A program made the translations under genes and the position numbers. This document shows positions 1 to 64,000 of a stretch of DNA of 64,000 nucleotides, in pieces. Numbering within the stretch: the stretch's first letter is position 1; the number at the start of each line of letters is the position of its first letter. The notes under the pieces are model-generated. The model was not told the origin of the DNA, did no database searches, and was given only the letters and a program-made list of their open reading frames with translations. The stretch is from the sequence record MW349128.1. One strand, written 5' to 3'. The stretch is from Staphylococcus phage Machias.

Positions 1-194
1 AATGCATGTTTAGTAAAATGGTTCTAGGTAATCAAGGAATTGAATATACAGAAATTAATATTGATGAGGATGAAAAAGCTAAAGAAGATCTTTTATCTAA
101 AGGCTATCAATCTTTACCAGTAATTGATTTCGGTACTGATGTTGTAGTTGGAAACGATCCAGCTAAATTAAATCAAGTATTATCTACATTATAG
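1..194 (+). CDS. Glutaredoxin-like (NrdH-like) redoxin, 5'-truncated at the window edge
   Basis: C-terminal ...INIDEDEKAKEDL...SLPVI...VVGNDPAKLNQVL matches the thioredoxin-fold tail of NrdH/glutaredoxins; the CxxC part would lie upstream of position 1; sits directly upstream of nrdI-nrdE-nrdF. Confidence 0.5.
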   Translation, partial: CMFSKMVLGNQGIEYTEINIDEDEKAKEDLLSKGYQSLPVIDFGTDVVVGNDPAKLNQVLSTL

Positions 195-212
195 AAAGGA
201 TGATTTATCATT

Positions 213-416
213 ATGAATACTATCTTTGAAAATAAAGAATCAGTAGATTATAAAAAACTTGCTGAAATGGTTCAAAACGGTCAAGTTGAAGAATTAAATG
301 ATAAACCTTTATACGAAGGACCTTATAAAGAAAATTTCAGTATTGAAGGTTGGAATTATACCTTTGAATCTGATGGTAGTTTTTGGAAATGGGAATATCG
401 TCAAGTAGGATATTAA
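213..416 (+). CDS. hypothetical small protein (67 aa)
   Basis: ORF with RBS-like aaaggatga upstream; no recognisable motif. Confidence 0.35.
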   Translation: MNTIFENKESVDYKKLAEMVQNGQVEELNDKPLYEGPYKENFSIEGWNYTFESDGSFWKWEYRQVGY

Positions 417-511
417 ATATATGAATTAAAATGATCTATCATAAGGATAACTTATGATGGATCTATTTTAAACCTCAAATTTAGAAAATATAATTAAATG
501 GAGAGATTTTC

Positions 512-934
512 ATGAAATTGGTTTATTTTACTTTAACAGGTAATAGTAAAAAATTTGCAGATAAATTAGACAAAACAATAGTTGGAGAACCTATTGAACT
601 TAATAGAAATAACTGTGAAGAAATAGAAATGGATGAAGATTATATACTTATATGTGGATCTTATAATACTCCTCATGCAATTTATAATCACGTTAAAAAG
701 TTCTTTAGTAATGGAATGAATTTAAGTAGATGTATTGGTATTGTAGGTTCAGGTAATAGAAATCTTAATTATGAATTCTTAACTACACCTAAGAAATTAT
801 GTAATGATTTTAATTTAGAATTATTAATGGGTATAGAATTATTCGGAATTAAAAATGAACATATCGAATTAAATAAAAAATTAAAAGAATTAAATAACTC
901 TAGTATTATAAATAAAGATTTAGAATTAGTATAG
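512..934 (+). CDS. nrdI: NrdI flavodoxin-like ribonucleotide reductase stimulatory protein
   Basis: N-terminal MKLVYFTLTGNSKKFADKL is the typical NrdI/flavodoxin FMN-binding start; position immediately 5' of nrdE; RBS ggagag. Confidence 0.8.
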   Translation: MKLVYFTLTGNSKKFADKLDKTIVGEPIELNRNNCEEIEMDEDYILICGSYNTPHAIYNHVKKFFSNGMNLSRCIGIVGSGNRNLNYEFLTTPKKLCNDFNLELLMGIELFGIKNEHIELNKKLKELNNSSIINKDLELV

Positions 935-954
935 ATATAAGGAGATAGGATAAA

Positions 955-1578
955 ATGCCAAAAGAAATAGATTTAACTTCAGAAAAATTTAAAGATTATT
1001 CATATAACGAATTAAACTCAAGAGGTTCACAATTAAAAGATGGTAATTTAGATTTAGAATTTGAATTAGCTTCAGTTAAAAAATACTTTTTAGATAATGT
1101 AAATAAAAATGTAAGATACTTTAAAACTTATAAAGAAAAAATTAACTATTTAGTAGATAATGATTATATTGATGGAGATATGATCAAAAATTATGATTTT
1201 GAATTTATTAAAGGATTAATGAAAGAATTAATGGCTTATAAACATAGATTCACTCGTTTATTAGGAGCTAAAAAATTCTATGAACAGTATGCAATGAAAG
1301 ATGATGCAGGAGAAATCTTATTAGAACTATATGAAGATAGAATTTTATTTGTAGCTTTATATTTAGCTGACGGTGATGAAGAATTAGCTAGAAATATTGC
1401 TAATGAAATTATTACAGGAACTTTCCAACCTGCCACACCAACATTCCTTAATGCAGGTAGAGTACGTTCTGGAGAATTAGTAAGTTGTTTCTTATTAACT
1501 ATGGAAGACTCTTTATCATCTATTTATAGAAATATCTCTAATGTAGCTCAATTAAGTAAACGTGGTGGAGGCGTAGGT
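955..1578 (+). CDS. nrdE: Ribonucleotide reductase class Ib large subunit NrdE, exon 1 (ends after ...SKRGGGVG)
   Basis: ATP-cone-less class Ib N-terminus; conserved GGGVG block at ~1567-1578; the reading frame then runs into intron sequence (KLYTFH stop); exon ends on a U. Confidence 0.8.
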
Positions 1579-2560
1579 AAACTATATACGTTTCATTAAG
1601 ATTTTTGAAAATTATAAATCTTAAATGATACTAATGCCTACGAAAAATCGTGTGAACTCATACTAAAGGGGTGTCTAATTATAATAATTAGGCTAACGGT
1701 CATAGCAGTTAATTATGCTGGTAAGAGAGACTAAGTCCTATTAAATTGATAGGATAGAGTTAATACCGTGCCAAGCTTTATACTATTCATAGCTTCTAGA
1801 TGGGAGCTTGATAAAATGAAAGAAAATGAAATATTTAAACAATTAGAAGAATTTCCAGACTATGATTTTGGTAGTCATGGAACTATAATATCTTATAAGA
1901 CTAAAAATCCTAGAAAAATTATACCCAAGATTGATAAGAATGGTTATCATGAAGTAGGATTGAGAGATTATACAAATAAAAGAAAATACAGAAAAGCACA
2001 TAGACTTATTCTATTAGCACATAATTATATAGAAAATTCAGAAGATATGCAAGTAAATCATATAAATGGTAAACCAGATGACAATCGTTTATCTAATTTA
2101 GAATGGTGTACATCTAAAGAAAATATGAAACATGCATATAATATTCTTAGTAAAAATAAAGATAATAATAAATTTAAAATAGAAGTTTTGATTAAAGATA
2201 AAAATGATAATATTTTTAATTTTGAATCTATGAGTAAAGCTTCAGTATTTATCAAAAGTTCTGTTGGTGGTCTAAGATCTTTCTGGGTTAGAAGAAAAAG
2301 ACCTACAAATGAATTTATTAAATATAAAGATTATGATATAATGTTTAAGCCTAGTGAAAACTGGATTAAAGAATATGGAAAAGAAATTGTTTAAAGTTAT
2401 GAATAGTAAATTGAAGGTGTAGAGACTATCGAAAAGAAAGTTTAATTACTTTACTTAGTAGAGTAGGTCAGAGATTAGTACTGATCGAAGTGCATGGCAT
2501 ATTATTTTAAATAATATGAAGATATAGTCCACTCATTATAGAAATATAGTGGTTAAAGTG
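1579..2560 (+). mobile_element. Group I intron nrdE-I1 (~980 nt) carrying an HNH homing endonuclease ORF
   Basis: Interrupts NrdE between GGGVG and ISLSNLRA; R-like GTAGAGACTATCG (~2420) and S-like AAGATATAGTCC (~2518-2529) elements, P7 pairing GACTA/TAGTC; 3' end ...aaagtg| ~31 nt after S; internal HNH ORF. Confidence 0.7.
1768..2394 (+). CDS. Intron-encoded HNH (HNH_3 / AP2-like) homing endonuclease; true start may be M at ~1813
   Basis: HGTIISYKT...NGYHEVGL...KAHRLILLAHNYIENSEDMQVNHINGKPDDNRLSNLEWCTSKEN is a classic HNH motif of I-HmuI/I-TwoI-type phage endonucleases; lies inside the nrdE intron. Confidence 0.7.
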   Translation: MPSFILFIASRWELDKMKENEIFKQLEEFPDYDFGSHGTIISYKTKNPRKIIPKIDKNGYHEVGLRDYTNKRKYRKAHRLILLAHNYIENSEDMQVNHINGKPDDNRLSNLEWCTSKENMKHAYNILSKNKDNNKFKIEVLIKDKNDNIFNFESMSKASVFIKSSVGGLRSFWVRRKRPTNEFIKYKDYDIMFKPSENWIKEYGKEIV

Positions 2561-2683
2561 ATTAGTTTAAGTAATTTACGTGCTGACAATGATCCAATTA
2601 AAGGTGTTGAAGGTGCAGCTTCAGGTGTAGTTCCAGTTATGAAAGTATTTGAAGATACTTTATCATATGTAAATCAACTGGGT
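2561..2683 (+). CDS. nrdE: NrdE exon 2 (41 codons: ISLSNLRADNDPIKGVEGAASGVVPVMKVFEDTLSYVNQLG)
   Basis: Not in the ORF track; translation aligns with the universally conserved RNR large-subunit segment (NLSRLRA...GVVPFMKVFNDTARYVDQGG in E. coli NrdA); bridges exon 1 to exon 3 in frame. Confidence 0.75.
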
Positions 2684-2845
2684 TAATTTTAATGGCTCAG
2701 TATAAATATTGTTAATTGCTGGAAAAGTTTACAAGCTTAATCAGCATCAATCAAGATGATTGTTCAACGACTAAATATAATAATACTTATTAATAGTATA
2801 AGATATAGTCTAATCTATATGAATTTCATATAGTTAATATAAATG
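2684..2845 (+). mobile_element. Mini group I intron nrdE-I2 (~162 nt, ORF-less)
   Basis: P ATTAATTGCTGG (2712-2723), Q TTAATCAGCATC (2746-2757), R GTTCAACGACTAAAT (2762-2776), S AAGATATAGTCTAAT (2800-2814); ends ...ataaatG| at 2845; splices VNQLG to QRNGAGALYLNIFH. Confidence 0.7.
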
Positions 2846-4300
2846 CAACGTAATGGAGCTGGAGCTCTTTATTTAAATATTTTCCATAAAGATGTAGTAA
2901 AATTCTTAGATACTAAGAAAGAAAATGCTGATGAAAAAGTAAGATTAAAAACTATTTCATTAGGTTTAACAGTTCCAGATAAATATTATCAATTAGTTAA
3001 AGAAAATAAATCATTATATACATTTAGTCCATATGACATTAAAAAATATTACGATTTAGATTTCGATAGTATTGACTTTAATACTTATTATGATATCTTT
3101 GTAGATGATAAACGTATTAGTAAAGAGAAAATGTATGCTCGTGATTTAGAAACTACTATTAGTAAATTACAACAAGAATCTGGTTATCCTTATATCATTA
3201 ATATTGATACAGCTAATAGAGCTAATCCAATTAGTCATGGTACAATTAAAATGAGTAACTTGTGTAGCGAAATTCTACAAGTACAATACCCTTCATTAGT
3301 TGACGATAATCAACAATATGTTAAAACAGGAACAGACGTTTCATGTAATTTAGCTTCAACTATTGTACCTGGTTTAATGAAATCAAAAGACTTTGGTAAA
3401 TCAGTTGGAACTATGTTAAGAAGTTTAAATTCAGTAGCAGAAAAATCTAATATTGAAGCTGTACCTACAGTTAAGAAAGCTAATGATCTATTCCATACAG
3501 TTGGTTTAGGTGCAATGGGATTACACACTTATTTAGCTGAAAACCATATTCAATATGGATCAGAAGAATCTAAAGACTTTACTAATATTTATTTCATGTT
3601 ATTAAACTATTGGACATTAGTTGAATCAAATAAAATTGCTAAAGAAAAAGATGAGTCATTCTATTTATTTGAAAAAACTGAATATGCTGATGGCTCTTAC
3701 TTTGATAAACGTTATATTGGTAAAAATATTCAACCACGTACTGAAAAAGTTAAAGAATTATTTGAAGATATCTTTATTCCATCTGATAGTGATTGGGAAC
3801 AATTAAGAAATAATATTGTTATGGACGGTCTATACAATCAAAATAGATTAGCTGTAGCACCTAATGGTTCTATTGGTTATGTTAGAGAAGTATCACCTTC
3901 AATTCACCCTATTGTTGAATTAATTGAAGAGCGTGTAGAAGGTAAAACAGGTACTACTTTCTATCCAGCACCAGGTATTACACCAGACAACTTTGAATAC
4001 TTTAAGAAAAATGCATATCAACTGGATATGAGAGATATGATTGATTTATATTCAGAAGCTCAATATCATGTAGACCAAGGTATTTCAATGAATATTTACT
4101 TAATGAATGAACTTGATCCAGATATATATGAATGGAAAAAAGATTCTTTAGATAAAGAAACTACTACTCGTGATATTAGTAGATTACGTAACTATGCTTA
4201 TAGTAAAGGTATTAAATCTATGTATTATACTCGTATTTATTCACCAGACCATGATTCTCAATCTCAAGGAATAGTTGAATGTGAATCTTGTTCTATCTAA
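2846..4300 (+). CDS. nrdE: NrdE exon 3 (C-terminal ~485 aa)
   Basis: ALYLNIFHKDVVKFLDTKKEN..., NLCSEI (active-site Cys region), C-terminal CESCSI tail typical of class I large subunits. Confidence 0.85.
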   Translation, partial: QRNGAGALYLNIFHKDVVKFLDTKKENADEKVRLKTISLGLTVPDKYYQLVKENKSLYTFSPYDIKKYYDLDFDSIDFNTYYDIFVDDKRISKEKMYARDLETTISKLQQESGYPYIINIDTANRANPISHGTIKMSNLCSEILQVQYPSLVDDNQQYVKTGTDVSCNLASTIVPGLMKSKDFGKSVGTMLRSLNSVAEKSNIEAVPTVKKANDLFHTVGLGAMGLHTYLAENHIQYGSEESKDFTNIYFMLLNYWTLVESNKIAKEKDESFYLFEKTEYADGSYFDKRYIGKNIQPRTEKVKELFEDIFIPSDSDWEQLRNNIVMDGLYNQNRLAVAPNGSIGYVREVSPSIHPIVELIEERVEGKTGTTFYPAPGITPDNFEYFKKNAYQLDMRDMIDLYSEAQYHVDQGISMNIYLMNELDPDIYEWKKDSLDKETTTRDISRLRNYAYSKGIKSMYYTRIYSPDHDSQSQGIVECESCSI

Positions 4301-4314
4301 TTGGAGGAAATTAT

Positions 4315-4533
4315 ATGACATTAAAAGAAAAATTTGAAAGTAAATATAGAAATTTAAATAAAGAACCAGAAATTTTAATTGTAGTAATTAAACTACCAAG
4401 TGGAGCTAAGGAAGTAATTTCCAATAGCTCTGACTTGGATAATAAAGTTCATTATTACTTAGAAAATTATGATGATCAATTTAGACATGTTAGAGATAAA
4501 AAAGTAAAGATAATTGATTTTATATTAGTATAA
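4315..4533 (+). CDS. hypothetical small protein (start taken at MTLKEKF, RBS ggagga)
   Basis: ORF between nrdE and nrdF with a good RBS; no known motif. Confidence 0.3.
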   Translation: MTLKEKFESKYRNLNKEPEILIVVIKLPSGAKEVISNSSDLDNKVHYYLENYDDQFRHVRDKKVKIIDFILV

Positions 4534-4554
4534 AGAATAAGGAGAGTTACTTAG

Positions 4555-5628
4555 ATGACAACAAAAGGAAATTTCTTAACAAGTAGTAATGATAATAAAA
4601 GTTATTATAGTCCTATGAATTGGAATAAAGTAGACGATTATGTAGATTTAATGACATTTGATACTTTAGTATCACAATTTTGGACTTCAACACGTATTCC
4701 AGTTTCAAATGATATTAAAGCTTGGAATGGATTAGATGATAATACAAAAGATGTAGTTAATAAAGTATTTGCCGAATTAACTACTCTTGATACACTTCAA
4801 TCACGTGAAGGAGGAGATGCTTTACTTCATCATGCTCTTACACCTATGGAAGAAGATGTATTAAACAACATCAGATTTATGGAAAGTATTCACAATCGCT
4901 CGTATAGTACTATTTTTACTACTTTGTTAAATTCAAAACAAGTAGATGAAAACTTCAAATGGGTAGAAGAAAATGAACATGTTCAAAAGAAAATTAAATT
5001 GATTAATGAAGCTTATCAATCAGGTGATATCCTTAAAGTGCAAGCCGCTTCAGTATTCTTAGAGTCATTCTTATTTTATTCAGGTTTTTATACTCCATTA
5101 AGATTAAAAGATAGTCTTAAAAGTGTATTAGAAATCATTAAATTAATCTTAAGAGATGAGTCACTTCATGGTTCTTATATTGGATATAAATTTGGTAAAC
5201 GTTATGAAAAATTAGAAGAAAATGAACAAAACGAAATTAAAATGTGGGTAACTAATTTACTATTTGAACTTTATCAAGTTGAATGTGAATTCATTGAAGA
5301 AGTTTATACTGAAATTGGTTGGGCTGAAGATGTTAAAATATTCGCTCAATATAATGCCAATAAAGCTTTATTAAATCTTAAATTAGATCCTATTTTCGAA
5401 ACTACTGAAGAAGATGTAAATCCAATTGTAATGGCTGGATTAAAAACTTCTACTGGTAATCATGATTTCTTCTCTCAAGAAGGTAACGGATATCTTATTG
5501 GTAAAGCTGAAAATACTAAAGAAGAAGATTATGATTCAATTGATGTTAATGAACTTAATAAGAATATCATTGATTCATATAAAGATAAAGCAGATGATAG
5601 ATTTAGTCATAGTTACTATATAGATTAA
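4555..5628 (+). CDS. nrdF: Ribonucleotide reductase class Ib small subunit NrdF
   Basis: Di-iron ligand blocks (ESFLFYSGFY, LRDESLHGSY) and overall R2 architecture; RBS aaggagag. Confidence 0.85.
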   Translation: MTTKGNFLTSSNDNKSYYSPMNWNKVDDYVDLMTFDTLVSQFWTSTRIPVSNDIKAWNGLDDNTKDVVNKVFAELTTLDTLQSREGGDALLHHALTPMEEDVLNNIRFMESIHNRSYSTIFTTLLNSKQVDENFKWVEENEHVQKKIKLINEAYQSGDILKVQAASVFLESFLFYSGFYTPLRLKDSLKSVLEIIKLILRDESLHGSYIGYKFGKRYEKLEENEQNEIKMWVTNLLFELYQVECEFIEEVYTEIGWAEDVKIFAQYNANKALLNLKLDPIFETTEEDVNPIVMAGLKTSTGNHDFFSQEGNGYLIGKAENTKEEDYDSIDVNELNKNIIDSYKDKADDRFSHSYYID

Positions 5629-5655
5629 TAAACAAATGTATATGATTAATTTGCA

Positions 5656-5693
5656 GCCCTAACATTTCTAACTGAGATGTTAGGGCATTTTTT
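5656..5693 (+). terminator. Rho-independent terminator after nrdF
   Basis: GCCCTAACAT...ATGTTAGGGC stem followed by TTTTTT. Confidence 0.6.
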
Positions 5694-5736
5694 ACGCACG
5701 AAAATTGAGCTTTAACATTCTTATATTTATGAAATA

Positions 5737-6510
5737 TTGAAGAGAAGGGAGATATATTTAAAATTGAATATTAAAGAATTTAGAAGAGAAGGAAATTCAA
5801 TAATTTTTACTGGTGAAGTATTAGATATTTATATACCAAGAGAACAATTTAAAAACGGTTTAGCTGAACATCGTGGAGAATATATTAATGCTTATGGTAT
5901 GTTCCAATTTGAAATTAAAACTGAAAAACAAGCTGAAGAAGGTAAATCTGGTGAAATTAGAAAGATTAAATATCCTAATAGAATGGATTTCAACTATACA
6001 GAACAGTTTAAATTTGATGGGAAATTATCAGAAGATTTAGATCCAATTCAGTATGACGTATTTAGATTGACTAATGGATGTCAGTTTATGGCTAATGTAC
6101 ATATTGAACAATCAGCTGAAACTGTTAAGAATTTTTTATTTCTATTTCATGCAGGTAAATTACCTTCATTTGTAGATTATAATGATATTATTAAACTTCA
6201 TTATGATGTATTAAATAGTAATAAAGTAAATCTTAAATCAAATTCATTAACTTATGAATTAATTATCGCTGAAATATGTAGATATAAAGGTAATGTAGAA
6301 ATGCCTTATAGAATAGCTTTGAATAAAAAAGATAATGTAGGATCATTAGACTATATTAATTATAATCTTAAGAAATTACCTAATCTTAATTCAACATTTG
6401 CTTCATTTACATTTGAAGGAATGGATGATACAATTGTAAGTTCTATAGGTAGAACTGCTAAGGGTGGAGAAGAAAAACGTACACCTTTAGAAGATGTTAT
6501 GAAATATTAA
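5737..6510 (+). CDS. hypothetical protein (257 aa; start uncertain, TTG in track)
   Basis: Long ORF, no recognisable motif. Confidence 0.4.
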   Translation: MKRREIYLKLNIKEFRREGNSIIFTGEVLDIYIPREQFKNGLAEHRGEYINAYGMFQFEIKTEKQAEEGKSGEIRKIKYPNRMDFNYTEQFKFDGKLSEDLDPIQYDVFRLTNGCQFMANVHIEQSAETVKNFLFLFHAGKLPSFVDYNDIIKLHYDVLNSNKVNLKSNSLTYELIIAEICRYKGNVEMPYRIALNKKDNVGSLDYINYNLKKLPNLNSTFASFTFEGMDDTIVSSIGRTAKGGEEKRTPLEDVMKY

Positions 6511-6530
6511 TAGAAAGAAGTGTTAATAAT

Positions 6531-6725
6531 ATGATATGGAAAATATCAAAGAATTTATTACCTTTGGTAAAATCTTTACTGTTATTTGCTAAATTTAATT
6601 CTAATAAAAAATATTTTAAACCTTATTTAGCATTTTTAGTTTTTCAAAATGAAATAAGTATAGATCAAATACCTGAAGAATATAAAGCTGATGTAGAAAA
6701 ATTAGTTAAAAGTTCTATGGAATAG
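6531..6725 (+). CDS. hypothetical small protein
   Basis: Short ORF, low confidence. Confidence 0.25.
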   Translation: MIWKISKNLLPLVKSLLLFAKFNSNKKYFKPYLAFLVFQNEISIDQIPEEYKADVEKLVKSSME

Positions 6726-6852
6726 TTGCATTGTGTTTCATATATACTTCTGTACTTTAAACATACTATTATAAAATTTATTATATTAAAAATGTCTATT
6801 GAAAAAATAAAATCACATAGATGTAAATATCGAAAGGAAGGTTACAAAAAAT

Positions 6853-9800
6853 ATGGCAGACTTTATGTATCTCCATCCTTCTGTACAAACTCAAGTTAAC
6901 TCTTATCAAAATAACTTCCAAACAGCTGAAGGTCCAGTGACTTTATTTGCAGCTGACACATTTGAAAAAGGTAAAGATGGAGTTATTGACTTTGTTGGTA
7001 CTGAAGAAGAATTTATCTTTAAATATGGTGAACCAAATTACGCAAAATACGGACAAACTGCTTACAACATGGTAAACTGGTTACGTTCTGGTGGTCAAGC
7101 TTACGTATTACGTGTACTACCTCAAAACGCAACTTACTCTCATGCCATTTTAAATGTTCAAAGTAGAGTTCAACGTAAAGGCAAAAAAGTTTTAACAGAA
7201 GCAAATGAATTAGTAGAAATTGATGACGTTAAAATTCGTCCAACTATTGCATTTGTTAAGAAAAATAATAGAAATATTGAAGAATTAGTAAATGAAATTT
7301 CATTAGACCGTACTGCAGAACAAACTGTAGATGGATATAATAATAATTTCTTATTATTAGCTTATCCAAATGGTCGTGGTGAATCTTATAACGATCTAGG
7401 AATTCGTTTAACATTAAATACTTCTTATGACACTAGTGGTCGTACTGAACGTGTTTATAATTTAGAAGTATTAGATTTCGATGAATTTGGTAACGTTAAT
7501 GTAATAGATGGACCTTTCTTAGTAACATTTGATACAGATTCAATTTCTGATACTGGTGAATCAATGTTTATCGAAGAAGTAGTTAATCGTTATTCTAAAT
7601 ATATCAATATTAAATTTAATCTTGAAAATTTCCAAAGATTAGCTGAGCAAATTAATCCATATGTTCATCCAGCTAGTATTGATGTTATTTCTGGACGTTC
7701 TAAAGTAGGTTTAGACGGAAATCCTGAAACATTCTACTCTGAAATTACTAAAGATTCAGAAGATGTTCATGTTTCTTTACAACGCTACAACAATAAAGGT
7801 ATTCCAGTAACTATTAATGGACAACCAGTATTAAATAAACCTGATTTTAACGATCCAGTTGAAAATGCTTTAATTTCATTAGATAATGGTATTCGTGAAA
7901 AATCATTTGTAACAGATTCTGACCGTTTATCTTACATGAGAGATCAATATAAGACTCTACGTTCTGATAAATTCTCTGAATTCAAGTCAATCTTAAATAA
8001 AATTATCGTACCTAATGGTGGACTATTTGTTGATGATGCAGGAGATCTTCCTAAGACAATTAAAGAGAATTTAGTTTCTGATAAATTAACTCAAGAAGAT
8101 GTTACAGCTAATATTGAAGATGAAGAAGCAGTAGAAAAAGAATTAGCTGAAAAATTCAAACCTTCTGAAATTAACTTTGGTGGTAAACCTTCAGGTGTTG
8201 TATCTGAATTGGTTGAAAACTATAAAACTTATTTCGAAGATTCTAATGAAGAAAACTTATCAGCTGTATTAGCTTCTTCTGAAGAAATTGGTTCTTTACT
8301 ATTAAATGAATTCTTAGATAATGGTAATAAACTTAATGCAGCTTATGAATTAGTTTATAAATCTAATTCAGGTATTTCTTCAAATCCTAAATATCAAGCA
8401 GATGTTAAAGAATTACGTGATGTTCTTTCTCAAAAAGACCAAATCCGTATCTTTGGTATTCAACATAAATCTAATATCTTAGATATTACAAATGATATTG
8501 CTGAATTACGTATTGGAATGAAATCTGTAACTAATATTGAAGGTATGAGTAAAGTATTAAACGATACTGAAACTGAACTTAAATATGTTACTGATAATTT
8601 AATTCCTGCTGTTAAAGAAGGATTACCAGAAGATGCTATTAAATTCATTAACACTGTTCCTGATGAAGATGGAGACGGTGAACGTGAAATAGTTTCTCCT
8701 GAATCTATGTTAAACCGTATTGCAGATTGTCAATTATTGATTGATGATGTTCGTGTAGGTTTAATGGAAGATAACGCAACTAATCGTGAAGAAGTTTATA
8801 CTGCATGTAATGAAATTGCTAATCAATTAGTTGACTTAATTAATAGAGCTGTTTCAGTATCTTCAACTTATAAAGTTGCTCGTGCTGTACGTATTGCAGC
8901 TAACACTATCTATTATGATATTGCTATTTTCCGTAAGAACATTGATGAAATGATCCAAACTCGTTCTAACTATACTGAACGTGATATCACTTCAAATGCT
9001 CATCAAAATATTGAATTGGCTGTTGCTAACTTGAATAAAGCTAACTCTAAATACTTCAATACTAACCTTATTGATGTAGCTAGTCCGGTTAAATTCTTAT
9101 TCGGTTCAGATGGTGATTTCTCTTATGAAAATGATTTATCATATAGTGAACGTAAGAATGCAGTTAATCGTGAATTAATTAAAGCTTATAAAGGTTTAAT
9201 TGATGAAGATTTAACAAATACAAAAGCTGTTCCGTTTGATGTTGTTCTTGATGCTCGTTATTCTAACGAAGTTAAGTTCGCTATTTCTGAATTAGCTAAA
9301 AACAACCGTAAGGACTTTGTATTCTTAGCTGATACTGTTACTGATCGTTACCCAGTTAGTCCTGAAGATGCAATTAAATGGAGAAAAGAAGAATTTGCAG
9401 TATCTTCTGAGTACACAGCTATTTACTCTCAAGACTTAACTTACTATGATGAGTATACTGGTAGAGACATTCGTTTCACACCAACTTATCGTTTAGCTTC
9501 AATGATTCCTTATCAAGCAGTTAATTCTGGTTTACACTTCCCTATTGCAGGACCTAGACGTGGACTAGTAGAAGGACATAAAGCTTTATCATGGGCTCCT
9601 AATGAACCTTATAAAGAAAAACTTTATACTTCTAAGATTAACTACATTGAAAAAGATATTGATAGAACTAAATTTGGTTCTCAAATGACATCTATTAAAT
9701 CAGATGGTCCATTATCTAACCTTAATAATATCTTCACATTAAATCAAATTAAACGTGATGCTGAAACATTAGTTTCTGATTACCAATTTGAATTAAATGA

Positions 9801-10002
9801 TGATGAAACTCGTTCTATCATGAATACAGAATTGAATTCTTATTTAACTCGTTATGTATCTAACCGTAGTTGTGAAACTATTCAAGCTGAAGTTAGTGCT
9901 GATGAATATGATAAAGCTCAACGTATCGTACGTGTACGTATTTCTGTTAAATTCAACAATGTTATTGAACGTATCTTCATTGATATCAATGTTGAAAAAT
10001 AA
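6853..10002 (+). CDS. Large (1049 aa) probable virion structural protein (function unassigned)
   Basis: Strong RBS gaaaggaagg; codon usage less AT-skewed (highly expressed look); followed by a strong terminator; no catalytic motifs. Confidence 0.5.
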   Translation: MADFMYLHPSVQTQVNSYQNNFQTAEGPVTLFAADTFEKGKDGVIDFVGTEEEFIFKYGEPNYAKYGQTAYNMVNWLRSGGQAYVLRVLPQNATYSHAILNVQSRVQRKGKKVLTEANELVEIDDVKIRPTIAFVKKNNRNIEELVNEISLDRTAEQTVDGYNNNFLLLAYPNGRGESYNDLGIRLTLNTSYDTSGRTERVYNLEVLDFDEFGNVNVIDGPFLVTFDTDSISDTGESMFIEEVVNRYSKYINIKFNLENFQRLAEQINPYVHPASIDVISGRSKVGLDGNPETFYSEITKDSEDVHVSLQRYNNKGIPVTINGQPVLNKPDFNDPVENALISLDNGIREKSFVTDSDRLSYMRDQYKTLRSDKFSEFKSILNKIIVPNGGLFVDDAGDLPKTIKENLVSDKLTQEDVTANIEDEEAVEKELAEKFKPSEINFGGKPSGVVSELVENYKTYFEDSNEENLSAVLASSEEIGSLLLNEFLDNGNKLNAAYELVYKSNSGISSNPKYQADVKELRDVLSQKDQIRIFGIQHKSNILDITNDIAELRIGMKSVTNIEGMSKVLNDTETELKYVTDNLIPAVKEGLPEDAIKFINTVPDEDGDGEREIVSPESMLNRIADCQLLIDDVRVGLMEDNATNREEVYTACNEIANQLVDLINRAVSVSSTYKVARAVRIAANTIYYDIAIFRKNIDEMIQTRSNYTERDITSNAHQNIELAVANLNKANSKYFNTNLIDVASPVKFLFGSDGDFSYENDLSYSERKNAVNRELIKAYKGLIDEDLTNTKAVPFDVVLDARYSNEVKFAISELAKNNRKDFVFLADTVTDRYPVSPEDAIKWRKEEFAVSSEYTAIYSQDLTYYDEYTGRDIRFTPTYRLASMIPYQAVNSGLHFPIAGPRRGLVEGHKALSWAPNEPYKEKLYTSKINYIEKDIDRTKFGSQMTSIKSDGPLSNLNNIFTLNQIKRDAETLVSDYQFELNDDETRSIMNTELNSYLTRYVSNRSCETIQAEVSADEYDKAQRIVRVRISVKFNNVIERIFIDINVEK

Positions 10003-10023
10003 TAGTTTAATATAAACCCATTA

Positions 10024-10059
10024 TAGGATACGACAATGTAAGTCGTATCCTATTTTTTA
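10024..10059 (+). terminator. Rho-independent terminator
   Basis: AGGATACGAC-aatgtaa-GTCGTATCCT followed by TTTTTT. Confidence 0.7.
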
Positions 10060-10181
10060 TTTATAAATTTTAAAATATAAAAGATATTATCTTATAATTA
10101 TTTATACTAATATGAAGTTAATATAAACTCTTTATTATATATCATTATGGATAAATATTTATGAAAAGGAGAAAATAATCT

Positions 10182-10988
10182 ATGATTTTACCAAGTAAGA
10201 ATCAGCGTGTGTTTGATAATAACATCGCTAAAAATAAATGGTTCTACAATGGCCATATGAACTTACAAACTCTTGAGTTTGATCCGTTCGTAACTGGTTA
10301 CAGCTTTATCGTATGGACTAAAGTTCCTTCATGGGTTGAAAAACAATTCCCTGGATTTAAAGCTATGACTCAAAAGAACTTTAAATCATTCCAAGGTTTA
10401 GAAAATATTGAATTAACTACAAATGATTATATGCATACATTTAACGGTAATAACTATCGTACTGCTGCATCTATCACTAAAGGAAACACTGGTTTCCAAA
10501 TGACTCACCAAGAATTCTCTGGTAGTCCAATTAAAAATATGTATCAATATTGGGTATCTGGTATCCGTGATCCTCGTACTGGTATTGCAACTTATCCTAA
10601 AATTCATAATTTAGAATATGCTGCTAAGAACCATACAGGAGAATTACTATACATCCAAACTCGTCCTGATGCTAATAACACTAGTAAAAATAATATTGAA
10701 TTTGCTGCTTACTATACAGCTGTTATGCCTACTCGTATTAGCATTGATCACCATAACTATACTATGGAAACTCACGAAGAAGTTCAAATTGAACAAGATT
10801 TCGCAGGTAATATGGAAATCTCTGCTCGTGTAAATGACTTCGCTAAGTCTAAACTTAAAGAAGTATACAGCTTCGTTGAACAAGGTATGTTTGATCCTAA
10901 TGCACCTAAAGAAGCAGGAGCTCAGCTTTCTGACTTTGATTATAACAAAGGTGGAATTACAGGTTCAGGTAACGGAGATATTAAATAA
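10182..10988 (+). CDS. hypothetical protein (268 aa), possibly structural
   Basis: Strong RBS aaaggag; follows the large structural-like gene; terminator downstream. Confidence 0.5.
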   Translation: MILPSKNQRVFDNNIAKNKWFYNGHMNLQTLEFDPFVTGYSFIVWTKVPSWVEKQFPGFKAMTQKNFKSFQGLENIELTTNDYMHTFNGNNYRTAASITKGNTGFQMTHQEFSGSPIKNMYQYWVSGIRDPRTGIATYPKIHNLEYAAKNHTGELLYIQTRPDANNTSKNNIEFAAYYTAVMPTRISIDHHNYTMETHEEVQIEQDFAGNMEISARVNDFAKSKLKEVYSFVEQGMFDPNAPKEAGAQLSDFDYNKGGITGSGNGDIK

Positions 10989-11004
10989 TTTTAGCAATAA
11001 AAAT

Positions 11005-11040
11005 CCCCTAACACATTTATTTGTGTTAGGGGTTATATTT
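11005..11040. terminator. Bidirectional terminator between convergent genes
   Basis: CCCCTAACAC-atttattt-GTGTTAGGGG flanked by A/T runs on both sides. Confidence 0.6.
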
Positions 11041-13202
11041 TAATAATTTATTCTAGAGTATATGTGACATAATGTTATAATATCTAAATTCTCAGTTTCA
11101 TTCAATAATCTGTCTTTCCAATTTTCTCCGAGATCGTATATTGTTTCACCAATTTCACTTTCAGTAAAATTCTGTAGCGGAACTAATTTAGCGTCATACT
11201 TATTAAATTTGTTAATATATCCATCATAAGTATAATCTTGACTCAGATATTTAATGGATTCAAATACAAAAGGTTTAAATATCATATATCTATCAAATTG
11301 CATATCATCATGTATCATTAAAATTTTAGGTAAATAATGAGATTTTATTGGGAAAGAAATATCTAAATTCTGTATTGGATTTTTATATCTAATATCGAAT
11401 TCTAATTTTCTAGTGTTATAATCAAATTCATTAATAGCATAATATATAGGAGGTTTTTCTATATAAAACTCAATATTATCTTCAGTATCTATATATTCAC
11501 TAATACTTCTAAATGATCTTGATTTTTCACCATCAATATTATTTAATTCATCATCATTATTTGTTTCTACATAATCCTTAAATATGAAATAATGATCTTT
11601 AAGATTAGGGTATAATAATGCTTTTGGATTGACATCTGAATGTTTTTCAATGGTATTTGAATTTATTATCAATGAGTCAAATAAAAAATTATTTTCATCA
11701 GACACTGTTATTTTAATTTCATTTTCTTTTTTCAGATATACTTCTTTAATACGATCATCTATACCTATATCAGTATTTCTCTTATATAAAGATAATGTAC
11801 ATAAATCATTATGATCTCCATATACTTTAGCTAAGTAATTTTTACCATTTATACTAATTATTGCTTCTTCTTTTTTATTATTAACTTCATTCCTATTTTT
11901 TCTTCTAAACAGTAAATTGAATGTGTACATTCCGGATTCAGTTAATTTGATTTCATTTTTAAGTGTACCTGTTAAAATTGTAAATTTATTGTTCATTCTA
12001 TTAACTTCATCAATAGAAGTTAATTTACCATCTATCTTTACAGTTTCTAAAATATTTCCAGTACCCATATTTAATGAATCATTATCTACATAAAAATCAC
12101 TCATTGGAATTATAGTACGAGTGCCAATCTTAAAGTCGTTATAAGTTTTAACATAAAAAGGATTTTTGGATTCAGGAACTTCAGTCTCTTGAAGTATAAT
12201 AATATCTATATCATTATTTTTAGTAGAGAATCTTTCATCGTATTCAAATTTAAACGTATGTTTTCCTTTTTCCAAATACAATGGTACTTCTTCATAAAAT
12301 TCATTTTCTGAATCTCTATAAAATTCTAATATAGATCTATTCCATATAAATTCCCTATCTGTCGGAGATCTAAAATAGTACCCTACATTATCTACAAATA
12401 CTTTGTTCACTGTACCATTACTAAAATGGTTTCCATTTTTACATCTAATTTCATAATAAGAAGAATTAGGAATATAAATGTTCATTTCCAATATTCCATC
12501 CTCAATAGTTACATAACCTTCTCCAAGAAATCTATCATATCCTGATTTTCTTTTATAAGCTCCATCAAAGTTACTTTCCCTTGTTTTATATATATCACCT
12601 AGATATGCATCATAAAATATCCTACCGTCATCTAATAATCCTTCATGTATTAGTCCATCTATAATTTCAGATTCTTTTAATACTTTACGATTATAAGCAT
12701 AATCTTTAGGATACTTTCTATTATCTTGATATATTGGTGGGTAAGGTTCGATTTTCACTTCCTTTCTTTCTATACTATTAAAAGACAAATCTTCATATTC
12801 TATATTCCCTATGAAGTTTGTGTCATAAATTCTCTCTGTTTTACCTAAATAATTATAGAATATAGTAAATAAGTCATATTTTAATTCACCAATAATTTCA
12901 TAAGGTCTTTCTTCATATACTAAAATATCTGAAGAAATATCCTCTAATCTAAAGGTTGGATTCTCTAAACCATATTCACTTTTGATATAATCTTCTGATT
13001 TTGGAATATCAAGTGTATTATCTTCATTAAATGTAAATTTATTATATTCCTCAGAATTAGATTCCACTCTTAATATTAATTTATCACTTTTCTTTGTTTT
13101 AGTTTCGATTAAAGTTTTATTTTCATTATCTTTAATTTTAGTTATTACAATGTCTCCAGAATTGTGTTTATCAATTAATTCTTCTATTCTATATAATTTC
13201 AT
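11040..13202 (-). CDS. hypothetical protein (720 aa), leftward virion/tail module
   Basis: Long ORF, last gene of the minus-strand block. Confidence 0.5.
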   Translation of the reverse strand: MKLYRIEELIDKHNSGDIVITKIKDNENKTLIETKTKKSDKLILRVESNSEEYNKFTFNEDNTLDIPKSEDYIKSEYGLENPTFRLEDISSDILVYEERPYEIIGELKYDLFTIFYNYLGKTERIYDTNFIGNIEYEDLSFNSIERKEVKIEPYPPIYQDNRKYPKDYAYNRKVLKESEIIDGLIHEGLLDDGRIFYDAYLGDIYKTRESNFDGAYKRKSGYDRFLGEGYVTIEDGILEMNIYIPNSSYYEIRCKNGNHFSNGTVNKVFVDNVGYYFRSPTDREFIWNRSILEFYRDSENEFYEEVPLYLEKGKHTFKFEYDERFSTKNNDIDIIILQETEVPESKNPFYVKTYNDFKIGTRTIIPMSDFYVDNDSLNMGTGNILETVKIDGKLTSIDEVNRMNNKFTILTGTLKNEIKLTESGMYTFNLLFRRKNRNEVNNKKEEAIISINGKNYLAKVYGDHNDLCTLSLYKRNTDIGIDDRIKEVYLKKENEIKITVSDENNFLFDSLIINSNTIEKHSDVNPKALLYPNLKDHYFIFKDYVETNNDDELNNIDGEKSRSFRSISEYIDTEDNIEFYIEKPPIYYAINEFDYNTRKLEFDIRYKNPIQNLDISFPIKSHYLPKILMIHDDMQFDRYMIFKPFVFESIKYLSQDYTYDGYINKFNKYDAKLVPLQNFTESEIGETIYDLGENWKDRLLNETENLDIITLCHIYSRINY

Positions 13203-13236
13203 AATTTTAGTTCCTTTCAGTTATGTTAATTTTAAA

Positions 13237-13809
13237 TTAAGTAAACATATTCAATCCCGGATTATTTGGATGGGGATTATATTGGGATTTATATCCATAA
13301 ATTGCATCATCAATTTGTTGTTGAAAAACTCTTCCTTTAATTACTTGCATACTTCTAGAATATTGAGTTTTCATATTAATTTGAGCTTTATCAATAATGG
13401 ATAGTTGATCTCTTCTAATTCCTGCTAAGCAATCAATATAAGATAATAATCCTGTATTAAATTTCATTCTTTGGAATGATTTAGAAGCCATTAAGTTTGG
13501 ATACATATCTCTAATATTAATAGATACAGTAATTTCTCTTGGGAAACCATCTGCAGTCCATGTACCTTCTTCACCACGAACTATATTCATTGAAGTTATT
13601 ATACCTGTATTACATTCAAATCTACCAGGACAATTAGCTCTAATAATAAACGGTTGCTTATAAGAGAATATTGAATCTTGTAAAGGTAAAGCTAATACTA
13701 ATAATGAAAGAAATGGTAAATATACATTGTCAAATATAGATTGTGGATCTCCATAAGCACTATAGAATTTAAATTCTAGATTATAAGTACGGTCAAAAGT
13801 TGAATTCAT
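13237..13809 (-). CDS. hypothetical protein (190 aa) immediately downstream of the IStron-like element
   Basis: ORF with a weak RBS (caggtttggATG). Confidence 0.45.
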   Translation of the reverse strand: MNSTFDRTYNLEFKFYSAYGDPQSIFDNVYLPFLSLLVLALPLQDSIFSYKQPFIIRANCPGRFECNTGIITSMNIVRGEEGTWTADGFPREITVSINIRDMYPNLMASKSFQRMKFNTGLLSYIDCLAGIRRDQLSIIDKAQINMKTQYSRSMQVIKGRVFQQQIDDAIYGYKSQYNPHPNNPGLNMFT

Positions 13810-13814
13810 CCAAA

Positions 13815-14005
13815 CCTGGTTTGTTAAATCTTGATTTTATATATTAAATATAAAGGCAAGACCTTGTATAAAATACACTTGGCTCAGTGACTAACGTATA
13901 AGGGAACCCTTATACTCCTTGTAAAGCTAATCGGACATTAGCTTATCACCCGTTTATCGTCTCCCGCTACCCGCAGGCGACTCTCATATCTTTTATTTTG
14001 TGAGA
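13815..14005 (-). ncRNA. Candidate TnpB guide (omega/right-end) RNA scaffold
   Basis: Only markedly GC-rich, stem-rich stretch in the region; stems read on the minus strand (as transcribed): AAGCTAAT/ATTAGCTT, GTATAAGGG/CCCTTATAC; lies directly 3' of the tnpB stop, where IS605 omega-RNAs map. Confidence 0.4.
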
Positions 14006-15199
14006 TTAAACATATTTTAAATCTAGAATATTTTTAGCTGCATTTAAATCTCTATCAAGAACTACATCACAATTAGGACAATCATGAGTATCATCACCTA
14101 AAACTAATTTCTCTTTATTAGTTCTAACATAACCACATGATGAACATGTCTGTGTAGTCTTTTTCTTAGTAATAATATTTAATTCATTATCATAAAAATT
14201 AGATTTAAATTTTAATTTTTCTAAAAAATCATACTTACCAAATCTTCTATTAGAACGTCTAAGATTTCTGAATCTATCAGATATTTTATGTGGATATGGT
14301 TCTATATTGATTACTTTATAATTTTTAACTAACCAATTAGTAATTTTGTCCCTATGATCTTCCAACATATCATATTCTCTATTATAAGACTTTCTTAATT
14401 GTTTTAAAAGTTTGTAATATGATTTTGAATAATATTTTTTTCTATCTAATTTAGATTTAATTTTTTCAGTTTTTCTTTCTTGTTTCCATAGAATATTCGG
14501 TATTTTAAATTCAAATACTTGACCGTTTGAGTCTACAGCAGCTAAAGGAGTTTTTATCCCCATATCAATACCAATTGAATAATTATTTTCTCTCTGTTTC
14601 TTATAATTGATTATCTCATAAGTTATAGAGATGTAGAATTTTTCATTCTTTCTGCTTATGGTGTAATATTTAAAATTAATATCGTTAGAGTTAATAAATT
14701 TTAAAGATTCCTTAGTTTTAATAACAAAAGGTTTAATTCCTTTCATTGCAGAAACTCTTATCCATTTTTTAGATAAAAATTTTACAGGTAAACTTAGTTT
14801 ATCTTTAACTATAAATCTAAATGAATCGTTAGAATATTTTTTCTTTTTAAATTTAGGTTTAAATTTATCACTATCTATATAATTTTTAGATTTTCTAGCT
14901 TTACTCTGCATTTCATAGTATTTAGAAAAAGTCTGATTTAGATCTTTTAAAGCTTCTTGTCTAACCATACTATTAACTTCATAAAGATAAGGATAATTTC
15001 CAGAATTTTGAATTTCGTTGTTTAATTTCTTTTGAAAATCAAATCCACTAAATTTCTTATCATCATCAATATTCTGATAATCTTCTAAAGCCATATTCCA
15101 TACTTTTCTTCTTACACCAAAGCATTTATTGAAATAATTCTTTTGGTCTTGATTTGGGTATATTCTAGTTTTGAAAGATTTAACTATTCCTTTTTTCAT
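14006..15199 (-). CDS. tnpB: TnpB (IS200/IS605-family OrfB) RNA-guided-nuclease-like protein, 397 aa
   Basis: RuvC-I GIDMGIKTPLAAV, zinc finger CSSCGY...CPNCD, RuvC-III DRDLNAAKNI; strong RBS aggaggtg; no tnpA present. Confidence 0.85.
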   Translation of the reverse strand: MKKGIVKSFKTRIYPNQDQKNYFNKCFGVRRKVWNMALEDYQNIDDDKKFSGFDFQKKLNNEIQNSGNYPYLYEVNSMVRQEALKDLNQTFSKYYEMQSKARKSKNYIDSDKFKPKFKKKKYSNDSFRFIVKDKLSLPVKFLSKKWIRVSAMKGIKPFVIKTKESLKFINSNDINFKYYTISRKNEKFYISITYEIINYKKQRENNYSIGIDMGIKTPLAAVDSNGQVFEFKIPNILWKQERKTEKIKSKLDRKKYYSKSYYKLLKQLRKSYNREYDMLEDHRDKITNWLVKNYKVINIEPYPHKISDRFRNLRRSNRRFGKYDFLEKLKFKSNFYDNELNIITKKKTTQTCSSCGYVRTNKEKLVLGDDTHDCPNCDVVLDRDLNAAKNILDLKYV

Positions 15200-15249
15200 T
15201 GTTTAATTTCACCTCCTAATCATATTATATAAATATGTTAGGAAATTCC

Positions 15250-15300
15250 TGATATGAATTTTTTATCAGTATTTTATACAATCTCTAAATTAGTAATTTA
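15250..15300 (-). repeat. IS605-type left-end subterminal hairpins
   Basis: Perfect palindromes CTGATAtgaattttttATCAG and CTCTAAATTagtAATTTAGAG just 5' of tnpB. Confidence 0.4.
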
Positions 15301-15304
15301 GAGC

Positions 15305-15410
15305 ACAGACTATATCATACTCATTGATATGAGTGAATATATTTAGTCGTTGGACAAGTCTTATTGACTTGATGCTGATTGAGATAATAATCTATTCCAG
15401 CAATTAATAT
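15305..15410 (-). mobile_element. Group I intron catalytic core (mini-intron family copy) on the minus strand
   Basis: Reverse complement contains ATTAATTGCTGG, AATCAGCATC, GTCCAACGACTAAAT, ATGATATAGTCT in the same order and spacing as the other mini-introns. Confidence 0.65.
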
Positions 15411-15442
15411 TCTTTGCTAATTAAAATTACTTTTAATAGGGA

Positions 15443-16354
15443 CTATTTGTGTGAATAATCCGGATAATACATTGATGCACCATCTAAATGTTCCATAAAG
15501 TTACCTACAATACCACCAATAACTGGCATATTTGCTACCATATCATTAATACTATCTTTAATAGTTCTAGTAATTTTACCTAAAATAGAAGCTCCACCAA
15601 TACGAGCCATTTCTTTTTGTTCTCGTATTTCTTGGTTTTTATTATTAACTTGAGAAGCAATATCAGATTGATTATATTCATGCATTGCAGATTCTGATAT
15701 ACTAGTTGATTTATCTGCATAGTAAGCTAGTCCATAGTTTTTATCATCTTGTAGAGATCCACCTAGATCAAATGATCCTTTTAAACCCATTGATGCATGA
15801 ACTTGAGAAGCCATAGTTTGTACGTATTTATAATATTCAGCCATTTTAGGTTCAAAGCTTATCATACGACCATCTTTAGTATTACCGATACCTACTAAAG
15901 ATAAACCAGAGTTTACTAATCTATCCATTCCTTCACCAAAACTCCATAATTTACCTTCTCCTGGTTTACCAAATAATTTACCATTTAATTTAGGCATACC
16001 CGGCATTATAAATACTAAAGGTAAATCTAATTCAAATGTTCTTTTATATATTCTTCTATTAGGATCATCTAAACTAGAATAGTACATAGGCATTCCAAAT
16101 ACATCTAGTTCACCTTTAACATTTCTTAATTGTTTTTTATCTTTAGCATTTTTATCTGTTAAATATTCAGTTGCTTGTCTTTGATTACCCAAAGCATCCA
16201 TAAAAGCACCAGTATCTTTTTGAGTAGGATCATATTCATGATAGTCATAATCACCTTTTTTCTCATCAGCTTGAGGTATTAAAGCCATATCATCATCTGC
16301 CACTTTTAAAGGTTCTTGTTCCTTAGACTCTTTTTTATCTTTTTCTTCAGCCAA
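15443..16354 (-). CDS. hypothetical protein (303 aa; TTG start) of the leftward virion module
   Basis: ORF from the track; its stop lies ~9 nt before the predicted 5' end of the IStron-like intron. Confidence 0.5.
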   Translation of the reverse strand: MAEEKDKKESKEQEPLKVADDDMALIPQADEKKGDYDYHEYDPTQKDTGAFMDALGNQRQATEYLTDKNAKDKKQLRNVKGELDVFGMPMYYSSLDDPNRRIYKRTFELDLPLVFIMPGMPKLNGKLFGKPGEGKLWSFGEGMDRLVNSGLSLVGIGNTKDGRMISFEPKMAEYYKYVQTMASQVHASMGLKGSFDLGGSLQDDKNYGLAYYADKSTSISESAMHEYNQSDIASQVNNKNQEIREQKEMARIGGASILGKITRTIKDSINDMVANMPVIGGIVGNFMEHLDGASMYYPDYSHK

Positions 16355-16455
16355 TTTATTTCACTTCCTTTTAATAATAAAGAGGATATGACACATAATA
16401 AATGTCATATCCCCAATTTAATTTATTTACTATAAATTTATGTTGCATCAAAATA

Positions 16456-19400
16456 TTATTTTCCTGAGAAAACAGGTATAGCTGGTCTAACGTCAATAAC
16501 AAATCTATCTCCATAAGAATCTCTAATTGCTTCTTGTAAATCTTGATTACCTGTAGATGGATCTTGACTTGAACCATCAGGAGTATAAGGATTATTAGGA
16601 TCATTAGGATTATTAGGGTTGTTTGGATTATTAGGATTTGATTGATTATCATTTCCATTATTATTGCTATTATTTCCATTAGAACCATTAGATCCATTAG
16701 AACCATTATTTCCATTAGATCCATTTTGACCGTCTTTACCGTTATTAATAATATTAGGATTTTCTTTAATAATTTTTTCAAGCTCTTTTTGAATATCTTT
16801 AATAATTACATTACCTTTAGAATCTACTAAATCACCTTTATTATTAATAATAGTATTAGAAATATTTGTTGTATTTCCATCTTTATTAATATTTTTACCT
16901 TTAAAGGACATATCTTTAAGTTGTTCTAACATTTTGGCAGTATTTTTATCAATATTGCTTGTATGTTTAATTATATTATCTAAATCCATACGTTTTTGTG
17001 GATCTACTTTCATAGGTCCTTTATTTTCATAATTTACTTTAGAATTATTATAATTATTAGTAATATTATAGATATTTCTTACTGTATTATTATTACCTTG
17101 TATAGTTTGATTTGTAATGGAATTATTATTAGTTGTAGGTTTACCATTATTATAATTATTATTGATAACCGTAGAACTATTATTTCCTCCATTATTAATT
17201 ATACTAGAATTATTCTGGTTATTATTAACATTTCCTTGACTTCCTGAAGATGATTGATTGTTACCATCAGCTCCAGAACTATATGAAGGTGATGAACCAT
17301 CTTTACCGTCTTTTCCATCAGAACCATCTTTACCAGATGATCCTTCTGAATCGTCAGATGATGAACTTGATCCACTTGAAGATCCAGATTCTGTAGCTTC
17401 CTTACCTGCTTTAGCTTTAAGTTCAGCCTGTTGTTCTTCATCTATCTTTTTAGCTTCTTCATAGTCAATTCCATAAATTCTAGCATAACGTTTCATTAAT
17501 CTATCATTTAAAGCTTCTTGTTCTTCTTCATCCATACGGTTATCATCTCTACCAGTAATAGAACCGTACCAAGTACCATTTTTGAAACTATATTCAGAAG
17601 CTCCAGCAGAAGATCCATTAGAGTCTCCTCCTTCACTATCGCTTCCACCTATTTTATCACTACCATCTAGAGGTTTACCTGTATCATCAGGACCACCGCC
17701 GCCATATCTCATTGTAATACCAATTTGTAATCCCATTTTTTGGTATTTATTTGCAGGAGTTACAGCAACACCATGACCATAATATGATTCAACTTGTTTT
17801 CCTCCACCTATATACATAGTAACATGGTTATCGTTATCACATAAAGTAATATCACCAATTTTTTTCTTAGTGCCTTTACTTATTTTTCTAAATTTAGTAC
17901 CACCATCTCTAAAAGTAAAAGTGGTAGCATTAATATCCATTTCTAAACCAGCTTTTTTGAATGAACGAGCAATTAAACTAGAACAGTCAAATGAATTTTT
18001 ACCTTGTCTATTTGACTGAGAGTATGTTGCACCATCTTGAGCTATTGCCCATTGTACTGCTTGTTTAATTTTATCTCTTTCAGATCCACCGGATCCTCCA
18101 CCTTTACCATAAACTCCACCAGTAATAGTAGGTTTTTCTAAAACTAAACCAGTTTTTCCAACTTTTTTATTTTTATTAGATGTAGATGATACCATATTTG
18201 CAAATTGATTAACGTTCGTATCACTATAAACAGTACTAGAACCTCCACCTTTAGCTTTAGTGGATTTCTTAGATGAACCCCCTAGTTTATCTAACCATTT
18301 TTTAGCGTTTGATTGTCTTTCAGGAATAACTTTAACTCCTGCACGTTCATACAAATTCTCCCATACAACTGTTGCTTCATCAACATTCTTAGCTTTCTTA
18401 ATAGCAGACCAAGCAGCAGATTCAGATCCTTGAAGTTCATACCACATGAAGTCTAACTGAGCATCAAGATCAGACCATTTCTTACCTTTCTTTTCAGCAA
18501 ATGCTTTAAGATTATCTTTACGATCATCCCATTGAGCTAGTCCTTTACCTCCGACCCAACCAGAGTTTTGTTCGGCACCGGGATCCATTTTGGATTCACG
18601 TTCAAAGTTACCTAATATACCTGCTATCTGATGATCTTCTAACCCTTTTTCAGCAAAGAAATTCCATACTTTAGATGCAACATCTTTACCATCAACACTT
18701 TCTGCTCCTCCATCAGATGATCCTTCTGAAGAAGAACTTCCTGATGAACCGGCCATGAATCCTGCCATAATATCATTCATCATTCCGCCAAGTTTATCAA
18801 ACCAATCACCAATTTTGTTTACTACTTCACCATCAGGATCAGTTATATCTTTTTTAGATTTTTTCTTTTTCTTCTTACTTAATAAAGAATAGAAAGGAGA
18901 TAATCTTAACATAGTTTCAGCCAATTTTTTAGGAGCTTTTTTAAGTTTACTCATTAAATTATTAGGCATCATTTTATGCATTTTTTCACTAATTTTACCC
19001 ATGATAGATAAAGGAGAATTTTTCATTACTCCATTAACATCTTTCTCGATATTATCTTTAGTTTTATTAGTTGACTCTTCTACTTGTTTTTTAGCATCTT
19101 TACTAGCTTTATCAGACATTCCTTGCATTTCAGCCATTTCTTTCTTAGCTCTTTCAGATGCATGATCTTCAATACCTTCTTGATAAGAACCTAATTCTTC
19201 TTTACTAGCTTCCACCATTTCACGACTTTGATTAGACATATCTTCTTCATGAGAAGAGAATTTGTCATCAAGGAATCCTGATAAGTTTTTAGCTAAGCCT
19301 ATTCCACCTTGAATAAGATTAGAAGTAGCTCCGACCATATTACTAATTCCTTTTCCAGCCATAGCTAAAGGTGCCATTAATAACATTGAAGCTCCACCTA

Positions 19401-22200
19401 CAGCTTTTTTAATTAAACCACCAAAACCTTCAGATTTTTCTTCCATCATACTATCAGTAGAATCACCAAATCCTTTAGCCATTCCAGTAGTTTTTTGTAC
19501 CATATTCATACCTAGACCAAAAGCAGGTTTTACAATTCCTTTATAAAGTCCAACTCCAGCTAATCCCATTAAAGGAACTTGAGCTAATAAAGGATTGTCT
19601 TTAATAAAACTTCCAATTAATGAAGAACTATCTTTATCACCAGTTAATTTAGAATCAACTAAAGGATCAACACTAAATTTAGCATTTTCACCGTTAGGTT
19701 GCTCTGAATCTAATTTCTCTTGTTCTTTTTTCTGTTTTGCAGGGTGATCATTAAAACCTATAAAGCTTCCTAAAGTTTTAATTGGATGTTTAAGAGATTC
19801 AATTGGATGTGCTATAGTACTCATTATTTCAGGAGCAGACAATAATATAGATAAAGGTAATCCTACACCAGTTGCGGCCAGTCCTACTCTTGAACCTACT
19901 TTCAAACCAGCTTTAACTATACCTTTACCGGCTTTAGATCTCATTAATTTACTTCCAACTTTACTTGCACCAAATTTACCTTTAGCTTTATTTCTTAGTT
20001 TAGAACGTAATCCTCTTCCAGCACCAGATAACAAAGCTCCACCAGCAGCAAATTTACCGGCAAGTGATTCACCAGCACCTATAACACTTTTACCAATTTT
20101 AGTATTAGCCATTTTACTATCTAATACTTTTCTTTTAAGTTTATCTTTATCAATATCTTTAATTTTATCTTTAGCTTTTTCTTCTATTTTATCTTTAATC
20201 TCATCTTTTAATGGATTATCTTCTTTTTCTTCTTGTTGTCTATTTACTTCAGAAGCATGAGCTTCATTACTATCTGAGATCAAAGTAGATTTTTGTTTAT
20301 CTTTATTATTTAAATTATTTCCATTATTAGAATTAGAAGAATTATTAGAATTAGAAGACTTAGTATCTTTAATATCATCCAATTTTTCTTTAATTTCATC
20401 AAATTTACTATCTTGTTTTTGACTATCTCCAGATACAATATTATTATTATCATTTTGTGAAGATTGTTGATTATTTTTTCTTACATCTAGTTTATCATTT
20501 ATTCTAGATACAATATTTTTAATTTCACTTATATCGCTATTGATAATATTAAAATTAATGTCAGAAAATTCATTGTTACCTTTAGAAGCATATGACTTAG
20601 GTTTTTGACCTTTATCATTAACTGCATTTATAGTACTTCCGCCAAGATTTTTTCTAATTGATTTAGATTTTTGATTCAATTGCATTCTAGCTTTAGTTAA
20701 ACTAGTTTTTACTTCTTTATCTTCAAATAGCTCTTCTAAAAGACTATTTACATTAGATGACTTAGTTTTAACTTTATCACTATCTTTAGAACTATTAACA
20801 TTTTCACTAATAATATTTTTTACTAATGATTTATAATCTTTAGAGTCTATATTTTTATCTTTAGCTTTACTTTCAACTCTTTTAAAGAATTCAGAACTTT
20901 CAATAGTTTTATCTATAGATTTTTTAATTTCATCATTAATAGTTTTAGATGTTTTAAAAGATCCTGAATCATAATCATAATGAATTTCTTCACCATCTTC
21001 AGAAGTTAAACCAACTATTTTAGATAAATAACCAGGAATAACTGTATTAATAGTACTATGTGTTTCAACATCAAAAGCTACTCTTTCATTTTTATTCTTT
21101 TTATTTGCTGTTGAAATTCCACCATCTATATTATTAAATAATTTATCTATAAGTTTGCTTTTCTGTTTATCTATGAAATCACGATTAGTTTTCTTCTTAT
21201 CTTCTTTATTTTCATCTTTAGTAAATACCGTTGACATATTTGTTAGCTTTTCACTAATTTTATCACTGTTTATTATATCAAAAGCTTTACCTTTAGCACT
21301 GTCTAAAAGTCCACCTTGTATGCCTTTAGTTCTACTCCCAATAATATCTTTAACTAATTCAATACCTTGTTTTTTAGCAAATTCTTTAGCTTTATCTTTA
21401 AAACCATCTGCTTGACTACCACTTAGTATATTAGAAAGAGTTATATTAGATAAGAACAAATCTTCTAAAGAATTACTATTTTTAATTTCACTTATATTTT
21501 TTACAGATGTATTATTTCTAATATCATTACTAGTTTTGATTAAACCTGTTAATCCTTCAAATAAATTCTCTCTAACATTATCATTAGTTTCTCTCATGTA
21601 ATGAAGAGTTTCCATTAAATTATTAAAACCTGTGGCATTAATTTGAGATAAATTAGATATAGAAGAAGTTAAAAGAGCAGAAGATTTAGCTGAAGATGAA
21701 TTATCATTAATTACTGTTGTTGATGAAATGACTTCAGATTTATTACTTTCTTCTTCATCAAAATCATCGAAAGAAAAATCTCCTATTTCATCATTATCTG
21801 AATTTTCATCACTCATATCAAAATCATCAAAGCTACTGAAATCAAAATCATCGCCCATATCCATTGTTCCGCCATCTAAATTGGATGATTTATTTAAAGC
21901 TCCTTTATCTATGATCGTTTCACCAGTTTTTAAAGTTCTTTTAGTACTTTTAAGAGCTTCTTTAGATAAATCTTTCCCAGTTTCAGTTAACTTCTTAAAT
22001 TGTTCTTTTCTATTATCTTTAACTTCTTTGATAGCTTTTAAAGGATTATTGTTATCAATAAGTTTTTTCATATTGTTTGATTTCATGTTATTCAAATTCT
22101 TTTTGAATTCATTATCAATGTATTTTCTAGAAGAATTAGAAGAGGAGTTCCTATTGAACTCTCTTTCTAATTTCTTATTATTAAATTTATCTTTAGCCAA
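16456..22200 (-). CDS. Giant (1914 aa) tape-measure-like virion protein with lysozyme-like and CHAP/NlpC-P60 peptidoglycan hydrolase domains
   Basis: Gly-rich hydrophobic segments typical of tape-measure proteins; GLAQWDDRKDNLKAFAEKKGKKWSDLDAQLDFMWYEL (phage tail lysozyme-like); NSFDCSSLIARSF...HVTMYIGGG (Cys/His CHAP-like); low-complexity S/G/N/D linkers. Confidence 0.75.
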   Translation of the reverse strand: MAKDKFNNKKLEREFNRNSSSNSSRKYIDNEFKKNLNNMKSNNMKKLIDNNNPLKAIKEVKDNRKEQFKKLTETGKDLSKEALKSTKRTLKTGETIIDKGALNKSSNLDGGTMDMGDDFDFSSFDDFDMSDENSDNDEIGDFSFDDFDEEESNKSEVISSTTVINDNSSSAKSSALLTSSISNLSQINATGFNNLMETLHYMRETNDNVRENLFEGLTGLIKTSNDIRNNTSVKNISEIKNSNSLEDLFLSNITLSNILSGSQADGFKDKAKEFAKKQGIELVKDIIGSRTKGIQGGLLDSAKGKAFDIINSDKISEKLTNMSTVFTKDENKEDKKKTNRDFIDKQKSKLIDKLFNNIDGGISTANKKNKNERVAFDVETHSTINTVIPGYLSKIVGLTSEDGEEIHYDYDSGSFKTSKTINDEIKKSIDKTIESSEFFKRVESKAKDKNIDSKDYKSLVKNIISENVNSSKDSDKVKTKSSNVNSLLEELFEDKEVKTSLTKARMQLNQKSKSIRKNLGGSTINAVNDKGQKPKSYASKGNNEFSDINFNIINSDISEIKNIVSRINDKLDVRKNNQQSSQNDNNNIVSGDSQKQDSKFDEIKEKLDDIKDTKSSNSNNSSNSNNGNNLNNKDKQKSTLISDSNEAHASEVNRQQEEKEDNPLKDEIKDKIEEKAKDKIKDIDKDKLKRKVLDSKMANTKIGKSVIGAGESLAGKFAAGGALLSGAGRGLRSKLRNKAKGKFGASKVGSKLMRSKAGKGIVKAGLKVGSRVGLAATGVGLPLSILLSAPEIMSTIAHPIESLKHPIKTLGSFIGFNDHPAKQKKEQEKLDSEQPNGENAKFSVDPLVDSKLTGDKDSSSLIGSFIKDNPLLAQVPLMGLAGVGLYKGIVKPAFGLGMNMVQKTTGMAKGFGDSTDSMMEEKSEGFGGLIKKAVGGASMLLMAPLAMAGKGISNMVGATSNLIQGGIGLAKNLSGFLDDKFSSHEEDMSNQSREMVEASKEELGSYQEGIEDHASERAKKEMAEMQGMSDKASKDAKKQVEESTNKTKDNIEKDVNGVMKNSPLSIMGKISEKMHKMMPNNLMSKLKKAPKKLAETMLRLSPFYSLLSKKKKKKSKKDITDPDGEVVNKIGDWFDKLGGMMNDIMAGFMAGSSGSSSSEGSSDGGAESVDGKDVASKVWNFFAEKGLEDHQIAGILGNFERESKMDPGAEQNSGWVGGKGLAQWDDRKDNLKAFAEKKGKKWSDLDAQLDFMWYELQGSESAAWSAIKKAKNVDEATVVWENLYERAGVKVIPERQSNAKKWLDKLGGSSKKSTKAKGGGSSTVYSDTNVNQFANMVSSTSNKNKKVGKTGLVLEKPTITGGVYGKGGGSGGSERDKIKQAVQWAIAQDGATYSQSNRQGKNSFDCSSLIARSFKKAGLEMDINATTFTFRDGGTKFRKISKGTKKKIGDITLCDNDNHVTMYIGGGKQVESYYGHGVAVTPANKYQKMGLQIGITMRYGGGGPDDTGKPLDGSDKIGGSDSEGGDSNGSSAGASEYSFKNGTWYGSITGRDDNRMDEEEQEALNDRLMKRYARIYGIDYEEAKKIDEEQQAELKAKAGKEATESGSSSGSSSSSDDSEGSSGKDGSDGKDGKDGSSPSYSSGADGNNQSSSGSQGNVNNNQNNSSIINNGGNNSSTVINNNYNNGKPTTNNNSITNQTIQGNNNTVRNIYNITNNYNNSKVNYENKGPMKVDPQKRMDLDNIIKHTSNIDKNTAKMLEQLKDMSFKGKNINKDGNTTNISNTIINNKGDLVDSKGNVIIKDIQKELEKIIKENPNIINNGKDGQNGSNGNNGSNGSNGSNGNNSNNNGNDNQSNPNNPNNPNNPNDPNNPYTPDGSSQDPSTGNQDLQEAIRDSYGDRFVIDVRPAIPVFSGK
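16560..16740 (-). repeat. Short tandem repeats (CCATTAGAWCCATTAGAACC-type units) encoding (GSN)n and (PNN)n
   Basis: Visible 9/15-nt periodicity; protein C-terminus GSNGNNGSNGSNGSNGNNSNNNGNDNQSNPNNPNNPNNPNDPNNP. Confidence 0.5.
17300..17620. repeat. ~300-bp dispersed repeat copy A, shared between the two giant genes (partner at 22680-22940)
   Basis: ~85-90% nucleotide identity; encodes EYSFKNGTWYGSITGRDD(N/R)RMDEEEQE(A/E)LNDRLMKRYA(R/K)IYGIDYEEAKKID... in both proteins. Confidence 0.6.
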
Positions 22201-22221
22201 TTTTTATTCTCACCACTCTTT

Positions 22222-25200
22222 TTATTTTAATTCTTCTAAAAGTCTATCTAATTCTTTAGTAGAAGCTAATGTATTTCTATCTATATTTGACAACATTTTA
22301 ACGAGGTCATCTGAATACCAATATTGCTCATAATCATATATATAATCTGTATTACCATTAGTTACAGTTGAATTTTTATAATTATTTACAATTTTATTAT
22401 AATGATTTGTAGTTTTATTTTTACCTTTTACAAATTCTTGTTTTACATCGGTATTATTAACAGTACTTCCTTGACCTTGATTATAATTATTATTTGTTGT
22501 ATTATTACTTGTATTACCTTGATTATTTTGTGTTGATTTATTACTATTAGAAAAACCACTATTCTCTAATGTTGGTAATTGGAAACCATTACCTAATTTA
22601 GAAATTTGACTACCTGCTTTTTCAATATTTTCTTTAGCTTTATCCTTAGAAGAACTTGCAGAAGATCCAGAATCTTTATCGTCTCCATCTTTAGATGAAC
22701 TTGATCCGCTTGAAGATCCAGACTCAGTAGCTTCTTTACCTGCTTTAGCTTTAAGCTCTTCTTGTTGTTCTTTATCTATTTTCTTAGCTTCTTCATAGTC
22801 AATTCCATAGATTTTAGCATAACGTTTCATTAAACGATCATTAAGCTCTTCTTGTTCTTCTTCATCCATTCTTCTATCATCTCTACCGGTAATAGAACCA
22901 TACCAAGTACCATTTTTGAAACTGTATTCTCCGGCTCCGGAACCTGAAGAAGAATCAGAACTATCACTATCAGAAGATTCACCATCTTCATCTTTAGAAA
23001 CTTTAGATTCAGATCCTTTTTCATCTTCATCTTTATTATCTTTTTTATCAGCTTTAGATTTTTCTTTTTCTACTTCTTTATCAATTTTTTCTTCTGCTTT
23101 TTTATCATCAGAAGAACCTCCACCACCAATATAAGGATTTACATACATTTTTATTAAATCTACTAATATCATTCTACCTTTATTAGTTGGCATATAACCA
23201 TCTTCTTTAACTAAAACAGAATTAGCTTTACTAAACCAGTCAATTATATTAGCTGCACTAGCATTAATTGATTCATTGACTGCATTCATCAAATCAGTTA
23301 AATCTAAACTAGTACCGTTTTTATTACTATTGAAATAAGTATTAACGAAATATACATTAGCTTTATCATACATATTCTGTATTTCTGATATTTCTCCTGT
23401 AGATAATCCTCCGTTTAAACCTAATTGGATGACTATTGCTACACCTGTTCTGTTATACTCATCAATATTATTCTGTAATATTCTTCTACCAGATTCAGAT
23501 CCACCAGAATATTGTTTCCCTACAGAAGCTTCTATTTTAGCACCTTTAATTTTAATTCTAAGATCATTTGAAGCATCTTTAGTTATTTCATCACCTATAA
23601 TCAAAATTTTATTAAATTGATTTGATGATCTTAATATTCCAGTTTGTTTTTTCTCTTTACTTTCTTTAATTGCATTAAATACTTTATTTACTTTTTTAGC
23701 TTTTTCTTTAACTTTATAATCATCTTGCTTATTGATTCTATTTATTTGTGTATTAATTTTATCTTGCTCTCTCTTTTGTTGAGCAATTTCTTTTCTTCGG
23801 TTCTGCATATCTTGGATGCTTTTCTTCTTAAGTTGTCTTTGCATAGATACAGAATTCATATCACCTACTAGTGAATGACCTCCACCTTTATCTTTTTCAC
23901 CTTTTTTACTACTTCCACCTTTAGAACTACTCTTATCGTCATCATCATCTGAACCTTTACCTTTTACTTTAGCAAATACATAAGGTGCTGGATCAATTGC
24001 AGTTTCATTTGAAGGTCTTCCTTTCATGACCTGGAAGTGCATATGTGGTGCAGTAGTTTGAGCCCCTGTATTACCAGAGACGGCAATTTTTTGACCTACT
24101 CCTACTTTATCACCTTTTTTAGCAGTTATTTTACTATTATGCATATACCAAGTGTAGATACTACCGTTTTTGACCTCAACGATATTACCTCCACCAACGT
24201 CTTTAATTATATTACTTACTGTACCAGGTACAATAGCTAATATATCTGTTCCTGTAGGCATACCAATATCTATACCCCAGTGTTTTGAACTTCCGTTAAA
24301 TGATAGTCCTTGATAATTACCAAATGGTTGCCAGAATTGGTGTTTCTTAATCCAAGCACCTGCAGCATTATCAGGTATTTTATTCAATACAGATTGTGAT
24401 GTAATAGAAGGTGCATTTTTATCTATTTCAATTTCATCACCTTGTAATTGTCCACTACTGCTACCTGATGAAGATGATGAATCTCCACCTGAACTAGAGT
24501 TTTTCATTTTAGACATGGCAACTACCATTTCTTCCATTTTAACTAAGAAACGTGCAAACCAATCACCAATTTCTCCTCCACCTTTAGTAGAGAAATCTAT
24601 TCCACCTTTTGCAATTTGATATAAACTACCTAAAGGAGTATCATAGAACATATTTTCTTGTATTTCTTCTTCAGCTTTAGGACCTGACTTCATTTTATTA
24701 TCAGTTATTGTTTTAAACATATCTCCACCAACTTTTGAAATTGGGAATAAAGGAGATGATCTAAACATCATTTTAGAAGTAGATAATATTAATCTTCCTA
24801 AACCTGTTTCATCTTCATTTTCTTTTTCTTCTTTTTCTCTAGCCTCAAGATTATCTCCTGGGTGTTTAGACAATCCGAAAAAGCTTCCTAAAGTTTTAAT
24901 TGGATGTTTAAGAGATTCAATAGGATGTTTTATAGTTTTGATAATATCTGGTGCCCACATTGCCGCACCTATAATAGGACCAACAATAGGTATAAAAGGT
25001 AATGCTGTTTTTAGACCAGCTTTTAAAGCAAATTTTCCAGCAGCTTTCATACCGCCTTTACTGAATAATTTATTTTTAGCTTTACCTAAGAATCCAAAAG
25101 TTTTTTTACCCCCATTTTTTATAGAGCTAAATATACCTTTACCTATAGAACTAGCTTTTTTAAAACCTTTACCTAAAAATTTACCCGTTTTAGTTAATCC

Positions 25201-28146
25201 CTTAACTGCAAATGATTTTACTTTAGGTAACTTTTTAGCACCCCATTTTACTACAGATGCACCTGTATTGAATGCACCTTTACCAAATTTAACAGTTTTA
25301 TTGAATACACCTTTACCAAATTTAACAGTTTTTCCAAATATATTTTTACCTAAATTTCCAATACCTTTTATTAAATTTTTAGTTTTCCCATAAAAGTTCT
25401 TTCCTATATCTACAACTTTACCAATAGCACCTTTAACTTTACCAGGTAGTCCTCTAACTACATCAAGCATTTTCATTGCACCTTCAGGTAAGAATTTCTT
25501 TAGTATCTTAGGTAAGAATTTTGCTGCTATAGCACCTCCACCTAACATTAAACCAGCTTTACCTAAAAATCCTAATCCTGTTCCAACACTACCCATTAGA
25601 CCTTTTTCTTGATCTTTTTTCCTTTTACCGTTCATTAATTTAGCCAAAACAGTAGCAGATAGTCCTGCAAAAGCAATTGTTCCTGGTTTACTAAAATCTA
25701 ACATTGAGTTCATTAATTTCTTAGTACCTGTTTCTTTTTCAGCTGCTCCACCAGAGCCAAATTTAAGAGTTCCTCTTAAATCTTCAGCAACCTTTGTTTT
25801 ACTAGATCCTGATAATTTTGATATAACGTCTTCACCAGTCTCAGCAGCATTTGCAGTTGATAAACCTTTTTTCATTTCATCTAATTTTTTATTATCATCA
25901 GATTGATTCATGTCGTTTATCATAGTTTTACTTTGCTTAGGATAAGCAGTGCTAATTAAATTTTCAAGATATTTTCTAGCTTTAGATTGCTTTTCTTCTC
26001 TAGATAAATCATCAATACTTTTAGTTGGTTCTTTATTTAAATCAACTTTATTATTACTCTGAGGTCCTTTAATATTCTTTATTAAATTCATTAAAGGATG
26101 ATTATCTGTATAGTTATTATCTATGATACCAGAATTATGATCTTCATTATTACCATTATTATTAGTGTTTTCTCTTAAAATAGATGAAGGATCTTTACGC
26201 ATATCATTAAATTTATTAACAGAACTTGATAGTTTACCTAATTTGTCTTGAACTGATTTTGTTTTTTCATTAGATAAATAACTAGGTAAATTAAACTTAC
26301 TAGACGAATCTATAATACTATTAATTTTTCCTATTTTATCATTTACATAATCTTTATTATTGCTTATATTTTCTGGATTAATATCGTCTAATTTACTTTC
26401 TATTTCTAAGAATAATTTTTTAAGTTCATCAAGATCATCATTCTTCCATTCGATATCAGAATAATCTTTAACTTCATTAATTTTATTTACTCTAGCAGAA
26501 CTTGATTGAGTTTCATTATTTCTTCTTTTTAATCCTTTAATATCTGTAAATGACATTAATGTTGAATCATCTTTACCAATCTTGTTATACTCAGAGCCTA
26601 TTGATTTCTTAATATTAAAAAGATCAATATTAAATTTAGATATATCATTATTGAAAATATTTTCAATAATATCTGAATAATTTATATCCTTAGTATGCTT
26701 AGATAATTCATCTTTATTTTTTACTGGTTTATTAATTTTACTTAAAGAGAGTAAGATATCTTTAATTTCTTCATCTTCAATACCATTATCAGATAAATCT
26801 TTTCCTAATTTAGTATCTTTAAAATTAAATAATGATTTTTCTTTTAATTTATCATTTATATTTTTTCTAGTATTCTCTCTACTATCCCAAGTTCCTTCAG
26901 AATAGTTATATATACTACCTAATTCACTATTATTAACTAAACCGTTAGATTTTCCTTCTCTTTTAGCAATTAGGTTACCTTGTAATCTAGATAAAAGATC
27001 TGGTATAGCTTTATTAATAGAAGTATGACTTTCCCTATCAAATTGAACCGGAGTACTTTTATCTCTTTTATTCTTAGTTGATATTGTTCCATCACTTAAA
27101 ACGTTATCTTTTAAATTTCCGATTCTTTTATTAAGTGCTTCACCTAAATTAGAAATATATTTATTATCATTACCTTTAAGTTTATCTAAGGTATTTGATA
27201 ACCTTCCTTCATCATCAGTCAGTTCACTTACTAATAAAGAACCTAAATTATTAGGATCAAATTTTCTATTAAGTCTACTAAATATACCTTTATTTTCAAC
27301 ATCATCTGGATCGTATCCTGAAGTACTTCCATACATCAATTTCTTCATGCCCATTTGAGCACCTGTAGTTAATGCTAATTCAATAGGATTTTTTGCAAAT
27401 CCCATTAATATATTCTTAAGTCCTTCAGAACCACCTAACATACTTATCATTGAATTATTTTCAATATTTGTTTTATTATCTAAATATTTTAATAAACTTA
27501 TATTGCCATTAAGTATCTCAAATAGTTTACTTTGTTTTCCTCTTTTAGTGTTTTCTTCAAGTAAGGTATTTTGATATATAGAACTCTGTATTGATGCTAA
27601 ATTCGATACAGCTGAATTCATTAAAGTACTTGTAGCCTCATTTGATATCGCTAAATTTCTTAAAGCTATATTAGTTCCTGTAAAACCTTTTTGGTTAATC
27701 GTAGCGAGATTATTAAAAGCAATTAAAGGGGAATTTACTAGACTAGATTTCTTTTTATCTGAAACATTTATTATTTCAGATTTTGTACCATCATCATTAT
27801 CAATTATTTCAGTAATTGTTTCATACTCAGGTTTAGAATTTGATAGTTCTTCACTTTCTTCTGAAAATATATCATTTTCTTTTGAACTAGATTTAATGCT
27901 TTTTATTAAATTCTTAGTGGAAGATTTAATTTCAGAAACGTTTTTAATTCTTCTTTCTTCTTTATTCATTAAATTTAATCCATCAGAACCAATAACACTA
28001 TCTAATGCTGGATTTGATTTAATAAATGCATTGAAAAGAATACGACTAGTATTTTTAGAAGCATTTTTAATTATCTCTGATTTATTATTTTTTTCTAGCC
28101 TCTTTATATTCTTTTTATTATTATCCATTACTTTTAATTTCACCAC
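22222..28146 (-). CDS. Giant (1974 aa) tape-measure-like virion protein with M23 peptidase and SGNH/GDSL-like hydrolase domains
   Basis: HWGIDIGMPTGTDILA...HMHFQV (M23 HxxxD/HxH); ILIIGDEITKD...GLNGG (SGNH-like); Gly-rich hydrophobic segments; shares IIKTIKHPIESLKHPIKTLGSF and the EYSFKNGTWYGSITGRDD module with the neighbouring giant gene. Confidence 0.75.
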   Translation of the reverse strand: MVKLKVMDNNKKNIKRLEKNNKSEIIKNASKNTSRILFNAFIKSNPALDSVIGSDGLNLMNKEERRIKNVSEIKSSTKNLIKSIKSSSKENDIFSEESEELSNSKPEYETITEIIDNDDGTKSEIINVSDKKKSSLVNSPLIAFNNLATINQKGFTGTNIALRNLAISNEATSTLMNSAVSNLASIQSSIYQNTLLEENTKRGKQSKLFEILNGNISLLKYLDNKTNIENNSMISMLGGSEGLKNILMGFAKNPIELALTTGAQMGMKKLMYGSTSGYDPDDVENKGIFSRLNRKFDPNNLGSLLVSELTDDEGRLSNTLDKLKGNDNKYISNLGEALNKRIGNLKDNVLSDGTISTKNKRDKSTPVQFDRESHTSINKAIPDLLSRLQGNLIAKREGKSNGLVNNSELGSIYNYSEGTWDSRENTRKNINDKLKEKSLFNFKDTKLGKDLSDNGIEDEEIKDILLSLSKINKPVKNKDELSKHTKDINYSDIIENIFNNDISKFNIDLFNIKKSIGSEYNKIGKDDSTLMSFTDIKGLKRRNNETQSSSARVNKINEVKDYSDIEWKNDDLDELKKLFLEIESKLDDINPENISNNKDYVNDKIGKINSIIDSSSKFNLPSYLSNEKTKSVQDKLGKLSSSVNKFNDMRKDPSSILRENTNNNGNNEDHNSGIIDNNYTDNHPLMNLIKNIKGPQSNNKVDLNKEPTKSIDDLSREEKQSKARKYLENLISTAYPKQSKTMINDMNQSDDNKKLDEMKKGLSTANAAETGEDVISKLSGSSKTKVAEDLRGTLKFGSGGAAEKETGTKKLMNSMLDFSKPGTIAFAGLSATVLAKLMNGKRKKDQEKGLMGSVGTGLGFLGKAGLMLGGGAIAAKFLPKILKKFLPEGAMKMLDVVRGLPGKVKGAIGKVVDIGKNFYGKTKNLIKGIGNLGKNIFGKTVKFGKGVFNKTVKFGKGAFNTGASVVKWGAKKLPKVKSFAVKGLTKTGKFLGKGFKKASSIGKGIFSSIKNGGKKTFGFLGKAKNKLFSKGGMKAAGKFALKAGLKTALPFIPIVGPIIGAAMWAPDIIKTIKHPIESLKHPIKTLGSFFGLSKHPGDNLEAREKEEKENEDETGLGRLILSTSKMMFRSSPLFPISKVGGDMFKTITDNKMKSGPKAEEEIQENMFYDTPLGSLYQIAKGGIDFSTKGGGEIGDWFARFLVKMEEMVVAMSKMKNSSSGGDSSSSSGSSSGQLQGDEIEIDKNAPSITSQSVLNKIPDNAAGAWIKKHQFWQPFGNYQGLSFNGSSKHWGIDIGMPTGTDILAIVPGTVSNIIKDVGGGNIVEVKNGSIYTWYMHNSKITAKKGDKVGVGQKIAVSGNTGAQTTAPHMHFQVMKGRPSNETAIDPAPYVFAKVKGKGSDDDDDKSSSKGGSSKKGEKDKGGGHSLVGDMNSVSMQRQLKKKSIQDMQNRRKEIAQQKREQDKINTQINRINKQDDYKVKEKAKKVNKVFNAIKESKEKKQTGILRSSNQFNKILIIGDEITKDASNDLRIKIKGAKIEASVGKQYSGGSESGRRILQNNIDEYNRTGVAIVIQLGLNGGLSTGEISEIQNMYDKANVYFVNTYFNSNKNGTSLDLTDLMNAVNESINASAANIIDWFSKANSVLVKEDGYMPTNKGRMILVDLIKMYVNPYIGGGGSSDDKKAEEKIDKEVEKEKSKADKKDNKDEDEKGSESKVSKDEDGESSDSDSSDSSSGSGAGEYSFKNGTWYGSITGRDDRRMDEEEQEELNDRLMKRYAKIYGIDYEEAKKIDKEQQEELKAKAGKEATESGSSSGSSSSKDGDDKDSGSSASSSKDKAKENIEKAGSQISKLGNGFQLPTLENSGFSNSNKSTQNNQGNTSNNTTNNNYNQGQGSTVNNTDVKQEFVKGKNKTTNHYNKIVNNYKNSTVTNGNTDYIYDYEQYWYSDDLVKMLSNIDRNTLASTKELDRLLEELK
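22680..22940. repeat. ~300-bp dispersed repeat copy B (partner at 17300-17620)
   Basis: Same as copy A. Confidence 0.6.
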
Positions 28147-28204
28147 CGCTCATATTTTCTTAATACAAATATGTTCCATCAAGTTATATGATTTGATAAT
28201 AATT

Positions 28205-28268
28205 TACAAAAAAAAACAAAAATTTCCCTAACACAAATACTCCATTTAAGGAATATAAGTGTTAGGGA
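28205..28268 (-). terminator. Terminator-like hairpin for the minus-strand gene 28275-28937
   Basis: TCCCTAACAC...GTGTTAGGGA inverted repeat with a T-run on the minus strand (aatttttgttttttttt). Confidence 0.5.
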
Positions 28269-28274
28269 AAATAA

Positions 28275-28937
28275 TTATTTATTTTTAACTACTTCTTGAA
28301 TTTTATCTAATACTAAATCTACATCTTTTTCTAAAGATAATTTTTCAAATAACATAGTTAATAAGAAATCTATTGTTTTATGGTTAATAAAGAAAATAGA
28401 ACCAATAATATGATTCATTTCTTTTTTACTGACTTTTTTATTTTCTTGATGATATTTTCTATTAGGTGTTAATCTTCTTATATGACCACCATTATTAACC
28501 ACTGTTTTACTTACAGAATCAATTATTGTTTGATAGAATTTATCATCACTAACTTTTTCACCTGTATTTAATACAAAATCTTTACTGAAATTTAAATCAT
28601 TTAATTCTATTACATATTTGTATTCTAAATTATACTTCTCAATCAAAGTAGAATTTATAGAAACAAAATAAAGAATTATATCTAATAATTCAAGAGAAGC
28701 TAATGAAGTTAATTCATAGCGTTCCTTAATATTATCAGTCTTTAATAAATTATACATTTCAATATTAAACTCATAAGATTCTTCAATTATTTGAGGTAAA
28801 AATCTATCAATCATTTGATGTAATTCTTCGTCACCAAAATCATAACGTTTAATTACATCAATATGATTTAAATATAGATTCTCTATATTAATATTAATAC
28901 TTCTTTTCTTATTGTAAAAATGCTTCATTAATATCAT
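28275..28937 (-). CDS. hypothetical protein (220 aa) upstream of the tape-measure-like genes (possible tail assembly chaperone position)
   Basis: ORF; function assigned by synteny only. Confidence 0.45.
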   Translation of the reverse strand: MILMKHFYNKKRSININIENLYLNHIDVIKRYDFGDEELHQMIDRFLPQIIEESYEFNIEMYNLLKTDNIKERYELTSLASLELLDIILYFVSINSTLIEKYNLEYKYVIELNDLNFSKDFVLNTGEKVSDDKFYQTIIDSVSKTVVNNGGHIRRLTPNRKYHQENKKVSKKEMNHIIGSIFFINHKTIDFLLTMLFEKLSLEKDVDLVLDKIQEVVKNK

Positions 28938-28949
28938 CCAATCTATTTA

Positions 28950-29867
28950 TTATTGAAATTTATTTTTAAACTCTTTTTCATACTCTTCATTAACTTTATT
29001 TAAATCGATTTCTTCACCATCTACTGTTCTAAATTTATCAGCAGATAATTTCTCACCTTTTAATACTTCTTTATCATCAGATTCAACTTTAGCTTGCATA
29101 ACTATATGTGGAGTTACATATGAAGGTGATTTAACTGTATCTAATTTAGGTGCATGAATACGAGCTTTTTGTAATTTACGTGTAAAGTTGATGTTATTAA
29201 TTGAAATTGTTTTACCCTCTTTTAAAGCTGATGTACGTAATGAATCTGCTAATGTTACAATATCTTTTAATTCTTTTTTACTGTATGCTTCATTTCCTGA
29301 TTCATCTACAAGATTCATTAATAAATCATTTAATAATTCATCTTTAGTGTATGATTTATCACTGTATTTCTTTTTAGTAGTTTTCTTAACGTCTTTTTTA
29401 ACTCGATTAACTTTAATTTTTTCCACTTTATTATCATCCTTTTTACTTGTTTTAGTTTTTGTACTAGATTTCTTTTTAACTGGATTCTTAACTTCTTCTA
29501 CTTTTTCTTCTTTAACTTCTTTTTCTTCTTTAATTTCTTTTTCTTTATCAGGATTAATTCCTGAAGCTGTAATAGTTACATTATCATATTCTGTATCTGT
29601 TGGAATATCCTTTAATTTGATAATTACATCTTTTAATTCATCAGAAGCAATATTAATTTCATTCTTATTGTAATTAATTTTGATTACATTATCATCTTCT
29701 GGGATTAATACTAAATTCTTTCTATCATATTTTTCTGGAATTGTTTCAATTTCAAAAGTTAATACGTCACCTTTATAACCTTGTTCTTCACTTACTTTTA
29801 ATTCTGCTGATTCTAATACACTTAAATCCTTAGTTTCATTAGTTACTTTTCTTCTTGTAATTGCCAT
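28950..29867 (-). CDS. hypothetical Lys-rich protein (305 aa), first gene of the leftward module
   Basis: ORF with RBS ggagaga; central KKxSxKxK low-complexity region. Confidence 0.5.
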   Translation of the reverse strand: MAITRRKVTNETKDLSVLESAELKVSEEQGYKGDVLTFEIETIPEKYDRKNLVLIPEDDNVIKINYNKNEINIASDELKDVIIKLKDIPTDTEYDNVTITASGINPDKEKEIKEEKEVKEEKVEEVKNPVKKKSSTKTKTSKKDDNKVEKIKVNRVKKDVKKTTKKKYSDKSYTKDELLNDLLMNLVDESGNEAYSKKELKDIVTLADSLRTSALKEGKTISINNINFTRKLQKARIHAPKLDTVKSPSYVTPHIVMQAKVESDDKEVLKGEKLSADKFRTVDGEEIDLNKVNEEYEKEFKNKFQ

Positions 29868-30222
29868 ATCCTATTCTCTCCTTATATTTTTATATATTTG
29901 AAATTAGTATTTAACCTAATCTCATTAAAATAATATATATTTAAAATATTAGTTGTAATTTTTAATTTTTTCTATGATCCAAATTAAGTTTATTTATAAG
30001 TATTTTTCTTTAATTTTAATTACTTAATTTTTAATAACATTTTTAATTACTATTATTTTTTATAATATATTTATTAATTAATAAAAAATCTATTATTTAC
30101 AAATATATAAATAATATATTGTGGTGGATTTCAAATTTTTTATAAAGAAAAAATTATTAAACTGAATTAACCAATAATTATTAAATTACAAAGTAAATGA
30201 TTTACAAAAATAATCGAGGTGT
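29868..30222. promoter_or_regulatory. Ultra-AT-rich (~10% GC) divergent regulatory region between the leftward and rightward gene blocks
   Basis: 355 bp non-coding; genes diverge from both sides; multiple TATA/TTTAAT runs. Confidence 0.4.
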
Positions 30223-31446
30223 ATGAATTTCATGGGATTAAATAAAAAACAAGAAGAAGGATTAATGAAGGCTAAGCACTGGTGGAATAATGATACATCA
30301 AGACCTTTTGTTTTAGCAGGAATTGCTGGAAGTGGTAAAAGTTATTTGATGACTAAAATAATAGATACTTTAGGATTACATGAATCTCAAGTATCATTTA
30401 TAGCATATACAGGTATGGCAGCAGGAGTATTAGTTAAGAGAGGTATAAATGCTACTACCATTCATAGAACTATTTATAATCCTTTCGTAGATGAAAAAAC
30501 AGGTGAAGTTAGATTTGTTTTAAAAACTAAAGAAGAATTTGATCCTGAAATTAAATTAATAATCATTGATGAAATATCTATGGTTCCTGATAAAATGATT
30601 GAAGAGATTAAACAATTTGAAATACCTATATTAGTTTGTGGAGACAAATCTCAATTGACACCAGTTTTTGGTACTAATTCATTAATAGAAAATCCAGACA
30701 TATTCTTAGATGAACCTGTTAGACAGGCATTAGATAACCCTATTCTTAAAATGGCTAATGAAGTTCGTAAAGGAGAAGATATTGAATATGGTTCTTATGG
30801 AGATAATTTACAAGTAATAAATTCAAATGAATTAACAATAGATATGTATAAAAATGCAGATCAAGTTCTTATGAGTTATAATAAAACAGTTAATCAATTT
30901 AATAGCTTCTATAGAAATCAAGTTGAAGGAATTGACATTGAATCAAATCCTTTTCCTAAAGCAGGAGAAAAAATTATTTGCTTGAAAAATAACTGGAATA
31001 AAGTTATTACTGAAGGAAATATAAATCAATATCTTACAAATGGTTTAATTGGAGAAATAACAAGATCTGGTAAGAAAAATAGTTTTACTGCTTCAACACA
31101 ATTAGATTTTAAGCCAGTAGGTTTTGATAATGAAAGATTTAGTAGAATATATTATGATGATTTAATTTTCAATGGAACTATTAGAGATCAACAAGAATTA
31201 TTTGAATTAAGAAAGACAGATAATGAAATTAATAAGATCTTTAAAAAACGTTATGTAACCACTATGAGTAATTTTAGTATGAAAGTTAATCCTTTTAATT
31301 ATGCTTATGGAATAACTGTTCATAAATCTCAAGGTTCTGAATTTGATAACGTTATTGTATTCGATGAAAATTATTCTAAAGATAGATACAAATCATTATA
31401 CACTGCAATTACTCGTGCTAAAAAGAATTTAATTATAGTTAAGTAA
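30223..31446 (+). CDS. Dda/RecD-like SF1 DNA helicase
   Basis: Walker A GIAGSGKSY, Walker B IIIDEISMV, motif VI GITVHKSQGSEFDNVIVFD. Confidence 0.8.
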   Translation: MNFMGLNKKQEEGLMKAKHWWNNDTSRPFVLAGIAGSGKSYLMTKIIDTLGLHESQVSFIAYTGMAAGVLVKRGINATTIHRTIYNPFVDEKTGEVRFVLKTKEEFDPEIKLIIIDEISMVPDKMIEEIKQFEIPILVCGDKSQLTPVFGTNSLIENPDIFLDEPVRQALDNPILKMANEVRKGEDIEYGSYGDNLQVINSNELTIDMYKNADQVLMSYNKTVNQFNSFYRNQVEGIDIESNPFPKAGEKIICLKNNWNKVITEGNINQYLTNGLIGEITRSGKKNSFTASTQLDFKPVGFDNERFSRIYYDDLIFNGTIRDQQELFELRKTDNEINKIFKKRYVTTMSNFSMKVNPFNYAYGITVHKSQGSEFDNVIVFDENYSKDRYKSLYTAITRAKKNLIIVK

Positions 31447-31459
31447 AGGAGATCTTTCA

Positions 31460-31690
31460 ATGACTAATAATAATAATCAAATTACTCAGGTTTCAAATCA
31501 ATTAAACACTGCATTGAATAATATTGCTAAAGCAATAAGAGGTCAGGATAAAATTGATGAAATTGAAGAGTTGAAACGAGAGAATAAAGAACTTCATGAA
31601 TTTCTCTTTAAAGTTTATCAGAATAATGAAGTTGATAGAAAAAAATTAAAGAAAATACTTTTTAAAGATATTAATAGTAAATTTATATAA
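31460..31690 (+). CDS. hypothetical small coiled-coil protein
   Basis: RBS aaggagat; heptad-like charged sequence. Confidence 0.4.
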   Translation: MTNNNNQITQVSNQLNTALNNIAKAIRGQDKIDEIEELKRENKELHEFLFKVYQNNEVDRKKLKKILFKDINSKFI

Positions 31691-31701
31691 GGAGAATTAC
31701 A

Positions 31702-32157
31702 ATGACAAGTGAAAAGAAAATTGCATCAGAATTAACTTTAGATCAGAAAATTAAATTATTAGAACCTAAAATACAAGAAGAATCTTATTTAAGACCATTG
31801 AGTCAAGTTGATGAGTCTTTTTATAATGAAGTTATTAAAGATGAATTAATGGATCAAATTAATAAAGAAAATCATAAATTCGAAAATAGCTTTGACTATC
31901 ATATATTTAAAAATGGCCCTATACAGTTAATGGGTTTCATATACAAGTTTGAATTCAACGAACAAGATTTAAAAGTTAAAAAAGAAAAACCTAGAGAAGA
32001 AAATATTTACTTTGGAAGTTTTCTTTTAAATAATAAAAACAAAAAAGATGATCCAATTTACTTGTTACAAGTGGATAGTAGTCTGGTTGATTTCAGTTTA
32101 ATTGAAAATAAAAAATATAAAGAATTTGGACGTAATTTATTTAAATTAATTAAATAG
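31702..32157 (+). CDS. hypothetical protein (151 aa)
   Basis: RBS aaggagaa. Confidence 0.4.
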   Translation: MTSEKKIASELTLDQKIKLLEPKIQEESYLRPLSQVDESFYNEVIKDELMDQINKENHKFENSFDYHIFKNGPIQLMGFIYKFEFNEQDLKVKKEKPREENIYFGSFLLNNKNKKDDPIYLLQVDSSLVDFSLIENKKYKEFGRNLFKLIK

Positions 32158-32168
32158 GAGTGATATAA

Positions 32169-32447
32169 ATGGATAAAGAAATCGAAGATTTAGCAGGAGG
32201 AATAAATAATCTAGAAATTGACCTTAAAGGGATGAATTACAGATTATCTAATGATAAACAAGTTATTGATTTTGAAATAGAGAAAATTAATGGATATATT
32301 AAATTTTTACATGAAGAAAATCAAAGCATCAAAAAAGAAAATATGTTGTTAAAAGAAGCAATAGTATCTATTTCTAAGCATACAGGATTTAATAATGATT
32401 ATATAAATAAATTGTCTAACGAAATTATCAAAGAAAACTTTAAATAA
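32169..32447 (+). CDS. hypothetical small coiled-coil protein
   Basis: RBS taggagtg. Confidence 0.4.
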   Translation: MDKEIEDLAGGINNLEIDLKGMNYRLSNDKQVIDFEIEKINGYIKFLHEENQSIKKENMLLKEAIVSISKHTGFNNDYINKLSNEIIKENFK

Positions 32448-32467
32448 TAAAGAGATGTGATTTTATT

Positions 32468-32743
32468 TTGAATAATGAAAAAAGTTTAATTAAGCGTATG
32501 GAAGATTTAGAAGAACGTACTAGAATGAATGAAATTAAATTAAATACTATGAAAGATAATTATCATTATATAAATGACATTATAGGTACATTAATTAATA
32601 GAATAGATAATTCTAATCAAACTAATGAAAAGAAATTGGATGAGGTAAGATTAGAATTAGTTCGTCTTTCTAACGAATTAAATTCACATTCTGAAGTAAC
32701 TAAAAAGTATATAAAGAATTTTATCAGAGATAATCTTAAATAA
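32468..32743 (+). CDS. hypothetical small coiled-coil protein (TTG start)
   Basis: ORF packed in an operon. Confidence 0.35.
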   Translation: MNNEKSLIKRMEDLEERTRMNEIKLNTMKDNYHYINDIIGTLINRIDNSNQTNEKKLDEVRLELVRLSNELNSHSEVTKKYIKNFIRDNLK

Positions 32744-32747
32744 AGGA

Positions 32748-33029
32748 ATGAAGTGTATGAAAGCTATTAAAAGAATAATTGGTTCAGAAGAATTTATTAA
32801 CACTGTAAAGAAAACTATAGCTAGAACTAAGAAAGCAGAAGAGAAATTTTATGATTTAAATAATAGAGTTGATAAAGCTGTATCTTTAGCTAGTAAAGTT
32901 GTTGAAGATAATAAAGAAAAAGAAAGAAAAATTAAAGAACTAAAAGAAGCTTTATCTAAAGAGAAAATTAATAATAGAAGTATAAAATCCAGATATAATA
33001 GATTATTATATAAAAATGAGGGAAAATAA
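32748..33029 (+). CDS. hypothetical small coiled-coil protein
   Basis: RBS aaaggaatgaag. Confidence 0.4.
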   Translation: MKCMKAIKRIIGSEEFINTVKKTIARTKKAEEKFYDLNNRVDKAVSLASKVVEDNKEKERKIKELKEALSKEKINNRSIKSRYNRLLYKNEGK

Positions 33030-33031
33030 TT

Positions 33032-33259
33032 ATGAATCCAAATATTAATTTTAATGATAATGGAAAATCTATGGATGAACTTTATTCAAAGTTACAATTT
33101 TCATTTGCTAAACAAGTAGAAAAAGATATATTGGAAGATAATGAAAAAGATTCTCTAGAAAAAGAATTAAAAGAACTTAGAGAGCTTATTTTCGAAGTAG
33201 CTAAAAAATATGACGTTAAAGAAGTAAAAGATTATTTAGTTAGAAAAAATATGAAATAA
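33032..33259 (+). CDS. hypothetical small protein
   Basis: RBS gagggaaaa. Confidence 0.4.
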   Translation: MNPNINFNDNGKSMDELYSKLQFSFAKQVEKDILEDNEKDSLEKELKELRELIFEVAKKYDVKEVKDYLVRKNMK

Positions 33260-33263
33260 ATAA

Positions 33264-33292
33264 GAGGTAATGACATTAATTTGTCATTACCT
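33264..33292. terminator. Bidirectional terminator hairpin
   Basis: GAGGTAATGACA-ttaatt-TGTCATTACCTC between convergent genes. Confidence 0.55.
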
Positions 33293-33305
33293 CAATTATA
33301 CTTCT

Positions 33306-35534
33306 TTAGTCATCATATTTATCTCTATATTCATAATAACTATCATATTGAACTTCTAAACCTGAGAAAGCTGAAATGAATCCCATATGCCCTTCCATAT
33401 TGATATTTTCAATATCTTTAATATCAACATCAGGTTCTCTATAATTAAAATCTTTATTTTTATCTATAAAAATTCTAATTCTATTTTCATTCTTTATAAT
33501 CTTAATATATTTATTATTAATATCTAAAGGTACATGATTAGTTACATATAGCTGTTTTTCTTTTTCATCTTGGAATATTTCTTTAGGTTTTCCAAATACT
33601 TTATCAATTTCATAGAAACCAGTTTTCATTACACGATCAGGATCATCCATCACATCTTTATCATCTAAATCAAAATAAGGTACATCCCAATTTTCTTGTT
33701 GAGAAGCTATCCACAACATATAACCTGAGTTAAGATTAGAATTATAATCAAATACAATACCTGCTCCACCAGTATTATTTTTATTAATAACTTTAAATGT
33801 CATAATATAATTTTTAGGGAATTTGAAATTTTGACTATATACATAGTTTAAAGAATCATCATCAAATTTAGTTGTTCCATCTTTAAAACTAATGTAACCA
33901 TAGTTTCCTAATGATTGTTTAGTAATTGATTTATTGTAAAATCCTGTATATGTCTGTGTATCAACTGGATAAGTTCCATAAGAACGTAAAGCAACTATCG
34001 TAGGATTAAAGAAGATTCCTGAACGACTCTCATCAAAGAAATACTGTGACCCATCTGGATTTTTTAATGAATAGTTGTATTCCAATTCTACATCATACCA
34101 ATCTTCTTTAGTCACTATAAATGTGTTATTAAATTCTTCATGACTAATTCCAGCTATTTCAAGTTCATCAAGACTAACTTGTATAATTTCATTTGGATCA
34201 ACTTCATTATCAAAATTAGTTAATTTAACTTCTATCTCCATTTTTTTAATATTCTTCATATTATACATCATATGCTTAAGATAAGATTTTTGACCTTGAG
34301 TATTATAATTTTTATTAGTTGAAGGGAATATGTTTTCAACTTTCTTAACTTTACCAGTATTAGAAGTTAATGTAATATCATAAACTAATTTAGCTGTTGG
34401 ATGATTATTATCTTTAAAATTAGTTGAATAACCTAAATTAAATGCAAAGAAATCATATTTAAGTAAACGCTTAATATTCATTCTAGGATTTTCATTTTCA
34501 TCATCTAAAGTTATCTTGACAAAAGAAGCTGAATCACCTTCTTCTTTATCTGATTTACTGAACATATCTCCTTTAACTTCATAAAGACCAGTTTCTTTAT
34601 TAAAACTTACCGAAGATAATCTAGTTGATTCTAAATTAGAATGCTGTACATCTTCATCATTAGCTTTTCTTAAATCAAATATAGCAGTTGGAGCTTTAAA
34701 TTGGTAATTTTCTGTAGCATTAATTATATTAAACCCTTTACTATCTGTTATATTTAATTTAGAAGTTCCGTTTTGTAATGGAGCAAATAAGTATTTTTCA
34801 CCAGGTTTGAAATACATCTTACCTTTAAATTTACGAGAGAAACCTTTCTTATAAAAGATATGAGGTAAAGTTTTTAAACCATCATTATTAAGTGTAAAAG
34901 GTTCAACTAATTCTTTATTATCTGTATCAGGTCTATAGAATTTGTGTTCATGAACTTCATATCTTTCTCTTAAATAGCGATCTGAAGTAATATCATTCAA
35001 TTTATCATCAAAGTCTAATTCAGGTACAAAAGGTATAATTTTAGGATTTCTGTATTTAGGTGTTACTCTGTCTGAATCTTCTTCAGTACTTTTAATCATA
35101 TGTTTATATATTGGTTTAGGATTAGTTTCAGATCCTAATACATCGTTTTCACTATTGATAATCTTATTTAAATCGTTAATTACAGTTTCTGTGAATACTT
35201 TAACAGTATCTGTATTAAATTGATCCACTGTCTGCATATCATTTACGAATAATAATAAATACCATAGATCTGTTGTTCCATATAATTCATTGGAAAGATA
35301 TTCAGGTTTATAATGATATGCTTTATCTAATTCATAATCTATCAAATCTGCCTTTAATACATTTTCATATTTCTTTAATAATGGAAAACCGAATACTGAT
35401 TGCTTTTCAAATATATACCATTCAGATATATTATTTAATAATAGTTTATTTGATTTGGAATATTGTATTTCTTCAGCCATTTCAGGAACATCATTCTTTC
35501 CCATATTCGAGTTCCCTACGTTACGTATAAGCAT
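33306..35534 (-). CDS. hypothetical protein (742 aa), lone minus-strand gene; possible carbohydrate-binding/fibre-like protein
   Basis: Long ORF; function speculative. Confidence 0.45.
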   Translation of the reverse strand: MLIRNVGNSNMGKNDVPEMAEEIQYSKSNKLLLNNISEWYIFEKQSVFGFPLLKKYENVLKADLIDYELDKAYHYKPEYLSNELYGTTDLWYLLLFVNDMQTVDQFNTDTVKVFTETVINDLNKIINSENDVLGSETNPKPIYKHMIKSTEEDSDRVTPKYRNPKIIPFVPELDFDDKLNDITSDRYLRERYEVHEHKFYRPDTDNKELVEPFTLNNDGLKTLPHIFYKKGFSRKFKGKMYFKPGEKYLFAPLQNGTSKLNITDSKGFNIINATENYQFKAPTAIFDLRKANDEDVQHSNLESTRLSSVSFNKETGLYEVKGDMFSKSDKEEGDSASFVKITLDDENENPRMNIKRLLKYDFFAFNLGYSTNFKDNNHPTAKLVYDITLTSNTGKVKKVENIFPSTNKNYNTQGQKSYLKHMMYNMKNIKKMEIEVKLTNFDNEVDPNEIIQVSLDELEIAGISHEEFNNTFIVTKEDWYDVELEYNYSLKNPDGSQYFFDESRSGIFFNPTIVALRSYGTYPVDTQTYTGFYNKSITKQSLGNYGYISFKDGTTKFDDDSLNYVYSQNFKFPKNYIMTFKVINKNNTGGAGIVFDYNSNLNSGYMLWIASQQENWDVPYFDLDDKDVMDDPDRVMKTGFYEIDKVFGKPKEIFQDEKEKQLYVTNHVPLDINNKYIKIIKNENRIRIFIDKNKDFNYREPDVDIKDIENINMEGHMGFISAFSGLEVQYDSYYEYRDKYDD

Positions 35535-35720
35535 TTAATTTCACTTCCGTTCATTTTATTGGTATAATAAATGGTTGTTAAAGCATTTATCAATATAGAT
35601 AAAAAATTAGAATTTTCAAATAATATTTTAAATATATATTATTTTATTGAGAATGAGTTATTATTAGACTTAATTCTCAAATATAAAATAAAAATTTTAA
35701 TTAAGAGGAGAGATTTGGAT

Positions 35721-37268
35721 ATGTCAGTAACAAAATACAGTGATGTAAAATTAGTAGCAAAATTAAACTTTGAGGCGGATAACTTGGTGAATATCATCGG
35801 ACACGGAGGAATCGGTAAGACTCAATTATTCAAAGAAATTGCTAGAGAAGAAAATATGAACTTCATTACTATTGCAGCTAACAACTTAAAAGAAGGTGAG
35901 CTTTCAATGCCAATGCTTTCACCTAAAGATAATGAAGTTGTATATGCTCCAATGGATAAAATTAAAGAAGCAAATAGACTTTATGAAGCTTATAAAGAAT
36001 ATCAAGCTAATGGTGGAGTTCAATATTCTCAAAGAGATTTAGCTAATATGAAATTAGATGAACTTAAAGAAATTTATAAAGATTTATCTAAAGAAGATAA
36101 TCTAGTTGAATATTATGAAGATACTCAAGAAAACTATGTGAACAAAGTATTTAACAAAGCTAAAGTTAAAAATGTTAAATATACTCATGCAGAATTAAGA
36201 AATAAATCTGTACCAGAATTAGAAGAAATCTTTAAAGAACTTACTGGTAAAGAACTAAAAGATAAATTAGGTAAAGGTTATTATATTAGTAAAGTATTAG
36301 AATTAATTCCTAGACCTTATACACTTCTATTTGTTGATGAAATTGCTCGTACAGATCAACAAGTACAATCTGAACTTATGAACTTCTTATTAGAACGTCA
36401 AGTTAATGGATATCATTTACCAGACAATGTTAAAATTGCTCTAGCACAAAATCCAAGTTCTGATATGCCTGGTTTTGAAGATACAGATTATTCTTCAACA
36501 TCTATGGATAATGCAGTATCTTCTCGTTTACTTCATATTCATATGGAACCAGATATGACTAGTTTCGTACAATATGCAACTCAATATAAACCAGATTCTG
36601 AAAAACAAAATATTCATCCTTCTGTATTAGAATTTATTACTGAAAAAGAAAGTTATGAATATTTATTCAATCCTAATAAAGAGGCGAATGTTGACTTTAA
36701 CGATACTAACCCTCGTTCTTGGGAAATGTTAAGTAATCTTGTATACACTATTGAAGATAGTGATTTATTAAAAACAGGAAGTCCAGAAGAAAATAGACGT
36801 AATAAACAAAAAGCATTACAGATTTCTGCAGAGGGTAAAATTAATATGTCTTTAGCTAATAAATTTACTAAATTCTATATTGATAATCAAGCTAAGCTTC
36901 CAAGACCTTCTGATATTCTATTTGAATATGATAGAGGAGTAATGACACCAAGAAAAGAATTATTGAAACAGCACATTGAAGTTATTGAAGGTCAATCTAC
37001 AATTCGTCAATTGACATTGAAAACTGCAATTATTAACTATCTTAAAAATAATCCAGATTTAATTGATGAGAAAGTTATTCAAGTTGCAGTAGAAGCTTTA
37101 TTATTAGGTAAAACTGAAACTAATGCTACATCAGTAAGATTAATTAGTAGATTATCTGAATCAACAGAAGATACAGATCAAATTCTATATGATAAATTTA
37201 CTGATAATGATTTATATAGTGAAGAAGCATTTAAACTATATGAAAAAATGACAGGTTCTTTAGGATAA
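35721..37268 (+). CDS. AAA+ ATPase of the MoxR/CbbQ (AAA_5) type
   Basis: Walker A IIGHGGIGKTQLF, Walker B LLFVDEIARTD, sensor ...IALAQNP; start re-assigned to ATG at 35721 with RBS aagaggag (the track's N-terminal 50 aa span a promoter-like region). Confidence 0.7.
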   Translation: MSVTKYSDVKLVAKLNFEADNLVNIIGHGGIGKTQLFKEIAREENMNFITIAANNLKEGELSMPMLSPKDNEVVYAPMDKIKEANRLYEAYKEYQANGGVQYSQRDLANMKLDELKEIYKDLSKEDNLVEYYEDTQENYVNKVFNKAKVKNVKYTHAELRNKSVPELEEIFKELTGKELKDKLGKGYYISKVLELIPRPYTLLFVDEIARTDQQVQSELMNFLLERQVNGYHLPDNVKIALAQNPSSDMPGFEDTDYSSTSMDNAVSSRLLHIHMEPDMTSFVQYATQYKPDSEKQNIHPSVLEFITEKESYEYLFNPNKEANVDFNDTNPRSWEMLSNLVYTIEDSDLLKTGSPEENRRNKQKALQISAEGKINMSLANKFTKFYIDNQAKLPRPSDILFEYDRGVMTPRKELLKQHIEVIEGQSTIRQLTLKTAIINYLKNNPDLIDEKVIQVAVEALLLGKTETNATSVRLISRLSESTEDTDQILYDKFTDNDLYSEEAFKLYEKMTGSLG

Positions 37269-37277
37269 TATAATAAA

Positions 37278-37320
37278 GATAATGGAGATTAGGTTCTCCA
37301 TTATCTTATTTATTTTTTTA
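37278..37320 (+). terminator. Rho-independent terminator
   Basis: GATAATGGAGA...TCTCCATTATC followed by a long T-run. Confidence 0.6.
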
Positions 37321-37337
37321 TTTATAAATATTAGGAG

Positions 37338-39281
37338 ATGAATTGGATAATGGAAAAACGTACTATTAAAGTTATTAGAAGAGATATACTTGATGAAGTT
37401 CAAGATTCTATTAGAGAAGATAGAAGTTATGATAAAGAAAAATTAGTTAAACTTGGTAAAGAATTAATGGAGAATAGTATATTTGTATTATATACTTCAG
37501 ATGTAGATATCTATGGAGTTATGTTAATGACTGTAGAAAAGATTATTGATTTAGAAGTACCTGAAGCTACATTTTCAGTATATGATGAAGATAAAGGATA
37601 TAGAATTGGTATTAATCCAATACTATTAGCTACTACAGTTGATAAAGATGAGGAAATTATTTCTATGTTCCTACATGAAGCTATGCATGTTGCTCATGGA
37701 CATTTGATTGAATTTAGAATGTTAAAGAATAAGGAAGATCAACAATTGAAAATGATAAGTCACTTAGGTATGGATTTATCTATATTTGAAATTGAAGAAG
37801 ACTTCCAATTAGGTAAACGTGAAGCTAATACAAGTAAAAAAGTATTACCTGAAATTGCACCTAATGTAGATAAGATTGAAAAGTACATTCAAGATAAATT
37901 TAATAAGACAGATTTTAAATTAAATCACAAAGATGGTTCTCATTATTATATTAAAGAATTAGTAGATGTATATAGAGAAAATGAAGAAGAAGATTTGTTT
38001 GAATCTATGGGACAATCTATTCAAGATATGATTCAAGAAGCTTCTGAGAAACAAAATGAAAGAAGTGAAGAATCATTAGAACAAGAAAATGAACAGTTGA
38101 AAGATATGTTGGATAAATTAAAAGATATAGAAGAAAAGAATGATTTATCAAAACAACTTTCCAATAATAAAATTGATGATTCAGATATTGATGACTTTGA
38201 AAAACAAGCTCAAGATTATATGAATCAGTTAGATGATTTGAATGGTAATAATGAAAAAGAAAGTAATGATACTAAAAGTCAAAAAGAAATTGAAGAAAAG
38301 ATGAATGATTTATTAGATTCTATGAAAGATAATAGTAATAATAATGATTTTGATCAATCTAATAATTCTGATTTATCTGACAAAATTCAAGAAATGAAAT
38401 CAAACTTATTAAATCAGATGATTCAAAATAGTATGCAGCAAGGTTCTGAAGGTATGCAAGGTGAAGATAGTGGAATGAGCAATGGTCAAAATATTAGTGA
38501 AATGGGAAGTAATATGACTATGTCTTCTTCATTAGAAGGTAATAAAAAATATGAAGATAGATTTGATGTTAATCCATTACAAAATGATGCTACTGAAGAA
38601 AGAATGAAAGATCAACTTCATGAATTATTAACTAACGCTGTTAGCAATAGTAGAGGTGATACTCCAGCTCATATTAAAGAACAAATTGAAATACTGAAAC
38701 GTAAACCAAAAATTAAATGGCAAGATTTCTTAAAATCTAAAGTTGGTAAGAAACGTGCAGACACTAGAAAAACTATTTTAAGACGTAATAGAAGACAACC
38801 TTATCGTAATGATGTTAGAGGAACTTTACCTGGTAAGAAATTAGGAAAAGTGTTTGCAGCAATTGATACTTCAGGTTCAATGAGTAAAACTGAAATTGAA
38901 GAAATTATTGCTGAATTATATTATATCAGTAAAGATATGAAGATTGATTTAGTTTTATTATTCTTCTCTACAGATGTAGAAGAAGTTGTAGAAGTAACTA
39001 GACCTAACCAATTTAATAATTATGTAATGGGTCGAGGAGGAACTTATTTTAGTTCTGTATTTGATTATTTAAATGATGATAATAATAAAAATAAATACAA
39101 TGTAACAAAAGATGACATTTTACTATTCTTCTCAGATGGTTTTGGAGAGCCGGAAGTTGATTATGGTGTATTAAAAGATATTATTTGGGTTATCACTGAA
39201 GATGAGAAAAACTTATCAGTTAATGATCCAAAAGGTAAAGTACTAAAATTAGAAATAGATAATAATCGTAATAATTTCTAA
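37338..39281 (+). CDS. VWA-domain protein with an N-terminal HExxH putative metallopeptidase domain (DUF2201-like), partner of the AAA+ ATPase
   Basis: HEAMHVAHGH (HExxH); MIDAS-like AAIDTSGSMSK; large acidic/Asn-rich linker. Confidence 0.65.
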   Translation: MNWIMEKRTIKVIRRDILDEVQDSIREDRSYDKEKLVKLGKELMENSIFVLYTSDVDIYGVMLMTVEKIIDLEVPEATFSVYDEDKGYRIGINPILLATTVDKDEEIISMFLHEAMHVAHGHLIEFRMLKNKEDQQLKMISHLGMDLSIFEIEEDFQLGKREANTSKKVLPEIAPNVDKIEKYIQDKFNKTDFKLNHKDGSHYYIKELVDVYRENEEEDLFESMGQSIQDMIQEASEKQNERSEESLEQENEQLKDMLDKLKDIEEKNDLSKQLSNNKIDDSDIDDFEKQAQDYMNQLDDLNGNNEKESNDTKSQKEIEEKMNDLLDSMKDNSNNNDFDQSNNSDLSDKIQEMKSNLLNQMIQNSMQQGSEGMQGEDSGMSNGQNISEMGSNMTMSSSLEGNKKYEDRFDVNPLQNDATEERMKDQLHELLTNAVSNSRGDTPAHIKEQIEILKRKPKIKWQDFLKSKVGKKRADTRKTILRRNRRQPYRNDVRGTLPGKKLGKVFAAIDTSGSMSKTEIEEIIAELYYISKDMKIDLVLLFFSTDVEEVVEVTRPNQFNNYVMGRGGTYFSSVFDYLNDDNNKNKYNVTKDDILLFFSDGFGEPEVDYGVLKDIIWVITEDEKNLSVNDPKGKVLKLEIDNNRNNF

Positions 39282-39290
39282 TATTAATTA

Positions 39291-39345
39291 TGTGGTAATG
39301 GGGATTAATTTCTCTATTACCACATATTATATTTTATTTTTTATA
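39291..39345 (+). terminator. Terminator hairpin
   Basis: TGTGGTAAT...ATTACCACA followed by a T-rich tract. Confidence 0.5.
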
Positions 39346-39371
39346 TATTGAAAGGAATGAATATTTAGGAT

Positions 39372-41594
39372 ATGGAAAATTTTGTAAAAGATGAGATAGA
39401 AAAATTATTTAATGTAACTATATATAATAAAGAATTTTGTGATTTAGATGTTATGTACAATAGAAAAGATACGAATACTAGAACCTTTTTAACTGATAAT
39501 TTGAAAAGTAGAATAGAAGAAAATTTAATTAATCTCATTAGATACTCGTATGGTGATGTCAAACAAAAAGTAATGGTTAGAGATAATGAATATAGAAAAA
39601 ATTATAAAGATTTTTTAATGAACCATCCTGATATTAATACAGAAGGTTTATTGGATGAAAATGAAGAAGGTATTTCTATTTTTAGAGATCCGTATGGTGA
39701 TAACAGCACAATAAGAGATTCAGATATTATAAATAATGTAAATAGACGTGAGGATATTTTTACAAATAAAGGTGAACGACTAGATAATGGTACTAAATTA
39801 AAAGATACTTTTGTACTTAGAAATATGTCTATAAATTATAATAATGTAATTACGGATAGATTAGAAACTGATATAAAATTCTTCCAATCTGATTCCTTTA
39901 TTGATGAAAATAATAAAATATCTGAATTATCTTTTGAAAATATATTATGTATTGATGAGACAGTATCTATTAGGGAAAGAAGAAAATGGTATAAATCAAT
40001 AGAAAAAGAATCCATTCCAAATATGAATATCATATATAAATATGTACCAGAGGTAATGAAATTTATAGCTACAGGTATATATAAAACTACTAACTTTAAA
40101 CCAGATATATACCACTTTATTGGATTAGAATATTTATTGTTTGTAGGTGCATATAGAGGATATAACAGAAACAGTTATTATTCTCTTGCAAATCTAATGA
40201 TGTTATTAAATAATTTAATTAGAGTTAATGATATCAATAATATTATTGATGATCAAAAATTAAAATATTCTGATTTTAGAAAAAGATTGGATAGAAATGT
40301 AATTGAAATTAAAAAAGATAAAAATATATCATTAGAAGGATTCATGATACAAAGAAATGATTTAAATAAAAGAATTTTAAGTGAATTTAATGATGTTCTT
40401 AATAAATTAAATAAAAATTTAGATATTAATGAGAATATAAAAATTGGTTTTAATAATACCTTAGATAAATCAATTGAAGAAGTTATTAAAGATAATAATT
40501 CAGGTATTTCTAGTTATACAATTGATAAAGTTAAAGAAAAATACAATAATATATTATCTAGTATTATTGATGAAATTAAAAACTCTATAGGTTATATAAA
40601 TCAAGAAAATATAATTAATTATTTCCTTGATGAAAAAGCTAATGAAAAAGTAGAACAATTAGATGATTTTGAAATTAGAATTTTTAATAAATATAATTCT
40701 TTAACGAATCTAAGCAATGAAGATAAATTTTATATTAAAGATTTAAATGATGAAAATCTTATAAGAAAGTTAATTGAAGTTATTAAAAAATATAATAAAA
40801 AAATAGATATTGACGCAACTAATATTGATTTCAGTAAATTAAAAGATTCAACATATGATTTAATTAGTTCTCTTGAAAATGATAATTTTATGAAAATAAC
40901 GATGTCTCCTTCTTTAGATAATATAGATTATTTCACTAAAATGTGTATTAAAGATATAAATGAATTTGATAGAGATTATTTAATTAAAAATTACAAAAAG
41001 ATTTTTGAAGAAATAGACAGTAAGAAAAATGATCATAAAAATATAATAAGTGTTAGTCTAGACAATTTTATAATTAACTTTAATAAATTTACTGGTTTTG
41101 GATCGAATAATATATTAACTGAAAGTGTTAGAATTATTAATAATGATCTAAGTATTGAGGATGTATCATTAATATTCTTAATTTCAATTAATGGATTTAA
41201 ACAAGAAAATGAAGATTTAGAAATTACAAGTACAGATAATATGATTTCTTCATTTAGAGAGGAAGTAGATTATAAAGGACAAACAACTTCATTGAATGCA
41301 ATTAAAAATATATTTATAGACGGTAATTATGAGTCTATTTCAAATATACTTTTACTATTATTTGGAAATATTAATTTCAACCAACCGTATAATAATTTTT
41401 ATTTAGAAAAGCTTAATACAAGTTCAAAATATTTCTTAAATTCAGAATTTGCTTACAAAGATAATGAAGGTAAAATTAAAAGTGGAAGTTTCAATAATTT
41501 CATTAAAGATAATAAAGATAATTTAAATTCTGAAGTATTGAATAAATTTAGAAAATACAGAACTAAATACCTAGCAAGAAATATATTTTTATAA
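39372..41594 (+). CDS. hypothetical protein (740 aa), extremely N/K/I-rich
   Basis: Long ORF; no motifs. Confidence 0.45.
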   Translation: MENFVKDEIEKLFNVTIYNKEFCDLDVMYNRKDTNTRTFLTDNLKSRIEENLINLIRYSYGDVKQKVMVRDNEYRKNYKDFLMNHPDINTEGLLDENEEGISIFRDPYGDNSTIRDSDIINNVNRREDIFTNKGERLDNGTKLKDTFVLRNMSINYNNVITDRLETDIKFFQSDSFIDENNKISELSFENILCIDETVSIRERRKWYKSIEKESIPNMNIIYKYVPEVMKFIATGIYKTTNFKPDIYHFIGLEYLLFVGAYRGYNRNSYYSLANLMMLLNNLIRVNDINNIIDDQKLKYSDFRKRLDRNVIEIKKDKNISLEGFMIQRNDLNKRILSEFNDVLNKLNKNLDINENIKIGFNNTLDKSIEEVIKDNNSGISSYTIDKVKEKYNNILSSIIDEIKNSIGYINQENIINYFLDEKANEKVEQLDDFEIRIFNKYNSLTNLSNEDKFYIKDLNDENLIRKLIEVIKKYNKKIDIDATNIDFSKLKDSTYDLISSLENDNFMKITMSPSLDNIDYFTKMCIKDINEFDRDYLIKNYKKIFEEIDSKKNDHKNIISVSLDNFIINFNKFTGFGSNNILTESVRIINNDLSIEDVSLIFLISINGFKQENEDLEITSTDNMISSFREEVDYKGQTTSLNAIKNIFIDGNYESISNILLLLFGNINFNQPYNNFYLEKLNTSSKYFLNSEFAYKDNEGKIKSGSFNNFIKDNKDNLNSEVLNKFRKYRTKYLARNIFL

Positions 41595-41603
41595 ATATGA
41601 TTT

Positions 41604-41620
41604 AAATATATATTATAAAA
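41604..41620 (+). promoter_or_regulatory. Conserved promoter-like motif AAATATATATTATAAAA (copy 1 of 5)
   Basis: Exact 17-mer recurring upstream of rightward genes. Confidence 0.45.
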
Positions 41621-41634
41621 ATGTAATAATTAGA

Positions 41635-41662
41635 GTGTAATATCATTAATTTGATATTACAC
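41635..41662 (+). other. Perfect hairpin between the promoter-like motif and the RBS
   Basis: GTGTAATATCA-ttaattt-TGATATTACAC; could terminate the upstream gene or be a 5'-UTR structure. Confidence 0.35.
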
Positions 41663-41692
41663 TATTTTAATTTATAAGGAGATGAAATAGAT

Positions 41693-42937
41693 ATGGTAGA
41701 AGATTTATATGAAAATGATATATTTATCTTTGATTTAAAAAATAATGATTTAAATGAAGATGATAAATATATGGTTAATAAGTTTATTACAAATTTGTTC
41801 TATAGATATTCACTTGCAGAAGGTATAGATAATTTGAATATTTTAAATTCAAAAGAAGTAAAAATAAATGATAATATTAAGATTATCAAAATAAGAAATT
41901 TTAATAATTTAAAAAATGGTGACATATTAGCTTCATTAATATTAAATTATTACCATACTGAAAATTTAGATTTAAAAGAAATATTAAAGGATAATTTAAT
42001 TAAAGAAATAAATATGGAAGATAATTATTATATGAATAAAGATATAAATGTATTAATTAAATTTATGTATATCAGTAAATTTACTTATGATAATGATTTA
42101 AATGAAATTAATATTGATATAGATGAATATTTCTCTAACGAAACAGATATTGCATATATAGTTAAATTAATAAAAGATGAAGATATGAACTTCTTTAAAG
42201 AGAACACACATATAATGAGTTTAAAGTATATTAATGAAATAGGTATAACTCAATTATTTAATAAAATATTTTATACTAAATCTTTTAATAAAGATAAAGA
42301 AGAAAAATTTATTAAAACCGTAATTGATTATATTTATACTGGAACTAAAAATAAAACGTACAGTAATAAAATATTAATTATGAATGAGTTGTATGGTGTA
42401 TTTGGAAGAAAATATAAAAAACCTAGTAACGATATATTAAATTATATTGAAAATACAGTGGATAATATCATTAAGAATAAAGTTAAAGATAGTAAATATA
42501 AAGAATTTGATAAAAAGTATTTAATTGAAAGAATAAGAATTTTTAATAGAAATATAAAAGATATAGGTGTTTATAATAGAATAGATAATTATTTAAAATA
42601 TGATAAAGAAACTTACTTAGGTGATAATGATGATATAGTTAAAGCATTCTTTTTCAATAATTATCAATATGATAGTATTTTTCGTTTATGTGTAATATTT
42701 AAAAATAAATTACCTGAAAAGGAAAATGTTGAAGAATTCTTTATTAAATTATTAGATTTAATTAATAAAAATACAACTACAACAGAGAAGAAAAAACTTA
42801 TGAAAGATATTTTAAACCCTAGTTTTAATAATATTGATAAATTTAAATATAACGATCCAAGCTTTTTAGTTAGTAAATCTAAAGGAGAGCTTAAGAGAAT
42901 AATCATGCACAATACAGTTAAGAAAACATTTATTTAA
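41693..42937 (+). CDS. hypothetical protein (414 aa)
   Basis: RBS aaggagatg. Confidence 0.45.
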   Translation: MVEDLYENDIFIFDLKNNDLNEDDKYMVNKFITNLFYRYSLAEGIDNLNILNSKEVKINDNIKIIKIRNFNNLKNGDILASLILNYYHTENLDLKEILKDNLIKEINMEDNYYMNKDINVLIKFMYISKFTYDNDLNEINIDIDEYFSNETDIAYIVKLIKDEDMNFFKENTHIMSLKYINEIGITQLFNKIFYTKSFNKDKEEKFIKTVIDYIYTGTKNKTYSNKILIMNELYGVFGRKYKKPSNDILNYIENTVDNIIKNKVKDSKYKEFDKKYLIERIRIFNRNIKDIGVYNRIDNYLKYDKETYLGDNDDIVKAFFFNNYQYDSIFRLCVIFKNKLPEKENVEEFFIKLLDLINKNTTTTEKKKLMKDILNPSFNNIDKFKYNDPSFLVSKSKGELKRIIMHNTVKKTFI

Positions 42938-42956
42938 AAGAAAGAGGTTATGCGAT

Positions 42957-43679
42957 ATGTTAGTAAAGGAGAATAAAGAAGTGAAGTTAAAGAATAGAGA
43001 CAGTATACGTATAGATCAATTAATGACAATTAATTTAAATGATCCATCTTCAAAGAATATTATTACTTTTCAGTTATTACTGGAAAGTAATATTTTAAGT
43101 TGTTATATTAAAGATAATCTAGATAAAACGTTATTTACTAAAAATGAGTTAAACAAATATGAAGAATTTATAAATTATACCATAGACAATTTTGAATCTG
43201 AAGGTATAAGAATTAATGGAAAAGAGGATAAATTTTTAACTGATCTATTAAGAAAAGCATCAATTAAAAGATTAGTTAAAATGGTAGACTCTGATACTAT
43301 GATTATTAATGATAAATATCTATTTATTAATCGATTAATTAATATAGGAACTAAAATTAAAGAAGATGATTCCAAGTATATTTCGGATGTAATATACATC
43401 AATTTTAAAGATGAAGTTAATCAAAATAAATTAAATAAAATTATATTAAATCCTAATTTACAATCTGTAATAGAATATCTAATTCATAGGAATTTAATTA
43501 AAGAAATTGATGAAAAAATATTATACAAATGGATTATGTTTTTAGATGAGAATATTAGTAAATGTAAAAGTACTGTATATTATAGGTTAAATCATAGCTT
43601 AGTTAGTTTAATAAATAAGTATAATAATATACAAGAAGCTAAAGGTTATTTAGGATATGAAAGATTAGAATTAGAATGA
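42957..43679 (+). CDS. hypothetical protein (240 aa)
   Basis: RBS agaggtt. Confidence 0.4.
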   Translation: MLVKENKEVKLKNRDSIRIDQLMTINLNDPSSKNIITFQLLLESNILSCYIKDNLDKTLFTKNELNKYEEFINYTIDNFESEGIRINGKEDKFLTDLLRKASIKRLVKMVDSDTMIINDKYLFINRLINIGTKIKEDDSKYISDVIYINFKDEVNQNKLNKIILNPNLQSVIEYLIHRNLIKEIDEKILYKWIMFLDENISKCKSTVYYRLNHSLVSLINKYNNIQEAKGYLGYERLELE

Positions 43680-43733
43680 TTTAATATTTTTAGATATTAT
43701 TATAGATAACTTTAAATAAGGAGAGAATAAATA

Positions 43734-43946
43734 ATGAACCCATCCAGTCCAACTAGTCCTCTAAACCCAGCTAATCCAGCTAGTCCAACTAATCCTGCAA
43801 ATATGTCAGATCATAATAATAATAGCCTTAACGAATCATTATTTAACTTTCCAGATTCTTTCTTAGAGTTTATAATAACGTTTGGTGTGTTAACAATTAT
43901 TTTATTTGGTATTTTCTTTGCAATTTCATTTATTAGAAATTATTAA
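43734..43946 (+). CDS. Small membrane protein with N-terminal Pro-rich tandem repeats and one C-terminal TM helix
   Basis: SPTSPLNPANPASPTNPAN repeats; FIITFGVLTIILFGIFFAISFI hydrophobic segment; RBS aaggagag. Confidence 0.45.
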   Translation: MNPSSPTSPLNPANPASPTNPANMSDHNNNSLNESLFNFPDSFLEFIITFGVLTIILFGIFFAISFIRNY

Positions 43947-43954
43947 AATATATT

Positions 43955-43990
43955 CCCCTAATACTATTAATTTAGTATTAGGGGAAAATT
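43955..43990. terminator. Bidirectional terminator
   Basis: CCCCTAATACTA-ttaatt-TAGTATTAGGGG. Confidence 0.6.
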
Positions 43991-43998
43991 ATTATTTT

Positions 43999-44274
43999 TT
44001 ATTTCTTACTGTCTAATTCAGCTAATTTTAATTTAGCTTTAGTCGCATATTTTTGACGGATTATATCACGCCATTTTTTACGAGCACGAGCAGCTTTTTG
44101 ATATTTAAAGTAAATTGGATCTTGAGCTTCTTTAGCAGCAACTAAAGCTAATTGGTTCAATCTACGTTTACGTTTAGTTTGTTCATCTAAACGCATGATA
44201 TTTTGCTCACGTAAAAGAGCTTCATCAGTAGCTTTCATAATTTGCTCTTCTAGTGGAGATAAATTATTAGACAA
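43999..44274 (-). CDS. small basic protein (91 aa)
   Basis: K/R-rich ORF on the minus strand. Confidence 0.4.
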   Translation of the reverse strand: MSNNLSPLEEQIMKATDEALLREQNIMRLDEQTKRKRRLNQLALVAAKEAQDPIYFKYQKAARARKKWRDIIRQKYATKAKLKLAELDSKK

Positions 44275-44406
44275 AATATTTCACATCTCTTTCTTAGATT
44301 TATTTAGTTTATTAATAAATAGTATGTTTTGTTAATGATAGTTTAAAAATTTTAATAATAAAGAATAACTAGATTTTTATAATTATGTAGGAGGTTAGTA
44401 AACCAA

Positions 44407-45430
44407 ATGACAACAGAATTAAAGAATAAAGAAGAAAGAAAAAGAGCTTTAACTGGATATTTAGAACAATTGGTATGGATGGTTCAAAAGAATAATCCTG
44501 ATTTTGATAAAGAAGAAATATTAAAAGAATGTAGAGAATTTGTAAAAGAAAATGTTAAACCTGTTATGACAGAGGTATCAGGTCAAGAAATGAATGTTGA
44601 TTCTTTATTACGTACAGTTATTAATTCAAATTTAATAGTAACTGGATCAGGTTCGATTTATCAAACACAATCACAAAGAAAAAATTTAAATGCAGAGATG
44701 TTAAAAGACTTCATTGATTCACGTAAAGTAGCTAAACATAATATGTTTATAAGTAAAGGTGTAGACGATGTTAAATATCATAAATATATGAATGAACAAA
44801 AAACAATTAAGATCTTGGCTAATAGTTACTATGGTGCTATGATACAAGGAAATAGTATTTTCTATGATCCTTATTCAGGACCTGCTATCACATATAGTGG
44901 TGTTGATATTGTTACGACTTCAGCAATAGCTTTAGAAAGATTTATAGGTAGTAAAATATTCTTTATGAATATTAGTGAGATTTATAATTATATCGTAAGA
45001 ATATGTCAAGAAGAATATAAAGATCATGATATTAAGATAAATTCAGTTCCTACTGATAATGAAATATTAAAAGGTTTATTGGATAACGTAGAATATAATT
45101 TCTCTGAAGATGAAGAAAATGATTTAAAAGAATTCTTTAGTAATTTAACTCAAGATGAGAAAAATAGAGTTTATTTTAAAAATAATCTTTATGGTTTATT
45201 AGATCACACTGATATATTTGATAATAAAATTAGTAAAATGACAGGTAGAGAAGATTTCTTAGATCCGAACGAACCACCTGAAGATATGATACCATTATTA
45301 GATGAATTATTTGATATATTAGAAGACTGGGTTATTTATAATTATCAAGATTACAATAGAATGTATAGAATGAATTATAAAAAACGTAGAAGTGTACTTA
45401 CAATCGATTATGATAACATGGTCGCTGCTT
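44407..45430 (+). CDS. Family-B DNA polymerase, C-terminal half, exon 1 (motif B to motif C); no exonuclease/motif-A region in this gene
   Basis: Kx3NSxYG motif KILANSYYGAM; following IFYDPYSGPAITYSGVD (compare RB69 FRYYDLRNATAITTFGQ); motif-C-like VLTIDYDNM at the very end; strong RBS taggaggt means it is an independent start. Confidence 0.65.
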
Positions 45431-45591
45431 AAAGTAATTTAAGTTGATTCACATTATTAATTGCTGAGAAAGTATTTATTAAATTAATCAGCATCAATCA
45501 ATATGATTGTTCAACGACTAAATATAATGATACTCATAAAGAGTATATGATATAGTCTATTTTATATTTAAAAATATAATATTAAAGACAG
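45431..45591 (+). mobile_element. Mini group I intron polB-IA (3' end uncertain: 45591, 45603 or 45612)
   Basis: 5' aaagtaatttaagttgat..., P TTAATTGCTGAG, Q TTAATCAGCATC, R GTTCAACGACTAAAT, S ATGATATAGTCTAT; the in-frame continuation has no stops. Confidence 0.6.
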
Positions 45592-45840
45592 ATAGTAACT
45601 TCGTACATTTAGATCCATTATATCAAAAAATGAAAGAAAAGAAACCTGAAGATTTCCCTATTGCAGAAAATGGTTTAGAAGATAAATTAGAACAACGTGT
45701 AGGTAATATATCTATTATTAACTATCAAATTACTAAATTGCTAGAATTATCTTATCATAGATTCTGTAAAGATTTAGGATTAGAAGATGAACATTTAGGT
45801 GTTATATCTATGAAAAATGAGTATGTAAATGCTCCAGTAT
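45592..45840 (+). CDS. DNA polymerase B exon 2 (~83 aa)
   Basis: Open frame ...LDPLYQKMKEKKPEDF...NEYVNAPV joining exon 1 and exon 3 in frame. Confidence 0.55.
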
Positions 45841-45996
45841 ACAGTAATGTGTATTAGTAAATATTATTAATTGCTGAGACAAAATAAAATTAATCAGCAT
45901 CTTCAAATAATGAAGTTCAACGACTAAATATAATAATTCTTAATAATAAAGAATATGATATAGTCTAGTCTTATATTTAAAATATAAGTATAAACG
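45841..45996 (+). mobile_element. Mini group I intron polB-IB
   Basis: 5' acagtaatgtgtatt..., full P/Q/R/S set; 3' end ...ataaacG|; the E2(t)+tt+E3 junction reads ...NAPV-F-LLDKQ in frame. Confidence 0.65.
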
Positions 45997-46697
45997 TTTT
46001 ACTTGACAAACAGTTAACAACAGATAAAAAGAAAACTTATGCTTCATCAGTAATTCAACAAGAGGGTAATTTAGTTCAACCACCAGACTTAGATGTTAAA
46101 GGTATGGCTATTAGAAAAGTTAATACTAATAAACGTATTAGAGAATTATTTACTGAAATATTACAAAAAGATATCTTAGAAAATAAAACTGGAATTGATA
46201 GAATTGGAATTATACGTAAATATAAAGAAATTGAAGAAATGATTAAAAAATCATTAGAGAATGGTGATATTGAATTCTTAAAACCTGGTAAAGCTAATAA
46301 CGCAGAAGTATATAAAGATCCTTATACACAAATGAATTATAGAGCAGCTTTATCATGGAATTTAATGTATCCAGATAAAGAAATATCTCTTCCAGCAAAT
46401 ATCTTAATGGTTAAATTAAATATTAAATCATTTGGAGATATTAAGGATAAAGTTGATGATGAAGAATTATTAGATAAATTTAGAGAAGTATTTAGAAACG
46501 AAAGATTAGTTAAAAATGGAATGAATGTAATTGCAGTTGAAGGTAATACAATTCCTGAAGAATTTAGACCTTTTATTGATTATGATTCAATGATAGAAGA
46601 TCATATTAAACCAGGTAAAGATATTATTGAATCTATTGGAGTTAAAGTGTTAGAATCTTCAAATAGTTCTTTCGTATCAAATATGGTTAAATTTTAA
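45997..46697 (+). CDS. DNA polymerase B exon 3 (C-terminal thumb; KGxxxRK = KKRY-like motif)
   Basis: ...PPDLDVKGMAIRKVNTNKR... in the same frame as the track ORF 46104-46697, open upstream to the splice site. Confidence 0.6.
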
Positions 46698-46720
46698 AAA
46701 AAAAAAGGAGGGTATATTTA

Positions 46721-47224
46721 ATGAGATACTTTTTATTTAAACCTAAAAAGTTTCAAGAACTATTTGAAACTGAAAAGAAATTATCATCTGTCTTTGAATA
46801 TTATAGAGATATGAAAAAAGATATTGTATTTAAAGTTGATGAAAATGATGATATTTTTATGATGTTATATAATATTTTAAGTGATGAAATATTACCTTTT
46901 ATAAGATGTAAAGTATACAATAAAAAAGATGGAGAAATACTAAAAGCATCAGAATTATATGTCCCTATTAGTTTGGATATTCATAAAGAAATAAATATAA
47001 ATAAAAATAGTATAGAGTATGATTCTAACATGCCTTATAAACATGGTTTAATTGAATGTCCATCTATTGACGAAGATAATACTAACAATTATCTTCGTTT
47101 AAATTTTCAATATAATGACAAAGATGATTATTTTTATATTTACTTAAATGATATTTATGCTATTTTTGAAGAGATAGATAAAACAGAATTTATGAAAATA
47201 GAAACTAAAAAGAATTTTATGTAG
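46721..47224 (+). CDS. hypothetical protein (167 aa)
   Basis: RBS aaaggaggg. Confidence 0.45.
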   Translation: MRYFLFKPKKFQELFETEKKLSSVFEYYRDMKKDIVFKVDENDDIFMMLYNILSDEILPFIRCKVYNKKDGEILKASELYVPISLDIHKEININKNSIEYDSNMPYKHGLIECPSIDEDNTNNYLRLNFQYNDKDDYFYIYLNDIYAIFEEIDKTEFMKIETKKNFM

Positions 47225-47283
47225 ATTGAAAAAATTTATTATTTTCATATAAAAATTCTTGCTTAATTTTTAATTTTATGTTA

Positions 47284-47300
47284 AAATATATATTATAAAA
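47284..47300 (+). promoter_or_regulatory. Promoter-like motif AAATATATATTATAAAA (copy 2)
   Basis: Exact 17-mer, 62 nt upstream of the 47362 start. Confidence 0.45.
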
Positions 47301-47361
47301 ACGAGAATATGTCACTATTAAAATTAAACTTATTCTTAATAAATTTGGAGAGTGAAAAGAA

Positions 47362-48672
47362 ATGGCAAAACAATCAGATGTATTTAGTAAAAAGAAATCA
47401 TTATATAGAAAAAATGGTAGAAAAATACCTTCTAAGTTTAGAAAGATGGATGTAGATGGTACTTGGTTTTATAGATTTGATCATAATAGATTTATCATTG
47501 ATAATTTAACTAGATTTATGGAAGATAAAGAATTAAAAAAATTATTAAATGATTATAGAAATAATTATGATAATAAAGAAAAATTTAATAATGATTGTTA
47601 CTTCTTTGAATTAGATAAAGATATACCTAAATTAAATAAATCTCAATTAAAGATATTCTTCACTCATTTATCTAGAAAACATATTGGAAAAGATTTCTTA
47701 AAAAATATTACTTTGAAAGATAATTCTAAATTAGAAATAAAAGAATTTGATGATTTAGAAATATGGTCAAGAGAACCTGATAAAGAAGAAGTATATGACG
47801 TTGGTTATCTTGATATGAAAGATTATAGAATGATTGCTCATATTGATCATGAAAATGAAGAAATTGTTATTCATACAGATATTGAAGAAGAAAATCCAAA
47901 ATCATATAGTACTTTAATTAGTTCTTTAGAATCAATTGAAATTGATGATTATTATGAAGATATTAGCTCTGATGAAATAAGAATTAAATTAAATGACTTT
48001 AATTTAAGAAAAGTATTTAATAAGACTAATAGTAAAATATTTAAAGTTATTTTACCAGTTACTTATAATTATGAAGGTTTTGATGATCAAGTGTCCTTCT
48101 TATTTGATAATTTCAGTAAAACATATATTAAACAACTTGAAAAAGAAGAATACGATAAGAAAATGCCTATCGGAGGACAACCTTATCATTTAAGACCTGA
48201 AAATAGACCTTATTATGCTAAACGTAGAATAATTAAAGATTGGAATATTTATGAAATATTTGATGAAGATAAAGATGGATATAAATTATTCAGTGTTAAA
48301 GATGATCAAGGGTTTATTTATTTAATATACTATATTGGTAAGAATTATCATGGTAAAGGTATAATAGTTAACGGTAAAGAATCTCCAGAACTTCAAGATC
48401 CGTCTAATTATAGAAAATCAGTTAAATTAAAAGATATTTATTACAGTGTATTAATTTCACAAGCTAAATATAATCTAATGAAGAAAAATAAATTTGATAT
48501 TTATACAGCTTTTGATACATCCAACCCTAAATATATGACAATTTCAGATGAAGAAAATATTCATACAACTGATTTCTTAATACCTGAAAGACCATTTAAA
48601 ATTAGACAAACTAAATTTAGAGAAGATAAAATATCAAATTTAAAAGATAAATTCGTAGAGGAGTTTGAATAG
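47362..48672 (+). CDS. hypothetical protein (436 aa)
   Basis: RBS ggagagtg. Confidence 0.45.
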   Translation: MAKQSDVFSKKKSLYRKNGRKIPSKFRKMDVDGTWFYRFDHNRFIIDNLTRFMEDKELKKLLNDYRNNYDNKEKFNNDCYFFELDKDIPKLNKSQLKIFFTHLSRKHIGKDFLKNITLKDNSKLEIKEFDDLEIWSREPDKEEVYDVGYLDMKDYRMIAHIDHENEEIVIHTDIEEENPKSYSTLISSLESIEIDDYYEDISSDEIRIKLNDFNLRKVFNKTNSKIFKVILPVTYNYEGFDDQVSFLFDNFSKTYIKQLEKEEYDKKMPIGGQPYHLRPENRPYYAKRRIIKDWNIYEIFDEDKDGYKLFSVKDDQGFIYLIYYIGKNYHGKGIIVNGKESPELQDPSNYRKSVKLKDIYYSVLISQAKYNLMKKNKFDIYTAFDTSNPKYMTISDEENIHTTDFLIPERPFKIRQTKFREDKISNLKDKFVEEFE

Positions 48673-48675
48673 TAT

Positions 48676-49410
48676 ATGGAGGATAATGAATATATGTATA
48701 CAGAAGATGAAATGAATACAGGTCATATAGTTGCGGATTGTGATGAAGTTTTAGTCAATATATCGCCAAAGATAGTTCAATTAATGCATGAAGATTATGA
48801 ATATTATAATCAATTCTTTAGATTATCTGAAGATTTTGATTATAATAAACATTATGATGTAATATTAAGTAGACCTGAATACTATATAGATCAATGGTTA
48901 GTTAGAAAAGATGTTTATAATAACTTTTCAGAAAAAGAAGTTAATGAAGCAAGAGAAAGACTACAAAATGAAATTATATTTAAAAAAGATTTATATGATG
49001 AACTTCAACCAACTAATTTAGGTAGAAGTTTATCATATACCATTAATACACCGTTAATGAATAAATTAACTATCGTTACTAAAACTTCAGATAATAATCT
49101 AAAATCTAAAGAGAAGTTTTTAAAAACTTTATTTAGAGGAAGTATGGATAAAGTTGATATATTCTACTTAGAACCAGATGAGAAAAAATCTGATGTGATT
49201 AATTCTTTAGGATATGTTACTAGAATATATGAAGATGAAGTAAGTAATATTAGTGATATTATAAAGAACTGTCAAAATGTAACACAAACAGGAATTGATA
49301 TTCCTTCATTGGGATATAATCAAGATATCGATGAAGGAACGATATTAAAAGCTAAAGAAAAGAAAATTGATTTAAACTATTTCAGTTATATGGGACAAAG
49401 TATTAAATAA
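48676..49410 (+). CDS. HAD-superfamily 5'(3')-deoxyribonucleotidase-like protein (NT5C-like)
   Basis: N-terminal HIVADCDEVLVNISPKIV resembles HAD motif I (DxDxV) of NT5C-family enzymes. Confidence 0.4.
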   Translation: MEDNEYMYTEDEMNTGHIVADCDEVLVNISPKIVQLMHEDYEYYNQFFRLSEDFDYNKHYDVILSRPEYYIDQWLVRKDVYNNFSEKEVNEARERLQNEIIFKKDLYDELQPTNLGRSLSYTINTPLMNKLTIVTKTSDNNLKSKEKFLKTLFRGSMDKVDIFYLEPDEKKSDVINSLGYVTRIYEDEVSNISDIIKNCQNVTQTGIDIPSLGYNQDIDEGTILKAKEKKIDLNYFSYMGQSIK

Positions 49411-49419
49411 ACAAATAAT

Positions 49420-49470
49420 CCATGTTTGACAAATTCAAGTCAAACATGGATTTATTATAATTTTTTTTTT
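49420..49470 (+). terminator. Rho-independent terminator
   Basis: CCATGTTTGAC-aaattcaa-GTCAAACATGG followed by T10. Confidence 0.65.
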
Positions 49471-49508
49471 ATAAAAATTGACATTGAGGAAGGAAATTAA
49501 AATGAAAA

Positions 49509-49802
49509 ATGGACATTAAAGATTTCATAATAGTTTTTTCTTTATTCTATCTTATTTTAGTTGCTATACCGTCTGTAATATTCTTAAGTAAAATTAATTA
49601 CAAAAAGAGTAATAAAATTATTATATTATTCTTTAATATAATAATCGTTTTATTTATATGTATTACTGTATTACTGTATAATTTATTTAATAAAGAAGAT
49701 AATAAAGAATCACTAAAATATTATAATAAAGAAGAAAATATAATAGATTATTATATCGAAAAAGATATTAATCCATTATTAAAAGAAAGTGATGTGAAAT
49801 AG
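49509..49802 (+). CDS. small membrane protein (2 predicted TM helices)
   Basis: FIIVFSLFYLILVAIPSVIFL and IIILFFNIIIVLFICITVLLY. Confidence 0.4.
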   Translation: MDIKDFIIVFSLFYLILVAIPSVIFLSKINYKKSNKIIILFFNIIIVLFICITVLLYNLFNKEDNKESLKYYNKEENIIDYYIEKDINPLLKESDVK

Positions 49803-49805
49803 TAA

Positions 49806-50979
49806 ATGAAAGTAGATATGATAGATATTGAACAAGTCATAACTGATACAAATGCTAAAGAAGTAACCAATCCTGTATTTTTCGATTCAGGTATACTACC
49901 AAAAGAAGATGGTTTATTTTCATATGATATATTTGGTTTAATAGGTACTCCTGAAAGAAAAACCAATTTAGGTTGGATTAATTTAAAGGATAAATACCTT
50001 AATCCGGTGGCTTATAAAGCATTAAAAGATTTAGATAAAAATATTGAACTATGTATTCAGGGTTCAGAGTATTTTAAAGTAGAAAAAGGTCAATTAGTTC
50101 CTTCAGAAGATGGAGATACTGGACTGAATTTCTTATATGAAGTATTTGATGATTTAAAATTTAGAAAGAATGATTCTCGTATTAGATCTGAAAAAATTGA
50201 TATGATTAAAAATACAGATAAGCAAAAAATATTTGTAGATAAATGGCTAGTAATACCTGCTTTTTATAGAGACTTTAATCCTAATGAAACTTCAGGAGAA
50301 ATTCAAGATACTGAAGAAGTTAATAATATGTATTCTTCTATTATACGTTCTGTAGATGCTATTAGTTTTAATTCTTTTGGTTTTATTGCTAACAGTACTA
50401 AATATAATATACAAAATACATTATTTGAAATATATCAGAAATTTACTTCAGGAGAATTATCAGGTAAAACTGGTTTTATGCAAAAACGTATATTGGGTAA
50501 AACAGTAGATAATAGTACTCGTGCAGTTATTTCTTCACCTAAAATTAATTCGAATAGATGGGATGAAATGCAGATAGAGTTTGGTGAGTTAGGTGTACCA
50601 TTAACTCAATTAGTTACCTTATTTTTACCATTCTTTAATAAGTATATAATTGATTTTATTGAACTTCATAAAGATGCTTTCCAAACAGCTACTGGAAATG
50701 ATGAGAAAGAATTATCATTAGAAGAAGTGTATGAACAATTCGATGATAAATCTATTAAGAATATGCTAGAATTCTTTATTAAAGATCCTAATGAAAGATT
50801 TAGTCCTATATATGTAAATGATAGAGAAGGTAAACGCCATAAAGTTAAATTATTTGAAAAAACTTTGGGTAGAGATTTTACTGTAATTGATTTACTTTAT
50901 ATTGCTGCAACCGAAATAGTAGAAGATAAGCATGTTATGTATTCAAGATATCCGATTAATAAAATGGTCGCTGCTTAAA
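49806..50979 (+). CDS. Multisubunit RNA polymerase beta-prime-like subunit (N-terminal half), exon 1
   Basis: LPKEDGLFSYDIFG (compare KPERDGLFCERIFGP), GWINLKDKYLNPV (compare GHIELASPTAHIW), KRILGKTVDNSTRAVISSP (compare GKRVDYSGRSVIVVGP); no Zn finger, as in phiKZ/AR9-type phage RNAPs. Confidence 0.7.
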
Positions 50980-51140
50980 GTGATTTAAGTTGATAAACAT
51001 TGTTAATTGCTGAAATACTATTAATAAAGTTAATCAGCATCAATTAAATATAATTGTTCAACGACTAAATGCAATGATACTATTTAATAGTATATAATAT
51101 AGTCTAATTTATATAATACTTATATAAATATAATAAATGC
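50980..51140 (+). mobile_element. Mini group I intron rpoC'-IC (3' end uncertain, 51139-51156)
   Basis: 5' aaagtgatttaagttgat..., P/Q/R/S set, S at ~51100-51108, ...ataaatG at 51139. Confidence 0.6.
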
Positions 51141-51341
51141 GAAAATTTCTTGAACGTAGCACCTGCTAAAATTAAAATATTAACTACTGTTGATACTATT
51201 CCAGAAATAATTTTAGATGATATAGTATTAAAAGATTACCCTAAAGTAGTAAGAGAGTATCCTGTTGATGAAGATATTTTCTTAGATACTGCAATCATAC
51301 ACAATTCATATGCTCAAGCACTTGGTGCAGATTTTGATGGC
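51141..51341 (+). CDS. beta-prime-like exon 2, ending in ...HNSYAQALGADFDG (first part of the catalytic NADFDGD motif)
   Basis: ADFDG followed by an intron; the frame is open back to ~51120. Confidence 0.6.
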
Positions 51342-51491
51342 AAAATTTTATATTACCATCATTAAATAATATTAATTGCTGGAAAATCTAATAAGATAAT
51401 CAGCATCAACTTAATAAAAGTTGTTCAACGACTAAATATATTACTAAAGAAGATATAGTCTAATTATATGTAAATACATGTATATAAAATG
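51342..51491 (+). mobile_element. Mini group I intron rpoC'-ID, splitting the DFDG|D catalytic motif
   Basis: P ATTAATTGCTGG 51372, Q, R GTTCAACGACTAAAT, S AAGATATAGTCTAAT ~51450-51464; ends ...aaaatG| 51491; next exon begins DMISIRSLWSVEA (compare [14 protein letters not shown]). Confidence 0.65.
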
Positions 51492-51617
51492 GATATGATT
51501 TCAATACGCTCTTTATGGTCTGTAGAAGCAAATAAAGAAGCTGATAAACTTATTAATAAGAAAACTAATTACTTAAACTACACAGGAAATAGTATACGTG
51601 GAGTTGGTAATGAGAGT
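51492..51617 (+). CDS. beta-prime-like exon 3 (42 codons DMISIRSLWSVEANKEADKLINKKTNYLNYTGNSIRGVGNES)
   Basis: Completes the NADFDGD-like motif and aligns with the segment after it in bacterial beta-prime; not in the ORF track (<60 aa). Confidence 0.6.
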
Positions 51618-51759
51618 AAGTTTGTATGCTCTCAATAAATTTCATTAATTGCTGGAAAAACAAAATTAATCAGCATCAACTTAATAAAAGTTGTTCAACG
51701 ACTAAATATGAAAATGATTTAAATATCATAAGATATAGTCTAATTATCATAAATATATG
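51618..51759 (+). mobile_element. Mini group I intron rpoC'-IE
   Basis: 5' aagtttgtatgctc..., P AATTGCTGG 51647-51655, Q, R, S ~51730-51744, ...aaatatatG|. Confidence 0.55.
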
Positions 51760-51792
51760 GTACAAGCTTTATATTCTTTAACTAAAGAATAA
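51760..51792 (+). CDS. beta-prime-like terminal mini-exon (VQALYSLTKE-stop); boundary tentative
   Basis: In frame with exon 3; resembles ...AERLYRSGLA; followed by a terminator. Confidence 0.35.
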   Translation, partial: VQALYSLTKE

Positions 51793-51803
51793 TTTAAAAA
51801 TTC

Positions 51804-51840
51804 AGAGTAACGGTCTAATATAGATCGTTACTCTTATTAT
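51804..51840 (+). terminator. Terminator hairpin after the split beta-prime gene
   Basis: AGAGTAACG-gtctaatatagat-CGTTACTCT then TTATTAT. Confidence 0.55.
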
Positions 51841-51866
51841 ATTGCTTTTATACAAAATACTTATTT

Positions 51867-51883
51867 AAATATATATTATAAAA
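51867..51883 (+). promoter_or_regulatory. Promoter-like motif AAATATATATTATAAAA (copy 3), heading the paralog array
   Basis: Exact 17-mer 30 nt upstream of the 51913 start. Confidence 0.45.
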
Positions 51884-51912
51884 TAGAAGTATATTAAAAT
51901 ACAAAAGGAGAA

Positions 51913-52545
51913 GTGATTATTTTGAATATTAATGATTATAGATATTTTAAAATGGATGATGGATTAATGCAAATCCATAAAGATAAAATTAAAGGAAATA
52001 TTACAGACTTGATAGGAATGTTGCATATTGATGTAGATCGTATCAAGGAAGATAATTTTCTAAATTTAGGTTTAGAAAGATTAAATATAAATATTTCTTT
52101 TGATAATCTTGAATTGGTATGGGAAAATATAAAATTTCAATTTAGTTTGTCGATAATTATTTTTGCTGAAAAACAAGAAAATGAATTAAATGAATATACA
52201 AGTAGTATAAGATTTTTTTATGATAATGAAGAAAGACAAATGGAGAGTGATAGATTTAAAAAACTTATATTAAATGTTGATTATATAAAAAATTTTGTAA
52301 GTTTAATGGTAGATGATAAAGAAATCGATGATTTAACAATTTCTATTTTTAATTATGATAAAAATGATTTTCATTTAAAATGTTCTGATATTGTAATTAG
52401 ATACTTATACGATTTAGAAAGAAGATTTAATGATAAAGGTTATGATTTGTTATTAAATGGTAAGAATATAAATGAATTAGAAGACAATGAAGAAAAAGAT
52501 ATTGATAAGATTAAGAAATATTTAGTGAAAGAAAATTTTAAATAA
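51913..52545 (+). CDS. C-tail family paralog 1 (210 aa; ...KIKKYLVKENFK)
   Basis: RBS aaaaggagaag; conserved C-terminal tail. Confidence 0.6.
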   Translation: MIILNINDYRYFKMDDGLMQIHKDKIKGNITDLIGMLHIDVDRIKEDNFLNLGLERLNINISFDNLELVWENIKFQFSLSIIIFAEKQENELNEYTSSIRFFYDNEERQMESDRFKKLILNVDYIKNFVSLMVDDKEIDDLTISIFNYDKNDFHLKCSDIVIRYLYDLERRFNDKGYDLLLNGKNINELEDNEEKDIDKIKKYLVKENFK

Positions 52546-52556
52546 GGAATGATAAA

Positions 52557-53219
52557 ATGGATAATATAAAAGTATACAATAATACAATAACTAATCAAAA
52601 ATTTTCTTTAGATAATAATGAAATTGATAATGGTAGATTCTTATATAAAGCTATGGAACAAGTAACAAATAAAAATCAAAAGAATATTGAATTTCTTGAT
52701 AGTAGTTTTCTAGTAAATAATATGCAGATGAATTTCCATTTTTATATTTACTCGGATTTTATTATAAACTTTAAAAATCTAACTGGAAAAGATAAAAATA
52801 TATTAATTAATGGTAATAATTCTGATATAACAAGGGCTTCATTTGTCTGTTTTTATGACAATATTGATAATGAAAGAATATTCCAAATTTATCTAAAAAC
52901 AAAGAAATCTAAAAAGATAAGAAATATATTAAAAGATTATGAAAGTGAGAAATATTTAATTGAAAGAATAATGTTAATTGGTGAAGATATATCTTTTAAA
53001 GTAGATTTTAAAAAAGAATATTTAGATAGTATAGAAGATAATGAATATAAGTCTTTAGACAGTTTGATTCACTATATATTAAAAGATATGTTAATTAATA
53101 TAGATGGAGAATTTATACCTTTTATGGAATTTATTAAAAATTATCTTTATTCTATATCTAAAGAAATTACTGATGAAAAAGAAATTAAGAAATATTTAAT
53201 TAAAGAAAATTTTAAATAA
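52557..53219 (+). CDS. C-tail family paralog 2 (220 aa; ...ITDEKEIKKYLIKENFK)
   Basis: RBS taaggaatg; conserved tail. Confidence 0.6.
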   Translation: MDNIKVYNNTITNQKFSLDNNEIDNGRFLYKAMEQVTNKNQKNIEFLDSSFLVNNMQMNFHFYIYSDFIINFKNLTGKDKNILINGNNSDITRASFVCFYDNIDNERIFQIYLKTKKSKKIRNILKDYESEKYLIERIMLIGEDISFKVDFKKEYLDSIEDNEYKSLDSLIHYILKDMLINIDGEFIPFMEFIKNYLYSISKEITDEKEIKKYLIKENFK

Positions 53220-53236
53220 TGGAGTTGAAATAGATA

Positions 53237-53722
53237 ATGATATATTACAAAAATAAAGTAAATGGTGAAATATATGAAGTTAATAATATTCATAGAAAAG
53301 ATGATGCTTTTTATTATGTGTTTGGTAATGAATTTAAAAAAGAGAATTCGTCTTTTTATAGATCTGATGGTAAAAAGATTGACCTATATGATGAAGATGT
53401 AGGAAGTATAAAATTGGAGTTTTTCTTAATTTACGGTTTTATTAATCTTCATTTAACTACGCACATTTCTTGGGATCTTAATAGTATTCCTTTTATACCT
53501 AAAAATATAGATTTAACAAACCAAAATCTTGTCATATCAGACTCTTCAATTGATCTTTATTATTTATTTTATAAAAGATTATGTTATGCGATAGATGTAA
53601 ATATGACACATTATAATATTCCATTAGAAAAATTTAATTTTGATAATGAAGATATATTTGAAATAATTTCAGAAGATTGCAAAGAAGTAAAAGATTTTAA
53701 AGTTAGAAATCATTTTAAATAA
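53237..53722 (+). CDS. C-tail family paralog 3 (161 aa; degenerate tail ...KEVKDFKVRNHFK)
   Basis: RBS aatggagttg; tail diverged. Confidence 0.5.
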   Translation: MIYYKNKVNGEIYEVNNIHRKDDAFYYVFGNEFKKENSSFYRSDGKKIDLYDEDVGSIKLEFFLIYGFINLHLTTHISWDLNSIPFIPKNIDLTNQNLVISDSSIDLYYLFYKRLCYAIDVNMTHYNIPLEKFNFDNEDIFEIISEDCKEVKDFKVRNHFK

Positions 53723-53735
53723 GGAGGAATTATTA

Positions 53736-54407
53736 ATGGAAGGTTATGATTTTGATTTATATATAACAAATAGGGATTTGAAAGATAATCATTTTATGAA
53801 AATAAATAAAGATAGGTATAATAATGATAGAGACTATATTGAAAGAGTAAATACTATCAATATGATAAAATTATTAACTCATGTCTCTTATCCTGATTAT
53901 GAAAATATTATATCATTTAATGTTGACTGTAAACTGAAATTAAGAGGTTTTAATGATTATAAAGATATTAAGTTATCTTATTATCAAGAAGTAGAATCAA
54001 AATCAACTATTATTGCCGGAATATCATTTGTAAAAACTGAATTAAATTTAATAAGTAAAGAGAAAGATAATAGATATCTAACAGATGAATTATTGTATGA
54101 GTATGATATGATGAAAATAAATACAAGTATAAATAATAAACTTAATACAATTAAATTAACTAAAAATGAAGCCACTGCTTTGAATAGTATTAGTCAGAGA
54201 AGTCCTAAATTTCATTTATCACTTGATAAGTTTAGAAGAGAATTCTTAAAGATGATAACTGAATTAAATAAGTATGAAGATATACAGTTTTTAATTGATG
54301 GAACGTATTATAGTTTAGAAGATATCAATTTATACAATAAAGATTTATTTAGAACTGCTACTGATAAGGAATTCAAGAATTATTTAGTTAAAGAAGGATT
54401 TAGATAA
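53736..54407 (+). CDS. C-tail family paralog 4 (223 aa; ...TDKEFKNYLVKEGFR)
   Basis: RBS taaggaggaa. Confidence 0.6.
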   Translation: MEGYDFDLYITNRDLKDNHFMKINKDRYNNDRDYIERVNTINMIKLLTHVSYPDYENIISFNVDCKLKLRGFNDYKDIKLSYYQEVESKSTIIAGISFVKTELNLISKEKDNRYLTDELLYEYDMMKINTSINNKLNTIKLTKNEATALNSISQRSPKFHLSLDKFRREFLKMITELNKYEDIQFLIDGTYYSLEDINLYNKDLFRTATDKEFKNYLVKEGFR

Positions 54408-54410
54408 AAA

Positions 54411-54427
54411 AGTGTATTAAATATATA
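54411..54427 (+). promoter_or_regulatory. Promoter-like motif AAATATATATTATAAAA (copy 4), internal to the array
   Basis: Exact 17-mer. Confidence 0.45.
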
Positions 54428-54502
54428 TTATAAAAATGAGATAATGAATCTAACAGAGTTCATTATCTCTAATAATATCTTAAATAGAGGAGATGAAGTT
54501 AA

Positions 54503-55145
54503 TATGGATAATAATGAATATATAAATAATCATGAATTCTATAAAGTTGATAGTAGAGGACAAATAATAGTAACTAATAAAGATGTTACTAAAGATGAAT
54601 TAAATGTTAATCTATTCAAAGAATTATTTAATTTTAATAATGTTAAGAAAAAAATAGATGAAATTGGTTTATTTTCATTAAAAACCAATAGTATTTTGAT
54701 AAGGGACAAAAATACTTATTACAGAACTAAGAATTCTTATATAGATATAACAGACATGTGCAATAATAATTATTTTGAATTATATTTTGTATTTTCATTA
54801 TTAGATAAAAATGAAAATGGATGCAAGAATATAGGACCTTTTAAAAGTTCAATTAGCAGTCAAGTATTTTCATATACAGCTAAAATTCAAATTAAAAATA
54901 GAGACAATTTGGAACATGAATTAATTTCAAATATAATTGATCTCTTTAGTAGTAAAAAAGAAACAAATTTAATAATATATACAGTTGATTCAGTAGAGGA
55001 TGATATTGATTTTATGACAAGTCGAGAATTTAAGAAAGATTTAATTTTAGAAGAATATACACTCGATGAAATATACAAGGTCTTAGAAAAATTAGAAAGT
55101 GAAAAAGAAATTAAACAATACTTAGTTAAAGAAAATTTTAAATAG
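54503..55145 (+). CDS. C-tail family paralog 5 (start re-set to ATG 54503; ...SEKEIKQYLVKENFK)
   Basis: RBS agaggagatg upstream of 54503; the track start at 54444 would overlap the promoter motif. Confidence 0.55.
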
Positions 55146-55151
55146 AGAGGA

Positions 55152-55697
55152 GTGAAATATATGGATTTAAAAAATTCTAGATTTTTAAGAAAAAGTAAAC
55201 ATCATAAAATAATACAATTTAAGCATAATAATATAAATAATGATCATGTATTAGGATTATCTTTATTAATATTATTTACTAATGTTTATATAAGAAGTGA
55301 TTCTGATGATATTAGTATTTATGATTATTTATCAAATGTATACATGAAAATAGATGGTTATTTAAAAGGTCCTTTATCAATAACGCATGGAGACAATAAT
55401 AGCGTATTAGTATATTCTAGAATTAGATTACCATTAGATCTATTTAAATTAAGAGAATACAATGTTAATACTAGATTATACACATATATTCTTCTTGATA
55501 ATTATGAAACTGATAAAGGAGATTTAATTCAATCCGTTGTTAATGCTTCTGATTATATTATTAAGAATGATAGAATTAAATTAAAAATAATTATTGATGG
55601 AATTGAAAAAGATATTGGTGGTATATTAAAATACTTTGATGAAGTTAAAGATGAAAAAGAAATTAAGAAATATTTAGTAGAAAAAAATTTTAAATAA
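55152..55697 (+). CDS. C-tail family paralog 6 (181 aa; ...KDEKEIKKYLVEKNFK)
   Basis: RBS tagagaggagtg. Confidence 0.6.
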   Translation: MKYMDLKNSRFLRKSKHHKIIQFKHNNINNDHVLGLSLLILFTNVYIRSDSDDISIYDYLSNVYMKIDGYLKGPLSITHGDNNSVLVYSRIRLPLDLFKLREYNVNTRLYTYILLDNYETDKGDLIQSVVNASDYIIKNDRIKLKIIIDGIEKDIGGILKYFDEVKDEKEIKKYLVEKNFK

Positions 55698-55714
55698 TGA
55701 AAGAGGTAATTAAA

Positions 55715-56332
55715 ATGAATGAATCATTATATGTATCTGATATTTTAGAATATAGTTTCATTGATAAAAAGAGTCTTTCTAGAAAAGAATTATTTGATAT
55801 ATCTTTTGATCAATTTTTCAAACATCCAGGCTGTACTGGTTATGATGTTAAAAATGTTCGTCTTTGGATAAATTCTATGGATGGTCTAATTCTAAGATTC
55901 GGTTATGATATGAATAATCTTTTTTATGTAAATGAATTTGATCTTTTCGTAGATAAAAATGATGGTCAATATGAATTTAGTTTTGTATTAGATATTCCAG
56001 CGTTTTCAAAAAAAGAAGTTCACTGTGAAATAGGACCTTTTGTATCTAGAGAAGGTGAAATTGAATTTTATTTTAATGATACAGAAATATATACTGAAGG
56101 AAAAACTTTACTAGACAAAGCTAAAGAATACTTGACTAGAGATATATTTAATAAAAATGGTTCTGCATTTAATGTCTTTTCATTAAATAACGAAGACAAT
56201 ATTCATGATTACAAAATAAGTAAAGAGGATATAAAAGAAATCTATAATTTAAATATTATAGATGAACTATTTAAAGAAGTAACGGATGAAAAGGAAATTA
56301 AAAATTACTTAGTCAAGAAAGGTTTTGAATAA
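55715..56332 (+). CDS. C-tail family paralog 7 (start likely ATG 55715; ...VTDEKEIKNYLVKKGFE)
   Basis: RBS aaagaggtaa before 55715; the track start is 55697. Confidence 0.55.
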   Translation: MNESLYVSDILEYSFIDKKSLSRKELFDISFDQFFKHPGCTGYDVKNVRLWINSMDGLILRFGYDMNNLFYVNEFDLFVDKNDGQYEFSFVLDIPAFSKKEVHCEIGPFVSREGEIEFYFNDTEIYTEGKTLLDKAKEYLTRDIFNKNGSAFNVFSLNNEDNIHDYKISKEDIKEIYNLNIIDELFKEVTDEKEIKNYLVKKGFE

Positions 56333-56333
56333 T

Positions 56334-57011
56334 ATGATTGATTTTAAATTATACAAAAATATAGATAATGGAAAATATATAGAAGCAAAAGATGGTATAG
56401 AAAAATATATTAGATCTTTTTCATTTATTAACTATGTGGATGATAATCTATACTTAGTGAAGCATGAAAAATATACAAAAGACGACTATATATTGAGACA
56501 TCAAGGAATGACTAGAAATTTCATTGTAATTAATCACAATAACATTATGTATAGAATAAAACACATAGAATTGACTATTCGGTTGAAGCTTAATCATGAA
56601 GCTATAATTAATATTAAACTTACACCTACAGCTGCAACTCTTAATAAATTTGAAAGTGTTGGAAATTTCACAAAAGTAAGAAACTTATTTTATAACCGGA
56701 AATTATTTAAATATGAAAATTATCCTAAATTTGAATATGATTATAAAGAAGAAGATCAGATTTTCTTTAGTGAAATGTTTGAAGCGGTATTAAAAGAAAT
56801 TGAAAATGATGATATTGATTTTTATGTAATTAATGAAGAAATTATAGAAGAATTTGAAGAAAATAAGAATAAAATAAAACTAGAAAATTTCTCGAAGTAT
56901 AAAGATGGTACATTAGAAGATTATAATATATTAAATTTCAGTAAGAAATTTATTGAAATTAAAGATGAGAAAGAAATTAAAAACTATTTAGTAAATAAAA
57001 ACTTTAGGTAA
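56334..57011 (+). CDS. C-tail family paralog 8 (...IKDEKEIKNYLVNKNFR)
   Basis: ATG at ~56334 right after the upstream stop; the track start is 56325. Confidence 0.55.
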   Translation: MIDFKLYKNIDNGKYIEAKDGIEKYIRSFSFINYVDDNLYLVKHEKYTKDDYILRHQGMTRNFIVINHNNIMYRIKHIELTIRLKLNHEAIINIKLTPTAATLNKFESVGNFTKVRNLFYNRKLFKYENYPKFEYDYKEEDQIFFSEMFEAVLKEIENDDIDFYVINEEIIEEFEENKNKIKLENFSKYKDGTLEDYNILNFSKKFIEIKDEKEIKNYLVNKNFR

Positions 57012-57057
57012 TTTAATTAACTTACTTTTATAATATATGAAAGAAGTGATTAACTAA

Positions 57058-57843
57058 ATGTCTAATGAAAATAACGGAATTGATTTAATTTCACAAATTA
57101 ATGATATGATGGAAGAATATAAAATGCTAGTTGGATTTAAATCTAAAATGGAACGTAAAGAAATTCAATTAGAAGAAAGAATTAGAGATTTAACTAAGAA
57201 TCTGAAATATCCTAAACATACATTTGTATCTAATATGGAAGCTAATATTATTAGTGTAGAAAAAGAAATTAAAGACACTATTATGCAAATGAAAAATGTT
57301 AAAAAAGATATTATTGACTTAACTATGAAAGCTCAGAAAATGGCTGAAGATGATGAATCTGAAGATAACTATAAAGTGCTTGCTAAAAATGTACTTAGTC
57401 AGCTTAATAATATGTCTAATAAAGATATATTAAACAGCATGACAGAAAATGAAGAAGATACTGCTGAAGATGAAGAAGATTTGAAAGATAAATTAGATCA
57501 AACTTTAGAAAATCTAAATAAAGATATAGATGAAGATGAAAAAGAAATTGAAAAAAGAGAGGAATTACAAAAAGAAGTTAATGAACTTAAACATCAAGAC
57601 TTAGCTTCTATTTTAAAAGTATATAAAGGCACATTGCAATTCTTTGTATTAGGTGATACTCCAAATGAATATGAACTAGTAATTGCTGATAATGAAATGA
57701 ATATCATTGAAGAAGATGAGCTTGAAGATGAATATCCAGAATTATTTACTATGACTAGAGATCTTATCTTTGAAGATGTTGAAGGTAATGATGAAATAGT
57801 TAAAGATGAATTTGGAAATATTTATCAAAAAGCAGAATTTTAG
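57058..57843 (+). CDS. acidic coiled-coil protein (261 aa) embedded in the array; lacks the family tail
   Basis: Highly charged, E/D/K-rich. Confidence 0.5.
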   Translation: MSNENNGIDLISQINDMMEEYKMLVGFKSKMERKEIQLEERIRDLTKNLKYPKHTFVSNMEANIISVEKEIKDTIMQMKNVKKDIIDLTMKAQKMAEDDESEDNYKVLAKNVLSQLNNMSNKDILNSMTENEEDTAEDEEDLKDKLDQTLENLNKDIDEDEKEIEKREELQKEVNELKHQDLASILKVYKGTLQFFVLGDTPNEYELVIADNEMNIIEEDELEDEYPELFTMTRDLIFEDVEGNDEIVKDEFGNIYQKAEF

Positions 57844-58040
57844 ATTATTTTGCCCATAATATATCGCATTAATATATTATGGGTATTTATTATATAGGAG
57901 ATGAATTAAATATGTTAAAAAGATTATATGAATTATTAACTAGAAAAAGATTTGAAAAGAAACTATATGAATTTAAATTTAGTTATCAAGACCATGAGCA
58001 TCTTAATGAAGTTCATGAATTTAGTAAAAACAATTAAGGA

Positions 58041-58451
58041 GTGATATTATTGCTATCAGAATACAGATTAAATAGTAATAAAGAAAATATTAAACAACTA
58101 TTAAGAGATTATGGTTTTAGAAAAGATTCTTATACTAAAGCGTTATTATATAGAAAGCGTGTGACTGATCCAAATGATATTTTGTTCATAGAAGCTGAAG
58201 TGGTTATTGAAACTAATTCAGATCTAGTTAAATTAAATTATTATGATAATAAACATAATAGATTTAATCCTTCTAATGAATCGCCAGAGGTTCAAAAAGG
58301 TTTAAGTATATTAGAAGACATGAAAGAAAAAGAATTATTAATTGAACCAGAATTAACTCAAAATAAAGAAGAAAAAGAAGTTCTTGATAGACTTAAAGAA
58401 CAACGTGAAGAAATGGAAAATGGACAAGTATCACCTAATTCTGAAGATTAG
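58041..58451 (+). CDS. hypothetical protein (136 aa), no family tail
   Basis: RBS taaggagtg. Confidence 0.45.
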   Translation: MILLLSEYRLNSNKENIKQLLRDYGFRKDSYTKALLYRKRVTDPNDILFIEAEVVIETNSDLVKLNYYDNKHNRFNPSNESPEVQKGLSILEDMKEKELLIEPELTQNKEEKEVLDRLKEQREEMENGQVSPNSED

Positions 58452-58454
58452 AAT

Positions 58455-58471
58455 AAATATATATTATAAAA
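58455..58471 (+). promoter_or_regulatory. Promoter-like motif AAATATATATTATAAAA (copy 5)
   Basis: Exact 17-mer 61 nt upstream of the 58532 start. Confidence 0.45.
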
Positions 58472-58478
58472 ACGTTAT

Positions 58479-58503
58479 CCCAATACTATTAAATTAGTAT
58501 TGG
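58479..58503 (+). other. Hairpin between the promoter-like motif and the RBS
   Basis: CCCAATACTAttaaatTAGTATTGGG; same promoter-hairpin-RBS layout as at 41635. Confidence 0.35.
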
Positions 58504-58531
58504 GATTATTATAATAAAAGGAGTTAAATAA

Positions 58532-59311
58532 ATGGAGAAAATTAACAAATACTATGCTAGTAAATCTGAAAAAGAATTTATGGAATTAACTTTCAATGAA
58601 AATGAAACAAACTATTTTGACTTTAAATGGAAAGTTTTAAGCAAATTATTCGCTGAAATGCAGTTAAAGTATAATGAAAGATTTTTCATAACTCATGAAG
58701 AATATGATGATAATGATGGCTTATTTGGTGTTAGATTATTTTTTGATGCTTTCCCTACAGTAAAATATAAATATAAGGGTAAAAAAAATAAAATGGAACT
58801 TCTCTTTTACGCTACAATACGTTTTAGTTTAAAAGAAGAAGACGATAACTATATTAAGATTAGAGCTTTCCCTGTATATAATAATAGTAAGATAGGTAAA
58901 AGATTATTTAGTAAAAGATCTGGTATATTTGATGATGATGGTGAACTATATTTACATCATAGCTTTAATGAAGAAATTATATCTCGATTTTTAAAATATT
59001 ATAAAAGTCATATACAAAAAGGAAAAAGAGCTGTAGAACTCAAAGATGATTTATATAAAATATTTAATGATACAAATAAATTAATCTTTGAATTACTGGA
59101 TCAGATACAAGACCATTCAGATATTGAATTTCTTATTGCACCGGATTGGGATTTTAGCGTTAAGGAAAAGGTAAAAGAAAAAGGTTTTAGTTTTGAAAAA
59201 GAATATGATAAGTATATCAGTTTAAATGATTTTGACGCTGATGCATATTTTAGAGAAATAACTGATGAGAAAGAGATTAAAAAATTTAAAGTCAAGAAAG
59301 GATTTTCCTAA
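58532..59311 (+). CDS. C-tail family paralog 9 (259 aa; ...ITDEKEIKKFKVKKGFS)
   Basis: RBS aaaggagtt. Confidence 0.6.
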   Translation: MEKINKYYASKSEKEFMELTFNENETNYFDFKWKVLSKLFAEMQLKYNERFFITHEEYDDNDGLFGVRLFFDAFPTVKYKYKGKKNKMELLFYATIRFSLKEEDDNYIKIRAFPVYNNSKIGKRLFSKRSGIFDDDGELYLHHSFNEEIISRFLKYYKSHIQKGKRAVELKDDLYKIFNDTNKLIFELLDQIQDHSDIEFLIAPDWDFSVKEKVKEKGFSFEKEYDKYISLNDFDADAYFREITDEKEIKKFKVKKGFS

Positions 59312-59312
59312 T

Positions 59313-60122
59313 ATGAAAAATAATACAAAATATTTTATAGATAAAGAAAGAGACGAATTAATTGAAATTGATAGAAATTATCTTAACCGATATGAATATA
59401 TTGCATATGTATTAACCACTATGGATATTAATAATATTTTAAGTAGTAAAGGATACGCTAAATCTTTCATAGATAATATTTCTAAAGAAGAAGATTATAT
59501 GAATTTTCATTATAAAGAAATTGATAATGATATTTATTTTATAGACAAACATAATAAAAATGATGCTTTTAAAAGATTTAATACTAATTTTCATATTAAT
59601 TTCAATACTGGTAGAATGGATAAAATTGAAACTGGAGAATTTAAATTAGATTTTCATTTTGATAATTCATTATATAAAGAATATTTCAATACAATTACTA
59701 ATGGTTTAGTAAATGAAAATAATTTAGTTAATGAAGGAATAAATGAAAAAATGAGATCTCTTGTAAATATTGAATTATTTGAAAAGAGTTTATACGAGAT
59801 CAAATATAATAATGAATCATTTATGGATTTAAGTTTTTCAATATCGGCATTTGAGAAAAATCCTATTATTAAATTTATAGAAGATTTTAAGGATTTATTC
59901 TTTATAATATTATATCAGAATAATCTTAGTGTATTAATGTCTCTTTATGAGATTAAATATATGTATAAAGATGATATAGAATTTTATATTAGTTTCTCCA
60001 GTAAGGGTGGCGGTTTAATTAATTTATTACATCTAATAGAAAGTGATGAAAATGATTTATTCAAAGAATTAACAGATGAAAAAGATATTAAAAATTTTAA
60101 AGTCAAGAAAGGATTTTCATAA
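59313..60122 (+). CDS. C-tail family paralog 10 (start re-set to ATG 59313; ...LTDEKDIKNFKVKKGFS)
   Basis: ATG directly after the upstream stop; the track start at 59265 overlaps the previous gene. Confidence 0.55.
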   Translation: MKNNTKYFIDKERDELIEIDRNYLNRYEYIAYVLTTMDINNILSSKGYAKSFIDNISKEEDYMNFHYKEIDNDIYFIDKHNKNDAFKRFNTNFHINFNTGRMDKIETGEFKLDFHFDNSLYKEYFNTITNGLVNENNLVNEGINEKMRSLVNIELFEKSLYEIKYNNESFMDLSFSISAFEKNPIIKFIEDFKDLFFIILYQNNLSVLMSLYEIKYMYKDDIEFYISFSSKGGGLINLLHLIESDENDLFKELTDEKDIKNFKVKKGFS

Positions 60123-60859
60123 TGGAATATAATAATTATTATAGATATAAATTAGATGGAAAAATACTTCACTTTAATATGGATAGAACTGACTTGCGTA
60201 GAGATATATTGGCTGAAATATTTACTAAAATGCAGATGGAATATATTTATAAAAATGAAGAAATGATCATCAGACCAAGAAACTTTAGACATCGATCTGT
60301 ACTTTCTTTAGTTTATTCTCTTTTTAATGATAAAGTAGTTAAAATCGAACAAATTTCTAAAATATTAATTAAAGATCATGCAAGAGATTTATTAAAATAT
60401 AATACGAATTTTAATTTAGAATTTAATTCTATTTTAGATAAAGGAATATTTAAAAAAGATTTTCCAAAGGAATCTTTTCATGACAAAACAGAAAGTAATA
60501 TGAATGGATACTCAATTTTAAGTGATAATATAAGACATACTAGTGAAAATTTTGTTAATCTAGAAGATAGAGATCGTATTTTAAATTTTGGAGAAATAGA
60601 ATTTCTAGTCAAAGAATTTAATAGAGCTCTTTTAAATTATCTTATGGATTTAGTGGAATATGGAGATTTAGAATTAAATGTTAAGAAATCAGAGTTAGCA
60701 TATTTTATGACCGGAATATATACAAAAATGGAAGAACAAGAAGACAAATTATTTTCTATATTCGATTATAAATTTTTACTTAATGAATCTGGGTTATTTG
60801 AAGAGGTTACAGATGAAAAAGTTATTAAAGAATATTTAGTGAAAAATAATTTTAAATAA
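60122..60859 (+). CDS. C-tail family paralog 11 (245 aa; ...VTDEKVIKEYLVKNNFK)
   Basis: Start overlaps the upstream stop (ATAATGG). Confidence 0.6.
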   Translation: MEYNNYYRYKLDGKILHFNMDRTDLRRDILAEIFTKMQMEYIYKNEEMIIRPRNFRHRSVLSLVYSLFNDKVVKIEQISKILIKDHARDLLKYNTNFNLEFNSILDKGIFKKDFPKESFHDKTESNMNGYSILSDNIRHTSENFVNLEDRDRILNFGEIEFLVKEFNRALLNYLMDLVEYGDLELNVKKSELAYFMTGIYTKMEEQEDKLFSIFDYKFLLNESGLFEEVTDEKVIKEYLVKNNFK

Positions 60860-60873
60860 AGGAGGATTTTTCG

Positions 60874-61734
60874 TTGAATAAAAATAAAGATTATTATCTA
60901 TATAAATTAGAAGACAAAATGTACACAGTTGAAAATGAAATTGAAGATTTATCGGATATAGGTATAAAGAATTTTATAACTCCAGAAATTAATACTTTAA
61001 GTCATATATTCTCAAATTTACAATTCTCACATAAAGAAAATAGAAACCCTGATAAATCTCCTTTTATGCTTTTTAATATTTTTAAAGAGGAACCAAGACA
61101 TATTAAAGGAGCTATTATAGATATAATGCCATTTCTACCTTTTTTAGCTTATAATATAAACGATTCAAAAATATTAAATAATTTTAGTATAAATTTAAAT
61201 TCAGATGTCAAATTTCATGAAAAAGGTGAATATAAAGATAAAGACGATAATGATATTTATGTACTTAAAAATGGCATTGATCTTAGTTTAGAATTGAGTA
61301 TTTCAAATCTTGGAACTGAATTAGACAAAAAATTATTTAATGAATCATGTGGAAATGTCTTTGAGTTTAAAGGAGAAAATAATACATTAGTATTTAAAAT
61401 AAATAAATTTATACCTGAAGAAGATCCAATTCAACTATATAATGCTTTAAAGAAAAATAATCTAGGTCATCATAGGATGTATAAATTTCTTCTAAATATA
61501 AATAATGAAATACTAACATTATTGAATAAAATAACCAATCATCTTAATATAAATTTTTATTTAAATGAAAGATATTTTTTAGAATTTAGCAAAGATGATT
61601 TAAAAATAAAAGAAGAAGATATTAAAGATAAATATGTAGAATTATTTAGTTATATAGATGAAACAGATACATTTGAGAAAATTAATGATGAAAAGATTAT
61701 AGCTAAATATAAAGTAAGAGATAATTTTAAATAA
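60874..61734 (+). CDS. C-tail family paralog 12 (286 aa; ...INDEKIIAKYKVRDNFK)
   Basis: RBS aaaggagga; TTG start in the track. Confidence 0.55.
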   Translation: MNKNKDYYLYKLEDKMYTVENEIEDLSDIGIKNFITPEINTLSHIFSNLQFSHKENRNPDKSPFMLFNIFKEEPRHIKGAIIDIMPFLPFLAYNINDSKILNNFSINLNSDVKFHEKGEYKDKDDNDIYVLKNGIDLSLELSISNLGTELDKKLFNESCGNVFEFKGENNTLVFKINKFIPEEDPIQLYNALKKNNLGHHRMYKFLLNINNEILTLLNKITNHLNINFYLNERYFLEFSKDDLKIKEEDIKDKYVELFSYIDETDTFEKINDEKIIAKYKVRDNFK

Positions 61735-61796
61735 AATTAAAATTCTATAATAACGGAAAATTATAGTAGTATAACTAGGAGATGAAATTAGATAAT

Positions 61797-64000
61797 GAAA
61801 ATTAAACGATTAAAGTTAGTTAACTTTATAGGTATATATGCTGGGACAGGTCTTAAAGAAATTGAGATAGACTTCAGTAAGAGTAAAAATAATATGATAA
61901 TGCTACTTGGAAATAACGGATCTAGTAAGACTGTGATACTTTCACAACTAAGTCCGTATAGAACTTCTAATGATAATCGTAAGACAATTACGATTGAAGG
62001 AGAAAAAGGAGTTAAAGAAATCGATTATATTAAAGGTAATGATGTATATAAAATTAAACATCATTATGGTAAAAATAGTTCTCAGAATAAATCATTTATT
62101 AAAAAGAATGATGAAGAATTAAATGAAAATGGTGGCATTAAACTGTTTAATGAAATAGTTGATAATGAATTAGACGTATCACAAGAATATTTCACAGTAG
62201 GTAGATTAGGAGATAATGTATCTAACTTTATAGACTATACTACAGGTGATCGTAAAACATATATTAACAAATTTGTACCTAATATTGATAAGTATTTAGA
62301 AGCTTATAAAGTTGCTAATGAAAAGAAAAAGCTTATTGATAAAGATCTTAAGTCATTAAGATTTGATTTAGATAAATATAAAGAATTTGATGAAATTAAG
62401 AAAGAAAAAGAAGTACTAGAAAATTTAATTAATGAAATTCAAGATGAATTAGATAATGCTAATAAAGAAAAGACTTCTAATGAGACCAAATTAAATTCTA
62501 TTATGGAAGAAAAGTATAATGAAATTCATCCAACTCAATTAAAAGAAAATTTAATTAATGAACTTCATGAACTTGAAAATGAATTAGAAAAAGAAAGAAA
62601 GTTAAAAGAATCTAATGAAAATCTAAATAATTATACATTAGAATCTGCTAATGAAAAGAAAGAAAAAGTATCTTCTATACTTAATGAAGTTCATACAAAT
62701 TTAACATCAACTAAAAAGGATAAAGAATCTAATCAAGATAAATTAGATGATTTAATTAGTAGAAAATCTAAAATTGAATCTAGAATGAATGCTATTAAGT
62801 TCAATGAAGATTATGATGCTTCACAGGAAATTGATGAAATTCTTCAATCATATAAAGATGATCTAACTGATTTAGATAATGATATAGATGTTGCTAGAGG
62901 ATCCTATTTCAATAACTTTAATATTAAAATTAAAGATAATATTGAAGTTAATACACTTAATTTATATATAGATAACCTATTAAATAAAGTTAATAAATTC
63001 AAGAGTCTAGTTAATGATAATAAATTTAAATATAATGATATTCATGGAGATTTTGAAACTGAAATTAAATCTAATAAAGAAAAAATTTCTATGAACCTAA
63101 ATGAAGCTAATGAACTTAATACAAGTCTTAATCAAATTAAAGGTAAATCAGATTTACTTAAAATATTAGAACAAAAAGATCATGAACATTATAAAGAATG
63201 TGTATTTGTACCTTTAGTAGTTGATTTTAAAGATAATGAATATGATTCAATTGATAAATTGGAAACTAGAGTTAATGAACTTTATGAAGAAAATAATCAG
63301 TTAGAAAATGATAATGAACTTCTTTCTAATCATATCGATATATTAAATCAATTTAATTATATTAAAGAAGATGTCGATTCATTAAACGAATATTTAGGTT
63401 TTGATATTATTACTATGGATAATATTAAAGAGATATTTATTAATAATAGCTCATTTACTAATGAAGAAAATAGCTTGAAATCATTATCAGATAATGTTAA
63501 TGAAATTAGAACATCTGAACGCAATAGAGATGAATTATCTAAAGAATTGGAAAGAAAAAGATATGCGTTTAAAGAAGATCATTCTAATCAAAAATTAATG
63601 AATCAATATAACGAAGATAAAGCTGAATTAGAAAAGCAGATTGAAGAAGTTAAAAGTAATAAAGATAATATCTTAGAGAATCTTAATGAACTTAATGCAA
63701 AGAAAGATAAAGGACAAAATACTTTAGACATTATTAATGAATTTATTAATTTAACAGAAAAGTCTGATGAAATTAAATCTAACATTAAAGATAAACAATC
63801 TAATATTGATGAAGTTGATAAAGATTTAAATAATTTAAGTAGATTATATGAACTTAATCAACAATCAGATAGTAAGATTAATTCTATTAAAGATAATTTA
63901 ACTATGAAGAAAAATGATTTAGAATCTACTAAAGAAAAATACTTTACAGTAAATACGATTATTAATAAGATTGATGATATTGAGAAAGTATTATGGAAAT
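61797..64000 (+). CDS. SbcC/Rad50-like (T4 gp46-like) recombination/repair ATPase, 3'-truncated by the window end
   Basis: N-terminal Walker A LLGNNGSSKTVILSQL followed by >600 aa of uninterrupted coiled-coil-type sequence; RBS aactaggagatg; no stop before 64000. Confidence 0.65.

Follow-up and report, generated by a model that had tools for sequence, protein, structure and literature searches.

The closest described relatives of the locus analysed here are found in the Staphylococcus jumbo phages of the AR9-related S6/MarsHill/Machias group, in which two giant genes, here called B (position 1) and A (position 2), lie in tandem. MarsHill gp087 and gp086, PB50 WPH64084 and WPH64085, and DC4_00260 and DC4_00259 are direct orthologues in identical order and context. 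In both PB50 and MarsHill the B orthologue carries the annotation 'tape measure protein' and the A orthologue the annotation 'tail lysin'; in SA1 the A orthologue is called 'tail tape measure protein'. Korn et al. reported 'two potential tape measure proteins', both of which they describe as highly helical and as having predicted transmembrane regions, and the DC4 paper described a tail lysozyme together with an M23-containing tape measure protein. Besides Korn et al., nothing relevant was found in the literature on 'two tape measure proteins'. The gene pair is thus already known, being annotated and published in sister phages.

AR9 gp203, PBS1 gp95, BpSp gp263 and phiR1-37 g083, all from uracil-DNA jumbo myophages, belong to the same size class as A and B (1,797-2,553 aa). 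As in A and B, the last third of these AR9-type giant proteins holds a muralytic domain, and hydrophobic segments rich in Gly are present. AR9, BpSp and phiR1-37 have one such gene each. The AR9-type genes are single-copy with a VgrG3-like lysozyme as payload, whereas M23, Phage_lysozyme2 and NlpC/P60 domains are carried by the pair described here. AR9 gp203 is annotated as tail tape measure and A and B are orthologous to it by motif and synteny; the V.FD motif and the gp204-like synteny by which the gp203-type family is recognised are found for both.

T5 pb2 is a tape measure protein with M23-type activity. In T5 pb2 and the muralytic tape measure proteins of staphylococcal siphophages and mycobacteriophages, the muralytic domain lies inside a long tail-lumen protein with membrane-active segments. 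Each tail of these phages has a single protein of this kind, as opposed to the two paralogs here, and to our knowledge tape measure proteins are normally present as one species per tail. The M23 domains of staphylococcal and streptococcal siphophage tape measure proteins are 46-53% identical to that of B, and no similarity to the muralytic tape measure proteins was found outside the enzyme domains.

Results

Organisation of the gene pair and its surroundings

The window is the whole stretch of DNA analysed, 64,000 nucleotides from Staphylococcus phage Machias (MW349128.1), and is 98% identical to phage PB50. Genes for tail sheath, tube and baseplate wedge are located within it, and the gene pair is delimited as follows:

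28275..29867, minus strand: two small conserved genes upstream of B (220 aa and 305 aa)
28208..28270, minus strand: terminator-like hairpin with T-run upstream of B, -28.4 kcal/mol, z -8.2 (compare the MarsHill annotation)
22222..28146, minus strand: ORF B (position 1), 1,974 aa, GTG start, with M23 and degenerate OatA-C-like SGNH domains
22201..22221, minus strand: B-A intergenic gap of 21 nt, with stops and a GGTGA ribosome-binding-like element
16456..22200, minus strand: ORF A (position 2), 1,914 aa, TTG start, with Phage_lysozyme2 and NlpC/P60 domains
16382..16414, minus strand: terminator-like hairpin just downstream of A
13237..16354, minus strand: virion structural gene downstream of A, orthologue of AR9 gp204 and BpSp gp264

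An alternative ATG start of B is located at 28128. The gap contains three in-frame stop codons (TAA, TGA and TAA, with B's own TAA at 22222-22224 counted), and the Shine-Dalgarno-like GGTGA lies 9 nt ahead of the TTG of A. There are therefore two genes and not a single gene split by a frameshift, and the sequence-only reading was right both in describing two separate full-length ORFs, each of which has its own N-terminus, and in placing a candidate ribosome-binding site in a 21-nt gap. At its 5′ end the B-A unit is bounded by the hairpin at 28208..28270. The two genes upstream of B keep their synteny throughout the Staphylococcus jumbo phages, and the 220-aa product is a relative of LPJP1 gp100 and AR9 gp201.

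The synteny extends downstream, where AR9 gp204 and BpSp gp264 follow the single giant gene and the orthologous virion gene follows A. In the window this gene is split into ORFs of 303 aa and 190 aa by a 1,642-bp TnpB element (13816-15457). No self-splicing intron was found at the insertion with Rfam, neither in the window at gathering thresholds nor at E<=1 in 13000-16500. The structural model of the product matches baseplate and tube-initiator chains of phiKZ, P1, T4, AFP, PVC and pyocin at a mean pLDDT of 47, and a baseplate/tube-initiator-like fold is accordingly suggested with low confidence. The position-2 copy directly precedes this baseplate-like gene, as the single gene of AR9 does.

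Paralogy and shared non-enzymatic modules

A and B are paralogs for which all BLASTP matches are collinear and, as the sequence-only reading had it, discrete modules are common to both ORFs, with matches far above chance. The shared features outside the enzyme domains are:

26983..27048, minus strand: family motif VQFDRESHTSINKAIPDLLSRL in B, residues 367-388
21016..21081, minus strand: family motif VAFDVETHSTINTVIPGYLSKI in A, residues 374-395
24859..25749, minus strand: Gly/Lys-rich amphipathic stretch of B, residues 800-1096, net charge about +48
19741..20103, minus strand: Gly-rich stretch of A, residues 700-820
22694..22938, minus strand: shared post-enzyme block, B copy (EYSFKNGTWYGSITGRDD...), predicted beta-hairpin and two helices
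17360..17604, minus strand: shared post-enzyme block, A copy, matching the B copy at 88% (nt) and 92% (aa) identity

The N-terminal approximately 400 aa are 26% identical between A and B (E 4e-11) and include, at about residue 350-420, the motif V.FD..[ST]....I...IP..L..[IL], which is also found in AR9 and BpSp, lying at about residue 350-390 in the AR9-type proteins. Both copies of two of the four metagenomic pairs match the strict pattern; no match to it was found in LPJP1 gp99, in phiR1-37 g083 or, for L016 and L017, in the protein at position 1. In A and B alike, a single strongly hydrophobic segment lies within a Gly-rich, positively charged stretch, at residues 1045-1069 in B and 772-797 in A, followed by HPIESLKHPIKTLGSF at 24880-24927 and 19762-19809, respectively. 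The two proteins share 42% identity (E 9e-18) over the Gly/Lys-rich hydrophobic part, which ends in HPIESLKHPIKTLGSF. The internal landmarks are shifted by up to approximately 270 residues between A and B.

The highest similarity is seen in the post-enzyme block, where 71 aa are 92% identical (E 5e-37) and the DNA is 88% identical across 245 nt. Within it, 57 aa are near-invariant across the A and B copies from eight phages, compared with just about 55% identity for whole B proteins between clades. Orthologues are most conserved in the shared modules outside the enzyme domains, and not in the enzymes. The 57-aa block was not found in the group of AR9 gp203, PBS1 gp95, BpSp gp263 and phiR1-37 g083. 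A search with a 69-aa block query in a collection of 5.8 billion proteins returned no candidates, itself included, and is uninformative on distribution. When the last 245 aa of B were modelled, only the block was confidently predicted (pLDDT 74-83), the remainder being disordered (mean 44).

At third codon positions the block is 63-81% identical between A and B within a genome and 67-72% between orthologues of different clades. These values are suggestive of A/B gene conversion in the window clade and SA1 only; the GC content of 25% raises the baseline, and conversion is not claimed. Lineage-specific residues that the two copies have in common immediately behind the block are the better hint.

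Enzymatic domains

Different peptidoglycan-hydrolase payloads had been proposed for the two ORFs, and this is what the domain content shows, although two of the four assignments required revision:

18283..18681, minus strand: Phage_lysozyme2 domain of A, GNFERES motif
17749..18069, minus strand: NlpC/P60 (Amidase_5-like) cysteine peptidase of A, Cys (FDCSS) and His (HVTMYIG)
23989..24285, minus strand: Peptidase_M23 of B, HWGID, YMH and HMHF motifs intact
23152..23604, minus strand: SGNH domain of B, residues 1515-1665, OatA C-terminal homology

The lysozyme-like domain of A is confirmed by a match to the full Phage_lysozyme2 model in Pfam (residues 1174-1306, E 2e-40, 138.6 bits against a cutoff of 28.2, model 2-140/140). 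The domain previously taken for CHAP is NlpC/P60, of the papain-like clan that includes CHAP; residues 1378-1484 score 30.9 bits for NLPC_P60 (cutoff 23) and 29.1 bits for Amidase_5 (cutoff 21), and no match to the CHAP model itself was found in A in the Pfam search. FDCSS and HVTMYIG are kept in all eight phages. The M23 domain of B (residues 1288-1386, E 1e-22) was identified correctly, with 80.1 bits against a Pfam gathering score of 28.7 and the metal ligands (HxxxD and HxH) present. The catalytic motifs of the M23, NlpC/P60 and lysozyme domains are intact across all clades.

No Pfam match was found for the SGNH domain of B, but phmmer shows its homology to the OatA C-terminal domain of S. 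aureus (PDB 6WN9/6VJP; E 2e-9, query 9-159 to chain 6-149). Nearly the whole domain aligns and the Block III Asn (LGxNG) is kept in B. Unlike in OatA, the domain lies within a phage tape-measure-like protein and the acyltransferase-3 membrane domain is missing. The assignment as SGNH therefore stands as homology of the OatA-C type and fails as regards the catalytic Ser and His, which in the window are replaced by Glu (GDE) and Met (DGYMPT). GDD and DGITLN are found in LY01, and GDE and GYMLN in SA1; only S6, MarsHill and PALS_2 retain GDS and GVHPN. Judged from these residues, the OatA-like domain is probably catalytically dead in the window and intact in the S6 clade.

Distribution in related phages

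A tandem pair is present in all nine Staphylococcus jumbo phages of the collection and also in four uncultured relatives, in which the enzyme cassettes are swapped between the two positions. The pair had been called unusual, a view which does not hold within this lineage, where the arrangement is widespread and has also been annotated and published. The pair differs in no essential respect from those of MarsHill, PB50 and DC4. The window belongs to the Machias/PB50/AH12 clade; its proteins are 98-99% identical to the PB50 orthologues, and A and B are only about 55-63% identical to those of the S6 clade. The swapped cassettes in the uncultured pairs indicate that the duplication is old and that both copies have been retained. 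An N-terminal tree shows positional clades with bootstrap values of 94 and 67. This capped-distance tree resolves shallow and middle nodes only, and a single origin common to all pairs, which would have to be read from the deep nodes, is not proven.

Relation to tape measure proteins

Neither A nor B matches a curated tape-measure family in Pfam or NCBIfam/TIGRFAM, where enzyme domains only were found, and the PHROG 'tape measure' matches are confined to residues 1130-1412, which are the enzyme domains. The description as tape-measure-like accordingly survives for the features (size, Gly-rich hydrophobic segments and tail context) and not for family homology. The grounds for the label are protein size, hydrophobic segments rich in Gly, the synteny with AR9 gp203 and the downstream baseplate-like gene. 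Published tail lengths are 233 nm for MarsHill and 237 nm for S6. Against these 233-237 nm tails, 1,914-1,992 aa correspond to 0.12 nm per residue; with the approximately 300 enzyme residues left out, about 1,650 residues at the tape-measure criterion of about 0.15 nm per residue correspond to about 250 nm. The A and B orthologues are not among the 15 proteins of the DC4 LC-MS analysis, in which the tail sheath is likewise absent, nor is gp263 among the 23 proteins of the BpSp virion analysis; the coverage of both proteomes is low and non-listing was therefore not counted as absence.

Discussion

The explanation we favour, and hold to be reasonably probable, is that an ancient tandem duplication of the AR9-type single giant gene gave rise to A and B, which are co-loaded in the tail, ejected and used in cutting the cell wall. 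It is favoured by the collinear paralogy, the orthology with AR9 gp203, the tail context, the retention of the pair, the intact catalytic motifs and the conservation of the shared modules. Counted against it were the landmark offsets between A and B, the lack of a family model match, the non-listing in low-coverage proteomes, the low-confidence downstream model (mean pLDDT 47) and a tree that resolves no deep nodes. The members of the uncultured pairs also differ by 5-24% in length, which speaks against equal in-register rulers.

A division of labour, in which length is set by one copy alone while the other travels in the tube or hub as a 'tail lysin' passenger by means of the docking modules common to both, appears somewhat unlikely. 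The ruler could then be either the position-2 copy next to the baseplate-like gene or B, to which the annotation gives this role. This reading was chosen by the GenBank annotators and by Korn et al., and it agrees with the unlike landmark spacing of A and B and with length differences of up to 24% in the uncultured pairs (1,393 and 1,721 aa in L015, 1,467 and 1,753 aa in L016). Within the Staphylococcus clade, however, A and B are within 1-4% of each other in length in seven of eight phages despite approximately 20% identity in the N-terminal half, and PALS_2 also fits if the late annotation of its A start is taken into account. Every non-enzymatic family module is moreover kept in both copies, and since B carries enzymes too, the annotators' split into 'tape measure' and 'lysin' does not hold.

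It is quite improbable that A and B are capsid-internal ejection proteins, similar to T7 gp16 or the phiKZ inner body, which form a trans-envelope channel while the ruler is encoded elsewhere. AR9-type and phiKZ-type phages have virion and non-virion RNA polymerases in common and are distantly related, large muralytic ejection proteins with membrane segments occur in other phages, and the lack of homology to canonical tape-measure families would also fit. The genes nevertheless lie in a tail and baseplate region, with a baseplate-like gene next downstream, the protein size is compatible with the measured tail length, and the AR9 orthologue is annotated as tape measure. No other tape-measure candidate has been reported in these Staphylococcus jumbo phage genomes, and no evidence of an inner-body role for A or B was found in this analysis.

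A single gene broken by mutation, or a decaying duplicate, can practically be dismissed: the gap of 21 nt is divisible by three but holds three stop codons, each ORF has a complete N-terminal region with the family motif, both copies remain intact, with purifying selection acting on them, in eight sequenced phages as well as in four metagenomic contigs, and across these the A/B gaps are 21-24 nt in differing frames. A frameshift-split single gene is ruled out by the gap stops, the separate N-termini and the comparative data.

For two co-loaded and ejected paralogs, we infer tail-lumen location, co-assembly, ejection, ruler function and substrate specificities along the following lines. A and B would be produced from one late bicistronic unit and both be loaded into the lumen of the approximately 235-nm contractile tail. 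The putative docking modules, namely the N-terminal V.FD.E[ST]H..IN..IP..L, HPIESLKHPIKTLGSF, the post-enzyme block and the C-terminal helix, would contact common partners such as the tube, a chaperone and the baseplate hub. Upon sheath contraction both proteins would be expelled through the tube, and their enzyme cassettes would open the thick staphylococcal wall, with M23 cutting glycine bridges, the lysozyme-like domain glycan strands and NlpC/P60 the stem peptide. The OatA-like SGNH domain may be an esterase in the S6 clade, in which it is intact, and its dead version in the window may have a binding or structural role. The Gly-rich hydrophobic segments might insert in the membrane and line the DNA path, and the duplication would have doubled the enzyme payload per tail.

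More tentatively, the two could form a heteromeric tape measure, in which the paralogs co-assemble through docking modules that evolve partly in concert, with cassettes traded between positions and phages. This would be an old conserved trait of a largely uncultured AR9-like branch, the OatA module having turned in some lineages from an esterase into a non-catalytic module that binds the wall or is structural.

The conserved pair raises the questions of how two long proteins share one lumen of approximately 4 nm and which of them sets tail length. O-acetylation is the cause of the lysozyme resistance of S. aureus peptidoglycan. It has also been reported to aid the adsorption of other phages, and these roles make the OatA-like module relevant. 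The four enzyme modules, three of which are apparently active in this phage, may be regarded as candidate anti-staphylococcal lysins.

Results

A tandem pair of giant paralogous genes

Both giant ORFs expected from the sequence are present, and form a tandem of tape-measure-like proteins, each with a peptidoglycan-hydrolase payload:

22222-28146, minus strand: ORF B, position 1, 1,974 aa
16456-22200, minus strand: ORF A, position 2, 1,914 aa

The 21-nt gap between B and A is in frame but contains three stops, TAA, TGA and TAA, which excludes a single split gene and upholds the claim of two genes. The candidate RBS was located in this gap as a GGTGA element, 9 nt ahead of the TTG start of A. 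The proposed paralogy with shared modules was borne out by collinear BLASTP matches in the N-terminal ~400 aa (26% identity, E 4e-11), the Gly/Lys-rich hydrophobic part ending HPIESLKHPIKTLGSF (42%, E 9e-18), the pre-enzyme linker (23% identity) and a 71-aa post-enzyme block (92%, E 5e-37; DNA 88% identical across 245 nt). Collinearity reaches the C-terminal helix of B, beyond which A has ~150 aa extra. The Gly-rich hydrophobic segments correspond to one strongly hydrophobic stretch per protein in Gly-rich basic surroundings. Terminator-like hairpins lie on both sides of the pair and are likewise annotated in MarsHill. A 33-nt tandem duplication, 97% identical, at 25266-25331 (B residues ~939-960) in the Gly/Lys-rich part codes for the repeated unit KTVKFGKG.FN, a small-scale internal repeat expansion as described for tape-measure genes.

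Genome setting

With a GC content of 22-34%, the window carries genes for a contractile tail sheath, tube protein, baseplate wedge subunit and RecD/Dda-like helicase. Region 16000-28500 is matched over its full length by vB_StaM_PB50 (98.2% identity), by AH12 at 95.9%, and patchily at 78-83% by S6, PALS_2, DC4, MarsHill, Madawaska, LY01 and SA1. The sheath is 99% identical to that of PB50; identity is 88-90% with the S6 group, 48% with Listeria phage LPJP1 and 34-43% with BpSp, AR9 and PBS1. A protein encoded nearby matches a Machias protein at 100% identity over 303 residues. Judged by these genome, sheath and neighbour-protein identities, the window belongs to a Machias/PB50-type Staphylococcus jumbo myophage, kin to AR9.

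Two other genes nearby were considered. A 720-aa protein (11040-13202, minus strand) is without Pfam or PHROG match, and its similarity was compared with LPJP1 gp93 only; this LPJP1 homologue directly follows the giant-gene module, and the positional counterparts are annotated 'portal vertex protein' (BpSp gp204) and 'virion structural protein' (AR9 gp127). The conserved small gene lying second upstream of B (28950-29867, minus strand) encodes a 305-aa product whose match to the core histone fold PF00125 (E 0.001) is weak and sub-threshold, at 19.7 bits where the cutoff is 26.4, and probably due to chance.

Enzyme payloads

Pfam identified Phage_lysozyme2 (E 2e-40) and NlpC/P60/Amidase_5 in A, and Peptidase_M23 (E 1e-22) in B; the catalytic motifs of Phage_lysozyme2, NlpC/P60 and M23 are intact across all clades. 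The SGNH domain claimed for B was undetected by Pfam, but its homology stands, as B residues 1515-1665 (23152-23604) match the SGNH C-terminal domain of S. aureus OatA (PDB 6WN9/6VJP, E 2e-9) over nearly the full length. When B from eight phages was aligned, the form with the catalytic residues, a Block I GDS and a Block V His, was found in S6, MarsHill and PALS_2. These are replaced by GDE and DGYMPT in the window, PB50 and AH12, by GDD and ITLN in LY01 and by GDE and YMLN in SA1, and the SGNH module of the window is predicted to be non-catalytic. The B protein of LY01 (L009, 7971-13916) is a mosaic, S6-like at 90% identity in its N-terminal half (760 aa) and window-clade-like in M23 and SGNH, which indicates that payload modules recombine among co-circulating Staphylococcus jumbo phages.

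Distribution and age of the pair

Both A and B queries match in 9/9 Staphylococcus jumbo phages of the collection. Gene order is B-A in all seven with annotation examined, and the small upstream genes are the same wherever that region is visible. By Pfam, payloads like those of the window occur in S6 and SA1 for both proteins and in LY01 for B. Queried with A residues 150-830, phmmer found only 27 relatives among 1.84 billion representative proteins. All four contigs inspected from uncultured relatives carry tandem pairs, with differing layouts.

Payloads of the pairs in uncultured relatives
L015: position 1, lysozyme; position 2, M23
L016: position 1, none detected; position 2, lysozyme and M23
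L017: position 1, M23; position 2, lysozyme
L019: position 1, Peptidase_C39_2; position 2, VgrG3-like and NlpC/P60

The pair is followed by a gene of ~480-510 aa in L016, L017 and L019, and by a 424-aa ORF reaching the contig end in L015. A neighbour-joining tree built on the 760 N-terminal residues, its deep nodes without resolution, united position-2 proteins from L016, L017 and L019 (bootstrap 94), their position-1 proteins (67) and L015 position 2 with Staphylococcus A (61), with AR9 and BpSp as a separate clade (100). Distribution, layouts and tree together indicate that the duplication is old, that both copies have been kept and that enzyme cassettes move between positions.

Conservation and the shared block

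Between Staphylococcus phage clades, A and B are most conserved outside the enzymes, namely in the N-terminal motif, the post-hydrophobic region (A 801-1150, B 1001-1200; 72-89%), the post-enzyme block (87%) and the C-terminus. Within the block, a 57-residue core hardly varies among the A and B copies of eight phages; AlphaFold predicts a beta-hairpin and two helices for it. Comparable blocks are present at L015 position 2 and in the two L017 paralogs, in L017 inside the stretch of peak paralog identity (50%), and HPIESLKHP[IF]KTLGSF recurs in L016 and L019. Lineage-specific residues common to A and B of one genome directly follow the block and hint at some concerted evolution; a synonymous-site test of the block was ambiguous. 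The shared modules may be contacts with common partners.

Possible tape-measure character

The case for the proposed tape-measure likeness is indirect, drawn from orthology, synteny, size and physical character. No tape-measure model of Pfam or NCBIfam matches A or B, and their PHROG tape-measure matches are confined to the enzyme domains. The motif V.FD..[ST]....I...IP..L..[IL] (residue ~360-390) joins both to the single giant genes BpSp gp263 (1,797 aa), AR9 gp203 (1,925 aa), PBS1 gp95 and phiR1-37 g083 (2,553 aa), although a strict form of the pattern does not match g083; AR9 gp203 bears the annotation tail tape measure. Comparison of tail gene order with AR9-like phages placed the same virion gene (AR9 gp204, BpSp gp264) after the giant gene and after A, and LPJP1 shares both the upstream and downstream neighbours with the window. 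AlphaFold models the product of this downstream gene poorly as a whole (mean pLDDT 47) but with confident core segments, and its structural matches, from phiKZ, P1, T4, A-1(L), AFP, PVC and R-pyocin, are nearly all baseplate or tube-initiator chains. At 0.15 nm per residue, the ~1,650 residues outside the enzyme domains would span ~250 nm; published tails measure 233 nm (MarsHill) and 237 nm (S6). Besides the Gly-rich hydrophobic segments of both proteins, high helical content of the orthologues was described (Korn et al.). The DC4 and BpSp virion proteomes, data sets of only 15 and 23 proteins, are without these proteins.

Interrupted neighbouring genes

A baseplate-like virion gene downstream of A is split by a clean insertion, its flanks without loss or duplication:

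13816-15457: TnpB/IS605-OrfB-type element, 1,642 bp
14006-15199, minus strand: TnpB ORF
15443-16354: 303-aa ORF, one part of the split gene
13237-13809: 190-aa ORF, the other part

The element has a structured, GC-rich 3' tail; no group I or group II intron was detected. The gene is unbroken in PB50 and Machias, and LY01 has copies of the element, 85% identical, at four sites. In LPJP1 (L006) the annotation divides the giant gene (7912-12498) into three ORFs of 565, 269 and 594 aa, with two ORFs for the virion gene after it (13040-14512), and AR9 gp204 (L013, 11796-14131) is joined from three pieces. The giant-gene neighbourhood appears prone to intron or mobile-element interruption.

Discussion

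The pair itself is already known: GenBank records of PB50, MarsHill, Madawaska and SA1 annotate it, Korn et al. call it 'two potential tape measure proteins', and the DC4 paper lists it with domains. No mention of the SGNH module was found in two papers on these phages. Nor were the papers examined found to report how single and paired genes are distributed among relatives, the exchange of payloads between positions 1 and 2, the OatA type and catalytic-residue loss of the SGNH module in the window clade, or the invariant shared block. These additions are refinements and no new kind of system.

The main alternative, that one copy alone rules length, with the other as passenger, is conceivable but rather unlikely. 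In its favour, the two proteins of the uncultured pairs differ in length by 5-24%, and landmarks are offset between A and B; against it, A and B agree in length within 1-4% in the Staphylococcus clade. A capsid-internal ejection role finds no support in the gene context. We favour, with some reserve, A and B both as tape-measure-type tail-lumen proteins. Sheath contraction would expel both from the tail lumen, bringing complementary wall-degrading modules together with membrane-active segments, and the duplication would have doubled the payload.

Follow-up and report, generated by a model that had tools for sequence, protein, structure and literature searches.

Predicted AR9-type early promoters, often followed by a stem-loop at the predicted start, in a Staphylococcus jumbo phage

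Motif copies and transcription units in the window

The window analyzed here, a stretch of 64,000 nucleotides from Staphylococcus phage Machias (MW349128.1), belongs to the AR9/PBS1-like group and is approximately 94% identical to phages PB50 and AH12. The original prediction of a beta-prime-like RNA polymerase (RNAP) subunit in this region was borne out by the gene fragment at 49806-50978, which matches, in addition to the phrog family given in the table, AR9 g145 (43% identity, E 2e-103, tblastn) and the orthologues of which carry, in PB50 and MarsHill, the annotation "viral RNA polymerase beta-prime subunit". Its product is presumably part of the enzyme reading the promoters described below. 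The PB50 annotation includes both viral and non-viral RNAP subunit genes, and five virion and five non-virion RNAP subunit genes are reported for the MarsHill clade in the MarsHill paper (bioRxiv 10.1101/2020.12.14.422802).

The 17-mer AAATATATATTATAAAA is present in five exact copies on the plus strand of the window, at 41604, 47284, 51867, 54419, and 58455, compared to 0.00 expected and with no copy in 100 dinucleotide-preserving shuffles, which excludes chance. All five had been recognized from the outset, one of them with its position off by 8 (54411 instead of 54419). The near-copy reported before the AAA+ ATPase gene (AAATATATATTATTTTA) also exists, but starts at 35630(+) rather than at approximately 35628, and an additional near-copy on the minus strand (29942-29926) had been overlooked. 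A search of the window with the AR9 consensus AAATATATATTATN6G (13 bases plus G) revealed that conservation is all-or-none, with 7 matches at zero mismatches, none at one, and 7 at two; given that about 15 matches within two mismatches are expected by chance, the latter are background. The perfect sites comprise the five exact copies, 35630(+), and 29942(-), and in all of them a G is found exactly 7 nt past TTAT even when the search does not demand it.

All 7 sites are intergenic and co-oriented with the next gene. The distance from the predicted start G to the start codon is 36-72 nt, roughly as expected from the short spacing originally described, and the start codons carry a ribosome-binding site. 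Between 29 and 64 kb, the seven promoters would split the window into early transcription units, of which six run rightward and one leftward, so that the early transcription units of the phage could be drawn from sequence alone. The products of these units are mostly unannotated proteins, along with the AAA ATPase/VWA pair and a homologue (48676-49410) of AR9 g151, a deoxyribonucleotidase.

Coordinates of the predicted promoters with their transcription units, of the associated hairpins, and of the RNAP subunit gene fragment
Feature	Coordinates	Strand	Predicted start	Details
Early promoter (predicted)	29923-29942	-	29923	AAATATATATTAT-TTTAAT-G; perfect AR9-pattern match; ORFs 28950-29867(-), 28275-28937(-); start codon 56 nt from predicted start
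Early promoter (predicted)	35630-35649	+	35649	AAATATATATTAT-TTTATT-G; AAA ATPase 35721-37268, VWA/metallopeptidase 37338-39281
Early promoter (predicted)	41604-41623	+	41623	AAATATATATTAT-AAAAAT-G; ORFs 41693-42937, 42957-43679, 43734-43946; ends at palindromic terminator 43953-43986
Early promoter (predicted)	47284-47303	+	47303	AAATATATATTAT-AAAAAC-G; ORFs 47362-48672, 48676-49410; ends at terminator 49417-49452
Early promoter (predicted)	51867-51886	+	51886	AAATATATATTAT-AAAATA-G; four ORFs, 51922-54407
Early promoter (predicted)	54419-54438	+	54438	AAATATATATTAT-AAAAAT-G; ORFs 54504-57843; ends at terminator 57851-57885
Early promoter (predicted)	58455-58474	+	58474	AAATATATATTAT-AAAAAC-G; ORFs from 58532 to at least 61734
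Stem-loop from +1	29900-29923	-		8 bp; -8.4 kcal/mol, z -4.06
Stem-loop from +1	35649-35678	+		-9.2 kcal/mol, z -3.03
Stem-loop, +12 to +41	41634-41663	+		12 bp, then ATTTTAATTT; -15.2 kcal/mol, z -6.08; terminator-like
Stem-loop exactly from +1	54438-54469	+		12 bp, GAGATAATGAA...TTCATTATCTC; -14.0 kcal/mol, z -3.79
Stem-loop, +4 to +33	58477-58506	+		12 bp; -16.9 kcal/mol, z -5.33
Terminator-like hairpin upstream of the 51867 promoter	51804-51834	+		14 pairs, 5 GC, T-rich tail
Virion-RNAP beta'-type subunit, gene fragment	49806-50978	+		phrog_2986, E 9e-81

Conservation in relatives and identity to the AR9 early promoter

In the complete PB50 genome, all 26 perfect sites are intergenic, although 86% of the genome is coding, and every one of them has a G at +1, again not demanded by the search. 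Thus, intragenic or wrongly oriented copies, which had been named as the finding that would speak against a promoter, were not seen among the 7 window sites, nor was any of the 26 PB50 sites intragenic. A same-strand gene starts 36-135 nt downstream of all 7 window sites and of 25 of the 26 PB50 sites, the PB50 gene calls being heuristic, in agreement with the GenBank table where compared, with one divergent site mislabelled as co-oriented. The remaining PB50 site is followed by approximately 1 kb without an ORF. Among the 13 PB50 sites with one mismatch, 9 are intergenic and deviate only in the first four bases, whereas the 4 with a mismatch in the core are all located inside genes. Conservation extends to individual loci, with the 29942(-) site kept in PB50, MarsHill, LY01, S6, and SA1, and the 35630 site in five relatives.

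MarsHill, a member of the same clade with about 78% DNA identity to the window, carries the motif 5' of the corresponding genes in its syntenic stretch. In MarsHill, Korn et al. had already detected the motif 5' of 29 genes with MEME and predicted it to be an early promoter (bioRxiv 10.1101/2020.12.14.422802); hence, the promoter interpretation holds but is not new. The same paper emphasizes the 8-mer TATATTAT. In the window, however, this 8-mer followed by N6-R occurs at chance frequency (21 observed versus 18.4 expected), so that nothing short of the full 13-mer plus G is discriminating, and annotation should rely on this longer form.

The 13-base core coincides fully with the early-promoter consensus of AR9, AAATATATATTAT-(6N)-G(+1), defined from 41 transcription starts by dRNA-seq and primer extension, and early transcription in AR9 is insensitive to chloramphenicol (PMC5312081). 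The identical 13-mers are also labelled as early promoters in the AR9 GenBank record. This identity supports the phage-RNAP promoter reading of the original prediction, and we consider it highly probable (approximately 0.9) that the motif is the early promoter of an AR9/PBS1-like Staphylococcus jumbo phage, presumably read by the virion multisubunit RNAP. For the window sites, we infer by homology to AR9 where transcription starts, that it is early, and which polymerase is used. The 13-bp element would span positions -19 to -7 and be followed by a 6-nt A-rich spacer (mostly AAAAAT), with the invariant G as the predicted first transcribed base; a multisubunit RNAP packaged in the virion and injected alongside the DNA would read these promoters.

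The likeness to the AR9/PBS1 early promoters (Lavysh et al. 2016, 2017; PMC5312081) encompasses the 13-bp element, the spacer length of 6 nt, the G at +1, the intergenic location 5' of early operons, and the membership in a group of phages that possess two split multisubunit RNAPs. Bacillus and Staphylococcus jumbo phages thus share the AR9 early-promoter code down to the letter. The differences lie in the details: the spacer is variable in AR9 but nearly fixed in the Staphylococcus phage (AAAAAT, preceded by tTT), the first five bases of the element are less strictly kept in AR9, and the median leader measures ~40 nt in AR9 compared to ~60 nt in the Staphylococcus phage. The ORFs behind 35630 are homologous to AR9 g028/g029 (E 4e-23 and 1e-30), and this site is the positional counterpart of the mapped AR9 early promoter P028, which precedes g028/g029. 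Behind the other six sites, the AR9 homologue is absent or the arrangement differs; thus, with most downstream genes lacking an AR9 homologue, positional orthology is demonstrable at just one of the seven sites. In the window, the motif does not precede the DNA polymerase gene (44407), which has an early promoter in AR9. A search of a literature library for transcript data on this phage or any other Staphylococcus jumbo phage found none.

The likeness to both phiKZ- and AR9-type promoters that had been suggested from the AT-rich core holds at the sequence level for AR9, but for phiKZ only in the general architecture. Virion-RNAP early promoters of the phiKZ family, as described in reviews from which the likeness is drawn, share an extended conserved AT-rich element near -10, a start fixed a few nucleotides downstream, and reading by an injected multisubunit RNAP, whereas the consensus sequence is phage-specific (PMC7598289, PMC5312081).

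A host SigA/sigma-70-type promoter, in which TATTAT (-12 to -7) would be the -10 hexamer, would account for the agreement with TATAAT in 5 of 6 positions and for the G exactly 7 nt on, which corresponds to sigma-70 geometry. Nevertheless, we regard this explanation as very improbable: the motif has neither a -35 element nor a TG extension, the region from -32 to -23 is unconserved, positions -15 and -14 are invariably A and T, and the 13-14 invariant bases, with one-mismatch variants absent from the window, go far beyond the needs of a -10 hexamer. Furthermore, sigma-70-like sites in the region are not more frequent than in shuffles (196 versus 188; 173 versus 190), and AR9 transcription from the identical motif needs no protein synthesis and is ascribed to the virion enzyme (PMC5312081). 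We give slightly less credence still to a non-transcriptional repeat, for instance a site for protein binding, replication or packaging, or what is left of a mobile cassette. Although some PB50 units of motif plus hairpin are near-identical over about 60 nt (140214, 125275, 95923), which could reflect duplication, the strict match of orientation to the downstream gene, the narrow spacing to the start codon, the exclusively intergenic location, and the identity to an experimentally mapped AR9 promoter (PMC5312081) all argue against such a repeat.

Hairpins around the predicted starts

The motif had been described as lying typically just after a terminator. This does not hold for four of the five exact copies; only 51867 has a terminator-like hairpin upstream. 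The copies at 41604, 54419, and 58455 are located 3-11 nt past the preceding stop codon, with the hairpins 3' of the motif, and the 59 nt before 47284 fold no better than shuffles (z +0.53). Hairpins with z-scores from -3.0 to -6.1 follow 5 of the 7 window sites, their stems beginning at +1 (three sites), +4, and +12 relative to the predicted start, and no significant hairpin was found at the other two sites (47303 and 51886).

For a broader view, 56 non-redundant predicted 5' ends from Staphylococcus jumbo phages were analyzed. Their median MFE is -9.15 and the median z-score -4.06, and 66% have an MFE of -6 or lower together with a stem starting at or before +5. By contrast, the same hairpin criterion selects 0% of 38 mapped AR9 5' ends (p 3e-11) and 6% of 125 PB50 leaders that lack the early motif (p 9e-15); thus, a stem-loop usually opens the predicted leaders of the Staphylococcus phages, whereas the mapped AR9 early transcripts lack one. 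Relative to the predicted starts, 28 of the 39 strong stems have their first base precisely at +1 and 9 at +3 to +5. The hairpin at +1 is not mentioned in the promoter passages of the MarsHill paper (bioRxiv 10.1101/2020.12.14.422802).

The hairpins could alternatively be mainly intrinsic terminators or attenuators of the upstream genes, with the promoter squeezed between stop codon and terminator and the hairpin itself without a 5'-end function. In PB50, the strongest hairpins are indeed found where the promoter lies no more than ~11 nt past the preceding stop, without another terminator, and weaker ones at larger gaps or in divergent regions, which also fits a 3'-end role for the upstream message. 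Likewise, the hairpin at 41634-41663 was picked up as terminator-like, has a T-rich tail, and may also terminate the upstream gene, and the stem sequence GAGGTAATGACA... recurs in the palindromic terminator between convergent genes at 33264-33293. However, packing alone does not explain why so many strong stems begin exactly at +1. The U-tract directly after the stem that intrinsic terminators need is lacking from the post-motif hairpins, with the exception of 41634-41663, and their tails are T-poor, below the genome background and below other hairpins after stop codons (mean of 2.7 versus 4.0 T in 8 nt, p 0.003). Hairpins are also present at divergent promoters without a same-strand upstream gene, namely, 29923(-) and 35649(+) in the window and 201331 in PB50, and efficient termination 30 nt past a promoter would presumably abort its own transcripts. 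We therefore consider a role mainly as terminators or attenuators unlikely.

A possible role at the 5' end of early transcripts

As an alternative to termination, we infer a lineage-specific 5'-terminal stabilizer, a function for which we see about even odds. The predicted early transcript would usually begin with a stem-loop at +1 to +5 without a U-tract behind it, followed by about 25-40 nt of AT-rich sequence with the ribosome-binding site at its end and then the start codon. The RppH of B. subtilis requires at least 2 unpaired 5' nucleotides, and 5'-terminal base pairing hinders both RppH and 5'-end-dependent RNases (PMC3997798). A stem-loop in this position would guard the 5' end against 5'-end-dependent decay (RppH, RNase J1/J2) and, in tight gene arrays, may additionally cap the preceding message at its 3' end, as may apply to the strongest copies. 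During host shut-off, it might also set phage mRNA apart from that of the host.

A stem-loop within a few nucleotides of the 5' end with a ribosome-binding site behind it is shared with the leader stabilizers of B. subtilis aprE and E. coli ompA and papA. The T7 phi10 leader is another 5'-terminal stem-loop that stabilizes mRNA. Unlike the aprE, ompA, and papA elements, the putative phage element is tied to one promoter class, in which it accompanies about two thirds of the sites, and its sequence is freely variable. Staphylococcus jumbo phages, but not AR9, might thus join the early promoter to a +1 stem-loop module that shields early transcripts, most of which would then have a base-paired 5' end from the outset, an apparently undescribed arrangement that we judge equally likely to be right or wrong. 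Whereas the promoter itself was already known, the hairpin locked to +1 is a modest addition open to testing, which, if early messages are indeed stabilized, would amount to a compact promoter-plus-stabilizer cassette specific to the Staphylococcus jumbo-phage lineage.

At syntenically matching sites, the stems differ between lineages. The counterparts of the 41604 site in MarsHill and SA1 carry unrelated hairpins beginning at +1, and pairing in the 35649 stem is retained despite a changed sequence in MarsHill, LY01, S6, and SA1. In an alignment of six orthologues of the 29923(-) stem, 10 pairs are kept, 1 through a compensatory change (GC<->AU) and 5 through one-sided changes via G-U. In the 58477 stem, changes in both arms preserve pairing, with ..ACC/GGT.. 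in PB50 versus ..ACTA/TAGT.. in the window, and CTC/GAG in SA1 versus CCC/GGG in the window.

Recurrence of the motif and its identity as a probable early promoter

The 17-mer AAATATATATTATAAAA occurs 5 times in the window, always on the plus strand, and not once in 100 dinucleotide-preserving shuffles; its repetition is real and stands regardless of the extreme AT-richness of the surrounding region (GC 0.19-0.25). The original prediction had placed 4 of these copies correctly, the one assigned to 54411 being located at 54419, and had recognized a near-copy upstream of the AAA ATPase gene, which is present at 35630 rather than at ~35628; a minus-strand near-copy had been overlooked (Table). 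A search with the 14-base pattern consisting of the first 13 bases of the 17-mer and a downstream G (AAATATATATTAT-N6-G) yielded 7 window matches with no mismatch, none with 1 and 7 with 2 mismatches, the latter representing background, because ~15 matches within 2 mismatches are expected by chance. When G was not required by the search, it still occupied the seventh position after the 13-mer at all 7 window sites and at 26 of 26 sites in the Staphylococcus jumbo phage PB50 (OR770614.1). The 8-mer core, TATATTAT-N6-R, was dropped as a motif definition because its frequency in the window (21 observed versus 18.4 expected) equals chance. Among the IMG/VR matches to the 14-base pattern that were listed, nearly all were single per contig and have no bearing on the distribution of the motif, and none of the loci retrieved in this way resembled the window.

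The 13-mer is exactly the early-promoter element of the Bacillus jumbo phage AR9, in which early promoters have been defined as AAATATATATTAT-(6N)-G(+1) from the 41 starts that dRNA-seq and primer extension located (PMC5312081). Early transcription of AR9 is insensitive to chloramphenicol and has been credited to the injected virion RNA polymerase (RNAP), and one core mismatch in the upstream element of g057 abolished activity (PMC5312081). The motif had originally been read as a probable phage-RNAP promoter, which is correct for promoters of the AR9 type, given the identity to the published consensus. The promoter motif itself is not new, having been published for AR9 and already predicted for the clade of Staphylococcus jumbo phages: the MarsHill preprint describes its recovery by MEME upstream of 29 genes of that phage (bioRxiv 10.1101/2020.12.14.422802), and a review attributes an element of this kind, with its centre near -10, to every jumbo phage that encodes an RNAP (PMC7598289). 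A host SigA promoter would account for TATTAT, which has the -10 geometry, but the PB50 consensus (tTT-AAATATATATTAT-AAAAAT-G) contains neither a -35-like element nor a TG extension, and sigma-70 promoter scans revealed no enrichment of sigma-70-type sites, arguing against recognition by SigA.

The placement of the AR9-type sites was assessed in the window and in the assembled complete genome of PB50, with genes called by a simple heuristic combining the longest open reading frame (ORF) with a ribosome-binding site. The concern that copies might lie inside genes or in the wrong orientation is not borne out by the perfect sites, all of which are intergenic (7/7 in the window and 26/26 in PB50, the genome of which is 86% coding). 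A same-strand gene starts close downstream of all 7 window sites and of 25 of the 26 PB50 sites, the predicted start in the window lying 36-72 nt upstream of the start codon. Among 13 PB50 sites with 1 mismatch, 9 are intergenic and differ only in the first 4 bases, and the 4 with a core mismatch are all inside genes; sites with 2 mismatches (40/47 genic) are noise.

Genes behind the predicted promoters

The region 41000-48000 is ~94% identical to the Staphylococcus jumbo phages AH12 and PB50 and 77-80% identical to MarsHill, Madawaska, S6, PALS_2, DC4, SA1 and LY01; within the DNA polymerase gene, there are also faint matches to AR9 and PBS1, both Bacillus phages. Synteny of the window with PB50 runs across the ends of the PB50 record. 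The window genes include those for tail sheath, tape-measure and tail-lysin proteins, for ribonucleotide reductase, for a family-B DNA polymerase in split form and for a fragment of the virion-RNAP beta' type. The AAA ATPase/VWA-metallopeptidase pair behind the 35630 site is homologous to AR9 g028/g029 (E 4e-23 and 1e-30), which sit behind the mapped promoter P028 (PMC5312081), and the unit at 47284 contains a gene homologous to g151, the AR9 deoxyribonucleotidase gene. Most other genes behind the sites have neither an AR9 homologue nor a PHROG or Pfam assignment. Four of the 7 sites are kept before homologous genes in MarsHill, LY01, S6 and SA1, or in some of these phages. Unlike in AR9, where the counterparts of both genes have early promoters, neither the early motif nor anything else recognisable was found upstream of the RecD-like helicase operon at 30223 (plus strand, 29943-30222) or the DNA polymerase gene at 44407 (44275-44406).

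The catalytic gene of the family-B DNA polymerase is split into 2 parts that each match PF20286 and are separated by a small ORF, and the virion-RNAP beta' gene is likewise in pieces (Table), in agreement with the annotation of introns and homing endonucleases in MarsHill, PB50 and AR9. At the remaining perfect PB50 site, a stretch of ~1 kb devoid of ORFs separates the predicted early promoter from a gene for a retron-like reverse transcriptase (150938-152491), the promoter and the ORF-less stretch together occupying 153520-152492 on the minus strand; this stretch might represent either a long structured leader or a non-coding RNA that serves the enzyme.

Features of the window
Feature	Position	Strand	Detail
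17-mer	41604	+	exact
17-mer	47284	+	exact
17-mer	51867	+	exact
17-mer	54419	+	exact
17-mer	58455	+	exact
17-mer	35630	+	near-copy
17-mer	29942-29926	-	near-copy
Terminator-like hairpin	51804-51834		upstream of the 51867 copy
Palindromic hairpin	33264-33293
Palindromic hairpin	37276-37307
Palindromic hairpin	39289-39326
Palindromic hairpin	43953-43986
Palindromic hairpin	54438-54469
Shared-tail ORFs	53219, 55697, 56332, 57011, 59311, 60122, 60859		stops
Related tail	54407		end
Family-B DNA polymerase gene	44407-45432, 46104-46697		split
Virion-RNAP beta' gene	49806-51365		in pieces
AACA-N6-T[AG] matches	upstream of 5764, 6853, 49509
AACA-N6-T[AG] match	upstream of 15199	-

Hairpins at the predicted 5' ends

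The motif copies had been described as typically following a terminator, which applies to the 51867 copy only; at the other copies, the hairpins are located downstream of the motif, within the predicted transcript. For 5 of the 7 5' ends in the window, the predicted folding is much stronger than in shuffled sequences (z of -3.0 to -6.1), with stems starting at +1, +1, +1, +4 and +12. The hairpin sequences are unrelated and thus not amenable to modelling as a single RNA family, and therefore energy statistics and orthologue comparison were used instead of a covariance model. For a non-redundant set of 56 predicted early 5' ends, drawn from the window and from PB50, MarsHill, SA1, LY01 and S6, the first 40 nt were folded: the median MFE is -9.15 kcal/mol and the median z is -4.06; a stem of <= -6 kcal/mol starts at or before +5 in 66% of them, and 28 of 39 stems of <= -6 kcal/mol start exactly at +1. 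By contrast, the 38 experimentally mapped early 5' ends of AR9 have no such hairpin (median -1.4, z +0.28, 0%), the median leader length being 60 nt here versus 40 nt in AR9. Such stems occur in 6% of 125 leaders of PB50 that lack the early motif. The +1-locked hairpin, which is lineage-specific, appears to be the sole part undescribed in the literature searched.

At matching positions in different lineages, the stem sequences differ among sites, and one orthologue group displays 1 compensatory GC<->AU change and 5 one-sided changes via G-U. The tails after the stems are T-poor (2.7 T in 8 nt versus 4.0 for other hairpins after stop codons, p 0.003), and stems are present at divergent promoters too. 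The strongest stems are found at promoters <= ~11 nt past the upstream stop codon, and may therefore also act on the preceding message, at its 3' end. 5' stem-loops are established mRNA stabilisers, and RppH of B. subtilis, which requires at least 2 unpaired 5' nucleotides, is blocked by 5'-terminal pairing (PMC3997798); we infer that the +1 stem-loops may stabilise the phage mRNAs. G is absent from position +2 in all 31 PB50 early promoters and, as judged by eye, likewise from the mapped AR9 5' ends. B. subtilis RppH recognizes its substrates chiefly by a G at the second position (PMC3997798), and the absence of this G agrees with avoidance of 5' pyrophosphate removal but could equally reflect an initiation preference of the polymerase.

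Late motif, shared protein tail and palindromes

The AR9 late motif, AACA-N6-T[AG], has 32 sense and 17 antisense matches in PB50 upstream regions, compared with 23.5 +/- 4.3 in shuffled sequences, and the sense matches are most frequent 30-49 nt ahead of start codons; this modest sense excess is suggestive, but insufficient to call late promoters. In the window, matches lie ahead of the tail-sheath gene and of the 2 genes that bear a virion-RNAP fragment annotation in PB50. In their preprint, the MarsHill authors report a de novo search for a late motif without success (bioRxiv 10.1101/2020.12.14.422802).

At least 7 tandem ORFs behind early promoters (52557-60859) share a C-terminal tail of ~20 aa, F-x-E-[VI]-[TK]-DEK-[EDV]-IK-x-[YF]-x-[VI]-K-x-x-F-x-stop, and are only weakly similar outside it. 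No such ORFs were found in AR9, and PB50 has 6, all within 244.8-250.5 kb. As a guess, the tail might be a common interaction or targeting peptide.

Finally, a family of intergenic palindromic hairpins with arms (A/G)GGTAATGA...TCATTACC and loops that are often TTAATT is found in the window and throughout the PB50 genome, where 18 of 29 occurrences of AGGTAATGA are intergenic (14% expected). The same stem appears in 2 settings, as the +1 hairpin past early promoters and, between convergent genes, as a palindrome resembling a bidirectional terminator.

Follow-up and report, generated by a model that had tools for sequence, protein, structure and literature searches.

A gene for the C-terminal subunit of a probable two-subunit family-B DNA polymerase, interrupted by two very small group I introns, in Staphylococcus phage Machias

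The polymerase locus and its exon borders

The window analyzed here, a 64-kb stretch of the Staphylococcus phage Machias genome (MW349128.1), carries on its plus strand a polymerase gene in three exons separated by inserts of 179 and 174 nt. The open reading frame begins at ATG 44407 and ends with the stop codon at 46695–46697, and the strong ribosome-binding site ascribed to it in the preliminary description of the locus can be read from the sequence as a plus-strand Shine-Dalgarno AGGAGG (44389–44394), 12 nt 5' of the ATG. Directly upstream, the list of open reading frames has a small conserved minus-strand gene (43999–44274), which also precedes the polymerase gene in PALS_2, MarsHill, SA1, and AR9 (gp152) and is separated from the preceding plus-strand gene by a bidirectional intrinsic terminator (43953–43986; a 14-bp stem followed by a T tail on either strand). 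Both features had been described as lying where an exonuclease or motif A region might have been expected, and the position of the minus-strand gene rules out a fused N-terminal part of the polymerase. A scan for sigma-70 promoters gave no signal above shuffled expectation, but is uninformative because the phage has its own RNA polymerases.

The two short inserts that had been noted in the reading frame were confirmed, and their borders could be fixed from intron-less homologues, as tblastn with the PALS_2 protein, which is uninterrupted, gives an alignment spanning both inserts. Exon 1 (44407–45408, plus strand) encodes residues 1–334, comprising a helical extension at the N-terminus, the fingers, in which motif B lies, a long helical insertion in the palm, and motif C's first half (ending LTID); its tblastn border is refined by the P1 pairing, which places the splice site after U45408. 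Exon 2 (45588–45822, plus strand; 235 nt) encodes residues 335–412 and the first base of codon 413, and opens with the T-D-S of motif C. Exon 3 (45997–46697, plus strand) encodes residues 413–645 and the stop codon, aligns to RB69 703–762, and contains a strand of the palm, the KKxY motif, and the thumb. The absence of the inserts from relatives is exact: PALS_2 lacks both, and PB50 (96% identical) lacks precisely 45823–45996 (174 nt) and reads MKNEFLLDK. The predicted spliced junctions, GAU/ACA (AUCGAU/ACAGAU) and GAGU/UUUU (AAUGAGU/UUUUACUU), bring back the invariant D334-T335-D336-S337 and K410-N411-E412.

The placement of the catalytic motifs both upholds and amends the preliminary description. 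Motif B was correctly recognized as K-I-L-A-N-S-Y-Y-G (KxxxNSxYG; 44809–44835, plus strand), which aligns to motif B of the archaeal family-B polymerases (PolB) and whose K135, N139, S140, and G143 do not vary among 17 homologues. Motif C had been read as IDYDN at the end of exon 1, with the first intron directly after it. The YDNMVAA-stop portion of that reading is translation running on into intron 1, and the intron lies inside the motif (TID/TDS), cutting T-I-D-T-D-S between D334 (45406–45408) and T335 (45588–45590). Motif C is whole only after intron 1 is removed, and D334, T335, D336, and S337 are all invariant in the 17 homologues. Similarly, KGMAIRK had been proposed as the equivalent of the PolB KKRY motif, but the invariant K-K-x-Y is K-K-T-Y (46029–46040, plus strand; ten codons into exon 3; K, K, and Y invariant in 17 homologues) and KGMAIRK is the next conserved block.

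Group I character of the inserts and their wider family

Judged from sequence by their fold, splice-site rules, and covariation, both inserts classify as ORF-less group I introns, in agreement with the initial reading of them as mini group I introns. Intron 1 (45409–45587, plus strand; 179 nt) has the internal guide sequence (IGS) GGUCG and a terminal G at 45587, and intron 2 (45823–45996, plus strand; 174 nt) ends with G45996; at 21–22% G+C, both retain all core helices P1–P9 and a GNRA loop (GUAA) on P2. In P1 of intron 1, CGAU/UAUG pairs with CAUGGUCG and U45408 pairs with G, while in intron 2 GAGU/AU pairs with AUGCUC and U45822 pairs with G, giving each a U.G wobble at the 5' splice site. 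The P, Q, R, and S core elements are AAUUGCUG, AAUCAGCA, GUUCAACGACUAAAU, and GAUAUAGUC, respectively. The centroid fold of intron 1 recovers P1, P2, P4, P6, P7, P8, and P9 (fold z-score −1.8), and the fold z-score of intron 2 is −3.5. Intron 1 is absent from PALS_2, MarsHill, and SA1, and the site of intron 2 is also occupied by an intron in MarsHill, LY01, and AH12.

Searched in E-value mode over 801 nt, both introns align end-to-end with the Rfam group I model RF00028 (intron 1, 29.9 bits, E = 1.3e-5; intron 2, 17.3 bits, E = 0.081), though both scores are below the gathering threshold of 50 bits, a shortfall explained by peripheral helices that are missing or short and not by the core. A default Rfam scan of the whole window at the gathering threshold returned zero matches, and the family covariance model R1 scores the two introns at 136 and 126 bits. 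Since the standard scan misses every mini intron, annotation of this phage group under-calls them. Other explanations of the inserts were rejected: inteins by the in-frame stop codons within the inserts, translational bypassing because the inserts, at 174–179 nt, are much too long for it and are accounted for by their group I fold, and group II introns because the inserts are too small and without diagnostic domains.

Seven copies of the element were found in the window with R1, five of them outside the polymerase gene. One (2684–2845, plus strand; 162 nt, 137 bits) interrupts a ribonucleotide-reductase-like gene at VNQLG/QRNGAGA, and another (15267–15457, minus strand; about 191 nt with an uncertain 3' border, 133 bits) lies between the ORFs 15443–16354 and 14006–15199. 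The remaining three are on the plus strand in the gene for the N-terminal portion of the virion RNA polymerase beta' subunit: at 50957–51139 (183 nt; 82% identical to polymerase intron 1, with which it shares the IGS and the 5' exon CGAU), at 51342–51491 (150 nt; inside the catalytic motif as ADFDG/D, without P2, with a P8 of about 1 bp and a C.A splice-site pair), and near the 3' end of the gene at 51618–51759 (142 nt). Family members are 140–191 nt long with 19–27% G+C, and 18 copies score 96–137 bits with R1; the model has no match in the PALS_2 and SA1 loci, which are intron-less. All 16 delimited members end in G. In the family alignment, 88.5% of cells are paired, compared to 32–46% with the partners slid; fitting the alignment to the model inflates the former percentage somewhat. 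Covariation scores 0.43, compared to at most 0.08. Double-sided changes occur in five of six pairs in P3, all five in P8, and five of six in P6, and the core sequences of P4 and P7 do not vary among the 18 copies.

The family is unevenly distributed among the relatives. A blastn search with the whole 2.5-kb gene region matches roughly 10–30 places in each genome of the Machias-like, MarsHill-like, and LY01-like phages, whereas in PALS_2, S6, DC4, and SA1 it matches one place, the gene itself. The most closely related copies occupy unrelated genes that share only the 4–6 nt pairing with the guide sequence: CGAU precedes the intron in PolB motif C, at one beta' site in the window, and at another beta' site in LY01, and CUGGGU precedes it in the ribonucleotide reductase gene and in the PolB N-terminal half. 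Such shared sites would fit spread by reverse splicing or by endonucleases acting in trans, and not classical homing. Tentatively, the polymerase introns may be assigned to a group I intron family that is proliferating and whose members are ORF-less and ultra-compact (140–191 nt), a family that appears to be undescribed so far; the literature on the smallest or minimal group I introns yielded no usable size comparison.

Compact group I introns are known from the Azoarcus tRNA-Ile gene (~205 nt) and from phage Twort (orf142-I2, ~250 nt), and these, like the Machias introns, have the P1–P9 core, the P3/P7 pseudoknot, and a GNRA tetraloop on P2 and contain no ORF. The Machias introns are shorter (174–179 nt; family 140–191 nt) and extremely A+U-rich, and, unlike Azoarcus and Twort, some members of their family lack P2 and nearly all of P8. 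To our knowledge, introns of 174–179 nt at 21–22% G+C are smaller and more weakly paired than any group I intron that is self-splicing, and autonomous splicing is not assured given this size and weak pairing. It is possible, if unlikely, that the inserts are group I-derived but need a phage or host protein, or the ribozyme of another intron, for folding or catalysis. Such dependence would suit their very small size (down to 140 nt in the family) and A+U-richness, the absence of the peripheral elements that usually stabilize the core, the P8 of about 1 bp in four family members and the loss of P2 in several, as well as the sub-threshold Rfam scores and the modest fold z-score of intron 1. Against it, both polymerase introns keep all of P1–P9 with the GNRA loop on P2, the P4/P7 core is unvarying across the 18 copies, and no maturase-like ORF was found in or next to the introns in the ORF list or by Pfam on the neighbors. 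Pfam on the seven neighboring ORFs likewise found no free-standing homing endonuclease adjoining the polymerase gene.

Far less probable is that the inserts are non-splicing mobile insertions, with the gene yielding three separate polypeptides or decaying as a pseudogene. The same locus is annotated in AH12 as three separate hypothetical proteins, and ATG codons are available at 45630 and 46104. Translation from these internal starts would lose TDSNFVHLDPLYQK, with the catalytic D336, and LLDKQLTTDKKKTYASS, with KKxY, however, and there is no Shine-Dalgarno before 45630. The exons are free of stops and frameshifts and are 75–100% identical to intact homologues, the inserts satisfy group I structure and splice-site rules, and the same family interrupts NADFDGD in the virion RNA polymerase, an enzyme that would be non-functional without splicing.

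A C-terminal polymerase subunit and its partner

The spliced protein is the C-terminal subunit (fingers, the rest of the palm, and thumb) of a split PolB. It matches Pfam PF20286 (divDNApol) at 178.1 bits (cut-off 25.7) and PF00136 at 43.2 bits (cut-off 23; E = 3e-11), and a profile search of the PDB matched 126 PolB chains, with residues 92–194 aligning to archaeal PolB 450–549 and residues 415–475 to RB69 703–762. The preliminary description called for a structural comparison with the RB69 polymerase. An AlphaFold2 model of the spliced protein (pLDDT 82) was compared to the PDB with Foldseek, and the top matches were all PolB (RB69, T4 gp43, Pol delta, Pol alpha, and archaeal), with RB69 and T4 gp43 the best. 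The match probability was 1.00 (best E = 2.9e-6), with low TM-scores (0.3–0.37) attributable to the insertion and to domain pose.

The earlier suggestion that the gene covers only the C-terminal half of a PolB was therefore supported by Pfam, profile, and structural matches, and by what is missing from the protein. Neither Pfam nor the PDB profile search found a PolB match before residues 72–92, and comparison of the 17 homologues shows no conserved acidic residue in residues 1–91 and none that is invariant or near-invariant before G82; the exonuclease domain and motif A are both absent.

The proposal that the N-terminal half is separately encoded is borne out in relatives, by a gene present in AR9 (gp131) and in nine Staphylococcus phages. 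AR9 gp131 terminates in DFDLSSLYPS, its gene is on the same strand as that for gp151, about 15 kb further downstream, and homologues occur in all nine of the Staphylococcus jumbo phages, with the AH12 copy at 97% identity. The spliced AH12 N-terminal half aligns in a PDB sequence search to the RB69 exonuclease domain (107–339) and motif A (404–436), and Pfam gave no PolB exonuclease match for it. In the 64 kb, tblastn with AR9 gp131 found no exonuclease or motif A coding sequence, and the window end shows no overlap at the DNA level with the AH12 N-half locus. A plus-strand gene for an SbcC-like ATPase (61795–64000; tblastn with AR9 SbcC, 49% identity) has its frame open to the window end and runs off it, and serves as a synteny marker: the polymerase N-half comes after SbcC in AR9 and DC4. 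By this synteny, the gene for the N-terminal subunit (exonuclease and motif A) is predicted to lie just past the window end.

The least credible reading is that the 645-residue protein is self-sufficient, with a cryptic motif A among its first 90 residues and a gp131-like protein acting solely as proofreading exonuclease: group 1 jumbo-phage polymerases without a fused exonuclease, which is 'encoded elsewhere', are described (Iyer et al., PMC7824862) and the Asp in MNVDSLLRTVI faintly resembles DxxSLYPS, but NVDSLL was rejected as a motif A as this Asp is not conserved, the canonical DFDLSSLYPS is found in AR9 gp131 and in the AH12 N-half segment aligned to RB69 404–436, and mutation of the PhiKZ motif A residue D562, located in DNAP-N, abolishes synthesis (PMC13648687).

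Known systems, deposited annotation, and implications

A close parallel is Bacillus phage AR9/PBS1, in which gp151, the catalytic C-terminal half, is orthologous to the Machias protein (36% identity over 88% of its length) and gp131 holds the exonuclease and a partial catalytic domain, with the split point as in Machias, after motif A and before the fingers. The neighborhoods also correspond: a small minus-strand gene upstream, a deoxyribonucleotidase and the virion RNA polymerase beta' gene downstream, and SbcC followed by the N-half further on. AR9 gp151 is uninterrupted where the Machias gene has two mini introns, and the introns seen at the AR9 locus are large and carry homing endonuclease genes, in contrast to the ORF-less introns of Machias. 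Petrov, Ratnayaka and Karam are said to have described, in J Mol Biol in 2010, a PolB split into gp43A and gp43B in two T4-related Aeromonas phages, 44RR and 25, the latter with a group I intron in its 43B gene. Those halves are adjacent cistrons of a recent split, whereas here the halves are 15–23 kb apart and the split is common to the whole lineage.

The split PolB of PhiKZ, DNAP-N (gp82) and DNAP-C (gp50), has been solved by cryo-EM as a stable 1:1 complex with a composite active site, to which DNAP-N contributes D562 of motif A and DNAP-C D426 of motif C (Basu et al. 2026 preprint, PMC13648687). Its palm-insertion domain is formed by the DNAP-N tail, DNAP-C 1–98, and DNAP-C 221–419 (PMC13648687); the DNAP-C parts, about 98 N-terminal residues and an insert of about 200 residues, are matched in Machias by the 1–91 extension and an insert at roughly 180–325. 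PhiKZ DNAP-C falls in the same Pfam family, PF20286, though at great sequence distance (~20% identity to chimallivirus-type homologues), and PhiKZ is a nucleus-forming phage for which the preprint text makes no mention of introns (PMC13648687).

It should be noted that the split polymerase and its introns are already known, as both are in public annotation and split enzymes are available from AR9 and PhiKZ. In the deposited Machias record, the three exons are joined under the name 'DNA polymerase catalytic subunit [Staphylococcus phage Machias]', the same gene is joined from two exons in MarsHill, and in AH12, LY01, and PB50 the exons are annotated as separate proteins. Korn et al. 2021 (bioRxiv 10.1101/2020.12.14.422802) list DNA polymerase subunits among the intron-disrupted genes, with junctions from protein alignment only, and leave the class, structure, size, and family of the introns unanalyzed, which are given here. 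The spliced protein of this analysis is identical to the deposited one except at junction 2, deposited as NEY/LDK (644 aa) and placed here as NEF/LLDK (645 aa) based on group I rules and the intron-less alleles of PB50 and PALS_2. Junction 2 of the deposited Machias and MarsHill genes is probably misplaced by a few nucleotides.

The exon-intron borders, the folding of the inserts as group I introns, the homology to PolB, the lack of motif A, and the separate gene for the N-half in relatives, as obtained here, identify the locus, with a probability of about 90%, as the C-terminal subunit gene of a two-subunit PolB, interrupted by two group I introns, in an AR9/PBS1-like Staphylococcus jumbo phage. 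A single pre-mRNA would be transcribed from upstream of 44407 and would lose both ORF-less introns by RNA splicing, possibly autocatalytic in vivo, each through guanosine attack after the U of the P1 U.G pair and exon ligation after the terminal G. This would rebuild the catalytic DTDS hairpin of motif C and the strand preceding KKxY, giving the 645-residue protein. Because it has neither an exonuclease domain nor the motif A aspartate, that protein would have to pair with a separate N-terminal subunit; by analogy with the PhiKZ gp82/gp50 complex, the partner would supply the N-terminal domain, the 3'-5' exonuclease, and motif A, and the assembled subunits would complete the active site in Machias.

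Independent support is obtained here for a two-polypeptide replicase, sharing one composite active site, in the AR9-like Staphylococcus jumbo phages. The results also bear out that the most conserved catalytic codons are targets of mobile introns, as with DTDS of the DNA polymerase and NADFDGD of the RNA polymerase. Should the family splice autonomously, its members would be smaller than any other natural group I introns known to us to self-splice, some without P2 and with a P8 of only about 1 bp. The family offers naturally minimized group I ribozymes for studying the smallest functional core, and material for studying how ORF-less introns spread.

Layout of the gene and identity of its product

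The region at ~44.3–46.8 kb is 97% identical to its counterpart in phage AH12, 96% to PB50, and ~83% to MarsHill, Madawaska, PALS_2, S6, and DC4, with distant matches in the Bacillus phages AR9 and PBS1. Three plus-strand ORFs were listed here (44407–45432, 45630–45857, and 46104–46697), and the ribosome-binding site reported for the first is an AGGAGG in the Shine-Dalgarno position (44389–44394), 12 nt ahead of the ATG at 44407. Upstream, as also reported, lie a minus-strand gene from the ORF list (43999–44274) and a bidirectional terminator (43953–43986, both strands), with no polymerase half. Exon borders were set by a tblastn search of the window with the PALS_2 protein, which aligned in three plus-strand blocks: exon 1 (44407–45408), exon 2 (45588–45822), and exon 3 (45997–46697), separated by insert 1 (45409–45587; 179 nt) and insert 2 (45823–45996; 174 nt). 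The homologue is uninterrupted in PALS_2 (644 codons) and SA1 (650 codons) and annotated as two joined pieces in MarsHill. PB50 provides a natural control, retaining insert 1 while missing precisely the 174 nt of insert 2 and reading ..ISMKNEFLLDKQ.. across the site. Insert 2 interrupts the gene one base past codon 412, directly behind an invariant K-N-E.

By profile, alignment, and predicted structure, the spliced product is the C-terminal half of a family-B DNA polymerase (PolB), from motif B onward, as originally proposed. It matches the Pfam family PF20286, 'divergent family B DNA polymerase', with 178 bits (residues 320–642 to profile positions 384–704 of 705) and PF00136 over residues 72–177 (E = 3e-11). 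A profile of 17 homologues (26–81% identity) matched 126 PolB sequences in the PDB, aligning residues 92–194 with archaeal PolB 450–549 (fingers, motif B) and residues 415–475 with RB69 703–762 (KKRY, start of the thumb). The best Foldseek matches of an AlphaFold2 model (mean pLDDT 82, pTM 0.68) were all PolB, with RB69 and T4 gp43 leading (E = 2.9e-6, probability 1.0), though at the low TM-scores that a large insertion in a multi-domain protein would lead one to expect. In the alignment and the model, the protein begins with an extension of ~91 residues and carries an insert of ~145 residues between motifs B and C, both helical. The residues before ~72–92 matched no PolB and hold no acidic residue conserved among the 17 homologues, and thus motif A is absent.

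The preliminary description was correct in its observation and interpretation, but two of its motif assignments required correction. It had placed motif C ('IDYDN') at the end of exon 1, immediately before the first intron. While an intron does occur at motif C, 'IDYDN' belongs half to the exon and half to the intron, with 'YDNMVAA*' a read-through into insert 1. Exon 1 ends ..T-I-D (last codon GAU, 45406–45408) and exon 2 opens T-D-S, such that insert 1 lies inside the motif, between the two aspartates of D-T-D-S. These residues (D334, T335, D336, and S337) are invariant in the 17-homologue alignment, as are K135, N139, S140, and G143 of motif B, K410-N411-E412, and a K-K-x-Y. The latter is KKTY at 46029–46040, the actual KKRY equivalent, whereas 'KGMAIRK', to which that role had been given, is the next conserved block.

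The split, intron-bearing polymerase is already known: annotations of AR9 and DC4 show the split, the Machias record carries a three-exon join, and Korn et al. (bioRxiv 10.1101/2020.12.14.422802), who described Machias as an AR9-like uracil-DNA jumbo phage, listed DNA polymerase subunits among the intron-disrupted genes, predicted by protein alignment only. The deposited 'DNA polymerase catalytic subunit [Staphylococcus phage Machias]' (P0001; 644 aa) is reported as 100% identical to the spliced product except at junction 2, and the window is accordingly assigned to Machias or a phage indistinguishable from it. At junction 2, ..MKNEY|LDKQ.. stands in both deposited entries (Machias and MarsHill), while ..MKNEF|LLDKQ.. 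(645 aa) is what the rules for splice sites predict and what the alleles without the intron (PB50, PALS_2, and SA1) encode; on this basis, the public join appears to be shifted and one residue short. The exon end at this junction is GAG|U in intron-plus alleles and GAA U in intron-less PB50 and PALS_2. In AH12, LY01, and PB50 the exons are still annotated as separate proteins.

The N-terminal half and a probable two-subunit enzyme

The proposed resemblance to split polymerases of Bacillus phages holds for AR9, where the orthologue gp151 (641 aa, uninterrupted) is encoded on the same strand ~15 kb upstream of a separate gp131 (554 aa). The annotation of the latter is 'DnaQ-like 3'-5' exonuclease and partial catalytic domain', and its sequence closes with ..DFDLSSLYPSIIQAFNISPE.. 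followed by ~60 residues. The search for an N-terminal half elsewhere found none within the 64-kb window, but gp131 homologues are present as separate genes in all nine Staphylococcus jumbo phage records, 15–23 kb downstream of the C-terminal half. The SbcC-like ATPase gene at 61795–64000, open at the window end and 49% identical to AR9 SbcC over 242 residues, directly precedes the N-terminal-half region in AR9 and DC4; from this gene order, the Machias N-terminal half should start roughly 1–3 kb beyond the window. In AH12 it is interrupted as well, by a 154-nt intron of the same family eight codons past Exo I (FDIEVD), and the spliced protein aligns with RB69 gp43 residues 107–339 (exonuclease) and 404–436 (motif A; E = 4.9e-10).

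In PhiKZ, a B-family polymerase is formed by the stable 1:1 association of the orthologues gp82 (DNAP-N) and gp50 (DNAP-C), with the N subunit supplying the motif A aspartate (D562) and the C subunit that of motif C (D426) (2026 preprint, PMC13648687). The PhiKZ split point falls within a helical palm-insertion domain, composed of the N-subunit tail and C-subunit residues 1–98 and 221–419 (PMC13648687), and the ~91-residue extension and ~145-residue insert of the Machias protein have the same layout. By homology, the Machias enzyme would likewise work as two subunits. Full-length homologues (20–21% identity) were detected by tblastn in many group 1 jumbo phages, in agreement with the 'divergent clade of family B polymerases' of Iyer et al. 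(PMC7824862).

The inserts as members of a mini-intron family

A default Rfam scan of the window returned no match, and end-to-end alignment of the inserts to RF00028 (E-value mode on 801 nt) scored 29.9 bits (E = 1.3e-5) and 17.3 bits (E = 0.081), both under the 50-bit threshold. Both inserts hold the core elements P (AAUUGCUG), Q (AAUCAGCA), R (GUUCAACGACUAAAU), and S (GAUAUAGUC) and end in G. In P1, CGAU|UAUG of insert 1 pairs with CAUGGUCG and GAGU|AU of insert 2 with AUGCUC, and in each the U before the splice site faces a G. Minimum-energy and centroid folds recovered P1, P2 (GUAA loop), P4, P6, P7, P8, and P9. From these sequence features the inserts are identified as group I introns, upholding the claim of two mini group I introns in the gene.

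The same element occurs in seven copies within the window, with further copies in AH12, MarsHill, and LY01. The 16 copies delimited exactly span 140–191 nt (19–27% G+C) and keep hairpins P5, P6, P8, and P9 despite differing sequences, while P2 is absent in members below ~165 nt and P8 is shrunk to CUAAAG or CUAAG in four. A covariance model built from the copies (R1) scored 96–137 bits on 18 copies and found no match at the PALS_2 and SA1 loci, which have no intron. In the family alignment, which was fitted to R1 and so favours pairing, 88.5% of cells were paired (32–46% with partners slid) and the covariation score was 0.43 (≤0.08 with partners slid), values reached by none of 500 shuffles. 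P3 was paired throughout (100%), and 5 of its 6 pairs had changed on both sides; the same held for 5/5 pairs of P8 and 5/6 of P6, and P4 and P7 were invariant. In the unprocessed MAFFT alignment, the compensatory changes in P3, P6, and P8 could already be seen by eye.

Intron sites are conserved between phages with exons ~80% identical and include essential catalytic motifs, one of them ADFDG|D in the beta' subunit of the virion RNA polymerase. The first beta' intron shares 82% identity with polymerase intron 1, and an LY01 beta' intron at a third site shares 75%; the three have the guide GGUCG and 5' exon CGAU in common. The guide GCUCAG, together with CUGGGU|, is common to the intron of the ribonucleotide reductase (RNR) gene and the introns of the PolB N-terminal half. 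Such a distribution would be compatible with spread by reverse splicing guided by P1 pairing, or by endonucleases in trans.

Related introns in other genes and phages

The RNR-like gene (955–4300) has two interruptions. The first (~1600–2575) is larger, group I-like, and encodes an HNH/NUMOD4 homing endonuclease (ORF 1768–2394), its 3' ribozyme part including GATATAGTC at 2521; the second, downstream (2684–2845; 162 nt), belongs to the mini-intron family of the polymerase gene. The beta' N-terminal gene (49806–51792) contains three mini introns (183, 150, and 142 nt), of which the middle one, inside ADFDG|D, has a C at the 5' splice site opposite A (C.A); the same site in MarsHill and LY01 has U.G, with compensating P1 changes. 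A minus-strand copy of ~191 nt (15267–15457; R1, 133 bits) lies between ORFs 15443–16354 and 14006–15199, its 3' splice site ambiguous between two in-frame G positions.

In the LY01 beta' gene (L019, 26021–26367), two mini introns flank a 9-nt exon (TTTGACGGT, F-D-G), and thus the NADFDGD motif is built from three exons. The LY01 polymerase gene carries an extra ~1.85-kb insert (L019, 18108–19943) after ..TYSG (residue ~165), with a larger group I core (P/R/S at ~18230–18600) followed by a TnpB gene (18674–19822; OrfB_IS605 and Cas12f1-like TNB domains). Rfam in E-value mode reported nothing for this insert, which is an IStron-like element within a phage DNA polymerase gene.

The P/Q/R core pattern recurs in 12 uncultivated viral contigs (IMG/VR; L011, L014, L017, and L018 among them), several copies standing in tandem on single contigs. 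Their cores are longer (120–174 nt from P to S) than those of the Staphylococcus-phage introns (86–100 nt), which appear to be pared-down members of a broader lineage of phage introns. The DC4 paper states that Rfam gave no introns, consistent with their absence from DC4, and no description of the mini-intron family was found in the literature. The Azoarcus group I intron is ~205 nt. If self-splicing, the family members may be the smallest group I introns known to be so. The compact intron family may be new and is the part of these findings worth experimental follow-up.

Follow-up and report, generated by a model that had tools for sequence, protein, structure and literature searches.

The locus at positions 49806-51792 of the stretch of Staphylococcus phage Machias DNA analysed here (MW349128.1; 64,000 nucleotides, hereafter the window) raises the question of how an RNA polymerase (RNAP) subunit could be produced from a gene that reads as a series of separate open reading frames (ORFs). 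The original prediction was that a β′-like gene is interrupted at this point by three group I introns of about 150 nt, one of them within the catalytic motif, and alignment to the AR9 RNAP subunits and a search with Rfam group I models were proposed as checks. The explanation that we regard as very probable, on the strength of comparative sequence analysis, is that the locus holds a virion-RNAP β′-N gene carrying three miniaturized, endonuclease-less group I introns, which would be removed by standard group I splicing.

Gene layout and exon boundaries

The three predicted ORFs are all present (Table 1). The reference for the boundaries between exons and introns was the intron-less allele of phage S6 (CDS LC680885 64222-65733), which aligns base for base on either side of all three insertions; since this allele is collinear on both flanks of each insertion, the intron boundaries are exact. 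The three introns are thereby recovered with the lengths given in Table 1, and the second does divide the DFDG/D motif (slashes mark junctions), between the glycine that ends exon 2 and the aspartate that begins exon 3. In the case of intron 1, a register shifted 1 nt rightward fits the protein equally well (ATT or ATC, both Ile), and the register adopted was chosen because it is the only one that gives a terminal G.

Table 1. Coordinates of the ORFs, exons, introns and terminator-like hairpin in the window
Feature	Position	Strand	Description
ORF	49806-50978	+	390 aa
ORF	51150-51365	+	ends in ...GADFDGKILYYHH, then stop
ORF	51489-51638	+	starts with MDMISIRSLWSVEA...
Exon 1	49806..50956	+	codons 1-383 and 2 nt of Ile384; collinear with S6 CDS nt 1-1152
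Intron 1	50957..51139	+	183 nt, 20% GC; without endonuclease ORF; absent from S6
Exon 2	51140..51341	+	…ENFLNVAPAK…AQALGADFDG; last codon Gly GGC; S6 nt 1153-1353
Intron 2	51342..51491	+	150 nt, 19% GC; phase 0, DFDG/D; absent from S6
Exon 3	51492..51617	+	protein DMISIRSLWSVEANKEADKLINKKTNYLNYTGNSIRGVGNES; S6 nt 1354-1478
Intron 3	51618..51759	+	142 nt, 22% GC; absent from S6
Exon 4 (terminal micro-exon)	51760..51792	+	33 nt including stop; VQALYSLTKE
Terminator-like hairpin	51804..51834	+	14 pairs, including 5 G-C; then TATTATATTG

The four joined exons form an ORF of 1512 nt, encoding 503 aa (including the stretch …ALGADFDGDMISIR…), whose product is 85% identical to that of S6 without gaps. 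Exon 4 is 97% identical to S6 nt 1479-1512. Over codons 384-503, 38 codon differences from S6 are synonymous and 11 non-synonymous, an excess indicating that the downstream exons are under selection. In the unspliced RNA, on the other hand, an in-frame stop lies 6-7 codons into every intron, and the frame of exon 1 runs on for just 7 further codons before terminating (...INKMVAA, then stop). As for the elements predicted at the end of the gene, the small terminal exon and the terminator are both in place, with three terminator-like sites in the region against 0.3 expected, whereas the promoter motif TATATTAT (51872-51879) loses its value as evidence, as its 38 copies in the window show no enrichment over the 37.1 expected by chance.

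Identity of the encoded protein

The β′-like character of the product is borne out by several matches. Specifically, PHROG 2986 matches the spliced protein over its full length (E 2.8e-109, residues 1-499), the AR9 non-virion RNAP β′-N structure 7S00_d matches residues 2-247, encoded by exon 1 (E 2e-12), and AR9 g145, annotated as 'virion RNAP beta' N-terminus', is 43-51% identical over its full length and through all exons. A match to bacterial β′ surrounds NADFDGD, with residues 428-502 aligning to E. coli 438-515. The catalytic GADFDGD loop is present only once exons 2 and 3 are joined; the Pfam model RNA_pol_Rpb1_2, with its cut-off at 25.3 bits, gives the spliced protein a score of 25.5 bits in a match that spans the joint between exons 2 and 3, while the separate unspliced fragments give no Pfam match, and only the spliced protein passes the threshold for the β′ catalytic domain. 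The spliced protein contains one cysteine and therefore no Zn finger, as had been anticipated. It ends at about residue 515 of E. coli β′, and N, mid and C β′ genes are reported in such phages (bioRxiv 10.1101/2020.12.14.422802), which agrees with the expectation that the C-terminal part is encoded separately. These matches identify the gene as virion-RNAP β′-N of the kind known from AR9/phiKZ-like jumbo phages, an orthologue of AR9 g145 and of MarsHill gp113; by analogy with the AR9 and MarsHill annotations only, the predicted product would be located in the virion and act in transcription.

Group I features of the three mini-introns

None of the three introns contains an endonuclease gene. 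The guide sequence of each pairs with its own 5′ exon, and P1 was recovered in the folds. In intron 1, the exon sequence CGAU pairs with the guide GUCG (50967-50970), placing a U·G at the splice site, and the fold includes a P2 hairpin (50973-50990) and a P3-P9 core. In intron 3, GAGAGU of the exon pairs with GCUCUC (51628-51633), again with U·G, and GUACAAG pairs with UUUGUAU (51621-51627) to form P10; here P2 is lacking, the P5 stem is essentially absent and P9 is very short. The last base is G in all three introns (G51139, G51491 and G51759). Moreover, the intervening stretches have long conserved blocks in common (AATTGCTG..., TAATCAGCATCAA, GTTCAACGACTAAAT and ATATAGTC), and in alignments to RF00028 the conserved group I elements AAUUGCUGGAAA, AAUCAGCA, GUUCAACGACUAAA and AAGAUAUAGUC are present.

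The Rfam comparison gave a divided answer. A local scan with RF00028 finds intron 2 at 30.3, intron 3 at 27.8 and intron 1 at 22.4 bits (E 1.5e-5, 8e-5 and 3.4e-3, respectively), but none of the three reaches the gathering score of 50 bits, and Rfam run over the whole window returns no matches at gathering score and none at E<=0.1. The P1 that the RF00028 alignment places inside exon 2 was rejected, as it would remove the DFDG motif, and the S6-defined junction was used instead. A covariance model (R1) scores introns 1, 2 and 3 at 97.8, 99.4 and 107.1 bits. Covariation was tested against 500 shuffles and slid controls on 17 intron copies, aligned without bias by MAFFT. P3, P4, P6, P7 and P8 are 98.1% paired, with changes on both sides in 15 pairs; 0/500 shuffles performed as well, and the slid controls are 25-50% paired. 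Core elements, covariation, guide pairing, terminal G and exact absence from S6 thus agree in assigning the three elements to group I, as originally proposed. If active, they would be natural minimal group I ribozymes that are invisible to standard Rfam annotation.

The 5′ splice site of intron 2

A U·G at the 5′ splice site of group I introns is almost universal (PMC4227781), and in the RF00028 consensus the splice-site U and G are in upper case. Within the window this pair is found in introns 1 and 3 and in four other mini-introns, but not in intron 2, for which alone the claim of a canonical group I splice site is lowered. The unusual C or G suspected at this site is a C: the exon sequence UGAUGGC pairs with the guide ACCAUCA (51355-51361), so that C51341 faces A51355. 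A P10 is formed between GAUAU of the 3′ exon and AUAUU (51350-51354). Intron 2 lacks P2 and also P8, whose segment is reduced to CUAAAGAAGA, unfolded.

At this site (site 2), U·G is present in the orthologous introns of MarsHill, LY01 and Madawaska. In particular, the window, PB50 and AH12 share the exon sequence GAUGGC and the guide ACCAUC, the C·A being conserved in three phage genomes, whereas MarsHill, LY01 and Madawaska share GACGGU and GCCGU; the two sets therefore differ by a change from C-G to U-A at position -4 and from U·G to C·A at position -1. Over five sequences the pair counts are CG:3/UA:2 and UG:3/other:2, which represent two lineages and are not statistically significant alone. 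PB50 and AH12 were isolated and propagate with the same C and A, and therefore the gene must work in this form.

Hur & Waring (1995 NAR) reportedly described group I introns in nature whose 5′ splice site has C·G, and Doudna et al. (1989) and Knitt et al. (1994) are said to have introduced C·A substitutions into the Tetrahymena ribozyme in vitro. Intron 2 likewise has C in place of U before the cleavage site; its C·A pair differs from the Tetrahymena substitutions in being natural and in having arisen together with another compensatory change in P1. The C·A wobble is reported to be the substitution that keeps wobble geometry in vitro, and a C·A+ wobble in intron 2 would predict pH-dependent splicing. 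Decades of in vitro studies of how splice sites are recognized could be put to the test with this natural exchange of U·G for C·A, and a P8-less intron could serve to test how much of the core is truly necessary. The literature gave no account of introns this small, of a missing P8 or of C·A as a splice pair, and the size and the C·A pair appear not to have been published previously.

Splicing model and alternative explanations

In the transcript, each intron would fold into a reduced core made up of P1, P3, P4, (P5), P6, P7, (P8) and P9, in which the guide near the 5′ end of the intron would form P1 with the final 4-7 nt of the exon before it and P10 with the first nucleotides of the exon behind it. 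Free guanosine would attack the 5′ splice site, and the freed exon would then attack after the terminal G of the intron. With all three introns out, the transcript would encode the 503-aa protein with its catalytic loop ADFDGD. In intron 2, which has lost P8, cleavage would take place at C·A and not at the near-universal U·G. Since new virions need the polymerase, the phage would need all three introns removed. That the introns would splice themselves out is what we infer, and this conclusion is more remote still than splicing itself.

A different view of the locus, in which the pieces are pseudogenized or independently translated and the repeats are non-splicing remnants, is most improbable. 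Database annotations of PB50, AH12 and LY01 do break the gene into fragments, with three separate CDSs in PB50 and separate CDSs also in AH12, and an ATG happens to precede exon 3 while a TTG start is possible for exon 2. However, these fragments are meaningless, and the Asp triad would be divided over two polypeptides; the last exon falls outside all three annotated CDSs and yet is conserved as described above, and the ratio of synonymous to non-synonymous changes over exons 2-4, the covariation of guides with exons and the exactness of the insertions relative to S6 all speak for splicing. It is also highly unlikely that intron 2 is spliced in another register (e.g., GG/...U/G) or at a cryptic U, with no C·A pair. 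A shift of 1 nt leftward would still yield DFDGD (GG + G GAT), and the near-universality of U·G in published introns and in the RF00028 consensus speaks for some other register; yet the shifted intron would terminate in U and not in G, its first 36 nt contain no G with which any U could pair, each position of the guide has its counterpart in the MarsHill and LY01 guides, with A51355 exactly where these have the wobble G, and the P10 helix abuts A51355.

More weight is due to the possibility that the introns are removed in vivo without being autonomous ribozymes, a phage or host protein, an RNA chaperone or low temperature being needed for folding; this we consider a real one, clearly short of an even chance. 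The introns are strongly reduced, without a P5 extension and, except in intron 1, without P2, with a weak P9 and with no P8 in intron 2; their stability is very low, P5 and P8 are missing from some copies of the family, and the RF00028 scores stay below threshold. Folds at 19-22% GC are weak, with z-scores of -2.75 for intron 3 and only -1.5 for intron 2. At 37 °C related phages form no plaques (Korn et al., bioRxiv 10.1101/2020.12.14.422802), an observation that fits a thermolabile step without demonstrating one. Against such a dependence, the four conserved core elements are intact, P3, P4, P6 and P7 are strictly kept, and the ORF list holds no maturase-like ORF within or adjoining the introns. 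Engineered sunY derivatives of ~180 nt are active, which also counts against it. Intron 2 might nevertheless need a protein or another helper, since it has neither U·G nor P8, a helix that usually belongs to the catalytic core. Standard group I splicing of a virion-RNAP β′-N transcript remains the preferred explanation.

The mini-intron family

BLAST places for the family number 20 in PB50, 29 in AH12 and 33 in LY01, whereas S6-like relatives hold no copies; this difference makes the group a good system for studying the spread of endonuclease-less introns. Searched for in 185,579 genomes of bacteria and archaea, the pattern of the family core gave no matches, and IMG/VR contains one distant copy. 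For the second DNA-polymerase intron, the junction was set by alignment. Elsewhere in the window lies an IStron-like element, in which a TnpB gene is fused to a group I intron; its core is the best-scoring member of the mini-intron family, and Rfam gives no matches in that region. About 200 nt is the usually quoted minimum for group I introns. A joint reading, tentative and of somewhat less than even probability, is that few natural group I introns capable of self-splicing are as small as those of 142-183 nt described here, which form a multi-copy, endonuclease-less family that tolerates loss of P2, P5 and P8, that intron 2 is a natural C·A-cleaving ribozyme which arose through compensatory changes in exon and guide, and that a link may exist between the family and the IStron. 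Such a link, if true, would offer a route for the spread of introns devoid of endonucleases.

Comparison with known systems

At the level of the gene, an intron-split virion-RNAP β′-N has already been published for AR9, MarsHill and Madawaska, and the present locus is a further example in which mobile introns accumulate in the most conserved region of a phage polymerase gene that is essential. In MarsHill and Madawaska, the viral RNAP β′-N is gp113, whose annotation joins CDSs across introns (Korn et al., bioRxiv 10.1101/2020.12.14.422802; J Virol 2021). Both are orthologous to the gene described here, with about 82% DNA identity. MarsHill carries mini-introns of the same family at the same sites 2 (DFDG/D) and 3, whereas its first intron lies 9 nt further downstream and is 1476 nt long, with a homing endonuclease; the site-2 intron of Madawaska measures 1472 nt and has an endonuclease gene inside. 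At site 2 both phages differ from the window in their U·G. The curated MarsHill annotation, made of three joined pieces and ending at locus position 4637, seems to lack both the site-3 intron and the terminal exon of 33 nt.

In AR9, the virion RNAP β′-N gene g145, likewise annotated as a joined CDS, has two introns (PMC12350094 Fig. 5A), one of them group II (PMC12350094). It has been invaded near the same two places (…RYPIEQY/NIYPSK and …GGDYD/GDTVS), including the catalytic Asp motif, by introns that are large and contain endonuclease genes. The two introns of g145 had reportedly been described already by Lavysh et al. 2016 Virology. The intron in the AR9 catalytic motif lies 3 nt upstream of the site used here (after GAT, with U at -1), and is therefore an independent insertion.

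Another case of three group I introns in one gene is said to be orf142 of Staphylococcus phage Twort (Landthaler & Shub 1999). The Twort introns are reportedly related and endonuclease-less, with a length of about 250 nt and a full core; BLAST searches of the phage collection found no sequence similarity to Twort. A structural likeness exists with the group IA2-type introns of T4 td, nrdB and sunY and with RF00028, whose core elements and P3, P4, P6 and P7 match those described here; guide sequence, terminal G and early in-frame stop are likewise common to the T4 introns and to these. The RF00028 consensus, however, spans 253 positions against 142-183 nt, and where it has segments of 38 and 59 positions, intron 2 has only 15 and 2 nt.

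Structure and Coding Capacity of the Interrupted Gene

The boundaries of the virion RNAP beta'-N gene were drawn by alignment to the uninterrupted allele of Staphylococcus phage S6 (LC680885 64222-65733, 1512 nt, 503 aa), against which three clean insertions remain in the Machias gene. Joining the four exons restores a conserved reading frame of 1512 nt, encoding 503 aa that align with the S6 protein without gaps and with 428/503 identities; without splicing, the frame would run on for 6-7 codons into each intron before meeting a stop. The first junction falls within an Ile codon (…RYPI|ENF…), the second cuts the catalytic motif at DFDG|D, as the original prediction had proposed, and the third lies in …GNES|VQALYSLTKE.

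The spliced protein has a full-length match to PHROG 2986 (E 2.8e-109), its residues 2-247 match the beta'-N chain of the AR9 non-virion RNAP (7S00/7S01, E 2e-12), and at the catalytic loop its residues 428-502 correspond to E. coli beta' 438-515. In addition, AR9 g145, the virion RNAP beta'-N orthologue, is 43-51% identical to it across all exons. The predicted beta-prime-like nature of the gene is borne out by these matches, the comparison with AR9 that had been proposed as a check among them. Pfam returns zero matches for the three unspliced fragments; in the spliced protein, RNA_pol_Rpb1_2 scores 25.5 bits, barely above the 25.3 cut-off, over residues 437-473, which cross the exon 2/3 junction. 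The protein contains a single cysteine and therefore lacks the beta' Zn finger, again as anticipated. The opposite reading, namely that the pieces are pseudogenised fragments, is contradicted by the pattern of substitution: in codons 384-503 (exons 2-4), Machias and S6 differ at 38 codons synonymously and at 11 non-synonymously, and therefore purifying selection, not decay, is at work on these exons. The terminator expected after the last exon is found as a terminator-like hairpin at 51804-51834, in a scanned region with 3 such sites versus 0.3 expected. The promoter motif fares differently: a copy of the AR9-type motif TATATTAT lies at 51872-51879, yet with 38 occurrences in the window versus 37.1 expected by chance the motif provides no evidence.

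Features of the beta'-N gene and further members of the mini-intron family in the window
Feature	Position	Strand	Length	Basis
Exon 1	49806-50956	+	1151 nt	
Intron 1	50957-51139	+	183 nt	
Exon 2	51140-51341	+	202 nt	
Intron 2	51342-51491	+	150 nt	
Exon 3	51492-51617	+	126 nt	
Intron 3	51618-51759	+	142 nt	
Exon 4	51760-51792	+	33 nt incl. stop	
Mini intron, ribonucleotide reductase gene	2684-2845		162 nt	R1; boundaries from S6 allele
Mini intron, family-B DNA polymerase gene	45409-45587	+	179 nt	R1; boundaries from S6 allele
Mini intron, family-B DNA polymerase gene	45823-45996	+	174 nt	R1; boundaries from S6 allele
Mini intron core	15304-15415	minus		R1; boundaries from PB50 allele

A Covarying Group I Core

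The three introns have common conserved blocks that align with the P, Q, R and S elements of the Rfam group I model RF00028, although their scores (30.3, 27.8 and 22.4 bits) stay below the gathering score of 50. In whole-window scans, none of the window's 8 group I introns was found at the gathering score or at E<=0.1; standard annotation pipelines will therefore call such genes as fragments.

Seventeen copies from the window, AH12, LY01 and MarsHill were aligned with MAFFT, blind to structure. In this alignment P3, P4, P6, P7 and P8 are 98.1% paired, and two-sided changes occur in 15/29 pairs (58 cells), a result equalled in 0/500 shuffles; sliding the 3' partners as a control lowers pairing to 25-50%. 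In P3, 5/6 pairs show compensatory changes. When hairpin segments are folded singly, P6 forms in every copy and P8 in most, with P5 variable or absent. Four copies have lost P8 and keep just CUAAAGAAGA or CUAAGAAGA in its place: intron 2, the orthologue of intron 2 in AH12, and the site-3 introns (those at the position of intron 3) of MarsHill and LY01. Whole-intron folds of introns 1-3 recover P1, P4, P5, P6, P7, P8 and P9, with z-scores of -2.6, -1.5 and -2.75, respectively.

Splice Sites and the C·A Pair of Intron 2

Each guide fits its own exon, and each intron ends in G. In intron 1, CGAU of the exon pairs with GUCG (50967-50970), giving a U·G splice pair, and the last base is G51139. In intron 3, GAGAGU pairs with GCUCUC (51628-51633), again with U·G, the last base is G51759, and P10 is formed by GUACAAG of the 3' exon with UUUGUAU. 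In intron 2, UGAUGGC faces ACCAUCA (51355-51361), GAUAU of the 3' exon faces the neighbouring AUAUU (51350-51354), and the last base is G51491. Together with the exact insertions and the covarying core, these features confirm the proposal of three group I introns of about 150 nt.

At intron 2, position -1 (the last nucleotide of the 5' exon) is C51341, opposite A51355, in agreement with the suspicion that this splice site does not follow U. The first 36 nt of the intron hold zero G, and a U·G pair is therefore impossible. The sole other register retaining DFDGD is improbable, since the intron would then have U as its last base. Sequencing error is excluded because both C and A are also present in PB50 and the more divergent AH12, which are isolated, viable phages. 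The site-2 introns of MarsHill, LY01 and Madawaska, with exon GACGGU and guide GCCGU, align column for column with intron 2; the comparison therefore indicates a change from C-G to U-A at -4 and from U·G to C·A at -1, a P1 covariation that, with only 2 lineages and in a count that treats C·A as unpaired, is not statistically significant. The four window copies outside the beta' gene all have U at -1 facing G, and a terminal G; intron 2 is thus the sole exception among the 7 window members.

A C·A pair is functional in vitro in Tetrahymena constructs, and Hur and Waring reportedly described, in 1995, natural C·G exceptions at the splice site. The U·G pair has been called 'critical and highly conserved' (PMC4227781), and the consensus of RF00028 gives it in upper-case letters.

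The P8-less core of intron 2 (51364-51464; P3 TAAUAU/AUAUUA) is closer to the site-3 introns of MarsHill and LY01 (4636-4737 of the MarsHill locus) than to their site-2 introns, and its guide region is homologous to the latter. Such mosaic likeness suggests that intron copies have recombined.

Because the phages are viable, the introns are very likely spliced; splicing without a helper is uncertain.

Relatives and Distribution of the Mini-Introns

The region 49806-51792 is 99.0% identical in PB50 (vB_StaM_PB50, OR770614), 93% in AH12 and 82-84% in MarsHill, LY01, Madawaska, PALS_2, SA1, S6 and UFV_DC4, with distant similarity in the Bacillus phages AR9 and PBS1. The PB50 annotation divides it into 3 CDSs, each called 'viral RNA polymerase beta-prime subunit' and corresponding to window ORFs 49806-50978, 51150-51365 and 51489-51638; in MarsHill and Madawaska the orthologue is an intron-joined CDS. 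The curated MarsHill CDS has 3 joined pieces, ends at 4637 of its locus and seemingly reads through into the site-3 intron (143 nt, 4610-4752); the 33-nt last exon (4753-4786), conserved with S6, is apparently missed.

The beta'-N gene is a hot spot for introns. MarsHill carries a 1476-nt intron with an endonuclease 9 nt downstream of site 1, and the Madawaska site-2 intron bears an endonuclease gene within the P1 loop. In AH12 (locus L004 2290-2690) a fourth intron leaves a 15-nt exon, GCTGACTTTGATGGC, encoding ADFDG, and in LY01 (locus L005 2280-3070) 3 introns within ~40 nt leave exons of ~15 and 9 nt, the latter being TTTGACGGT. In both phages the gene is more fragmented near the active site than in Machias, and the extra AH12 intron seems to have C at -1 of its own 5' splice site, opposite G in the guide GUCAA.

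A covariance model built on the 17 copies, R1, detects 7 members in the window, including the 3 in the beta' gene. By BLAST with intron 2, the family occurs only in 5 Staphylococcus jumbo phages (PB50, 20 places; AH12, 29; LY01, 33; Madawaska, 12; MarsHill, 9), with no copy in S6, PALS_2, SA1 or UFV_DC4; no match came from a pattern scan of the GTDB representatives. One distant copy (65.9 bits with R1) lies in IMG/VR, on an unrelated 17.8-kb viral contig (IMGVR_UViG_2826062648_000001; locus L010 5810-5913, minus strand).

The two DNA polymerase mini introns split that gene into ORFs 44407-45432, 45630-45857 and 46104-46697; the first interrupts the catalytic motif …LTID|TDS… and has its guide (GUCG) and 5' region in common with intron 1. 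The ribonucleotide reductase alpha gene (955-4300, plus strand) has two introns, the larger at ~1579-2560, with boundaries read by eye and an HNH endonuclease ORF (1768-2394) inside; where the mini intron is inserted, the window reads GGT, with U at -1, versus GGG in the intron-less S6 allele.

An IStron-like element (13816-15457, minus strand, 1642 nt) lies within a virion-protein gene, with its 5' splice site after CCGGAU and the guide AGUCC. Its mini group I core (15415-15304) has the top R1 score, 120 bits; a TnpB ORF of 397 aa (15199-14006; Pfam OrfB_IS605, Cas12f1-like_TNB, HTH_OrfB_IS605) and a GC-richer tail of ~190 nt, terminating …CCAG, are also present. Removing the element restores …MYYPD|VWMNSTF…, and it is exactly absent from the PB50 gene (97.5% identical), AH12, S6 and MarsHill; LY01 has a related copy at another place.

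Comparison with Known Systems

IStrons are known from Clostridium botulinum phages (PMC4227781), and the text of that survey makes no mention of Staphylococcus. No description was found in the literature of introns this small, of a core without P8 or of a natural C·A splice pair, and these features merit a bench test. The intron-split RNAP gene itself belongs to an already published kind, as intron-disrupted RNAP genes have been reported in MarsHill-like phages (bioRxiv 10.1101/2020.12.14.422802) and an intron-split copy is also published for AR9 (PMC12350094, Fig. 5A). The annotation of AR9 g145, 'virion RNAP subunit, beta' N-terminus', joins 3 pieces; its catalytic-site intron is inserted after GAT, 3 nt upstream of site 2 of the window.
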